Shown: positions 1 to 64,000 of the stretch, piece after piece
Numbering within the stretch: the first letter of the stretch is position 1
Layout of the letters: each line of letters opens with the position of its first letter
Source: Harriotta raleighana
Taxonomy: Eukaryota
Length of the DNA: 64,000 bases
Assembly (NCBI GenBank): GCA_050575255.1
Contig: JBNZDD010013686.1
Coordinates: forward strand, 2,609,155 to 2,673,154
Direction of reading: 5' to 3'
Notes under the pieces: generated by a model
Databases searched by the model: none
What the model saw: the letters and a program-made list of their open reading frames with translations, nothing else
Told to the model about the DNA's origin: nothing
Program-made: the position numbers and the translations under genes

Positions 1-549
1 ATATTAATAATGAGACAAAGATGTTTCTTGCTCCATTTCCCTTCTATCACAGGTCAGCGCTGCACAAACTGATTGGGGGAAATAGTTTCTATATAAACTT
101 TAGGTCATCATTGATTGATGGATGGAATATCCGGAATACTGTCTGTCCAGTGCCTTGGGATGTCCTCCCGACGTGAAAGGCATTATACAAATGTAATTTT
201 GTCGTTGAGTGATATCAGAAAAGATTCAGCAAAAGATTCACCTGTCAGTTCACATCACCGTGAATCTGTGCATTGGTTCAATGAACAGAATGCCTTAATT
301 GACATTATTAGCAATTTGCTAGCATAGTACTGTGATAACTGGAGCTACAATGCATTTTATACTGAATACAAACACCTATGATTGCTTGTATTGCTTTGCT
401 TCATATTTATTGATTAGCTGCAAAAATTATTTCATTTTTAAGAACTAATAAACTCAAAACGACCCATTTACAGTAGCATGGGGTGATTTATATGCTGTAT
501 ATATACAACGAGACTTCAAAGGATATAATTTTTTCAGTTTAAGTTAGTA

Positions 550-1037
550 CAGTAAAAGCCCGTTCATCTGGCACCTGCTGACCTGGCCAATGCCGGTTAA
601 ATGGCATGCTGGTTAAACGGTCAGATCCCAATGCCGAAAACCCCAAACAAAAATAATTAATTTATTTTAACATGTACCATATTAATAATAGACTAAATAA
701 TAACATAATAACAGACCTTTGTTATTCACCTAAAAATTACCTTTGCTGGTAGATGCCTGGTTTGAAGCCATGATGCTGGGATACCAGGTGTACAGTCTAT
801 CGATAACTTCTGCAATGGTGGATGCGACACGAGGGAAAAAAACTGCAGTGCGACTAAGGCTCTATTAGCGGCAAGCCAAAATACCTGTACAGTACTCTTG
901 TGCGACAATCAATTCATTAATGTGTCACTGCTATTGTGCCGGAATACATCCGGTTAGTCGGATGGGAACTTTTTTTTGACATATCGGTTATATGGAAGTT
1001 CCGGTTGATCGAGTCACAGATAAACGGGCTTTTACTG
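550..1037 (+). mobile_element. Tc1/mariner (Tigger/pogo-like) MITE, family A
   Basis: TIRs CAGTAAAAGCCCGTT / AACGGGCTTTTACTG with TA target duplication; no ORF. Confidence 0.85.
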
Positions 1038-1162
1038 TACTATGAGAATATTAATATCAATGTGTAACTTTATATTTATTTTCACTAAGTTTCCCTTTGC
1101 TTTTACCACTAATCAAGTCTTTTTGCTTTTTGTTGACTCTTTTACAACATTTCTGTAAGCAG

Positions 1163-1267
1163 CAAGAGAGACGAGAGAAGCTGTGGGACCCTCCACATCG
1201 TGCAGTTTTGGCAAATGCTCACAGAAAACTGAATGACTTCAACAAGAACAATGCAAGCTTGTCTCAG
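1163..1267 (+). CDS. TPP2: TPP2-like exon [35 protein letters not shown]
   Basis: Tandem acceptor taag/cag, GT donor; similar to TPP2 KERKEKIWDPVHR. Confidence 0.85.
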
Positions 1268-4200
1268 GTACTGAACACTGCTGATTAGTCAATGTTTTTT
1301 CAAGTAACTTCTAATAATCTTAAGATTTTTGGGCTTCCTAGAGAGCTCAGAAGACAGAATATCAGTGGCATTCAGAACCTATATGACTTATTTTACTGGT
1401 GTGGTTGAGTGATATTGAATATTATGGCACCCTCCATAAAAACAGAGTGGAGATGAATATAGGCTTGATTTCCTGCTCTGTTCAGTTCTCAAATTTGAGC
1501 CTCATCAATAGGAGAGAATGATTAGAGATCTCCACATTTTTTTAGAAGGGAAAGAAAATTGATGGAAAGAGTCATGCATGGACAGTGCCTTAGTGCCTGC
1601 TGGCAGCAAGCTACAAAGAATTGGCAATGATCTGAGAACAGCCTGCCTGATATCCTAGCAGCAGGAATGATGAGGTCATGTATCAGATTTTCAGATTGAA
1701 TCTCATCAAATCTGATTGTCTTGGTTAGTATTGTGTACATTTTGTTTCTTGTGAGAAGATTTTCTAGATGTATAAAGCTATTACTCACCATCATTATTTA
1801 TTTATTTGTTCCTTTGATTGCTCTGCGGCCAATTAATTTTGGTGGGGTTGTTCCAAAATGTGAATTATTTTTCATGCAGGATATGACCCTGTATCCAGTG
1901 GTTGGCATTTTATAAGTACAGTTTGTAGCAAAATTATTGCAGAATCTTTTGTCAAAATTATTTATTTAAAGTTAAGAATTATTTACAATTTGCTTTGTGT
2001 CTGTTATTAATTAACTGTTCCAAAAAGTCTGCTTATTGTAATATCTGATAGCTGCTTCCCTTCTCATGGGGTTATCAATTACGATGATACAGAAAATATT
2101 TTCCTTCAAATAAAATAATCTTATTTTACAAGGTATTTTTCATTAATACTCCCCAGTGTGTGTTCACAGAATCTGTAAATAAAGCTTAATGGAAAGTGCA
2201 TCAAGTAACTTTAAACTAAGGACTTCTAAATAGTTTAAGTAACTGGATGACAACATGAATGTAATGAAAACCAATAGCTGTTCCCTTTGGGGAACATGCA
2301 TAATGCATTATAAATGCAGATGCCATAATGTTCAGGTCACTAAGCATTGGGAATGAGGGACATGTTTAAAAGATGTGGTCCAATCCTTTCATGGTTGTCC
2401 TACATTCTCCTTCATTATTTATTCATCGAGTAGCTTAAGATAGGCTTATCAACAAATGGGAGGCAGAATGGCCGAGACACTGAGGGTACAATTTCCATTG
2501 ATGACTAAAATTAGATTTTTTGTATGACGTTATCATCAGGACATAGAATAGACTATTTTTAGTGAGGAAAGAGTGCTGGCCAATTGTGTCTCAGCTTTAT
2601 TCTTCCTTAAGAAGATAGTCTTCTCACAACTTTCTTCTAAATTTTCAATTCCTGTTAACTATTTAAAAATGTTGTATCAGTCCAAATACTGTGAATCAAT
2701 TGATGCTAGTCTCATGCATCTTTCTGTTAGCAAATATAAATCTCAGGGATATTCTTTAATATAGTTTGTATTGTTTCATTTGAAATTCTATTTTAACAGG
2801 AAGATAAATTGATATTGGAGGATCTACAGTGTCAAGTTGATCAGCTGAATGCTCTAGAGAAGCAATATATTGACCTAGGGCCAGTCTATGACTGCTTAGT
2901 GTGGCATGATGGGGAGACATGGAGGTGAGATACTTAACTGTGTTTAGAATCTTATTTTACATTAGTATTATTATTATTACATGATACATGTGACTATCCT
3001 TGAGATTTCAAGCCCCTTCCTTTCATATGCCAGTCTACTTCCCTCTTGAAAACTAAGATGGACTCTGCTTCCAGCACCCACTCGGCAAGGCATTCCACAT
3101 CCCAACGACCCTGGGTGGAAAAAATCTTCCTAAGTTTTTCTTTTGCCATTCTTGTAGCTATCGTATGACTATCATTTTTATGCTTTCAGCCGTCCTCCTA
3201 TGACTCTGCCCTCCCTCATCCCAACCCTACCCCACACTCCCCATTGCTCGGGTCATGACCCCAATTGTTCAGTGCCTTGGGACTTTCTTCAAATGTGAAA
3301 TGCAATGAAATGCACGCTACAAATGCAATGTTGTTGTTGTATGTTCCGTTACTATTATAATAATAATAATTAGGAACTATATCTTTAATCATCCCAATTA
3401 TTTTACTACCTGTTATGGACTTGAATTTGTAAACTGTTCCAGCACCACAACTGTCTTGCTCCTCTCCCATTGTAGAACTGGTGAAGTAGAATGAACCATT
3501 GGTTAAGTAGAATGTCTTGTTTTTTAGCAATGGAAATGCATTGAAGTGTAAACTATGATCAGGAGGGCATAGATTTCAGATTTATTGCTTTTAACAAAAA
3601 ACATTGTGCAAACAACAACAAATTATACTCGTATAGCTCCCTTCAGGTCAGAAAGATGTCCAAGGGTGTTGTTTTAGAAGCAGCACTTTCAAAACAGAAT
3701 ATTATCTTCAATATGATTCAGAAGATTGGTTCTGTTTATACATAATTTTTTAAAAAATTGTTTCATAATCTTTTCATTTAAATTTTTTTTAGTTTGAATC
3801 TAGTTAAATATTTACTTCTGGCTTTCAAAATAATTTGCCTTGACTGTCTGAAGGTGGAATTGTTCCAAGCTATATTCTGCAACTCTAAATTTATGATGAC
3901 TTTACATTGCAGCTAAAGTGACTTTGACGTATTCAATTTAGTTTATTTGCATGGAGTGCCCGATATGGCATTTAAATGCCTCATGTCAGCAGAATTTCTG
4001 CAGGTGTCGTTTGTTTATAGTTTACTTTGGCAGGCATGATCTTCCATCTCCTGCAAAATGGGCAATGTATCTTCCAAATAACTTGGTTGAAATTAGATTC
4101 TGTTTTAATTGTTATTAAAACTACTCAGATTTAATTCCTTAATGTTGATTGTGTAACTATACGGGCATGTTGAGCGTTCTAATCTTATACTGAAAGGCTG

Positions 4201-6584
4201 CAAAGCCTGCCCCGTTCTTATTGTATCTGATAATTGGGAATAGACCATGCATCTTTTGGATATATCGTTTATGCATTATCCATCACTTTTATTTGTTCTT
4301 CTTTCTAGAGCATGCATTGATACCAGTGATTGTGGTGATCTCAGTAACTGCACAGTTCTCAGGAATTACAGAGAAGCCCATGAATATGCTCAATTGGGCA
4401 AGTCTGAAATGCTGAATTATTCTGTCAACGTGTATGATGATGGCAACACACTTTGTATTGTTACCAATTCAGGTGAGGCTGTGAATAAATATTTGAGGGG
4501 AAAAAAATGCAGAATATCTGTCTTGTGTTACAGATGGTGAGAATAAATAGCACAGTTGAAGACATCTTAAACATGTATTTTTTTCCAATAGGATCTCATG
4601 GAACACATGTAGCTTCAATAGCTGCAGGACACTTCCCAGAGAATCCTGAAATGAATGGTTTAGCCCCTGGTGCCCAATTATTGGCTGTCAAAGTTGCTGA
4701 TTCTAGATTAAACACCATGGAAACTGGGACGAGCATAATTCGAGCAGTAAGAAGAACTTTGATAATGAGCTTTAGAAATTTCAACAGTAAATAATGATGT
4801 TTTTGCTCCATACTTTGTATTGTAACGATGTTCATAACTCTCATGGTCGGTATCTATTTTTCTCTTAGCATTACGGTCATTCTTTAATGTAGCTCTTAAG
4901 TTTTATTCAGTGGGAAATAAAATGTTGCCTTTTGCCAGTTGCAAATAGCACTGATCTGTTTTTCAGCAAAATATTTGCAAGCTTATTTATCTTAAACTTT
5001 TCAGATGATTGAGGTGGTGAAGTACAAATGTGATCTGGTAAATTACAGCTATGGTGAATCAGCTCATTGGACCAATTCAGGGTAGGTAAAATATCCATGA
5101 CATTACAAGTTTAATTGTATAGCTGGCAGAAGTTTAAAGGACAGGTAACTCAGCTATTAAAAATATTTTAAGCGCAAACTTTTTTTTAGTTCTCAAGTGC
5201 TACTAAGAACTAAGAACAGTGAGGTGCTTTAGCTTCAGTTTAACAGCTGTAGTTTACCTAAACAACAGGATTTAGTTTGCCTTATGATGCATAGTGAAGT
5301 TGTCTTATTTGCTGTTGCAAGTAAGAACCATCAGGTCAGTAACCAGTTGTAATATCTTTGTAACTGCTCAAGTTTAAGCAGACTGCTAAAATCTGCTGGC
5401 ATTTATGTTATGCTGACCATTTATAGGAATATTTTTTAAAATCACAATTCCGCGATTAGTGTAAATTCACTGCCTTAGTCTAAAACTTGCATATGAAGAA
5501 TGGCCACTTAGTGAGTGGTCAGAAGCCAGTTTGTCAAGCTACGTGAGGCAGTGTCAGCAGGAGAAGAGAAAGGATAAAAAAAAGGAATTGAGTTATTCGA
5601 ACATTTCTTTCAATCAGCTCTGATACTTGGGGGGGGTGGGGCGGCGGGGTAATTTTAGACATAATGTTAGGAAATCAGTTCAAGGCAGGATTCAAAGATT
5701 TGGGGAAATTGACCAGAAAAGAAGTACATCATTTGTGAGAGGAGTACTATAAATAAATATGACTGCATTTGACTGTGAGATTGTCTATATTATAGGTGGT
5801 AATTTTGCACCCTTGGTGCATTCAAGAATCCTGTGTGAAGTTCAGCAGCAAGCCCCTTTTTCATCTGTTATTTAAGCCTTTTTGATATGTCTAGTAGTAC
5901 TGTAGTACTGTCATTGAAGGCTATAATTATTTTTCATTTCTGTAGCTTATTGTTTTATTCAGAATTGCAAAATATTGCTTTTATTAGAAACCACGTTACT
6001 GACTGTTAAAAAGTAATACGCTATGGCTCATTTCATTTAGATAATTTAAATTATAACTTAAATCATAGTTTTAAATAGCAATAATGGTTAGAATGGTTGA
6101 GGGAGTACAATTTACAAGTGTAACATCATGTGCATTATTTGTTACTTGTACATTTGAATAATTTGTTCCAATCCTCTATTTAGGCGAATATCAAAGGTGA
6201 TCAATGAAGCTGTTTGGAAGCAAAATATTATCTTTGTGTCCAGTGCAGGCAACAATGGACCATGTCTTTCCACTGTGGGGGCCCCAGGTGGTACTTTAGC
6301 TAGTATCATCGGTAGGTTTTTAAAAACAAAAACATATTAAACCAGCAACAAAATGTAACCATCCAAATGATAAATGAGATTTAATTAAAATGCTGTTTTC
6401 CCTAAGACGAATATTGCATTTGCCCGTATAGTGTGTTAGTATCTGTTTACCTATATGCCCTGTTTTCATGTTGATTTTGTGAAAATCATGGTTATTGTGG
6501 TTCCTGCTACCCACATGTTGAGATTGAATATGTTTCTAGAGCTTTGATAAATTTCTTGCTTGTAGCACTGATTATTGAGCACCT

Positions 6585-6628
<44 letters not shown>

Positions 6629-9600
6629 NCCCCCCCCCCCCCCCCCCCCCAAAGAACAGCCTTGCGTAATTGTAGAGTAACTTTTCCACAACTTTTCTAA
6701 TGTGTTGCTTGCATGCAGATATAAACCGGATGTTTAAAAAAAAATTAATGCAGCTTTTCATTTTCAGGTCTAATTTCATTCATTTCTATATTCCCATGTG
6801 TTCTCAATGGGTAAATGCATTCTTCTTTGTTCTACTAAGTTGTTGAAATTNCTTGCATGCAGATATAAACCGGATGTTTAAAAATAAATTAATGCAGCTT
6901 TTCATTTTCAGGTCTAATTTCATTCATTTCTATATTCCCATGTGTTCTCAATGGGTAAATGCATTCTTCTTTGTTCTACTAAGTTGTTGAAATTGGGAAA
7001 ATCCCAGGATTCATTGCTTAGTCTGTGTCAAGTAGCTGATCGCGGATGGGATAATGGTGCCACAGCTATAATTGTCATTGACATCTCTGGGTAATGACAT
7101 TAAAAGCTTGCCAGAGTGCCTGTTCCCAGATGAATATCCAGTGAGAATTGCTGGAAAGCATGGATATATATCCATCCGTAAAAGGGAAAGATCAGGTTTA
7201 GCTTTTTTCCTGTGGTTGCATAGCCTGCTGACATTTTTCAGGCCAACATGAACATAAGTAACAAACAGAAGTTGCTGGGAAAACTCAGCAGGTCAGTCAG
7301 CATCCGTGGAGAAAGGAAAGTGAGTTAACATTTTGGGTCTGACGAATTAGATTTCCAGCATCTGTAGTATTTTGTGTTTTATGAACATAAGTAATTTGAA
7401 TGAGGAATCAGAATACCACCAATACTTGTGGGATTTTACACTGGCAGTAAAGCAGCTACAGGGAAATGGGAGAACATACTGCTATTTTTTAATACATATA
7501 GAAAAGGAAAATGGAAGCCAAGCAAATTTGGAAGTGTGAGTGCATTAGAAATCTCTGGAGGATATAATTCCTTTCAACCTGTTTTTTTAATGGTGTGAAC
7601 AGGAGGCGTTTTTGAATCAAACCAGTACAGCTGTTTACCTGGCAAGTTCTGCATTTGCAGAGAGGAAATGTTTGAATTGCTCTGGACCCTATAGAGCTAC
7701 TCATTCATTGAACCAGTAGCTGATACCAATTGAGCCTTGAAATAGCATGTCTCCAAGAGACAGTGAGAAGAAAGTGCTAGGTTTCTTCTACAGGGAGTTT
7801 AATTATTTATGTGGAACTAAATATAAATACTCCTGTACTCTTGTACTTGCTTTCTTGCAAATGTAAAGCTTCTAAAACTACATTGTTTATCTATTGAAAG
7901 TACAGAATCTCCGGTTATGCTACGTTAAGAATGTTGCCAGCACTAATGTCCTTGACTGAATCCTTTAGGTGTTGGTGCATATGTTACTCCAGAGATGATG
8001 ATTGCAGAGTACTCCATGCGGGAGAAATTGCCTGCCAATCCGTACACATGGTCATCAAGGGGACCTTGGTAAGAGGCAGTTTAAAGCTGGCGGTATTACN
8101 ACACATGGTCATCAAGGGGACCTTGGTAAGAGGCAGTTTAAAGCTTCTTTTGTACTTGTTCTTGCTGCATTGTGATAAATATGGCTGGCGGTATTACAGT
8201 AAAAGTGCTGACTGGGTAACTGGTTCATTGGATACAAAAAGAAAATGGCACATTGCAGATTTCAGCACCAAGTTTCTTGATTGGGAAAGAAAATCATTTC
8301 TGTATCAAAATAGCAATACTGAGGGACGTATAGGCCAAATCATTGAGCTAATCTAAACCTTCAGCAGGGTCTACAAAATTTTGTGGGACATATAATGCAG
8401 CTGATTTCACCCCAAACCCTCCCTGAAAAATTGAATAGCTTAATGTACGCTGAAGACAGAATGCAAAAGAAGAAATAACTAGTTGACTATTAGCATGTCT
8501 CACCTCCAAACTAAATGTTCTAGGATTCCCACTACATTGCTTTTGAAACAAGACCTGATAGCTTCTTCTTCTTTAAATTCACCAGAACATTTCAGACTCC
8601 TGTTTGCCTGTCATTTAAATGAATTAAATTTCTCATCTTTCAAGTTGTCAATTTTTAAAATTCTCCACTTATTAATCTGATCTGTTCCTCACATGGTTAG
8701 TATTTTAACTGCTGCCTATTCCTTATGAATCAATATTGTTGCTGTACTTTTGATTGCACTTGACAGCAGTTACCTGAGAAGTACTCTGAGATGCCCCATT
8801 TTTCTATTGATTGTACTAAATCCAAATATATATTATACCTTCCTATATTTGTGTTCCCAGACATATAATTGTATCTCTGAGCTAACGCTTATCTTTGTTA
8901 GTACTGATGGAGCTTTGGGAGTATGCATCACTGCACCAGGGGGCGCCATAGCTTCTGTGCCCATCTGGACCCTGTGTGGCAAGGAGCTAATGAATGGAAC
9001 GTCTATGTCCTCTCCTAATGCTTGTGGAGGCATTGCGTTGATCCTCTCAGGTACGGTAACACACCATGCTGAAAAATCTTACATTGGAAATCAGGGATAG
9101 CATAGATATAATCAAATCATAATATAGTTTTACATTATGTAAATTTGTTTTCTTTTATTTTCCTACTGCATTGGAAGGGCAACTGTCATTTTAACATTAT
9201 CAACACCAGCATAAAAATTGCATTTGTAGAGCACTTTTCACTTCAGGCAGACATTTCAAGGAGCTGAATAGCCAGGGGCCAGGACCCGAGCATGGGGCTT
9301 GGGTGGTCAGTTATTGAAGAATAAATTACAATTATACATTTGCTGCATTTCAAATATTCATTTACATAAAATAATCCGTGTTGCAGGTGGAACGTGTAAT
9401 CCTGGGTAACTATCACATTCTGGTTGCAAAAATCTCTCTTAGGGCCAACAGTTGTCAAATGTAAGCTTCTAAAATATATCTTTAAAATAATCTCTTACAC
9501 AAATGGGAGCTGGAAGGAATTTTCTAATGTGTCCTGAAAAGAGATGTGCTCTGAGACCATTCTATTTCTCCGAGCCATAACACATAATTTATCCTTAAGA

Positions 9601-12600
9601 AATTGGGATCATAGATGCCATTTTTGTTATGTTTTTCAGCATGCTGTACTTTTTGAAACAGTGTTCTCCCTTAAGTAATTTTTTTTTAAAAAGTCTAATA
9701 GATGCATAATTTAGCAATTTAGTAAGTAGTGAATCGCTATTACTATTCATGTGTACGTATTTCATAATTTTATTAATTTTTTGTTTAGCCATTTTTGTTG
9801 TGTTTATATTGATTGAAATGGAAATAATAAAGAGCTTTTGAGTTACTGGTAGTACAAATTAAGCAATGTGGTTAAAAGGTTGTGTCCAGTGGTTGCAGTC
9901 TGTGTTCCGGTGATAAGTTTTATTATTCGGGATGATAACTTTAATATTACTTTGCGAATCATTACTGATTCAATGCTTGCTGGTAACTGCATGCAGCAAT
10001 AGGTCAGGATTCATTGAATCACAGGAAATGTAGTTTTGACCCATCACTGCATACAGATTTACCAGCTGCATTGAATTATACCTGCACAGTGTATATTACT
10101 GATCAAAATCACATGCAAACTTGCATAAGTTGTCTAAAATACAATTTTATTCAGTAATCTGTAATTTTAGGGTATGAAGATATCTATTGATCATAGCTCA
10201 TCACACTGTTAACCAAAGTTTTTGTTTCACTACTTATTTGGGCTCTGTCCAGTTTGAAATGTTTTGAGATAGAAGTTACGTTTTTGATGTTGAAGCCAAA
10301 CTTGTGCTCCTAACTATTACCGCTGCTCCCTTATCCTCCATTACGCATAACAGCCAAAACTTTTTGAGCCCAAAGTGTGTGTATTAGTAACATTATAGTT
10401 TGATTGATCTACCAAGATATATTCACTGCTTTCTTGACCTTGCAGTTTTCAGTCCACAATTCTTCATTTGTCTTTCTCATTTCCTGTAGGATTGAAAGCT
10501 AACAGCATTGCGTATACTGTGCACTCAGTGCGTCGGGCACTCGAGAACACAGCTCTGAAAGTGGAAAATGTTGAATTGTTTGCACAAGGCTGTGGAATAA
10601 TTCAGGTAAATATTAAATTTACTAACTGTTGAATATGTGAATAATTTTAAATGAATCTTTCGTGGTATGCTTCTAAATTAGATTTTACATTAGTCATAAG
10701 GATTGTCATGATATTGCTTTATGAAATTATACATATTTTTACTTGTCGAGCATACGCAGGTCAATTATGGCATAGGAGTGATAGAGTAGAACATCCTGTC
10801 CTGGTGTCAATCTGCAAAACTGATGTTTGGTACTGTACTCAAATTCAGTAATGAAAAATCCAGTCAAATCCGGTTTGATTTGAATTTCTATTCCAGAGAT
10901 GAATAGACCAGTGTTGTAATACACTACGCCATCTGTCCCATTTTATGCTTGTTTGATGATCTATTCAGTATGTGCTGCATTACTTGTAAACTAATATTCA
11001 TTATCTTGATGATCATCCACTATCCCTCACCATCTTGCCACAGTTGGAATCTGCAAAGTTCATGAGAGCAATAAAAACTGAGCGTGTATGTTTTCAGCAG
11101 TTATTGTGATATACTTGTGTATATATTTTTACTTTCACTAAAAGTCCTGAATAAAAGTTAACAAAGAGTGTTCATTCATTGTATGCATCTGGGACTCTGT
11201 GCTCCAGGATAGGTTTCCTTGGTAACATTTTTATTTTCATGAACAGATTGAAAAAGCCTACGACTATCTCACTCAACATGTCGCAGTAAAGAGCACAAGT
11301 TTAGGCTTCAACATCAAAATAAGCCAATGGCGTGGAATCTACCTCAGGGAGCCTGCATATTTATCTGTGCCAATCGACTTGTCTGTCTGTGTGGAGCCAG
11401 TATTTCCTGAAAATACAGGTACAGAAAATGCAACCCCAAATTCACTGATAAATGTTTTATGCTGTATCCTGAGGACAACAAAGCCATATGTGGTTGAGTA
11501 ACTGGCATTTTTCCTGTTTGTTTTTAATCAATGTTTTTTTTCAAGCCAAATTGATTTTGTTTTCCAAATCAAAATTTCACAATATAGTTTTTACATGTAT
11601 CCTTGAAAAAAATCTCCTTTAAGCAATCTATGTAGTTAAATGCACAGCGCATTTTTTTTTAAACATAGGATAATCAATTTTCTCTCCTTCCTATTCTGTG
11701 CCCAGCATTTATTCAATTCCACAGTTGAATTGCTGAATATTTTGAAAATTGTATTGAAATATTGATGTATCTGTAAATATTGGCCCTCTCACTCCGCAGT
11801 CTAGAATGGCTCAAAATGATTGCTTTCATATTGTTGCAGTTGTGAGTTATTACAGACTAGCAAATCTCAGCTGCATGTGAATTTTTTTGTCCTTTCTCAT
11901 TGAGAACCCTCAATGCTCTCTCACACCTCCTGGTGGCTGAAATGAAGACTGCAATTTGATAATTGCATGCTTGAAATGGTGTGGTAGGGTTTGAAATGAG
12001 AAGGAAATAAATGGGACTTGACAGTATACACTTCGAGCAGAAGAAAGATTAAGTGAGGGTGGGTAACCAGAGTGACAGGATATTAAAAATTTATTTTGTA
12101 AAAGGGTGGTGAAAAGGAATAGAATAATAATTTCTGATTTCAATGATGAGTAAAATGGTCAACCAAGAATGGATAATGGTAAGGGGAGGTTATGTGGGAA
12201 CGTCATTCTGTAGCTGCGAGCTGTTCAGAGTGAGTAAGTATGATTTATGTTTGAGTCACTCTCTGTGCCATCTCTGTATCTTGCTTTCTGCCTCTATTCC
12301 CTTCACCATGTTCTCATGAAGTAATAGATTTCTTCTCTGTGGGTGTTTTATTTTATAGGTATGTGTGTCACTGTCTGTATTTCTTATCTTTCTGTCTTAT
12401 CTGTCTCTGAAATTTTCCCTCCCTTTTGCACACAGTCACCCATACTCCTCTGTTTCAAGTGTGGATCCTTTAAATTGAAGTTATAGTATTGAACAAATAT
12501 GACTTGAGTAGCAAATCTGTTCTGGTAATATTTTCCTGTGCAATATGTTCCCATGTGTGGGAAAAACTGGAGAAATTGTGTATTTAAGATATTCTTGCGG

Positions 12601-15600
12601 AGGAGTATTCAAGGATTTGTCAAGTCAAATGGAAGTTGTAGCCTGCAGCTTCGATATCTGAAACTTTAATTGCAATTAAAACATTGAAGGCTTATATTGT
12701 CCTATATCATTATGCATTTTATTTTAAATGCACAGAAAACAATGAGAAGATTGCCCTGCAGTTACATTGTGCTTTGACTTGTGATGCATCATGGGTGCAC
12801 ATACCTTCCCACCTGGAGCTGATGAATCAATGCAGGCAGGTGACAGTCCGAGTCAATGCTCGTGGACTCAAGGAAGGACCACACTATACTGAGGTTTGTC
12901 TCTGATTTCATTCTGATAATAATCTTTGAATTTGATACAGCATCTTTAAATAATTGATGCTTTACCTTTAACAATAATTAAGTGAGTGATATTTGTATCA
13001 CAGTGCTATTTCTGTCTTGGGGTTTAGAGTGTGATAATTGCCATCAAAATGGTTCTGTTTGTGAGCAAATCTTGAATAGATTGAGTACCCTGGAGAAATA
13101 ACATATTTTGAAAAAGTTCAGATGATTAAATTTATGAACCTGGTTGGCATGTCTCCATGTTATTTTATATAAACTTCCTTTTTCCATCTCACTTCAGATT
13201 CTTGGCTACGATACAACAGCAATTGGTGCAGGACCAGTGTTCCGGATTCCAGTTACAGTTATTATTCCATCAGGGTTGGTGAAAAGTAATCTATTATTTT
13301 ATGGAGCCTGTATTGTAACTTGCAAGGGGGATCGTGAGCAAGCAGGGGGATCACAGCTGGCTTGAAGGGAAGGTACAAGAGCAGGGCGAGACATCAGTAA
13401 TTGGTTCTTTGAATTTTGGAGGCATAGTTGGGTGTAAAAGAGTCCTGGGAGGATGACTGCAAATGACCTTTCTAAGTGTCAGAAGGAGCAGTAAACTCCA
13501 GCCACAGTGTCTGCTAGTCACCAAAAAGGGCCAGTCTAAAAAGGCAGTATGGAAAGCATGTCTCGCTCAACATCTTCATGTTCAAATGTTTAACCAGTTC
13601 CCTTTAAATGTTGTAGCCTCTGCCAATATTCACTGTTGATTAGAGCATAGGTTGGAAGAGTGAAAACAAAAGTTAATCCCCACAATAAGAAACAATTTTG
13701 ATGTCATTCTACGTGGTCTCTAGATTTTCATTTGTGCATTTAATGGAATTGTGTTAAATGTTATCTGTGCACAGAATAGATGAAGCTTCTGAATACAAAA
13801 GTGAATATAAAAAGGTGCACTTCAGGCCAGGAGAGATGAAACGGCACTTTTTTGAAGTACCCCAAGGAGCTACATGGGCTGGTAGGTATTGGAGTTGGTC
13901 GTGTAAATAAGCTTGAGAGTGTTATTGCAAATCTGTATAACATACAAATATAAACAGATGGAAGAGGTGCTGAAAATGTCATAATTTTATTTTTTTGTTG
14001 AAAATCTGGTGAGAGAAATGGAAATGTTTGATATTGTGTCATTCTAATTGAATAAGTAACTTGCTTATGTGTAAATATACAAATTTCAGTTAAATATTAA
14101 AATTTAACATCTGGTTATTTATAGAAGAACATTTTTCTTCTGTATATTTAAAATGTTTATTTTAAAATAATTGCTGTGGCTACTGAAACAGGAGTGATCA
14201 TTCCATTTACTTAACACTTCCAAGTAATCATTATATGTCTGAGGACTGAACTGATTGAATTCACCATTTGTTTGGGCAGTTTTTGTCTAAGGTTAGTCAA
14301 TGTGGGAGTTCATTAACATCCAACACTAAGACACATTTGTTAAAAATGAAATCAGCTCACTTATAGTGAAACTCTGTAGCAGTTTATCCCACTTACAAGT
14401 AAGTAACCAGTTACTTACCAAAGGGCCTTAAAGCATGTAATGTTTTCTAGAGTGAACATAGTGGAGTGAAAATAATCTCATTTTCAACCTATTGCAGAGA
14501 TAAACCTGGTTTCAAAGTCAGAAGATAAAACATCAGAATTTGTTGTTCATGCCCTTCAATTGAAAAAAGAAAAGGCCTTCCGAGTTCATGAGTTCTACAA
14601 ACATCTGTACCTTTCAGAAAAGGCTTCCCTGCGTGATGCCTTTCCAGTCATTGTGAGTACTGCTGAATCAATGATGAGTCTTTTCAATGAAACTGAGCAG
14701 GTAGCAACATTTCTATTTCTATTGTGTGTTGCTAGTGCATGTTACATGGATGACATTTTATATAATTAAATGGGTACTGTGTGTTTGGCCAAAATTATTT
14801 GATTTCAGTGATCTTTAGTGAAATTATAATAAATTTTCCAGTTATTCTTTTTGTGATCTATGTTACTTCCAGGAAGTTTTCTGCCTGTTTAGGCTTTTCC
14901 TAACCTATCACTCTCCTCCCACCTCATCCCACTTCTTTTCAGGCTTGTTGGGAATGTTCTCATCCCAATGACTGACCATCTGAGGCATCCAAAACCCCAA
15001 ATAATTCCCTTTAAGGATCTTTGAAATTTTAAGATTAGAAGCAATGACTTTAGTACAAGGCTGAGAATGTTTGTTGTAAATGTACCCTTTTCCTGTAAAA
15101 TCTAAATATGTTCAATGTGAGTATGATGCTATTGTATTTTTGTATCTGAATTCTCTTTAGGCAGGGAGGACTATTGAAATTTGTATTGCCCGCTGGTGGT
15201 CTAGCCTGGATGATATTGAAATTGACTATTGCATTTCATTCCATGGGCTGAGCTGTAATAGTGATACTTTACATATTGTAAGTACCTGTATTTTGTTTTT
15301 TCCCCCCAATTCTACTTGCTAGCTTGCGTGATGCTCAAAGTTGATTGTAGTTATCAGAATCTTTGAATTGATTATATCAATTCAAAGATTCAAGATTATA
15401 TCAATTCAAAGATTAAATACCATTCAGTTATATCAAGATTATATCAATTCAAAGGTTAAATACCATTCAAAGCATATGAACTGAAGTGAGGCCAATTGCC
15501 AAATCTTATTTGTCCTTTACCAATCTACATCTGTGGTTTATTTATTGTGTTCCTTTTTGAAATTTGAAGACAAAGAGTTGAACATTCACATACAACATTT

Positions 15601-18600
15601 TATCTTGTTTTGTATTAGAAGCAAGTGTTCAAAGTCTTATCAGAAATCCCTTTTTTAATCTTAAACCAGTGATGTTTTCTATAAGTATAGCACAGAGTTT
15701 AGACTCCGTATATTCCAGCAATCGAATGTTTTGGTGATCTTTTAATCAGTGGTTCATGGTTGGAACTTAATTCAGAATTTAATGATCGCCATTTAATTCA
15801 GAATCAATTTTGCTTACAAAGGGACTTTCTAACAGCTGAGTTAGTGAAGATAAAATGCCCATTATTGCCTACAAACTATCATTACTCTTCGTAACAGTAA
15901 ATCCTGTGAAGCACGTTAAGACTTTCAATGATAGGATATGGCATTATATCAAACGTAATAAATGTTATTATATTTCTAAGATTAAGTCTTAAAAATAAGA
16001 AAGGTTGCTGAATTCCTGGCCAGTGCTAAATTAATGGATCTCAAGACAGCAGTTGAGTACTTTAGGTAACTTAACTCCCTTGGTTCAGAGAAGGAGAACT
16101 CAGCGGGAGGTCCTTGCTTCTGGTCATTACCTTCTGGTCTCAAAATGCACTGTTGAGGATAGGATTGACTGATACGATTCCCCCAAGGAGAAAATAATGT
16201 GCTTCAACCAACCTTATAAATAACATGCCCCAGAAAGAGAGGAAAAAATGTGAGAGCTAGAAATCTGAAATATAGAAAGTGCTGCAAATGCACAACAAAT
16301 CAATCAGCACCTGAACAAGTCAATGGGATAATGCTTTGGTTGACACGCTCCATTTATCTTGACCAATGCATGAAAATCAAGCCTTCCATAGACTACTAGT
16401 ATGAACGTTTAGTGCAATTAAAAAAAAATGCAAATACTCTTATTCATTGTAAAATTAATTGATGCAAATAGATTGTACAAAAAAACAAAATTGATTCTGG
16501 GCCTGTCTGTTATTTTCTTCAGCATGCCTCTGAGGGTATTGTGAGGTTTGATGCCATCGCTTCACTGAAATATGAGGAGCTCTCTCCAGCTTTAACTCTA
16601 AAAAATTGGGTCCAGACTCTCCGGTAATACAAATTTAATTATTAATCGATTTTAGTGAGAAAACGTTTCATTTATTTTGAACTTGGTGCAAATTTTAATG
16701 TGCTGTCTCTTTTCCAATAGTGGGATCATTCATACCTCTTCATTTTCCTTTGACCATATCAAGTCAGGTGTACTTGTAATTGTGTTTGAAATATGTCTAA
16801 TAATTAAAGTTAAAGAGCGATTATTGAAAGGGTGTTTCTCTGTTTTGCAGCCCTGTGGAAGCCAAAACTAGACCTTTAGGATCACGTGATGTTTTGCCAC
16901 ATAACAGACATCTCTATGAACTAGTGCTGACTTACAATTTCAATCAGGTAACTGCCCATAGTGCAGCTCCAGTCAATCATTCAAAATTTGATGGACCTCC
17001 ACCTCGCTCCCTCCCTTGCCTCATTCAAGGCTGGTCTCAAGACCCTCTTTTTGTCTGTTGCCCTCCCAACTCTCCCTCCCCTCCTAACTCTCCCGTCCCT
17101 TCCCCCTACCGTGCCCCTCTCCCTTGCTCGGGTCCCGTCCTGACTGTTCAAGGCCTTGGGCGTCCTCCCGATATGAAAGGTGCTCTAAAATGTAATTTTG
17201 TTGTTATCAGTTTTATTCTACCGCTATTCTAATTGTATGATATTCTGTAGCTATGAGGTTAGCTGAGCTCAGACTTGACAGCTCAAACTTCCACAGGTAG
17301 TTTCACATAGTCTGAAAAGTGGGATAGAAAAAATACATAGCTAAACTTTATGCTACATCTGTTAAAGTACCATTTTTGTAATGTTATGTTTGGCAATATC
17401 AATCAATAATTACATTTATATAGAGCCTTTCACATCGAGAGGATGTCCCAAGGCGCAGAATAGTCAAGTAGGGATCAGAGCAGGGGACAGGGGTGGGGGG
17501 AAGGAAACTAGGAAAATTGACTGTATAGTTGTGAGTGAAATGCGGCAGCCAAATTGCACACAGCAGAATAACATACAAGACAAAGTACAATAAAAGTCTG
17601 TTTATCCGGCACCAGGACCTGGCCAATGTCCGTTAAAACGGCTTTCTGGTTAAATGGTCGGATCCAACTCCGAAAACCCAACACAAATTTTTTTTTAATT
17701 AAAAATTATTTTAACACATATTTTAATAATAGACTAAATCACAGATAATAATGGTCGAATCTGACGCCGAAAACCCAACACAAAAAAATTAACTTATTTT
17801 AACACATGCTATATTAATAATAGACTACATAATAGCAGAATATTGTATGGGTACTTTATTGTAAATGTTGTACGCTGTACCATATAAATAATAGTCTAAA
17901 TGCACTAATAACAGATACTGTAATAAACAGAATATTGTATTAATACTTTATTATTTATACTTAATTTCTGCAATGGCGGCCGCCACGGGAGGAAAAAAAA
18001 CGGCAGCGTGACTTTCAGGCTTTATTAGCGGCAAGCCGAAATACCTGTACAGTACTCTCGTGCGATAGTCGATTCATTAAATGTGCCACCGCTATTCTGC
18101 GGGATAACTTCTGGTTTATCAGATGGAGACTTTTTTTTGACGTACCATTTAAACGGAAGTTCCAGTTCATCGAGTCACAGATAAACGGGCTTTTACTGTA
18201 GTTTTAAAGTTCTAAAGTTCTGTCCCATATCTTTTTGTGTTGCCTCAGACTAAGACTGGAGATGTAACTCTCAGCTGCCCCTTGCTGTGTGACTTGCTGT
18301 ATGAATCAGAATATGACAGTCAACTTTGGATGCTCTTTGATCAAAATAAGAGGATGATTGGAGCAGGAGATGCTTATCCTGATAGGGTAAGAACACAACT
18401 TGTGAAATGTACCTGCTCGATCTAATTTAGGGGGACCTGAATATAAAAAGCTAATTATGATGAAGTAGCTTTGTGGAAGAGGATTGTGTTGGCGAATAAA
18501 CTTCCCAAACTTCTTATTCAAAATCATATACCAGTAGTTGAAGAGAAAACAAATTAACCTTGGCCGTGCATTGTCTTGAATTTCAGCAATGTGACAATTT

Positions 18601-21600
18601 CTCAGTTTTATAAACAAACTCGCTTGCACCAAACAAAACAAGGTCCCAATATGGTCTCTGTGCATGAGTGTTCTCTAAGGATTATGTTCTATCACTAAAA
18701 TGGAATCAATTCCCAGTGTTTGATTTGAATATGTTAATCCTTTTGTTGAAGTAAGCTTTTTATTAAATGCAATCTGCTTTCTTTGCAGTATCCCCTCAAA
18801 TTGGAGAAAGGGGACTATACTGTTCGCCTACAGATTCGTCATGAAGGGCTCACTGAGTTAGAGCCTTTGACAGACCTGCCTTTCCACATCAGTCGCAAGC
18901 TCCCATCGCCACTATCTCTGGATATCTATAAGACACATGCTAATGCTCTCCTGGGCAAGAGCAAGTTTGGTTCTCTCACACTTCCACCAAAATTCACTGT
19001 TCCTTTCTATGCCACTTCATTGCCAGATGACAAGTAAGTAATAGTGCAGTGTTACATATTATAGCAGCAGTGAAAAAGGAGGAAACAGCTACTGATTTAG
19101 CTGCCCTCTCTAGGGCCTAGGTGTGTTCTCAATTCAGTTCAAATTGGTTCAAGTTAATTCTTTGCAAAGACTGATTGATGTACAGTAGAGATGAGCCAAC
19201 CTGATGAACAGTGGAAATGAGCCAATAAGGTTCAAACTTTTTTTTATTCAGAAACTAGTTGAAGAAACCTTAGTGCAGGGCACCACCAAGTTTGAAAAGA
19301 GTAACAGAAAATCAAGATGAGTGAAGAAGTGGTAAGGTGATGCAAAGCTTGGACTTTCAAAGCCTATAGATGGCGCAAGAGGAAAATCCGAGGTAACACA
19401 TTCTATAATTTTTAGATCTGGGGAAAGATTGAGATATATTAAGAAACAGTGAGATGAGTTTGATTTCTACATAGGAGGATGCATGAAGAAACAGTTAGGA
19501 AAAGTGTGAAAATGTTGGCCATTGTGCTGTATATATCTGATAATGTAAATTTACCTTTCTTCTCTAGAGTTCCCAAAGGTATTGAGATTGGGTGCTATCT
19601 TAAAGGAGTTCTCACACTTTCCAAAACTGAAATGGGCAAGAAAGCTGTAAGTCCTTCTATTGTGAAACCAACATACCTCACATGCTATTTGTTTGAGCTG
19701 TGTGTTTATCTATCTCATAAGAATTAAATTCATTGCAGTAATCTTTTACTGGCAATGGACTTTTCTATCTAGTGAAAGGTGGACTGTTTTACTGTGCCTA
19801 TTGTTACTATTGCAGATATGTAATGTGCAGATTCCTGTACCCTGAGCCAGGGAAAGGGTTCGCTTGAAATATCAGAAATCGGCACACTGTATATATACCC
19901 TTGCGAACTTATATTCCCTTGTATTGTAGAAAACTAACTGCAATTATCTTTATAAGATAGCATTTAATAAAGTAAAAACATTCTTATTCCATACTGATTT
20001 AAAGATGATAGCATTCCACTTGCTTATGAATATCTTATAAATATTAGCCAGAACCTATTCTCTTTTTCTTCAGTGGTTCCACATAATATTTCACCGAACA
20101 ATTGCATGTTGATAAAGAGGTCTCTAAGGCCAATAAATATACTTGAATTGGGATAATGACAATAGCTTCAGTAGATTGACAGTTTCATGGTGGAGAGGAG
20201 CTTCCATGGCAGAGAACACTGTTATTGCACCTCAAGTAGTAATCCAGCTCAGGATCAAATGTCTAATGTCACCTGCTGCTAACTTATACAAACAAAGTAG
20301 TGGCAGGGGAGCAGGAAGACAGAGTAGGTTTGTGCAGTTGGAGACCAACTCCCACTGGATACAAGCCTTCAGCGCATGCTTGGAATGGCCCCAAGTGATG
20401 TATGTACCGTGCCAGTGTTACAGTCGGAGAAGGGAGGGGTCTTGAGTAAGGCTGAGCTAATGAACCACTCGGGAAGTCAGAACTGTGCTTCACCACACAG
20501 ACTACAAGCATTTATTTATCCATCATGAATTTGAACTAATGCATTTCAACAGTATCATTAGATTGGGTTGCCAAAATACCCTTATCATTTTGTTTTCAAT
20601 CAGAGATTATAAGTAAGGAATGGAACAGGCAGCCATTATTGCCATTTTATAAACTACAACTGGCTATTTATGACAGTCAGTACTTTTCACATTAGAACTT
20701 TGTACATCAGGTGACTATTTTGTTCTTGTACTCCAAATCTGATATGTAATGTTTGACCTCAGGCAAGTGGGTGGCAGGGGAGCAGGAAGACTGGCCTATT
20801 TTGTTTGCTTGCTGTTATCTGTAAACTGACTGCAGGAATATCTCATGCGTGCTGTTTTTGTTTCATTGTGGAGTTTTGCATGAAAATTTAAATGATTTTT
20901 TTTAACAAATTCAGTTCCAACTCTATCCTTGATCCACTTTAGTACAACATCCATCTCTTGTTTAAAAAAATGATAGATGTGTTACGCAACAGATAAAGAT
21001 GAATTTAATATCCTGCTGAGCCTTAGATTAATTATCTCTGTCAGTGTCTGTTAGGTGTTCCAGTAACTCCAGCAGTGGAATGATGGACCCAATTTGGTTC
21101 AAAACCAAAGCTAGGAATAAATGCACACATCTGCTACTTGTCAATGCTATTTCAACCAGCTGTAAGCCTTTATTCTTCTGTATGGAAGAGTTTGATCACT
21201 CCCTCTCCATGCAGATTGTTCGATGCTCTTAGTATAGGGAGATGTCCAAATTTGTAGTTGCTGTGATTATGAAATAGTTTTGGGACATGTACATTGGGCT
21301 TGTTTTGAGCATTGTAGAATTGAGTGTCATATTAAGGGAGTGAAGTTCTTAATAGAAAAGTTCACATTGTGTATGTTGATGAATCACTATACAAATATGT
21401 TACAAATAGTTTGGTAGCCTGTTGAGACACACAGATGACCATTGGGATAATTTAGTTTTTATTCAGAATTCATTCTGGAAGGTTAGAAACTTCATGCTGG
21501 AGTTGAGGAAAACATCCCATTAGTAAACAGTTCATGGTTTGTTAGCTGAGCAGATTCCAAATATAACACACTACAAGCTACCTGAAAGCTTGTGTCAGCC

Positions 21601-24600
21601 TTGCTTTTATTCATTTATGCTTGTTGAAGTGAAGGATTGATCCGCTAAAAATTGAAGCATTTTCTTCATTTTGTACCCACTGACAGAATAAGTACTTTGA
21701 ACTGTGCACAGTACATGATTTGTATAATGTAGAGCTTCACCGTCAATGAAACTCAAGATCCAGAGTCTGAAGAATACACTTATATTGTACACCATCTATC
21801 CTTGGGGTTCAATCGTTATGTGGAATTAGGTATAATAATAATATAGTGTAAATGTTCAATATGTTCCCAGATAAAATGGCCATTCGTACTTTATTTGCCA
21901 TATTAAATATTAAAGATATTAAATGCATTTTGGTGTATGCTTTGCAGAATGTTAGCTTGTTACACTGGTAAACATTCTGCATTCTTTTATTTGCAGAGTG
22001 TGCTCCCTGTGAACTACTATCTAGTGTCATCCCCAAACAAGACGAAGAACGGAAATAAAGAAAAGGCAAGCAGGGAAAAAGAGAAGGATCCAAAGGAGGC
22101 ATTTGATGAAGCTATGAGAGATCTCAAGATACACTGGTTACCAAAGTACAGTAAATGTCCTTTAATCCGGCATTTGATAATCCGGAAATCTTTATAGTCC
22201 GGCATCTGCGACGGTCCGTTTTTTTTCCAGTCTGCACATCTCTATGCGCATCTCTTCCCAGAGATCCTTCATTTTTTCCTCGGGAGTCCATCACTGACGT
22301 CACGTTTACGTCACTGACGTAACATGCGCATGCGCGCTTTAATAAGTGCGCGCAATTTATTATTTTTTTAAATTAACTTTCGGCGGGTGCAATGCCTCTG
22401 TAGGCGGCCCGTCTGCTTCGCCGGGATGGGGAGAGGTCTGAGTTTTGCTATACAGGTATGTAACATGGATAAGAGCACAGCACACTCAAATCCTCCCATC
22501 TCCAAGAGCAACATCCAATAATCCACCATATCTACTAATCTGGCACCGCCTAGGTCTCAACCGTACTGGATTGGTGGACTTTTACTGTACATAACATGAA
22601 TTCAGTTTATACAGTACATGAAATTCAATTGAGAATAACTGGACAGCAACCTAAGCTAAAACCTATGTCAAGTCAGTGTGTCATCTATCCAGAGTTTGAA
22701 TGATAGCTTTCAGAATTCCATTTCATGTCCGTGTGGGAGCAATTAGTGACCCATATGTTACACAACATGTAATCAAATTTCATGAGAAGTTCACTTTATT
22801 CCCTGTTGCCCCCTCTTTTTTGCAAACCCTTTTTGTTTTCTTGTAAGGCAAAAACACTCAAATATACTAAACCTTCAATATACAGTAAAAGCCCGTTTAT
22901 CCGTGATTCGATAAACTGGAAAATCCGTTGAACCAGCACCTCAAAAGAAAAAGTCCCGATTCGATAAACCGGAAGTTATCCGGCAGAATAGAGATGACGC
23001 ATTTAATGAATCGATTGTCGCACGCGAGTAGTGTGCAGGTATTTTGGCTGGCCACTAGTCCAGCCTAAAGTCGCACTACTGTTTTTTTTTAAAGTCGCGC
23101 TACTGCTGTTTTTTTCCTCCCGTGGCAGCCATTGCAGAAGTTAAGTATAAGTAATAAAGTAGTCATTATAGTAACTGCTATTAGTGTATTTAATCTATTA
23201 TTTATATAGTATTGTACAACGTTTACAATAAAATAGCCATACAATATTCTGTTATTACAGTATCTGTTATTACTGTATTTAGTCTATTATTTATATGATA
23301 CAGTGTACAACATTTACAAGTACCCATACAATATTACAGTAAAGCAACTGATATTGTTGTTATTTAGTCTATTATTAATATGGTATGTGTTAATATGGTA
23401 TGTGTTAAAATAAACTGTTCAACCAGAAAGCCGTTTAACCAGCATTGGGCAGGTCCTGTGGGTGCCGGATAAACGGGCTTTTACTGTATGAGCTTCAAAG
23501 AACTTAGCACAAAATAAGAGAAATGGAGAACTGTGCTGATTACCTCCTCTAGTTTCATTTTCTCCTTTTCTATTTTTTTTCTGGCGGTCTGAATGAGTAA
23601 ACAAAACAAATCATTTTCTGCAACAAATTCCCTACCAATCACAGTTTTTTTGTTGAACTCTGATCAAAGTGAGGATGTTGTCTGAACATGAACCTTTCAG
23701 AACCAGTGCAATATGTTTAGTCCTGCTTACATTAATTTAACATTGTTCTTATCCTATTCAATTTTGATTTTTCTATTACAGACTGGATCAAGGCTATCTA
23801 TATGACGAATTAGTTTCTGTCTATCCTGAACATTTACCTGTACATGTCGCTTACCTTGCTTACTTGGATTCAGAAAAGGTGTGTCTTTGTGCTCTTGAAG
23901 AAATTATATTTTATTGCTTCAATGAACAGAATGAACAGTCATGAATATTTTCATAATGCTCTTTTTTATATACCCCACATTATGTTCCACTTACAGTAAA
24001 ATTCCTTTAATCTGGTACCTGTTAATCTGGAATGCTTTATAATCTGGCATCTGCAACAGTCCGCCTTTTTCCAATATGCGCATCTCTATGCGCATCTCTT
24101 CCCAGAGAGCCTTCACACTACTCAGTGCATTTTCCTAGGGGCCCTTCACTGACGTTATGTTTAATAAGTGTGCATGCGAGTCCACAATTTAAAAAAATTA
24201 AAATAATTTTTGGCGGGTGGGATGCCTTTGTAGGCGGCCTACCTGCTCCGCCGGGATGGGGAGAGCTCTGGTTTTCACTATACAAGTATGCAACATAGAT
24301 AGGAACACAGCACACTCAAATCCTTCCATCCCTATTGTCCAATAATCTGTCATATTTGCTAATTCAGCACCGCCTAGGTCCTGAACGTTCCGGATTATCG
24401 GAATTTCACTGTATTTTGTGGAAGAAATTTCTCAAGGGTGCAACCACCCTTACTCTTAAAAATTACTCTTAAAACCCTTTTGACTTTAGAAGACTAGTTT
24501 TACCTACTTTAGTACTCCTGTGGCTCAGTGGTTAGAGCACTCGCCTTACATGCCTTACAAGCATGAGGCCTGTGTTCGAATCCAGGGAGATCAGGGCGAA

Positions 24601-27470
24601 ACCTTGGGCAAGTTTCCTTACTCCACATGCCTAATAATAATCCCTCCAAAAAAAAAACTACAATAATAAAATTGGTCATTTCAATCCATGACTGTTTGTG
24701 GGACACTGTTGTGCGCAATTGGCTGCCGCGTTTCGCCCACAAATATACAGTCAATTCACTTTACAGTATACTCTGTGAAGCGCTTTGGGACGTTGATAAG
24801 ATGTGAAAAGCGCTATATCAAATGCAAGGATTATTATTATTATCTATATTTTAATCTGTTTTAGGAATAGTATGGCCCTAAGTACCTGCTACAGTACCAG
24901 CATTAACAGAAGTCTGCCTGAATTTATTGTTCTCTAGGGAAATGGTGTGTGGAATCATTTTAATTATTCTAGCTCTTAGCAAGCATTTGACCATTTTGAT
25001 TACTTATATGGAACTATTTTTAATTTTGGTGGGGTAGTGCATGTCTCCTCTTTGCTTTATTACATAATTCTTTTACAGTATTACCTGTTAATTTTAGTAT
25101 TTTATATCTTTTTCTTAGAAAAGAAAAAGTTTAGATGACATTATTCAAGCAGCTGAACTAGTTCTATCCAAAATTGATCAAACTGCCCTGGTGACCCACC
25201 TAGCTTTGAAGACGGACCTTAGGCCTGATGCTGCTTCTATCAAAAGGTAAGTGGAAGGATTTTTTATTAAATATTTCCTATTTTTTGATATTTGAAACAT
25301 TTGCCTTTGCATTGTATAGGTTGGACTCCTACTTAGCAGTATTAGGGGTCACATTTACTGTCTGTTGAAAATCCCTTATAATCAACAAATGTAGGATTCT
25401 CAATTTATTTTGTACGTACCATTTTTCCATATACGAACATTATTTTCCAAAACATCTCATTTTCCTGACACTTATTGTCCCCAAATGACTTTATCCTCTT
25501 TATATTTTACAGTTTCAAACAGGGGTATAGAATTACTAAGACAGTTTGCTTGGACTTAGACTTTTATGCAGTCAGTTTATCTCTTTAATTTAACAAATGT
25601 TATAAAATTCCCAACGAAACAAAAGTTAAGCACATTGTTTCTAGAGGTGATCAGATATCAACAGCAACCATGAAAGCACTGCTAATATGTCTGCTTCCAG
25701 AAGCCTTTTGCACTGCAACACAAAAACTTGTGTAACAGGCCAGTCAGTCAACCCATAATTAGAATAAAGCTTTTAGGTTCCTATTTTAAAGCAATTAGTT
25801 CAATTTGTTCTGTAACTGAGATTACGCTGACCTTTCTTCTTTCAGTGAGATGGAAAAACAGAAATCTGCTCTGATTGATGCTGTCTGTCACAAAGGTTGT
25901 GCCCTGGCTGATAAACTTCTCCATCTCCAGTCACAAGAATCTACTGAGATTGATTCAGAAGAAATCTGCAATAAACTCACAGAGAGTTTCTATGATGTAC
26001 AGAAATGGATAGATATCACGGATTGTAAGGTAATTACATTTATTAATATTGATTATAACTATAGATTAAACTTTGATTATCATTTGCTCGTGGCACAGTA
26101 CAGTGAACTGTGGCTCATTTCAGAAGAAAGTTTCTGTTTGTGTCATTCTACTGTATATGATAAAACAGTGATGAAATGTCAGTGTTTGTGTGTTATTTAA
26201 TGGTTATTAAATTAGTTAGAATATTTCTTATAGAACCCCATTTTTATGCTTTCTTCTGATTTGTCAGGTTTAAACTAACTTGGGATGACTATAACAGAAT
26301 CAGGTTTATGTTTCCTTAGTTTCTATTTCGTCCTAAGGAATCACCATTTTCTTAGATAGAAATGTACAGTGTTGAAGTTTTATAGGTTTGAGACATCTAG
26401 AAGACGTGAAAAGCACTATATCAAATTCAAAGATTATTATGTGGTGGCACATATTTTTAATAATATTTCATATTTTAATATAATTTCACTGTGGTTCTTC
26501 TATTGCGTTAACATGTCTTCTATAGCATTGCAATACTAGCATTACTTACTAGCAAGTATGTTTATCATTCTCAGGCATTAACATTTGCTTACAAACATGC
26601 TTTGGTGAAGCAAACTTATGGGCGCGCCTTGATGTTTGCCTTCAAAATTGTTGAAAATAAGTCAAGTCAAGAAAATGCAAGGAATTGTATTCAGGTTTGT
26701 TTCATCTTCCCTTTTATCACTATTGAACAATTAGAATAATAAAATCTAGTCAATGTTTGATGTGTAATAATTGGTATGCAGCAGATTTATAGATGTGTAC
26801 TCTACAGATAAATATATTACTGGGTGTAAAAGGAAAAAAATTAAGGCATCTCAGAAAATTTAAATTCGAAGGCTTTTGTGCTGAAGTGAACAATTTGTTT
26901 CTGTGATTGTGATTCCAGTGTCCAGTTTCCTCTTCAGTGGCAGGTTTAGCGTTACTAGTTTATATTCCTTAAATGAGCACATTTCCACGAGTCAAAACAG
27001 GTTGTGCAATCATATTTCAAAATGAAATACAGTAGTTAATAGAACACGGAGTGGGAAAGATACACATTTTAGACATGATTATATCTGCAACATTATTCTG
27101 TATAAAATTTGTTATTATTGAATCCTGCTGGTAACTGGAACTGTGTCAAGTTTACCCATGAGAACGCCACACCCAATCCCCTGATTTACTTCCTATTTAA
27201 GTCTCATTGCATATTTTCCAACAATGAAGCGGACAGGTTCAAGAATGTTAGGTATTTTTAAGATAATCATGGATTTGCACTAGTTTTTTTTAATGTCTGC
27301 AGATCGTGAAAATGCTGTTTAATTAAATTGGCTGCATCAAAACACACCTGATTGTTTCATTGTTTACTGATCTCTTGCAGTTGATGAAAACCCTTGGATG
27401 GACACACTGTGCCTCATTCGCAGAAAACTCTCTGCTTGTGATGTATCCCCCAGATTATGTTCCGTTTTAA
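1163..27470 (+). CDS. TPP2: Tripeptidyl-peptidase II-like gene (subtilisin S8 family), 26 coding exons, 5'-truncated by the window
   Basis: Exons splice in frame with GT-AG boundaries and no internal stops. Motifs: [11 protein letters not shown] (catalytic His), SAGNNGP (oxyanion Asn), NGTSMSSP (catalytic Ser), C-terminus [13 protein letters not shown]...YPPDYVPF*. The catalytic Asp exon is not in the window. May be a paralog rather than the ortholog. Confidence 0.95.
2800..2924 (+). CDS. TPP2: TPP2-like exon EDKLILEDL...[15 protein letters not shown]
   Basis: AG/GT boundaries, conserved [12 protein letters not shown]. Confidence 0.92.
4309..4472 (+). CDS. TPP2: TPP2-like exon [11 protein letters not shown]...[13 protein letters not shown]
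   Basis: AG/GT boundaries, phase-compatible. Confidence 0.93.
4592..4746 (+). CDS. TPP2: TPP2-like exon with catalytic His ([16 protein letters not shown]...[11 protein letters not shown])
   Basis: Subtilase His motif, AG/GT. Confidence 0.96.
5005..5081 (+). CDS. TPP2: TPP2-like exon [25 protein letters not shown]
   Basis: AG/GT, conserved DLVNYSYGE. Confidence 0.93.
6184..6311 (+). CDS. TPP2: TPP2-like exon with oxyanion Asn ([15 protein letters not shown])
   Basis: AG/GT, SAGNNGP motif. Confidence 0.95.
6586..6650. repeat. Poly-C homopolymer spanning an N
   Basis: About 64 C with N at 6629; true length unreliable. Confidence 0.7.
7969..8068 (+). CDS. TPP2: TPP2-like exon [32 protein letters not shown]
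   Basis: AG/GT, WSSRGP motif. Confidence 0.95.
8902..9050 (+). CDS. TPP2: TPP2-like exon with catalytic Ser ([13 protein letters not shown])
   Basis: Subtilase Ser motif, AG/GT. Confidence 0.96.
10490..10605 (+). CDS. TPP2: TPP2-like exon [21 protein letters not shown]...FAQGCGIIQ
   Basis: AG/GT, conserved [12 protein letters not shown]. Confidence 0.94.
11247..11418 (+). CDS. TPP2: TPP2-like exon IEKAYDYL...RGIYLREP...EPVFPENT
   Basis: AG/GT, phase-compatible. Confidence 0.92.
12736..12893 (+). CDS. TPP2: TPP2-like exon [10 protein letters not shown]...[11 protein letters not shown]...HYTE
   Basis: AG/GT, conserved [11 protein letters not shown]. Confidence 0.93.
13198..13274 (+). CDS. 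TPP2: TPP2-like exon [25 protein letters not shown]
   Basis: AG/GT, phase-compatible. Confidence 0.92.
13775..13881 (+). CDS. TPP2: TPP2-like exon IDEASEY...[22 protein letters not shown]
   Basis: AG/GT, conserved EVPxGATWA. Confidence 0.92.
14498..14652 (+). CDS. TPP2: TPP2-like exon INLVSKS...HEFYK...AFPVI
   Basis: AG/GT, phase-compatible. Confidence 0.9.
15161..15277 (+). CDS. TPP2: TPP2-like exon [16 protein letters not shown]...SFHGL
   Basis: AG/GT, conserved CIARWW. Confidence 0.92.
16523..16623 (+). CDS. TPP2: TPP2-like exon [10 protein letters not shown]...LKNWVQTL
   Basis: AG/GT, conserved HASEGI and LKNWVQTLR. Confidence 0.93.
16851..16947 (+). CDS. TPP2: TPP2-like exon [32 protein letters not shown]
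   Basis: AG/GT, conserved PLGSRDVLP. Confidence 0.94.
16970..17210 (+). mobile_element. L2-like LINE 3' end
   Basis: FKAGLKTLF..., pyrimidine tract and tail CTTGGGCGTCCTCCCGATATGAAAGG...(TTG)n; related tails near 156, 3190-3340, 32200-32370, 35930, 36810 and 36990-37195. Confidence 0.6.
17588..18198 (+). mobile_element. MITE family A copy
   Basis: Same TIRs and internal sequence as 550-1037, TA flanks. Confidence 0.85.
18249..18386 (+). CDS. TPP2: TPP2-like exon [27 protein letters not shown]...GDAYPDR
   Basis: AG/GT, conserved LLYESE. Confidence 0.94.
18789..19033 (+). CDS. TPP2: TPP2-like exon [19 protein letters not shown]...TSLPDD
   Basis: AG/GT, conserved LKLEKGDYT. Confidence 0.95.
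19568..19646 (+). CDS. TPP2: TPP2-like exon [26 protein letters not shown]
   Basis: AG/GT, conserved LTLSKTExGKKA. Confidence 0.93.
21997..22145 (+). CDS. TPP2: TPP2-like exon, KEKE-rich (SVLPVNYYL...RDLKIHWLP)
   Basis: AG/GT, similar to TPP2 VIPVHYYL...RDLKIQW. Confidence 0.92.
22149..22587 (+). mobile_element. Tc1/mariner-type MITE, family B
   Basis: CAGTAAATGTCC / GGACTTTTACTG ends, TA flanks; second copy at 23994-24411. Confidence 0.8.
22883..23486 (-). mobile_element. MITE family A copy, inverted
   Basis: Reverse complement of 17588-18198, TA flanks. Confidence 0.85.
23782..23878 (+). CDS. TPP2: TPP2-like exon [32 protein letters not shown]
   Basis: AG/GT, phase-compatible. Confidence 0.9.
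23994..24411 (+). mobile_element. MITE family B copy
   Basis: CAGTAAAATTCC / GGAATTTCACTG ends, TA flanks, internal similarity to 22149-22587. Confidence 0.8.
24511..24843 (+). mobile_element. tRNA-derived SINE, near full length
   Basis: A box TGGCTCAGTGG, B box GTTCGAATC, tail ...AGCGCTATATCAAATGCAAGG(ATT)n; multiple copies in window. Confidence 0.85.
25119..25246 (+). CDS. TPP2: TPP2-like exon KRKSLDDII...IDQTAL...[12 protein letters not shown]
   Basis: AG/GT, conserved IDQTAL and RPDAA. Confidence 0.92.
25846..26029 (+). CDS. TPP2: TPP2-like exon [22 protein letters not shown]...KWIDITDCK
   Basis: AG/GT, conserved KGCALAD. Confidence 0.93.
26575..26694 (+). CDS. TPP2: TPP2-like exon [11 protein letters not shown]...NCIQ
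   Basis: AG/GT, conserved [10 protein letters not shown]. Confidence 0.93.
27381..27470 (+). CDS. TPP2: TPP2-like last coding exon [29 protein letters not shown]
   Basis: AG acceptor, TAA stop, AATAAA at 27486-27491. Confidence 0.94.
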
Positions 27471-29012
27471 TTTACGTGTCAGCAAAATAAAGAGCCTCCA
27501 TGTATTTGTTAATCAGGATTCAAACAGGCATGTATTTGAAAATTGGGATTACCTGGGTTTTGTTGTACTTCAGCTAATCTTTTTCATTAAAAAAAATCAC
27601 AACTTGTGGAAACATCAGACGATAATAGACTAGACTTTGCCATTATGTTAATGCAATAAGTTTCTGTTAGGTGAACTTATTGCAAAAAGAAAAACAATTC
27701 ATTTCAACTATAAAAATGTGCAGTCTTATCTCAGCCTATGGGGTTGTGTTTGTATTTGTTGTCTTTAAATTGCAGATATGGGAATGTTTTAATTTATTGA
27801 CTCATTTTAATTTGAATAATTCCATCCCTCATTGGATCTCCCACTGGCATTCCTCTTTCAACTAGCAGGGAACACTGCCTGGGGCTCAAACTTGTTTTAT
27901 ATGTAAATGGAAGTCGATTTTCAGATACTGAATGACAATTCCATAGCTGTGAAGCCAGTAGAATCATTACCTTAATCTCCTAAACTGAATTTTCCTGCTA
28001 TAGCATAAGTTTCTTGATTTTCCCTGTGAAAAAGAACTAGCAACGGTAAATGTTGGCCAAGTGCAAGATGCAAGCTGGAGCTCTCCAATTCTGAGTCTGG
28101 ACAATTCTGCTTAAAACTACCTTTTTTTTTAAAAAAAATGCCTCACCCTCTTTGTATGTTTTGCACCCTGTTTTGCATTTACAACATGAGCATATTACTG
28201 TGTAGCCTCAAACAGCTATTGTAGTTGGTAGTCAAGATTACTGGATGCAGACTTCATTTTATAAAAATGCAAGTTCTTTCTTGGATCAGAATTTTTTTGT
28301 CAATAAAAGTCTTCTCAATAAAAGTCTTCTCCTAGAAATGTGATGCTTTACTGTTTAAGGCATCCACTTGGAAGCCCATCTGAGATCTGACAAAACTCAA
28401 CACCCAGCAACTAGCCAACTCAACTGTCAGTTAGTTCTGAAACTGTTCACATGCTAAAGAATGTAAACTAAATGTCTAAAGTGCAATTCTCTGGCAATCT
28501 GACAATTATTTTGTAGGTGAATGATGGTTTTAATATGAGCAGTTTGTGGTACATGTTGCTTTTATGTATTGAGCTGCAGTGATTGCTTAATCTACATTAT
28601 TATTTCAGGGTTTTTTTAACAACTACTCTTTATAGTGATTTCATGAAATCAGTCACTTAGGTGCCTTCTTTATACAGAATTTCTCTTTTAGATTTTGGTG
28701 TTTTCAGTTATGTATCAATTGTTTTTAAATCAGCTACTGTATTTCCATTTGCTAGCTGTATCTCTGAGATGATGTGTGTGTCTGAAATTTGTATTGCTTA
28801 ATGGGTTGTCTCAAATTGTGAAGACAGATGCTTATAACTACCTGCATATTTTATAAATAAAATAAGAACTATTGCAAAATGTAACTGAGTCTCCAAAATG
28901 ATTTACCACCAGATAATAGGTGTAAATATATGTAATGTACTTTTATAAATGAATTGTTGCAAGATTGTGAGAATACAGTAGTTTGTTACAAAGTGCTAAA
29001 TTAAACCAAATC

Positions 29013-29320
29013 AATAATATTCCTTGCATTTGATGTAGCGCTTTTCACATCTAGACATCTCAAAGCGTTTCACAGAGTATACTGTAAAGTGAATTTATTG
29101 TATATTTGTGGGCAAAACGTGACAGCCAATTGCACACACCAGTGTCCCACAAACAGTAATGGTTTGAAATTACCCATTTTTTAAATTGTTTTTTTTGAGC
29201 GATTAATATTAGCTGTGTGGAATAAGGAAACTTGCCAAAGGTTTCACCCTGACCTGCCTGAATTCGAACACAGGTCTCACTCTTGTAAGGCGAGTGCTCT
29301 AACCACTAAGTTACAGGACT
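29013..29320 (-). mobile_element. tRNA-derived SINE copy
   Basis: Reverse complement of the 24511-24843 family. Confidence 0.8.
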
Positions 29321-30148
29321 TCACAGAAGATCATTAAGAATTAATAATGTAGGCTGTCAGTCAGTTTGTAGGTTGGTAGCAAAATCCAACATTTCTGCAA
29401 CTGAACTCTAGAAAACAGGGTCAAAAGTAATTTCATATTCTATTGAAAAACACCTGTCCCAATCAATTTTAATATTTCAAAAGAATTGCAATATATTGTA
29501 TGTATTTTCAATACTTGCTTTGTGAAGCAATTACTGAGCAGTTGGCAGAGGATTGCTTTGAATGTTATGATTCGCTGAAGCTTTAAATCTATAAAACCTT
29601 CAGTGTTCAGCTGTATTGAACTTTGGTTCTGGATAACCGAATCAATAATACATTGGGAAACTCAGCATGTTATTGAGTCCCTAAATGTAATCTTATAGGA
29701 ATTAGTTAAAATCGAACTATACAAATTCCTTCCTTGTCCTCTATTATTTCAAGAGTTACAGCTCACAACAACTAAGTTTTCCGGTTGTCCGTGTGTTGTA
29801 TTGCCGTGGAAAGCAATGTGTAATCCATTGTGAAAATTGTGAAGAGCTTGTTATTCTGTGTTAAAAATCAATGTGCTCTTAAACTAGAACATTTTAGTTC
29901 TGGGTTGTTTGAATACAAGTCCATTCCAGCTACATCTTAGATGCAATAGTCAGTTTAATTTAGACTTCCAAGACTATTGGTGAACCAAGACTTAGTTCAC
30001 TCAAGCCTACAGGAAAATAATCACTTGCAATTTATCTCTTTTGAATCACTAAAATCAGTCAATCAGATCAGTAAATTTAAATCAATGTGACCTGAATTTG
30101 AACAGCTCTCCACCACTAACCATTACACAATGACAACATTGATTTAAA

Positions 30149-30161
30149 GGTAATTATTAAC
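30149..30161 (+). promoter_or_regulatory. HNF1-like site upstream of F9
   Basis: GGTAATTATTAAC, one mismatch to GTTAATNATTAAC, about 490 bp before the ATG of a liver-expressed gene. Confidence 0.35.
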
Positions 30162-30644
30162 TTATTTCAAAGAGGGGAATCACAATATAATACATTGTAA
30201 AATAGCACTACATACTGTATTTTTTGAATTAAATAAATTTTCCACCATGTTTATTTGAAACATTTTCAATATAGCAAAGGGTAAGTGAAGGTTAAATCAT
30301 GTAGTCACTTGTTTTGCTCAATGATTAGGACAAATTTTATCAATCGGCTTTGATTATAAAGATTCTTTTTCATATGATTCTAAGTTGCTGTGAAAGGTGT
30401 ATGTTTATGTGATTATGTGAATGACTTAAATAAAATATCAAAAAGGTGATTTTTTGGGCCTGCTTTCTGTCTGCATTGGTGTTTTTGTTGATAAACGGAG
30501 TCAATAGACCGATGAACTCTGTGTAGTAACTTGCATTGCAAACACAACAAGGTAACCTACATTTACTTTTTAGCTAATCATTGAACTCATTTTGTTGTTT
30601 TCAATTACACCATGCATTAACGTTTTTATTTTGAACTGAAGACA

Positions 30645-37913
<7,269 letters not shown>

Positions 37914-40900
37914 TTTACGTACACTAACCTGGAATCAAATAACTTGGAAACTTTATTCTCTAACCACCTAATGATCATCTTAAAAAATAGAAAAACTAAT
38001 TCACAGTTAAACATATCAGGATTTTCTAAGTAGAAATAGAATAAGGTACAAAAACAGAAATCGCTGGTAACACTCAGCAGGTCATGCAGCATCTATGGAG
38101 AAAGGAAAGTTAGTCAACGTTTCGGGTCCACGACTCTTCATCACAAGAATAAGGTAGTTGAACTCAAATGTGATGCAAGATAATGGAATACTTTTGAGTT
38201 GCTTTATGTGTAAGTATTTATTAGGCATACCCTGTATATGTCTATTCTGTAAACCTGTAGCCAACTTTTATTTTGGATTCATTTTTCCTATTAAATGAAA
38301 TCTTGTCATATATTATTTCTGCATTGTTAACATCTTTTGGTTTATCCCCAATCAAGTTGAAGCACTGCATCTTAATTGCTTTGTGAAGAATAAACTGTTC
38401 TGTACCAAAATGTCATGGAAAAGAATAAACAACTGTTTCTGAAGCATGCTTGAGATGGGGTACCAGCACATGCCTCAGTCTTGTCTTTCTTATTCTGTAT
38501 TACTAACATCAACAATATTTGTGCAGAATCCAACCTCTTGTACAGTATTGCCCGGAATGCTGACCAAAGGTGTGAACTACAGGACTGCAATTTTTCTTCT
38601 CTAGCACTAGAGGTTACCCTTAGAACATAAAAGCTAAGAGTACATTGTGGAGGTGGAGGAGTGTTGAGTAGAATTTGTCATCTCATTCATTTGTAGAGTG
38701 TGAGCTACTTTAGCATCTGGGTAACTTTAACTTGCTAACTTTAAAAATATTTTTTTTGTAGGTGTGGATTCTGGGTGTAGGAACAGAAATTTGTTAACAC
38801 TTGCTTTAACAACAGTAATGATGTGGCCTTCAAAAGTGCTTACTAACTAAATCTCGCACCTTGTGAATTTATTGCTTCTAGAAATAATCAATCATAACAA
38901 AACACAAACCACACAAAGGATTTCTCTTTATTTTTAATAATGCTTTATATCTCAAGTATTGTCTGTGGTATTCTGTCTGAATAATGCATGATTTCATTAT
39001 TGGCTACCTGTCTGATTAACACATTGCCTTATCCACCCTGCAGCTGAGAGTTAAAGCAAAGTCCCATCAATGATTGGCCAGCAGATCAATTGGTCATTCA
39101 TTGAATGGCTGTTTGGCAGACCTTGATGGTTTAAATGGTTACTGTGTTTGTTTCCAAAGTCATTGTAACTCTTAGTAATTCTGATGGAGGGCTTTGAAAC
39201 ACTTTCAAGTTATAAGACGCTGTGAAAAAGGTAAACTTGTTCTTATTTACTAAACAGAAATGTATTGCACACTGAAGCAAAGTGTAAGAAGATTTCAACA
39301 ATTGATATTTATCAACTAATCCTATAGTAAAAGGTCCATTGAGGAGAGGGCCTGATGCATTGATTTACTGTCCTACCCCATTGTTTCTTGTTGTATATCT
39401 TCCATTGATAATTAGATTTCAAAAGTTTTTTTTTGTCTTTGCATTTAATTGTTGTAAATATAATTCCACTGATCATTTCAAATAATTTCTCAATTGCAAC
39501 AGTGGAGTGCATTATGTATGCATGGTTGAGAATTTATGCATGGTTGTGTCACCAAAGAGTGATAGCACAATGGAAGTGAACATCGTAAACTGGAAAATTA
39601 TTAAATAAGTGCTCTAGAATTCTGTTCATTTTATTTAATATTATACATATTTCAAACAATTCAATGAAGATTGAACGTACATTTTGAGCATATGTACTAA
39701 GGTACATATGTTTCTACAAAGTTTAGGAACTGAAAACATTCTTAAAATATAGAATAATAGCCTGTGCTTTCCACATAATTTTATCAATAAATTCATCAGT
39801 TCCTTCATGCATTTTGAATGCTTAGACACTACACATTTTTTGTTATGTGGATGATATTATAAAGAGATATTTATTCTTATACTGATGCTCTATGCAGATC
39901 TATGCAAATTTCAGATCTGGTTTATTGTGCACCCATTCAATTTGCTAAAGGATAGGTTTAAGCAAAAGTGAAGATAACGAGGGTGGAAATGATTGTAAAC
40001 TTTATTTTCAGCAAATGCTGGGCATTTTCTAGTTTCAGAGTGCAGTGCAAGCAAATGTGTTTGAAATGCCTGAGATAATGAAAGTGTGGGCCACATCATA
40101 CGCTGATGCATCCATTAATCCAGTGTGAATCAGCATAACTGTTTCATAATTCACTGAGTACTTACCACAACCAGGTTTAAAATTGTATGTCAACTTCCAA
40201 GAAAAGTAATTTTTTTTCTCTATTAACTAACATTGAATGCTCTCTGAGCTTATTCTCATTTTGTTATGTTTAAACAATTTTGTGAAATCATGCATTTGTT
40301 TAAAGTTGAAGCTGTCTGTTCAGATAAGGCAAAATGCCACTCGTACACATTGGATTGTATGTAGTTTGCTTTGAAATTAAACTGTTGAGTTAAAATCTAC
40401 ACATCAGTACTAAAAGTACTGGCAAGACTCATCAATAAGAACTTCCTTATGGCAGTTGGTCCTCATGAAGTCTCAATAGATTGTTAATTTTCACTGAACC
40501 CTCTAATAACACCACAGCTACCTTCAGTTAATCAACCGACATGATGAATGGTTTAAGAAACCACGTTGAGTGGTGAACTACAACAAAAATGAACAATGGC
40601 TGATTGTATTGCAAAAGGAAGATTCTGATGGTATAGATTGCATCTTTAACAATGTATGATAATGGTGTATCTGCATGAAAAATATCAATACAGGAAGCGA
40701 ATAAATGTCAATGTAGAGTTTTGCATGGTTGCATATTGATTACCATAAAATGTAAATCATAACGTTCACGTTCATTTAGATTTTCCTGAGCTGTAAACCT
40801 GGTGTGTGACTTATGGAACATAATGAATAAAAGGCCAGCTTTCACAGTATGCATTTAGATTTAAAAGTGAGAGTGCAGAACGTACAGAATAATGCCACTT

Positions 40901-41068
40901 TAATGCATCACTTCAGGCATTTATGTAGTAAAGAAAATTGGGGCAATGTGATCACAAACTGCATCTATCACTTAATTAACAATGCTTCATCTATATATGG
41001 GAGTTGGGAACAAATCCGACTGTCAGTGACACTTGGCATTGTTACTGTTCTTGACTTTTGAATATTTT

Positions 41069-41380
41069 ATATTTATTTATATTTATTTATTTATATATTA
41101 TATTTATATAGCATCTTTCACGTCAGGAGGACGTCCCAAGGCGCTGTACAGTCAAGTGGGGGGAGGGGTCGGGAGAAAAAAAGTAGAAAAAACTGACTGT
41201 ATATTTGTGGGCGAAACGCGGCAGCCAAATTGCGCACAGCAGTGTCCCACAAACAGTCATGGAAGTGAGGGGGCCAGGGATGAAAGGGGGAAAGAGGGGA
41301 GGGGTTGGGGTAGGAGGAAGAGAGAAGGAAAACCAGGTGTATATCTGGGGTGAAACGCGGCAGCCAAATTGCGCACAAAT
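41069..41380 (-). mobile_element. Second SINE-like family copy
   Basis: Reverse complement of 32472-32757. Confidence 0.7.
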
Positions 41381-41397
41381 AACTTCAAAAGCTTAAA

Positions 41398-41590
41398 CCC
41401 AAAATACTGCAGATGCTGGGAATCTGAAACAGAAATTTGCTGGGAACACTCAGAACTCCACGGTAAAACTGACAGAAGTTTATGGTTCTGATGAAGGGTC
41501 GTGGACCCGAAATGTCGACTCATTTTTCCTTTCTTCATAGGTGCTCCCTGATCTGCTGAGTGTTCCCAGCGATTTCTATGTTTTGTTTCA
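41398..41590 (+). repeat. Penelope-like repeat remnant containing a minimal hammerhead motif
   Basis: Inverted-repeat arms (GCTGGGAACACTCAG / CTGAGTGTTCCCAGC) around CTGATGA-stem-GAAA; related pieces at 7258-7380 and 38048-38145. Confidence 0.6.
41484..41520 (+). ncRNA. Minimal type I hammerhead ribozyme-like motif
   Basis: GGUU-CUGAUGA-A-GGGUC(GUG)GACCC-GAAA-U-GUC-GACU: core, stem II, 4-bp stem I and GUC triplet. Confidence 0.55.
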
Positions 41591-43305
41591 ACTTCAAAAG
41601 CTTAATTGATATAGTTAAAGTGGACAGAGTTTTCTTAAATTACTGCTGCATATAAAATCAAGGAAGACTAACGCTAAAAAGAAAAACAACTGATGCATTC
41701 ATGACAAAGATTTAATTATATATTATTGATCTTTTATATTTTCTATGGATTTACTGTAGTTTGTCTAAGTGTCAGAAACCATAAACTGTGGCCAGAGGAG
41801 CAGGTAATAAATGACGATCTGAGCTCAAGTCACAGAGAGCAAGAAAGAAACGGACAAATAGGATATCATTAGTGACTCAGTCTCAGTGTAAATTATGAAA
41901 ACTTTTAAAGTATTCTTTTGTGGTTGGTTAAAAATTAAATGTAAATTAAGGAGAGACTACCCTGGACTCTTCCCAACTTCCCTCCCGCTAATTTCCCAAC
42001 CAACACTGATTACCCACAAGGATCCTAATTACATTTCACCCACAAAACATCCAGTCAATTCATTTTATAGTATATTCTATGAAGCGCTTTGAGAAGTTGT
42101 GAAATGTGCTATATCAATTGCAAGGATTATTATTATCTGGGTTTTTCCAAAAGTTGGAAAGTAAATTGATTTCTGTTTCAGTGATGGGTAGTTTGAAAAT
42201 GTTAATTAGAAAATTGTTAGCATAGAGTACAAGATGAGCCACAAGCTTTTAACTATGAAAGCTGTTGGGTTGTCTTTTTTAAACACAAAGGAAATGAGTA
42301 GATGTACAGTGTGAGACAGAACACAGGTGATGGGATATGTGATAAGATATACAAGTGATCCAAAAGACATGATATGGGAAGGGAAAATAGTTTGGGGTGC
42401 AGGCATGACAAGAAACCAAGGTTGGAGAACCTATCGAGTACAGGGTGTTTCCAACACTTTCCTTCAGGGGATAGAATGAGTGGAGTGAAGACAATAAAAG
42501 CTTTACAGGCCAAACAGATGTTCTTTCATCCTATGTTTTCTAATGCCATTACATAAAAATTTAGTGCAAGAGGGGCATGAACATTGACAATCATCCAATC
42601 TTTTGTGCAGAGAAATGGAAGTATGAAAACATACTAACGTACTAAATACTTCCATAAGAAGTTTTATGACATAATTACAAATAAAAATTAGCAATGAAAA
42701 TATCCAAAGGGCCAACATAATTTACAATTAAAAAGGTTGAACGTTCATGTATTGATTTAAATATGTTTGTATGTTAACACAACGATAAAAATATGGATTA
42801 TGTAAACATTATATCCTTAGTTTTAGGATCCACACATTCAATAATCACAAAATGAAGAGTTTTCTCAGTACAGTATTATGTTATCCTCTGAGCTGGGTAC
42901 ATTAACATTTCAGTCAAGGAAAATAGACCCATTCAACTGGGTGTCCATAAATGGGTACCTTTTGTACCCGATGGCTGTAAAAGATTCACTTTCTGAATCG
43001 TATTGTTGCATCTCTCTACGTCTTTGACTTCTATGAGGTACAAGTCAGGTGTCTTCATTATCTTGTGGAGCAACTGCCCGAATTAAAGGCTTCCTCTTCC
43101 TTTATTTATGACCTTGGATTGTATTTGATTTTCTCACACTGACTGGCGTGAAGCACAGATGGAGAAAACATCCAGTCTGATGATCCTCTAACAAAAGAGG
43201 AAGACTAAAAATAGAATTTTTTTCGCAGAAAGAAATAGCGTTGCCGTATACAAAATGTATTAGGCCCCATCTTCCTGAATACTTGCACTGTGAATACTCA
43301 CACTG

Positions 43306-43349
43306 TCAAGGGGATGAACTGACTTTCCTTATTTTGTGGAAGTCCAACC
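43306..43349 (-). CDS. MCF2: Candidate last coding exon of MCF2 (GLDFHKIRKVSSSP*)
   Basis: ttttcag acceptor, phase 1, TGA, GTGAGT donor 4 nt after the stop. Confidence 0.55.
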
Positions 43350-46300
43350 CTGAAAATCAAAACGCAAGATTATATTTTTCTAACTTAACACCATGACCAT
43401 TTCCTCATCAAAATTCTCAAACAAAAGACTGTCAAGATAAAGGCACAGTTTGCAATTACGTAATAAAATGTACAAGTCAGCAGGGTGGGGATTTGGTCAG
43501 GATGAGATCAAATGAGCCAAAGGGCCTACTGTACTTTGTCCAACTCTCTCATGATTCTTGTACAGTTTCTAGTATAGTTCAAATCACATTAGTCCATACC
43601 AGTCTCTGGATTGAAAAGTTTTCAATAAAATTAAAAATAACACATTTCCTTCCCACGAATTACAACCTTCAAACAGAAAATTGTTTTTCTAGATCATGGA
43701 AACTGGCCAACCGGTATGTAACATTTCAAATCCTGTACTTAAAAGGTTCTGAAGCTTTCTCTCGCTTTAAAAAAAATGGTATGAAGGTTTCACAAATCTA
43801 TTCATAAATGGAATTTATGATTTCCACAAATCTGTCAGGATCTCAGTCGGTGATCATGTTATGTCATGCGGTTGCTCAAACTGCAGAGTTTCTACGAAAA
43901 GAAACAAAAACAGGAAACTGCAAGTACAGTACAATGCTAAGATTGTGAGAAGCACTGATTAACTGGCCAGGCTACTAACTCTGCGTGTTGTGAAATGATG
44001 TAACTGCTATATTTGCATTCATGCAATTGTACGACCCAGATTAAAGCCTGTCATTCCTCTACAGCAAGTTTGTGAAAAGGGGGTGGGGGCAGGGAGGAAC
44101 AGGGAGATAGATAAATTGTTCCCCACCAAGAGACAGGTGGAACCAAGATGTCACCCTACCCTAAAGCACTCCAAAACCACCTCAAATAGGTAAAGAACAG
44201 GGATTTTTAAAAATTACTTTCTGATGAAATGTTACACCTGAGAATATACTCCACCTGCTCTACTTTCAGCTACAAATAAGGCCACTTCCTGTTTCTAGAC
44301 TTGTCTGCTCCAATTTTTTAAAATCACATCTCGGCGTTTTACTTTCCTGCGTGGGAATCAGTTTTTCTTTGAAATACAAAGTGCTATTGCGTATGTGAAA
44401 ATTCAGTCCAAGGTCAAAGTACAAAATTGCAAGACAACAGCTCTCTCTCTCTCTGTCTCTCTCCTTACCCGAAGAGCCAGGGCCTTGAGATTTACAGTCA
44501 CCAACAATAATCTGTAAATTGTGGACCGAAATCCAGGCTTGCTGTCCTCGGTTCAGGTTTTTCATAAACCTTTGAACATTGCAAAGTACATGTCATTTTT
44601 TGATTTGTTCCATTGAGCTGTATTTAAGTGTGAAATAAATTTCAGTAAAGTTATAAATGTTTATTTTCATCATAGCATTATCCATAGTGATTCAAACTTT
44701 TCTGGTTTGCATGACATACAATAGCTTGCCTCACTTTTTTGCATCCTGCTTGCCTTTCTAAATACATTGCTGTTATTTATACCTCCTTCTTGATTAATAT
44801 CTGGATTGCAGCAGCTTTCTCTAAGGCTGCAATACCACACTGCAGTGGGTCAATAAAAGGTCATTTTGTGATCATTGAAGCGATTCCTATAATGCTTTTC
44901 ACCAGGTCGAAGGAATAATTTTTCCAGTTCCCTGCCAAATGCCAGTAAAAGGAAAAAAGGGCATGCTGCTAGTGAATACTATTATCAAGAAAACTGAAAC
45001 TCACTTTCTCCTATTAGAATTATTGTGGAGTCCTATAGTTCAGTGGTACAAGTGAGAGACCTGAGTTCAATTCCAGGCAGTTTTCTTGAGCAAGTTTCCT
45101 TACTCCACACACCCAATAATAATCCTTCAAAAAAAATTGGTCATTTCAATCCACAACTATTTGTGGGACACTGCTGTGCAGTGTGGCTGCACATTTTGCC
45201 CACATATATACAGTCAATTCATTTTAAAGTATATTTTCTGAAGCATTTTGAGATGTCTAGAAGACATGAGAAGCGCTATATCAAATGCAAGGATTATTTT
45301 TATCTATATGGATAATACTGTATTATCTATATGGATATTTCAAATCAAAATGAGCTAAGATGTTTTACAAGTTGTAACATTTTTTACAAATGTAATTTTG
45401 TGGTGTGTATAGAAGAGAAAAGTTGCGCCATAAACACTGGCAAGATGCTCAAATCCAAAATTATAATCTGAATTGTATGATTTGTACTGTGATTTATTAA
45501 ATTCAAACTACGCATTTATTCTACGTCCTGTAGTTAGTTAGAAAATGAACTGTTTTAAAAAAAAAATTCAATCTTTAATTCATTTAACTGACAAGCTGGA
45601 GGAAGTCCTGCCTATATGTTACATATTACACATGTCACAATCAAGGCTGTTGCACAATTTCTGAGGTTATTCTCTCTCTATCCTATTCTAAACCCTTTTT
45701 ACAAAGCCTCTCCATATCTTGTAACCCCATTACTTCCCAAGTACTTACTTATCTTTATCTTAAACATCTCAGTTCTGCACCCAGGGTCTTCTAGGCTACA
45801 GCATTCCATATTCTCATATGCCTTTCCTAGGTACATTTGTATGTTATTTAGCTCTAGTTTTAACATTCTGTTTCTGAATCTGCCAGCCAAACTTACCATT
45901 GCCCCTCACCATCTTCATTCACCAACTGCACCAGGTCCCCACTTTTTCTTAACAGTTCTTCAGAATCTCCTTTTTTAGAGTCTGACTGAGCCTTGTACTT
46001 TCCAGGGGACTATAAGCAAAAAGAGAATGACTCACAAATAGAGAATTTTTGTTTTTAAAAAAAATTCCATTTGTAAAGTGTTGTAAATGGAAACATACAA
46101 TTGGCTGCAGATTTACTGAAACAATACAAACTTTAGCATCATTTATGATTTCTATCCAGAATTATATTGCTTTGTTACTCTTTAGAATACTTGATCCAAG
46201 TATAATATTTAATTGAAATTTCTGTTCAAAGCTTGAAATGTTCTTAAGATCCCCAATGTTTATACATTCTTCAAACTTCGTTGACACATTTCTGTAGTCT

Positions 46301-49300
46301 TAACTACTTGAGTACAAAAGCTACCATTTCTGTAAGTATTTTTGAGGGGGTTTTATTGCATGTAAATTGAATTGCTGAGGAGACTCAGAGAGGTAGAACA
46401 AATATTTTCAAACTGGCTAATTTTACTTACAGCTTTAAAAAACCCTAATCACCCATCAGGGAGCTAAGAAAAATCATTAAATGAGTGAAAAAAACAGTAG
46501 AATCATAGATTCTATGATTCTACTGTTTTTCTTCAAAGAATCATAGAATTTTATGGCACAAAAGGAGACTATTCGGCCGATCTAATCTGTGCCGGCTCTT
46601 TGAAAAGAGCAACTCAATCCCGCTGCCCATCTTTCTCCCCATAACCTAACAGACCCCTTCTCCCTAAATAAAGAACAGACCCGTTCTCCCTAAAATTCTC
46701 TTTTAAAAGCGGTTATCGAATCGGCCTCCACCACCTTTTCAGGTTTTTAAGTTTTTCTCCCACCTCCCCCAAAGTGTAATGCTACTAAGATTGCATTAAT
46801 GGGTGCTATTTCTAAGATGTAATTGTAAGTAATGTCAGTCGATTTAGTGTTGATGAAACCTCCTGCAACAACCAATGACATTAACCCAGGACTAATGAGA
46901 ACCCCCTCTTAGGAAGCTCTCCAGTCTCTGGATCCCGATAATATAATCGTGGTGAATACAATTATGGAATGTGAAACTATCTATGGAGAAAGTTGTAACA
47001 CACAAGTGAAGAATGCATCAATTATCATTTTGGAGACTATCATGAACAATACCAGCACATTCCTTGTAGTGGAGGGTATCTATTCCCAGGCATGTCAACA
47101 AGCTGTAAAGGACGTTGATGCTGTCTGAAAGATTTGGAGGAACTGGCAGGAGTTTCAAAAGAAGGAGCGAAGGTTGAAGAAAAGTATGAAGGTAAAGTAT
47201 TAACCTCAGACCACAGGACATGCATTCATACTAAAGATATTAGAACCCGGAAATGATAGACCGAGGAGAGCTATGCTGTAAATAATATGGCAAGCAAGAT
47301 TAAATATGAAAAGAGCAAATGGGAATCTTCATGAATTTATATGATAAGAGAATTAATGTCCTACAGGAGAGATCATTGGGCTGAAGCGATGCATTTCATT
47401 CCCTATCTCTACCAAAGGTGGAACTAATACATGATAGGTCACAGTAGGAAACATAACCTGAACTCCAGCTATGAAACATATCGAGCATATCAAGTCGCTC
47501 TAGTAGCTGTATTCAAAGTATAGTACTTGGAGGAGATATTTAGACTAAGAAGTAAATGTACGTTTAATTAATTGGATCCGGGTGTGAATCGATCACTGAC
47601 CAGCTGATTCACGTCTTCCTCTTCAGTGTCATTATTACTGGACAAGTCATCGTTTCCCTCGGAGGCTTCAGTAAAACGCGATGTTCCAGCCCAGTCTGTG
47701 CAAGCAGGAACAAACCAGAATGAAATTCATAGAAATGAAAAAGGGAATCAGAAAATACTGCAAATAAGCAATCTGAAAGTGAATGCCTAATTAAAGAACC
47801 GGATTGAGTCCCTCTTTGGAACAGATCAAGGGGCGATTGTTTTAGGAGATTAATAATCTTTGCATTTTGATTTAGTGCCTCTAAATACTCCGAGATGCTA
47901 CTCCATGTGAATAGTGCTATACAAATGCAAGTTGTTGCTTGTTTCACCCCCGGTAAGACATCTCAAAGCGGGATGTGGGATGCACATGTGACTGTGAATT
48001 GCCGAGGTGATGGGTAATTTAATAGCACTTGCCCGCCCTTTCTAGTGAAGCACAATAATCACTGGCCCTCCCAATATTGCCCACATCTCGAGAAAAACTA
48101 GATTTATCTTCCTGCTCATTTTCTAGTAATAGTTCTAGATAAAATGAAAATGTATTTCAGCTGAACATCAAAACTCTAGGATTATTAAGAATGGGGCTGA
48201 AAGGGTTAAAAACTGCTGAATATTTAAACTATAGCATGCATTGCATTTGATTTAGAGCTTTTTGCGTCTTCTAGACGTCTCAAAACGCTTTACAGAATAT
48301 ACTGTAAAGTGAATTAACTGTATACTTGTGGGCTAAACGCGGCAGCCAATCGCACACCAGTGTCCCACAAACAGTCGTGGATTGAGTGACCAATTTATTA
48401 TTGTTTTTTTAAAGGTATTATTATCAGGCAATGTGGAGGAAGGAAACTTTCCCACGGTTTCGCCCTGCCTGGAATCAAACCCAGGTGTCTCGCTTGCAAG
48501 GCAAGTGTTCTAGCCATTGAGCTATAGGACTCCATAAAATCTTCATGAAAACTTTACGTGTAACATGGCTTGGGTGGATATTGTATCAATGCATTGCTGA
48601 ATATTTCTTCTCTAAAAATAGTTCTGTTAAATTTTAAGAACAAAAGCTTTAGAGATGCAGCTCCCAGCAGCCACTAAACTTTATCCTGGCAGTCAACCCA
48701 GGCAGGAAGACTGAGTGGAGATTTTCAGAACAAGCTGTTCTTGACAGTGACAGGAATGCAGCCTGGTTAGAACGCCCCAAAACCATAACGCCTATGCAAA
48801 TACAAGCACAGTAATTGTTTGGAAATAAAAGAAAACATGACATTCTGATTGTGCTAAATTCCAACCTAAAGATAATAAGGTGATTTAAGAGCAGCTCTAG
48901 AAACTTGTTGGAATGCAATACCTTTTCGTGGTGAAAGATTTGGTGAAAAAACTATGTTTTCTAAAACCACTGGACTTGGAAGATCGGAGTCATTTTCCTC
49001 TGAACTCAAAGAGGCCCTCTTTTGCTTTCTGTAGAAAATCAATTATATATTTTTTTTAAAGTACAATTAGATGGGTCAGAAAGGAATATATGAGTTTGTA
49101 AATTTATACTTGGAAACAATTTCGACTTTGGACACCGCACATTTTCTTTTTCTCTCTCTCACACTGTCTCTCTCAAACAGAGCATGCAAACCTAATGTAA
49201 TATTGATTAGATTTGTCTCATTGCTTTGCAAGGCAAACACTGCAACTGGCATTTGATTTTTGTGGACTGTTTAAGACTTACCCTGGAGACAGCAAAATCT

Positions 49301-52300
49301 GATCTGAAACCTGATGATGCAGCGGGCTGTCTTCTGTAAATGAGATATTGTCAAGAGATTACTAAGCAGTGGAATAATTATATTATACATTCGGCTTATA
49401 CATTCCCAAATTAATCTGTGTCCCAGACTTCAGGTTCAGTAAAATTGTAATTACTCTATGAGAGGGGAAAAAAAAGTTCAACTATTCTAACAGAGCCCTT
49501 GTTTTAGATCTAAAACTAGAATTCAGGATGCTTGGTTCTTTAGGTAGTTTTGTAGACACTGAGGGACTGTTTCCCCTGGTAGGAGAATCTATAACCAGGA
49601 GTCACAGTCTTAAAATTAAGGGTCAGCCTTTTAGAACAAAGTTGAGGAAACATTTCTTCACTCAGAGGGTAGTGAATTTATGGAATTCACTACCCCAGAA
49701 GATGCTCAGTCCTTGAACATTTTCAAGGCTGAGACTGATAGATTTTTTTAAAATAAAGGGATTAGGGGATACAGGGGTAGGGCAGGTAATTAGAGTTAGG
49801 TCAGAAGATCAGGCATGATCTTATTGAATGGCAGGGCTGTCTTGAAGGGCCGAATCAATCAATCAAGAATGGACTACTCCTATTCCTAATTTTTATCTTC
49901 TTATGTTTCTCATTGTTTCAGAGGTCCACCAATTATACTGTATAAGCAAAAGGACATGTGCCAGCAGATCCTTTTAAATTCCATTCCCTGCAGTCTAATG
50001 GTCACTGACACCTCCCTTTGACTGTCTAATCAAGACTGACAATTCACCATTCTGCAAATCAGGAACCACGACACTATTCTGCAACATGATTATTCTTCTG
50101 ATTATGATACCGTGATTTAGAGACACTAATCCAGCAAACAGTTTTCAACAACATAAATACAGGTACACAAGATAGGAATGCACCTCTGGAGGATTTCTCC
50201 TGACTTGTGAGAACCTTTCTTATTTCATTCAACCACGCCAATTTAACATCTACTGTTGGAGCCTAAGAAAAGGGGAGGAAAGAAAGGCATTTAGACTAAA
50301 TTAACTTATTATTGTCGCAGCAATAAGTAAGCAACAAACATTTTAATTGTTTTGTGGATATTTTTCTAAATACATCTTTCCATGAAATTTTCTGCTCAAA
50401 TGTGAAGATTCAAATGTTGGGAAGCATAATTGTTTACTTTATCAATATCTGTATGATTTGTTCTCAGATCACAATCAGATGCACAGTAAAGTTCTCTATG
50501 TTCTTATTTATTTTATCTCCAAATTACGTAAAAGTGAATCTAGAAGAATATGTAAATACAAGGCTCCTTCAAATACATGTTTTTAATTCTGAATGATGGT
50601 GACTTACTTGGATGAGATAAACTTCTTCTCGTCCACTATACCAAACTTCAAACTTTTTAATATCTCCTTTAACATTCTCAGTTATTCCAACAGCACTCAT
50701 CTATCAAATAAAATACATCAAACAGTTATGTTCTTCAGCCATCTGGTTCACTGTTAAGTTAGAAATCACATTGTTCTGCACAGAAATATTGAACTATCTT
50801 TGAATGCACATAGTATCACAAAGAAGCAAAACTTCCCCAAATGTCTATAGTATTAACTATACTACCATACTTAATGATCTCAATTATATCTTACAGCATC
50901 TGTTTCAAGTCATTTCTCCTCTCCATACCCTGTCTATGTCTCAAATTGATTTCTAACCCACAGGACAACTAATTTATACTGTAGCTTTAACTGATATTCA
51001 AATTGAGGGATGGATGACGTTTTCAGATGGTTTAAAAATCCAACCCAAAATATGTCGTCTGTAGAGAAAGGAAATCCTGACTGGATATAACCCCACCCAC
51101 ACAACTATCCTTGCCAACAGGAAATCTCCAAGGGACAGTGGCAGCAATTGCACAAAAGCTCAGACTCTGCTCCGTTCTATATTCAAAAATGGAACTTGAG
51201 AGACTGTTGTATGAAACCCAAACAGGAGAAATAGTACAAATATAAACTAATGCTGCAAATAAAAGCAAAATTGGAAATGCTCAGATCATCTGTCTTACTT
51301 TTAAGTAATGCTTGAAACTATAAGAAGGTGCTTTATCATAACCTTCTCCATGTTCTTCCCGCTTCTTACAAAACAAAAGCGCTCTTTCATGGAGGAAAAG
51401 ATGACGGTGCATAGGCTTGAATCGTGCAAGATCTTTCATTTTTGTGGGACCTTTCTTATGATTTATCCACACGTTAAAGGAACCTTGCATCAAAACTCTG
51501 CCAAAGTCTTCCAGGTTACCCTGGAAATCATAAGGAGAATCGACAAATTATTCCATGTTGATTACTAATCGTCTATTTATGCTACACCAATACAACATTG
51601 ACATCAGTTTTCCAGAATTCCTAAACTTTCCAATCATTAACAGTTAGTTCTGTATGCCTTCTAATTTTCTGGGTTTGCAATAAGCTGTTTGTCACCGGAA
51701 TAAACATGTCTCATGAATTAATCAATAAAAATCATAAATGAGTGTTAAAGGTGCAGGTGTAGATCCACTGCCAAAAAAAAGCTACTTACATTATATCCGG
51801 TTATAGCAATCTGGTGCATAGAGTCATTCACACACTTTAATAAGTTCAACATGGCTTCTAGTGCTTCCTGCAGATCTTGTATTCCATCACCATTGTTACA
51901 GAATTTCAGCAATTCCTGTCAAAGTGTACAACAACTTTCAATTTATTCATATTATTAAATTATGTACCGCACTAGAATCTACAATCAAAATAATACAAAA
52001 ATAGCTTTGTCTATCTGGGCTGTGACGCTGTCCTTTCACCCAGGGACAGTTGGCTTCAATGCAGACCTGGTTAATAGGTTGAAGCCTTTCCTCTCCTAAT
52101 CTGAAATGTGGCTGTGCAATTTTAACCAATTTCCCAATTAGTGTGTGTGGGCGAACAGCACAATATGGCCTACAGTTCAGCACTAATTGGGCGTTGGATA
52201 CTGGCACTAGGCCCTCTAGGTAAAAACAAACGTCTTTCCTTACAATAGATCCTACGTCATGAGGTGCATAAAATTATAGGAGGTTTGGCAGCCTAGGAAA

Positions 52301-55300
52301 ACTGCAGGTTTACAATGATTTACTCAATAGCTTTAATCTAAATGGACTCATTCTTGATGGAAGCCCATGCTTTTAAAAAAAAATATCCTGGTACCAAATT
52401 GAATCAGCATTCATGCATTTTATCTTCCACACATCATCTCCTGCTCCCTCAGGGCTTTGCTCAGTGAAAACCAAAACAAGTCATCAATCAATGCAACAGC
52501 CAATAATATTGATTCAGATAAAAATGCTGAGGCGAAACAAATGAATTACACACAGGGCATATTCCTCATGAGGATTACTTAAATAGTATTAATTCATACA
52601 CTGTTTGTAATAGGCCTTTTAGAACTATTCATTTTATCTTGTCATCTGATGTAGCCAGAGCAACACACATGAGGTTTGCTGTATGTGCTGGAATATTTAG
52701 ATTGCAAATTGTTAGAGGTATCACGAACTACAACATATCTGTAAATATTGGAATATTGGCTTTTTTCATTTTCGTCACCTACATCTTCAGTGATTTTATA
52801 GTCTTAACTTTTGAACATTCTTAAGTTGTGTGTCATGATGTTCAGATATCACATGGTTAGGTTATGGCTTCGTAATTTTGTTGTGCCGTTGTAACTTGTC
52901 CTTAACATACCTTCAGTAAGAGCTGATATTTTGTTAGCCTTTGAATTGGTTTTAATAAATACGAGTCCAATCCAAGTTTGTGGTCCAATTTCCGTTGACA
53001 TTCCTGGTGATAAAAGCAAAGGTTATAAATAACAATGTAGATGGACCAGATTGCACTGGCTCTTGATTTTACTTTCTGAAAATAATTTGTGGTTTTGTAA
53101 ACATTCATACTGACATTTCAATTCCGAAAGTGACGCAAGATGAATATAAATTCTGTGGAGTTGTGCCGAAAGCAGAAATGACTAATCTGATTAGTTAATA
53201 TGCTTCAGTAAATATAAATGTTATGCAATGTTGTTATCTTGATTTAGCAGATATCCAAATGCTTGAAGAATTTAGGCAGCAGGTTTTTTTTTGTAAATTA
53301 ATAATTTAAAAAAAATAACAATAGTAATAATGCAATTTCTTTGCAATTCCTTGTGAATACTGTAGTCACTTAGTTAGAAGTGGGAGGAAGCTCCCTCACA
53401 CAGTCAGGCTCACTCAGACTCAAAAATGTCTTCAATATTGTGGCACTCACTGGATAGAACCAAATTGTTCAATATAACAAACAATGGAAGGGCAGAGGAA
53501 CAAGACAGATTTTAATCAGTGCTCTTTGTAGTTATGCAATTTCAGAAGGTAGTTTTAACAAAAACACCCATTTCAACTATACAGAGCACATATAGGTTGA
53601 GAAGTTGTAACATTTGCATTATGCCACATTTCCTCATTATGTGATGAGCTTCATGTATAAAGTTAGAACAAAGGTCAACGCAATTATGTACTGAACATTT
53701 CAGACAACAACAGGCAATGTTTTTTTTTAAGTGTGTGCCATATTGGGAACCCAGCAGCACGCTTAACAGTATATGGACCACACTCAAAATTGCACATAGA
53801 TTCATAGATGTTTACGGCACAAAAGGAGGCCATTCGGCCCATCTAGTCTGTGCCGGCTCTTTGCCTAGATTTGCTACTTACACATGGAAATTTCCCTATG
53901 TCTAGAATACAATGGAATAATTCCAGAAAGTTTTAGACACAGTTTGTCAAGATCCACGATTTGGGGATCACAAAGTTTATGTTGGGGTGCTGCTAGAGTT
54001 TAACCAGCAGACACTGCATAGCTTGCCATTCAGAGCACTATCTGGCATGCTTTTTTTCATCATTAGTAAATAATTAAAAATCTATTACCTGAAAGAAAAA
54101 AGAATCGGAACACTGTCTCCAAAGGGCTTCCGAACGAGGTTTATTCTGACAATACTTCACGTACATTTGAAAATTTGCTTTCTGAAAAGAGTTAAAAAAA
54201 AGTGCATAAGCCAGAACAATTTTTTTTTTTAAATCTAAACGTAAATACTGTCATCTATTTTGCAACATGAGGATTACATACCCTTGCAAGAAAGCACAGA
54301 CCCACTTTTTCTGGTGTTTCGATGCAGTTTTGAAGATCATGAAGAAACATTCTGATATTAAAATATTAAAGATATTAAACATTTCACAATACAATACAAA
54401 ACTACATTTGTAAATCGCCTTTTGTGTAAGGAGGACATCCCAATGTACTGAACAGTCAGGGATTGATGTAAAACATATTTGGCAGATATGATACCTACAA
54501 CAGAAATATGCATAATGTTGTACCTGCTATGAAAATCATGGATTTCAGACATATTGCCAAAGAGTATATCTTTCTTGTTCTGCAGTACTGAAGGCAAAAG
54601 ATGTAACATGCTAGGGTTGTCCATTTCCACTCGATAACCCTGCAGGACACAGACACATATTGGAATCCATTGTACAACAATAGCAACATCCAACTGTTAG
54701 TCACAGCATCTGTCAGATCTATATTAATGTTTAATAAAGTACGTTTGTGGAACAGAAAAGGCCTGACGCAAATATCAACTACAAATTATTCAGAGTTTTT
54801 TTATATCAAATATTTGTCTGCCTTATTCTGGTGGTCAATACAGCAAATAGCTTATTATAATTATTTGTCATCCATTTAAAGCAATAAAGGCCCAAACTAA
54901 AGGTCTGCGTACAGGCGCTTTGATTTGTCATTACTTCAACATGACTATAATAATAATCTTCATCATTGATTTAATTGAATGGAATTAAAAACATTCAAAT
55001 GGCAGTTTGAGGCTTGCAAAGCTTCAAAATGACTAAATGGAGCCCATTCTATTGAATGCAGGTTTCAACCCTTCTTCATCCAAACAGCTTACATACTATG
55101 GTCATTTGATGTAGAAAAAGAATAGGAAAAGTATGCTGATCTTCACAATACTAATGGTTATGTTACCTGCAGAATAGTGTGGAGCTCCTCCACATACACT
55201 CGCTCTGTTTCTATTAGCTCATTTATGACATGCCTGTTAAATCAATAACAAATTAGTATTAAATGGCATCAGACTCACAATGGTACCAATAGATTAAACA

Positions 55301-58300
55301 GCTCCAGATAGGTGCACATGGAGCAATGCATTGTGTAATAAAGACAATTGTCAGAGACAAGCCCTCATCTATTATTCTGTCATTGCATCTTTTTATCACA
55401 CGAGATAGCATGAATCCATTTAACCTAAACTAACAGGTTGTTTGTGCATGGAGATCCAGTGGGTAAGATAGTTGAATTTGCAGACTACATCAATTTGGAA
55501 CTGTGGAATCAGTGAAGGCAGCAGGGGTCCTACAAAGAGAATTTGCTAAGGTGTACACATGGGCTGATAACTGGCAAATTAAGTTTAATATTGATAAATG
55601 TAAGGTACTATATGCAGGGCTGGTGATAGATCCTGCTTCCAGGATACCCAAATCTCACATGTTCTGTTGCATGATCAGAAATTACTGGATTTTGGCCTCA
55701 TATCTGCTAGTAAATAAATGGAACTACTGTATTTATGATGGGCTTGGATTTGAGTTGGCTTTGAATCTTTATTTTTTATTCCTCGTTTTATTCCTCGTTT
55801 ACCAATTTTCCTGATGGCATCACTTGTCACTATAAATCACCTTTTAGATTGAAACAGATTCTTTGATAGTTACAAGGTGTGCTTCGCTTCATTTTCAGAA
55901 TTATTTGTAAAACATTTAAGGGTCTTACCCTTTTGAGGCATCCAGGTTATCTTCACCTTCAACACTTGAGGAGAACCAAGGTCTTTGACAAGCTTCATGC
56001 ATGACCTCAATCTGTGGGAAAGGGAAAAACAAAAATCTGAATGTGTACCATTTTCAGGGTAATTTCCCTCTCCTGTGGCCTATCGGCCCTGAAAACCTCT
56101 CCTGATGACACCAACAGTAATCCCCATAATGCATAAGAACAGCCTCAAATGATTATCTACCACCCACCACCCCTCCCCCACCACCCAACTTCCCACCCAT
56201 AGGAATGGCTTGGTATCCCACAATGAGTGCAACCACATTCTCTGAAGGAGAATCATAGCACAGCCACCACCCTACGTAATGATATTGTTGCTCCAAAATG
56301 TTATGCATCATCTCTCTATAAACTCATTCTTACTCTCTGCAGTTGCTCTGACAACCTCAGGATTCAATAGCAGTCATCATAGTAATGGAAATAATAATTA
56401 TTATTTTTTCTTCAATATTTTTGTAGATGGTGGACATTTCATTAAGTGCTTAGCAATCCCATTATAAGCACAATCGAAAAGCAATCACATTGCATTAAAC
56501 CTGCCTGTTACCTGAGAGTATACGGAACCATCAATGTAATGCACTAACTGGAAGTCAGGTGGAAATTTGCTGCATTTTTCAGACAATCACAAGTTTGTTT
56601 GTTTTTAATCTGTTTTGCCTTAGGAAGCTAGCATGTGGATGTTTATAGATCTATCATCAAGTTCACTCTATAATGGTGAACAAAGGTGTGTTTTATGGGT
56701 GTGCTGGATGCCATCCAATTTTTCATGCTGTAAGGAATAACAGATACCAAAACATTTTGCTAAAGTTCCTTAAATTATGATCTCATCATTACCTTTCGTG
56801 TGTTCTGGGTTTTTCTGACATGCTTCTTTCCATATAGAGATATATCAAAAGGGAACTTTGGACTGGGGTTGGTATCCACACCTTGAAAAAAAGAATCTCA
56901 ATTAAAAAGCAGTCTCTGGTACATAATTGTCCCCACTCCTACGCACGCAGTGCTTGGAGCTGAGGTTAGAGAATGTGCAATGAGGAATGTTCAAAATTAC
57001 TACAAAGTCCATCAAACCTAGAATTACAAAACATTTAATTGCCAAAATTAAAATAATATAATCATTAAAATAGCAACATTTTGTTTGAAAAAATAGTGTG
57101 TCTGTTTTGGATCTAAAAAAAATACTTTTCTTGTTATAAGCCCCAATTAGTTTTATGTTGTTTAGTGCTATATTCAGCTGCCCTACAACAGTGAAAAACT
57201 ATCTGTACCAGGAAGAAAAGTCATAAAAGACAATACCTGTATTGAGTCGGACTAAAAAAGCAAATGAATGAAGTCGGATAAGATGAAAAAAAGTGACTTT
57301 TTGAAAATTGGCAGATTGAGCTGATATTTTATTTCCTTGTTCTGGGCTGTTTTTGAACAAGCATCAGTGAAAAATGCCCACAATTATTCAATGCAGAATT
57401 AAATATTCTGGGGCTTCACATCTGGGTGAGTTCCCAGTACACTTTTAAAAAAAAACTGACAATCTGTTGCATCTGGGAGCGTACACACTGTACGTGCAAG
57501 TCTCTATTGCAATTCATTATTTCTCAGCCATTGTGCCTTTACCTTGCTTTGATGAGAACAAAGGAGACTTATACGGTAAAGGCGAGGTGTCTGGTCGTGG
57601 AGCGACAGGTTGCACTGGCCGGGCCTGTTTGGCAGCCAGTTTCTCTAGGCAGGTTTGACGCTTTTCAAACATTCCATGGACATGCTCAAGTTTCCCATGA
57701 ACCACCTCTATCTGAGCCTATATATATCGATAAAAGATAATGTGAATGAGAACAAGAAGTAACCAATTGACTTGACTTTGGAAGTCTATTGTATTGCATG
57801 ACTCGTGAATGTCTCACTCCACCAAACTGAATAAGGGAGAAGGATGAGGGATTGTTGAAACAATGGGATTTTTTTATTTCAAAGATCAAATAAACGTGAT
57901 TGATTATATTATTTGTGTGTACATATAATAACTAATACGAAAAGGACAGCAATATTTAAACAAAAATATAGATCAAAATCCCATTGTCACAAGCCAAAGG
58001 GAATGGCAAGTATTATTATGAAAATGTTATAATTGTAATTGTTAATGCATTAGGGTGTGTGGCTTCTTTGATTTTTTATGCTCTTTTTGGGTGACAGGCT
58101 AACCACGAAGGCAGGAAGGAAGGACATGATCTTTCTCTAGGCATGCACTGTTACCGCTGTGAAAGCATTTGCTGGGAGGTGGAGAAAAATATCCAGGGAG
58201 GTTTTGCTTTCCAGCTCTTCTTCATCTCCCTCCCTGTGGAGATGCTGATAAACTTCTCCTAGTGCCTCATTGTACCATCTGTCATCTCTGTAAATGCTTC

Positions 58301-61300
58301 CTTCATGCAGGAAACTGTTCAGTCGATGTAGATTTCATCCAAGTATATATTTAAAAAGGTTAATGTACCTCACATGACTACTGTACAATTATACAGAGTT
58401 TTCCTTTGTAGGTACATGAGTCTGATTTAGCAAGAGTCATTAGAGAGGGCTTCTTTCAACCCAATCTCAGTGTGACCATTTAGTGATGCAATAGAACTTT
58501 CAGTTTCAATGTACTATAAATGAAGCATGAATAAAGATTACATAAGTGCCAGCATTACAGCAGGAATAATTTTTTTTAAATTTCATTTCAAAGTGAAACG
58601 ACAGCAATTTTTTAAAACTTAAAATATATCTAGTAGGGAGAAAGATTATTGGAACACATAGATTGGTCACGAAATATGTCAACTGTGGAGGTGATAATGC
58701 CTGCATTCTTTAACAGTTCAGAAATAGTATCGTACTTCCCTATAACTATTAACAACAAGCCTTTCTACAAATACTATTCTTGAACTAATTATCACAAAAT
58801 TAATGTCACTCACTTTACAATCAGATTGACAGATTTTAACAGTTTATGTGGCATAATTTGTTCTGTACCTTAAGCCTAGATGTGAGAATAGACTGGAACT
58901 CAATGTACAATGCTTCAGCATCACGCTGCAGGTAATATGTGGAGTTTTCCAGGAATCTTTCAATTTCCTGTAGTGCTCTTTTCGCTCCTTCCTGCGACTG
59001 ACATTTGTCCATGGACTGAGAAGCGAGGAGATAGGCACCTTGATCACACCAGTCCAGTGCCTGTAATGCAATGTAACATTTTCTAATGATATACAGTATT
59101 AATCAATATAATACTATTCAGAAAATAAATCGTAATGAGCATATAATAATAATTCTTGCATTTGATATCAATTGTCTTCTAGATGTCTCAAAGCGCTTCA
59201 CAGAATATACTGTAAAGTGAATTGACTGTACAATTGTGAGTGAAATATTATGTTGGATTATTGTCACATGATAGCATTTATATCCATTTGTCTCACTAAT
59301 ACTGCAATTGTCAAGAATACGAGGAAATGATTTTGGTGACAGTTAACTTGGTTAATAAGTAAAGATTTTATCTGCTAATGTTTCCAACTGCCATTTATCA
59401 TTTCTGCCATCCAATATTAATATGGCTGAAGGTTGAAAAAGATTTATTTTCTGAATTGTATTAAATTTATTAATTTTGTTTGCTTCCTGAATCTTAGGTG
59501 TGTTGACCTACATTAAATCCAATAAATGTTACCCGTTAACAATAATGAAAGTTAATTGCACACAAAGGCTGAATAATAGGCATTTATTGTTACATTGTGC
59601 AGTGACACATCACATGTCCAGCACATAATACAGTACTTACTGTATATATTGACATTATGATCTAATTTGTAATATTCAGCTAATTGTGATGCCCAGTGGC
59701 CATCTAATTTAAAATATTCCCCAAACCGTAAATTGCAATTTCCAAAAGCCAGCAAAGTACAAAAAAAGAGGCTGGAGAGAAAAATGACCCAAGGACGTTT
59801 CACTCCCGAGTATTTTGCTCCTTGTCAAAATCACCCAATTTTCCAATATTGCAAATTAGAGCCCCATTATATTAGAAGTGACAGATATCCACAGGCTTAC
59901 TCAACGCCACAAAATAGCGCATTACAAATGAATAAGGCTGTTGATTTGTAAAGGCTTAAGCAAGCAATTCTTTTAGCTTTTTAGTTCCCTCTGGCAGAGT
60001 GTACGTGACTAGTTTCACCACCACACTGGAAAAATAAAGAAGTCCTCTATTATTGATGTGACTGAGGTCTGAGGTTACTTAGCAACACATGTCAGAAATG
60101 TGTATGCAACGTAATATGCAGCTCATGTGCCTATAAATTACCAGGTGTCATTCTGGAACACAAACAAACCTATTTGCAAAGCTCATTCTGCAGCTCAGAT
60201 GCATGCAGCTTTTTAAACAACTACAGTATTACCTGTGAATACTGGATTGAGATGGATTTTGATCAATTAAGACATAATCTTGTTTGGACCATGGTGAAGA
60301 GATGAACCACTCAAATTTCCATCAGCTCACCTGCTGTAACCGTGTGTGGAGTTCCAGGGATCTGTTAAGTGTGATGTATTTCCTCCTCATTTCATCACAC
60401 AAATCTTCACAACTATGGTGCAACTCATTGCACTTTTCCCAGATTAAATCCATTGCATAGTGGTGATTTGATATCAGGTGATCCCCTTGTAAAACCAGAT
60501 GTTGAGCATTTTCCACCAGTTCCTGGGGAGAAAAAATGCAAATATTGTATTTAAAAGATACAAATTGAAGAAGCACAAATAGGCCTAACGTGCATTATCC
60601 AACAATGACAGTAAATACATAAATCATATATAGGGAGGTAAAATGTTGAAGTTGTAGAATTTTTTTTTCATTTGCTGCATGCCCTCATTATGAATGTTTT
60701 CATAATAATTACATAATAATTCATAATTACTGCAATACTGTTGCAGTATTGATCTTAGACAGACTATGTGGCCTCTTCAATTGAATGTATGCCTCAACAT
60801 TAATACCTCAACCACAAAATTAGACTTGTATAGCGCCTTGGGACGTCTTCAAGAAAGCAGATTGACAGCACAGTAGGGAACTGTTGACATCCTCCTGTTA
60901 TAGGGCAATTTCTCCTTTTTCAAAAAAAATTGTATGTTACTTGGTTTTCTTGACAATGTGGATATGAGTGAACCTAAGTGATAACAACATGCGCATGAAG
61001 ACGTCCCAAGGCCTCAAACAGTTAGTTGGCTTTATATCAACCAATGTTTCTGCAATACTGATCTGACTTTGCTGTCACTTCCCCCACCACTCCCAACCGG
61101 ACCACACATCAATCTGTCTCAGATTGGAACATGGTCTAGATTTCCACCAGTGCACCTGCCATATTCAGCTCGCGTTCTTTCTGCTTAGCTTGGCAACAGG
61201 TGCTTGAGGAAGAGCACAGACAGCAGGCTTCAGGAAATGCGCATGTTGTTAGCACTTAGGTTCACTCATATCCACATTGTCAAGAAAGCCAAGTAACATA

Positions 61301-63261
61301 CAATTTTTTTTGAAAAAGGAGAAATTGCCCTATAACAGGAGGATGTCAACAGTTCCCTACTGTGCTGTCAATCTGCTTTCTTGAGCATTATACACTATTC
61401 TGTATTGTATTTTATTCTGGCTGAAACTTCCCATCTGCATGCACTTCCCATCACCTGTATGTAACAAAGCACACTACAGAATAGTGGTGGAAGTGCAGAC
61501 AGGAAGAAATATTTTAGGATCTTTGTACAGTTGCAAATGCTTACAGGCAGCATATTGTTTTTGTGTATGATACAATATTACGCAAGGCCATAAAGTGCTG
61601 GGTGTGAGGTTTTGTTAGGAGAAGGTGCTTATCAAACAGGAGAACCAATGGATGATGGACTTGATGAAGTATTTAATAATGTGTTTAGTTTCGTTAATAT
61701 GCTCAGAATAATTTGCATTTATATAGCATTATCTTTGATGAAAAATAAATGTCTCGAAGTGCTTTACAAGAAAAAAAAATCAGAACTGAAAGGGAATATT
61801 GTTATATAAGAAAATACATGGCTAATCTGCGGCAATAACATTGCGATGTATAACTAATTCGAATTTGAAGGTAAATTTAGATGGCGGAGAGAATAATCAT
61901 TGGAGAGGGAGATTAACCAATGGTTAATTCCAGGTTAACAATGGAGATGGAGGGAGCTATGAATTACACTTTTGAACATACAACAAATAATTGGTGGAAT
62001 GTTTAGTGACTGATATCACATTACCTGAGATCTCTCATCTAAGTTACTTAATTCACAAAGAGCTTGTTCTGTGTGAGCAACATTATCTCCAATTTCTGGT
62101 ACGTCTCCTTCCTCTGATGCTAAACAATCCGCAATCATCTTTATCTGCATGTAAAATCAAACACTGAACAAAATGTAGCAATACATGAAGTGGATCAGTA
62201 AAAATTATATTATTAGACAGCTCTATTTAAAACTGCTTCAACAGTATTCTTACAGAACCTGCAGTTGTTTTGAGACTTCCTCATCTCTGAGAAGGAATCT
62301 TGACTCTACACACTGATTTTTTGTAAAAAAAGGATTTAGCGATGAGTGTATTCATTACCTCTTGAAAAGCTTGTTCAAATCTCCAAAGCTGCAGGCACTG
62401 TTCAAGTTTAAGCAGATGCTTTTCCCAAAAGCCGTCAAAAGCAGTCTCCATCTCATGCAACTGTGCAAGAAGTCTACATTCAGGAACAGAAAGGTATTAA
62501 AAGGTCTGGGTAAAAAATTCTTTATCTTTTGTTCAGCCACACAAATTCCTGCTTTGATGCTATTGTAGAACATTGTTGCTCCATAATATTCAGAGCACAG
62601 ACGGCCATGTAAGGAACTGAGTGCAGGCAAAATAAATTTCACTCAATTTTACAATTCACAAGGTTACAGAATTATTGTAAATCCATGGGCAATTCTAAAA
62701 TAATTCTTATCAAAAGTCTTATTTTGACTTAAGATCTGCTGGCTTTCATAAATCTCCATCTGGGAAAGCATTGCTTTAACATGAAGTTTGTAACAATAAT
62801 GCTCAGGTGGATTTTTTAGATTCAACACCAGAAAATCGGAAAACAAAATAGCATAGAAGAAGCCATTGACTACAAAACGTTGCTAACTCATCTACTTATA
62901 TAATGTACTCCAATCCTAATTCCTGCTCTTTTTCAGAACCCTTTTATATTCCTGTAAAAATGTCACCCAAAATCCTTTGAGGAAAAGATCGTCCAACTCT
63001 TAAGCAGAAGGTGAAAGCCCATAGGGTTTCAAATGATGGATACTATATATTAATATTTATGTAACTAAAGAAAAATGTATCTATCCAGAACATAAATGTA
63101 CATAGATGTATCAAGCTGTCCTCTTGTGATGCACACCTTTTCACAGTGGCTCGATCGTCATTTTTTTCAACCCCATCTTGGGTATGAGGCTCATTACTGA
63201 GTGGCTCCATGAGGTTGGTTAAAAGCAATTCTCCCTCTTTTATCACTCTTCGAACATCTTC
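43306..63261 (-). CDS. MCF2: MCF2/Dbl Rho guanine-nucleotide exchange factor (spectrin, DH, PH, SH3), 5'-truncated by the window
   Basis: 22 phase-compatible GT-AG exons. DH motifs HVINELIETERVYVEEL and YLLKPIQRLTKYQLLLK. The segment ETAFDGFWEKH...LQLW resembles MCF2 more than MCF2L. Adjacent and convergent to F9. Confidence 0.88.
44469..44569 (-). CDS. MCF2: MCF2 SH3 exon 2 FMKNLNRGQQAWISVHNLQIIVG...
   Basis: AG/GT, completes the split Trp codon and second half of SH3. Confidence 0.85.
45024..45299 (+). mobile_element. tRNA-derived SINE copy, diverged
   Basis: Same family sequence. Confidence 0.75.
45897..46009 (-). CDS. MCF2: MCF2 SH3 exon 1 SPGKYKAQSD...KSGDLVQLVNEDGEGQ(W)
   Basis: AG/GT, similar to MCF2L VPGKY...SGDVVELVQEGDEGLW. 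Confidence 0.88.
47601..47695 (-). CDS. MCF2: MCF2 acidic exon WAGTSRFTEASEGNDDLSSNNDTEEEDVNQL
   Basis: AG/GT, resembles the MCF2L pre-SH3 acidic exon. Confidence 0.78.
48238..48533 (-). mobile_element. tRNA-derived SINE copy
   Basis: Reverse complement of the same family. Confidence 0.78.
48922..49028 (-). CDS. MCF2: MCF2 linker exon KQKRASLSSEENDSDLPSPVVLE...
   Basis: AG/GT, phases 2 to 1 fit. Confidence 0.75.
49282..49333 (-). CDS. MCF2: MCF2 linker exon DSPLHHQVSDQILLSP
   Basis: Strong AG/GTAAGT sites, phases 1 to 2 fit. Confidence 0.7.
49528..49905 (+). mobile_element. CR1 LINE 3' fragment (ORF2 C-terminus and 3' UTR)
   Basis: TRSHSLKI...RKHFFTQRVVNLWNSLP is typical of the CR1 ORF2 C-terminus. 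Confidence 0.85.
50184..50262 (-). CDS. MCF2: MCF2 PH end APTVDVKLAWLNEIRKVLTSQ
   Basis: AG/GT, PH terminal helix W..EIRK. Confidence 0.94.
50608..50700 (-). CDS. MCF2: MCF2 PH exon MSAVGITENVKGDIKKFEVWYSGREEVYLIQ
   Basis: AG/GT, VGITENVKGD motif. Confidence 0.95.
51299..51520 (-). CDS. MCF2: MCF2 PH exon GNLEDFGRVLMQGSF...APSYSFKHYLK
   Basis: AG/GT, PH domain. Confidence 0.95.
51790..51915 (-). CDS. MCF2: MCF2 exon ELLKFC...VNDSMHQIAITGYN
   Basis: AG/GT, end of DH domain. Confidence 0.94.
52911..53003 (-). CDS. MCF2: MCF2 DH exon ECQRKLDHKLGLDSYLLKPIQRLTKYQLLLK
   Basis: DH CR3 motif, AG/GT. Confidence 0.96.
54089..54181 (-). CDS. MCF2: MCF2 DH exon KANFQMYVKYCQNKPRSEALWRQCSDSFFFQ
   Basis: AG/GT, YCQNKPRSE motif. 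Confidence 0.95.
54282..54351 (-). CDS. MCF2: MCF2 DH exon MFLHDLQNCIETPEKVGLCFLAR
   Basis: AG/GT, phases fit. Confidence 0.92.
54524..54639 (-). CDS. MCF2: MCF2 DH exon GYRVEMDNP...LFGNMSEIHDFHS
   Basis: AG/GT, LFGNM motif. Confidence 0.95.
55167..55233 (-). CDS. MCF2: MCF2 exon, DH start HVINELIETERVYVEELHTILQ
   Basis: DH CR1 motif, AG/GT. Confidence 0.95.
55450..55620 (+). mobile_element. CR1 LINE reverse-transcriptase fragment
   Basis: WADNWQIKFNIDKCKVL motif; degenerate. Confidence 0.75.
55929..56011 (-). CDS. MCF2: MCF2 exon IEVMHEACQR...EDNLDASK
   Basis: AG/GT, phases fit. Confidence 0.83.
56793..56881 (-). CDS. MCF2: MCF2 exon VDTNPSPKFPFDISLYGKKHVRKTQNTRK
   Basis: AG/GT, phases 1 to 0 fit neighbouring exons. 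Confidence 0.8.
57543..57717 (-). CDS. MCF2: MCF2 exon AQIEVVHGK...RPVQPVAPRP...
   Basis: AG/GT, conserved RPVQPVAPRP. Confidence 0.92.
58869..59060 (-). CDS. MCF2: MCF2 exon ALDWCDQGAYLLASQSMDKCQSQEGA...
   Basis: AG/GT, conserved WCDxGxYLLASQ. Confidence 0.93.
60331..60522 (-). CDS. MCF2: MCF2 exon ELVENAQ...HYAMDLI...SLELHTRLQQ
   Basis: AG/GT, spectrin repeat. Confidence 0.92.
60849..61384. repeat. Long inverted repeat, 148-bp arms (60849-60996 / 61237-61384)
   Basis: Arms are reverse complements with about 2 mismatches; 240-bp spacer. Confidence 0.9.
62025..62144 (-). CDS. MCF2: MCF2 exon IKMIADCL...EIGDNVAHTEQ...DERSQ
   Basis: AG/GT, 120 nt in frame. Confidence 0.87.
62359..62473 (-). 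CDS. MCF2: MCF2 exon LLAQLHEMETAFDGFWEKH...FEQAFQE
   Basis: AG/GT, conserved spectrin-repeat start. Confidence 0.93.
63137..63261 (-). CDS. MCF2: MCF2 exon EDVRRVIKEGELLLTNL...DRATVK
   Basis: AG/GT on minus strand. Confidence 0.85.
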
Positions 63262-64000
63262 CTATTTGAAAGGAAAACAACTGAACATATAAGTTGACAA
63301 TTGAATAATGCCATCCAAAATCTGCTTCCATTTATGGTCTGACATTAAACAGAAATGAATAGCACTTAGTAGATCTCTACGTAGATGTTTAGTTGTGCAT
63401 GATAGAGTTCATTCCATCCAGAATGATTGGAGCGAGAAATATAAATCCAACTCCTACCTCTGAATCTCTTCACTGTGGCAGAAGTAAAACCCTGGCAACT
63501 ATGTTTAATTTAGTAAGTGATCTGCATTTTTAACCCACATTTCTATCATCAATATTTTTGCCACCAATCCACAACTATGTGGGACGCAGCTGTGCACAAT
63601 TGGTTGCTGCATTGTGCCCACAAAAAATGCAGTCAGTTCACTTCAGAATAGATTCTATGAAGTATTTAGACATCTCGGAGACAAAGTAAGACACAATATG
63701 AAATGCTTTTAGACATCTTGGAGACAAGATAAGACACAATATGAAATGCAAGAATTATTAACAATACTAATTGTGATTTTTTTTTTGCCCTGGAATTTCT
63801 ACCCCCAAAATGTCTCCATTATTCCTTTGATTAGATGCACTAGAAGAATTGATTCTGCTGTATTTGTCACGTAAACACTGTAGCATCGTGTTGAAATTAC
63901 CTTGAGTTGATTGTATTTTTCGGTTCGAGCAATAAGTAGATCCTCTACAGAATGTAAATCATCAGGCAACTCAGCTTCAGCCAGGTCTGTACCAAAAGAC

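What the first reader, a model, noticed from the sequence alone, without database searches (positions are those of the whole stretch)
1163..27470. Intact, divergent TPP2-like gene in the F9-MCF2 block: candidate retained second TPP II (ohnolog)
Seen: 26 in-frame exons with catalytic His, Asn and Ser intact, ending about 3.2 kb upstream of F9, followed by convergent MCF2. Known: human TPP2 is single-copy and lies beside FGF14 in the 13q33-34 block (MCF2L, F7, F10), while the paralogous X block (FGF13-F9-MCF2-ATP11C) has no TPP2. The protein here also looks more diverged from human TPP2 than expected for this conserved enzyme, with many substitutions outside the motifs. Inference: this is the whole-genome-duplication paralog, lost in mammals. 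Since TPP II self-assembles into a giant spindle, a second subunit type could form separate or mixed complexes.
Basis: partly seen in the sequence, partly recalled or inferred. Interest (0 to 1): 0.85.

Follow-up and report, generated by a model that had tools for sequence, protein, structure and literature searches.

The report
Second TPP II gene in sharks
This is a second, well-preserved copy of the gene for the giant cell protease TPP II, most likely left over from the genome doubling at the origin of jawed vertebrates and kept by sharks, rays and chimaeras, and it carries a small fixed change near its active site that can be tested.

Summary
Largely confirmed. Window 1163-27470 holds 26 AG/GT exons giving a stop-free 1,110-aa TPP II, 3,174 bp before an intact F9 and a convergent Dbl-family gene. 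Exons 1-3, with the catalytic Asp, lie outside the window. The protein is 93% identical to one Callorhinchus milii TPP2 and 66% to a second one in the same species. Zebra shark also has both. Trees place this 'TPP2L' group outside shark plus bony-vertebrate TPP2. A shark-only duplication is rejected under LG+G4 (AU p<0.01) and weakly under C20 (p=0.04). Horn-shark TPP2L shares a contig length with F9, canonical TPP2 shares one with F7/F10 in coelacanth and tetrapods, and published skate data label these chromosomes 1-beta and 1-alpha. It is therefore most likely a 2R ohnolog. None of 166 named bony-vertebrate records belongs to the group, so the loss is probably bony-vertebrate-wide rather than mammalian. 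Of 80 deeply conserved columns 78 are kept. The two changed (KIGD to KVAD) are adjacent and fixed in all TPP2L. RefSeq already lists these genes as 'TPP2-like', but I found no paper describing them. Activity, expression pattern and mixed spindles are untested.

The parts
1163..27470 (+). TPP2-like (TPP2L) gene, 26 coding exons (5' exons outside the window): 1163-1267, 2800-2924, 4309-4472, 4592-4746, 5005-5081, 6184-6311, 7969-8068, 8902-9050, 10490-10605, 11247-11418, 12736-12893, 13198-13274, 13775-13881, 14498-14652, 15161-15277, 16523-16623, 16851-16947, 18249-18386, 18789-19033, 19568-19646, 21997-22145, 23782-23878, 25119-25246, 25846-26029, 26575-26694, 27381-27470 (stop)
   Evidence: splice sites, open frame; tblastn; alignment
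4592..4746 (+). Exon with catalytic His (4597-4599), the TPP2L-specific Val-Ala pair (4693-4698, KVAD in place of KIGD) and the first substrate-anchoring Glu (4720-4722); Peptidase_S8
5005..5081 (+). Exon with the second Glu of the double-Glu motif (5056-5058)
   Evidence: role of the residue recalled
6184..6311 (+). Exon with the oxyanion-hole Asn (6251-6253)
8902..9050 (+). Exon with catalytic Ser (9002-9004) and a TPP2L-fixed Gln-to-Glu change six residues before it (8984-8986)
11247..19033 (+). Exons of the central TPP II domains (TPPII_Ig-like-1, TPPII_GBD, TPPII)
   Evidence: Pfam hits on 4 exons tested in this span
19647..21996 (+). Intron at the position where canonical TPP2 can include a 13-residue exon; no match found here
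   Evidence: best score 15 versus 12.7 mean in shuffles (self score 65); absent from 6 of 6 named TPP2L proteins
27486..27491 (+). First AATAAA after the stop codon (candidate polyA signal; others further on)
30645..37913 (+). Coagulation factor IX gene, 8 exons, 487 aa, intact; synteny marker
44468..57672 (-). Dbl-family RhoGEF gene (MCF2 by position), convergent with F9: DH, PH and SH3-like exons. Further open exon-like frames continue to about 63950 and the 5' end is outside the window

Best explanation
The gene is TPP2L, the second TPP II gene of cartilaginous fishes: the beta-subgenome ohnolog made by the second vertebrate whole-genome duplication, kept beside F9-MCF2 in chimaeras, sharks and rays and lost early in bony vertebrates. 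Shown: intact exons, two paralogues per species in two species, tree position, F9 linkage. Inferred: the 2R/beta assignment and the timing of loss. It most likely works as canonical TPP II does: a cytosolic subtilisin-type exopeptidase (Asp-His-Ser) that anchors the substrate N-terminus on two glutamates, removes tripeptides, and is activated by self-assembly (inferred from conserved residues and domains; about 0.85). I think it was retained through partitioned expression and/or a tuned specificity. The fixed Ile-Gly to Val-Ala change sits at the position of subtilisin's KVL strand, which lines the S2/S4 subsites (recalled), so a shifted P2 preference is the most likely enzymatic difference (about 0.35).
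For: Two paralogues in C. milii (P0001/P0168, 66.4%) and Stegostoma (P0104/P0108, 67.1%), whereas canonical shark TPP2 is 76-80% identical to coelacanth. TPP2L is sister to shark plus bony TPP2, SH-aLRT 99 and 97 under LG+C20 PMSF in quick trees. AU tests under LG+G4 reject both alternative rootings in 5 of 5 outgroup sets. Relative-rate tests are non-significant in 14 of 15 comparisons. The gene has 25 introns, so it is not a retrocopy. Heterodontus TPP2-like and F9-like both lie on a 107,907,199-nt contig. Canonical TPP2 shares a contig length with an F7/F10-type model in 6 sarcopterygians and differs from F9 in 6 of 6 species where both were listed. Skate supplement: LER6/13 = 1-alpha and LER12 = 1-beta, with a Tpp2 bait on LER6 and Zic3 and Atp11c on LER12 (PMC10115646). 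Constraint: 78 of 80 deeply conserved columns kept, and 93% identity to C. milii versus 82% for the neighbouring F9. A full-length TPP2L open frame on contigs of at most 4.4 kb (P0106) implies a spliced transcript.
Against: Under C20/PMSF with the rival tree as guide, the shark-specific duplication is only marginally rejected (AU 0.042, KH 0.08) and 'canonical shark copy out' is not rejected (AU 0.12). The careful bootstrapped trees did not finish. Outgroups are distant, unnamed and long-branched, and no cyclostome was included. Canonical TPP2 and F7/F10-type models had different contig lengths in sturgeon and three teleosts. FGF13, exons 1-3 and this genome's own canonical TPP2 are outside the window. 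Only 120 of 2,598 hits were listed, so a very divergent bony-fish copy could be missed. No activity or tissue data. TPP2L evolves 1.16-1.45x faster than TPP2 between matched taxa.
Confidence: 0.82

Rival explanations
1. Chondrichthyan-specific segmental duplication of TPP2 that moved next to F9 and evolved fast early on, so that long-branch attraction pulls it to the root.
For: Found only in cartilaginous fishes. Long stem of 0.24 versus 0.09 substitutions per site. Only marginally rejected under C20 (AU 0.042).
Against: Rejected at AU p<=0.0055 in 5 of 5 LG+G4 tests, and relative rates to outgroups are about equal. It requires a chance landing in the block paralogous to the one holding TPP2.
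Confidence: 0.08
2. An older (1R or pre-vertebrate) duplicate rather than a 2R alpha/beta pair.
For: The summed stems between the copies are long (0.335 substitutions per site). No cyclostome sequence was available to date the node.
Against: The skate table pairs the two chromosomes as 1-alpha and 1-beta. The hagfish table shows one TPP2 locus, as two adjacent models on chr17.
Confidence: 0.07
3. The ohnolog is real but decaying or non-catalytic in this chimaera (relaxed selection or a structural subunit only).
For: The window's terminal branch is twice that of C. milii (0.052 versus 0.027). 9 of 77 differences hit positions at least 90% conserved among the other vertebrate rows. The catalytic Asp exon is not visible.
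Against: No stop or frameshift in 26 exons. His, Ser, Asn, both Glu and the Gly recalled as needed for assembly are kept. The Asp is present in 5 of 5 named full-length orthologues aligned. 78 of 80 deep columns are kept.
Confidence: 0.05

Closest known systems
Callorhinchus milii 'tripeptidyl-peptidase 2' (P0001) and the RefSeq/UniRef 'tripeptidyl-peptidase 2-like' models of Heterodontus, Hemitrygon, Stegostoma, Scyliorhinus and Pristiophorus
   Same: Orthologues: 93% and 76-78% identity, the same KVAD motif, no 13-residue insert, one clade at SH-aLRT 100
   Different: Automatic annotations only. The names do not mark them as a separate paralogue, and the C. milii one carries the plain TPP2 name
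Canonical vertebrate TPP2 (TPP II, peptidase family S8)
   Same: Five-domain Pfam architecture in orthologues, catalytic and double-Glu residues, overall length
   Different: 63-67% identity; 73 positions fixed in canonical TPP2 are changed in all TPP2L; KIGD becomes KVAD; central and C-terminal domains only about 58-66% identical; 13-residue insert absent; linked to F9 rather than F7/F10
Drosophila TPP II (PDB 3LXU)
   Same: Only solved TPP II found; aligns over nearly the whole orthologue at E 1.9e-259
   Different: Invertebrate protein; keeps IGD at the site changed in TPP2L
Ohnologs retained in chondrichthyans and lost in bony fishes (19 cases counted in PMC10115646)
   Same: Same evolutionary pattern, beta-segment location and somewhat faster rate
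   Different: The gene list was not in the supplement text I could search, so whether TPP2L is among the 19 is unknown

Membership tests
TPP II (TPP2) family | Subtilase domain plus TPPII Ig-like, GBD, TPPII and C-terminal domains | tested here: met
   Window exons hit S8, Ig-like-1, GBD and TPPII (7 of 8 TPP exons scanned gave a hit; the C-terminal one did not). Orthologues P0001 and P0102 have all five
TPP II (TPP2) family | Catalytic His and Ser, oxyanion Asn | tested here: met
TPP II (TPP2) family | Catalytic Asp | tested here: inconclusive
   Exon outside the window; present in 5 of 5 named orthologues
TPP II (TPP2) family | Double-Glu motif fixing tripeptide length (role recalled) | tested here: met
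   Both Glu in the window protein and all five orthologues aligned
TPP II (TPP2) family | Tripeptidyl exopeptidase activity | not testable with these tools
   needs an enzyme assay
TPP II (TPP2) family | Assembly into the multi-MDa spindle | not testable with these tools
   Subunits exceed the size limits of the folding tools; only the Gly recalled as assembly-relevant was checked and is kept
Orthologue of canonical vertebrate TPP2 | Groups with bony-vertebrate TPP2 to the exclusion of the other shark copy | tested here: not met
   Best tree excludes it in all models; that topology rejected under LG+G4 but not under C20; identity and linkage also favour the other copy
2R ohnolog | Duplication older than the shark/bony-fish split | tested here: met
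   weaker
2R ohnolog | Copies lie in paralogous chromosome blocks | tested here: met
   F9 linkage in the window and in Heterodontus, F7/F10 linkage of TPP2; skate 1-alpha/1-beta table.
2R ohnolog | Duplication younger than the cyclostome split | not tested
   No named lamprey or hagfish sequence was retrieved; only a table row for hagfish
2R ohnolog | FGF13 upstream, mirroring FGF14-TPP2 | not testable with these tools
   Outside the window; no animal genome collection available

The most novel reading that the evidence does not exclude
TPP2L is a functionally distinct second TPP II subunit. The fixed Val-Ala change at an otherwise near-invariant Ile-Gly beside the substrate cleft, with the fixed changes before the catalytic His and Ser, gives it a different P2 or prime-side preference or activation threshold. 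Where both genes are expressed it may co-assemble with TPP2 into mixed spindles of tunable specificity, in the way alternative catalytic subunits tune the proteasome.
Probability: 0.2. Interest if true: 0.68.

Novelty: new member of a known kind. Interest (0 to 1): 0.45.

Why it matters
TPP II is treated as a single-gene homo-oligomer in vertebrates (recalled). A second copy kept under strong constraint in holocephalans and elasmobranchs since their split shows that early jawed vertebrates had two, and that bony vertebrates probably lost one. It gives a natural variant for asking what the near-invariant Ile-Gly beside the active site does and whether the spindle tolerates two subunit types. 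It is also a hidden-paralogy trap: the C. milii TPP2L carries the plain name TPP2. The pattern itself (sharks keeping ohnologs) is well known, which limits the surprise.

Tried and rejected
Pseudogene: no stops or frameshifts. Exon duplication at 8101-8145 and the 144-nt repeat at 6705-6992 flank single-N gaps and are read as assembly overlaps. Neighbour as F10/F7: rejected by PDB scores (FIX 200.7, FX 189.3, FVII 173 bits), homologue names and tree. A desman TPP2 (P0011) scored TPP2L-like in the local screen but is canonical on global alignment, 95.6% to siamang. A 13-residue exon in intron 19647-21996 was not found. The skate label 'Tpp2-2' is not proof of two skate genes, because hagfish TPP2-1 and -2 are adjacent models that look like one split gene. 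The Atlas could not name outgroup P0310 or separate MCF2 from MCF2L, and the PDB holds only DBS for that exon. Cluster-member look-up gave no answer, so accession-level membership stayed unchecked. Careful bootstrapped trees did not finish, and two scripts failed technically and were rerun. No structure or complex prediction was run: full subunits exceed the limits and a pass would follow from likeness to 3LXU. dN/dS was not computed because no orthologous coding DNA was available. Two papers asked for by id were not held and the catshark supplement was unreadable; these may bear on novelty and expression.
Full report
Observation. I read the whole window and fixed the exon boundaries in scripts. 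Twenty-six exons from 1163 to 27470 all have AG acceptors, the 25 internal donors are GT, and together they give 1,110 aa and a stop with no interruption. Pfam finds Peptidase_S8, TPPII_Ig-like-1, TPPII_GBD and TPPII in 7 of the 8 TPP exons I scanned. The first 129 residues of the nearest full-length relative, including the catalytic Asp, have no match upstream of 1160, so the window begins inside an intron and the 5' end is unseen. F9 starts 3,174 bp after the stop. It is intact (487 aa), scores best against factor IX in the PDB, is 87% identical in its last exon to C. milii F9, and groups with F9 (SH-aLRT 85; 100 with C. milii F9). A Dbl-family GEF runs convergently on the minus strand. I call it MCF2 by position. 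A fused turtle gene model reads DBS, F7 and F10 in one direction (P0276), unlike the convergent layout here. No MCF2 reference was available for a direct test.

What it is. The protein is 93.1% identical to a C. milii TPP2 (P0001), so the window is most likely from another holocephalan (inference). A full-length search listed the best 120 of 2,598 hits. A top group of C. milii, Heterodontus, Hemitrygon, Stegostoma, Scyliorhinus and one unnamed record scored 2,193 bits or more, then scores dropped to 1,972 or less; the truncated Pristiophorus model belongs to the same group by identity. Below the drop are second TPP2 proteins from C. milii (P0168) and Stegostoma (P0108), plus Hypanus and Amblyraja. 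The two C. milii copies are 66.4% identical, while the second is 79.6% identical to coelacanth TPP2. Among the 176 named TPP2 records (13 unnamed ones left out), 6 carry KVAD and score closer to the new group, all chondrichthyan. One desman record crossed the score line as a local-alignment artefact. So 0 of 166 bony-vertebrate records, many of them redundant isoforms, belong to TPP2L. This is not an exhaustive absence test.

Age of the duplication. With unnamed distant TPP II representatives as outgroups, quick LG+C20 PMSF trees put TPP2L as sister to shark plus bony TPP2 (SH-aLRT 99 with 26 rows, 97 with 15 rows). The careful bootstrapped runs did not finish. AU tests under LG+F+G4 rejected a shark-specific duplication (p from 1e-5 to 0.0055) and the third rooting (p from 4e-5 to 0.028) in 5 of 5 outgroup sets. 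Under C20/PMSF with the rival as guide tree the preferred topology stayed best, but the shark-specific tree was only marginally rejected (AU 0.042, KH 0.08) and the third rooting was not (0.12). Relative-rate tests were significant in 1 of 15 comparisons. Between matched taxa TPP2L evolves 1.45x (C. milii to Stegostoma) and 1.16x (C. milii to stingrays, different species per copy) as fast as TPP2.

Synteny. No animal genomes could be fetched, so I compared the contig lengths reported for protein hits. Heterodontus TPP2-like and F9-like, both single-member clusters, lie on a contig of 107,907,199 nt. Canonical TPP2 matches an F7- or F10-type model in Latimeria, X. tropicalis, Ascaphus, Eublepharis, Ara and Discoglossus; three of those partner models are unnamed Gla-EGF-protease predictions. 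Canonical TPP2 differs from F9 in Latimeria, Amblyraja, Protopterus, Pseudophryne, Rhinophrynus and Triplophysa dalaica. It did not match the F7/F10-type model in Acipenser, Eucyclogobius, Synchiropus splendidus or Neosynchiropus, lineages with further genome doublings. For multi-member clusters the length may come from another member. In the skate genome paper (PMC10115646; passages, sections 6 and 7 and parts of supplement 2 seen), SI Table 3 lists LER6 and LER13 as 1-alpha and LER12 as 1-beta for linkage groups F/K/N. SI Table 10 has a Tpp2 bait on LER6 and Zic3 and Atp11c baits on LER12 at 37.6 and 38.5 Mb. With the recalled human order ZIC3-FGF13-F9-MCF2-ATP11C, this makes the window's gene the beta copy of a 2R pair. 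That fits the paper's statement that beta segments lose more genes and evolve faster. Which skate copy the bait names is not tested.

How it works. Using siamang numbering as a proxy for the recalled human labels, His264, Ser449, Asn362, Glu305, Glu331 and Gly252 are present in the window protein and all five orthologues aligned, and Asp44 in the five orthologues. Ser449 as the catalytic residue is also stated in PMC10879859 (passages). Of 80 columns in the window span that are at least 90% conserved across 127 distant TPP II proteins, the window protein and its orthologues keep 78. The two changed are neighbours, Ile296Val and Gly297Ala, fixed in all six TPP2L rows and in none of 17 canonical rows. 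Each original residue is found in 125 of 127 outgroups. They align with the KVL strand of subtilisins, which from recall lines the S2/S4 subsites, nine and eight residues before the first anchoring Glu. Other fixed changes lie just before the catalytic His and six residues before the Ser. The most likely mechanism is therefore an active cytosolic tripeptidyl exopeptidase, possibly with altered P2 preference. The central and C-terminal domains are only 60-63% identical between paralogues of one species, against 81% between canonical orthologues, which neither favours nor excludes mixed assembly. The 13-residue insert found in 3 of 4 canonical shark records is absent from 6 of 6 named TPP2L records and from the window intron. 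An unnamed full-length TPP2L with all catalytic motifs on contigs of at most 4.4 kb (P0106) implies that the group is transcribed and spliced somewhere.

Novelty. The genes exist as automatic 'TPP2-like' models. Literature searches for TPP2 with paralog and cartilaginous fish, ohnolog/FGF14/synteny and single-copy/vertebrates returned 0 papers. TPP2 with shark returned 5 unrelated papers, and searches listed nothing on this gene (listings only). 'TPP2' is absent from the whale-shark main text (PMC8455134, passages) and the elephant-shark supplement (PMC3964593). The hagfish supplement shows one locus as two adjacent models (PMC10972751). Most of the TPP II biochemical literature is outside this library, the catshark supplement was unreadable, and the skate paper's list of 19 shark-retained ohnologs was not in the text I could search, so prior notice is possible.

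Verdict. A real and apparently undescribed paralogue, a new member of a known family by a known route (ohnolog retention in cartilaginous fishes), with one sharp testable feature at the active site. Interest 0.45.

Noticed in passing
window 45897-46009 and about 44468-44565 (-): The MCF2-position gene keeps a degenerate SH3-like pair of exons (E 1e-5 to turtle DBS SH3 for the first; no Pfam hit). Human MCF2 lacks SH3 while MCF2L has one (recalled), so the chimaera gene may show the ancestral state.
   Followed up: partly
window 6705-6992 and 8044-8145: Exact duplications flanking single-N gaps (6851, 8100). The second repeats the 3' end and donor of exon 7969-8068. Probably assembly overlaps.
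   Followed up: yes
window 35242-35540 (+): The F9 activation-peptide exon is Asn/Thr-rich with a repeated motif and is longer than in C. milii F9.
   Followed up: no
P0208 and P0210: C. milii has two F9-like models, both 87% identical to the window's last F9 exon: a duplicate or an assembly copy.
   Followed up: no
P0250: A Rhincodon model named 'coagulation factor VII-like' groups with shark F9, so it is probably misnamed.
   Followed up: partly
representatives: 18 of 127 distant TPP II-like proteins carry Ser and Gly in place of the two substrate-anchoring Glu residues, which suggests a subfamily without the tripeptide ruler.
   Followed up: no
window TPP2L residues 306 and 369: Two changes unique to the window protein among the vertebrate rows (Asn to Ile before the catalytic Ser; His to Cys near the end of the subtilase domain) at positions otherwise invariant in those rows.
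   Followed up: no
P0168: The older C. milii canonical TPP2 model lacks the true first exon and so the catalytic Asp; likely a gene-model error.
   Followed up: no
window introns, e.g. 570-1040, 17585-18200, 22150-22570, 22885-23490, 24540-24840, 32560-32720: Several recurring interspersed repeat families seen by eye in the sequence; not classified.
   Followed up: no
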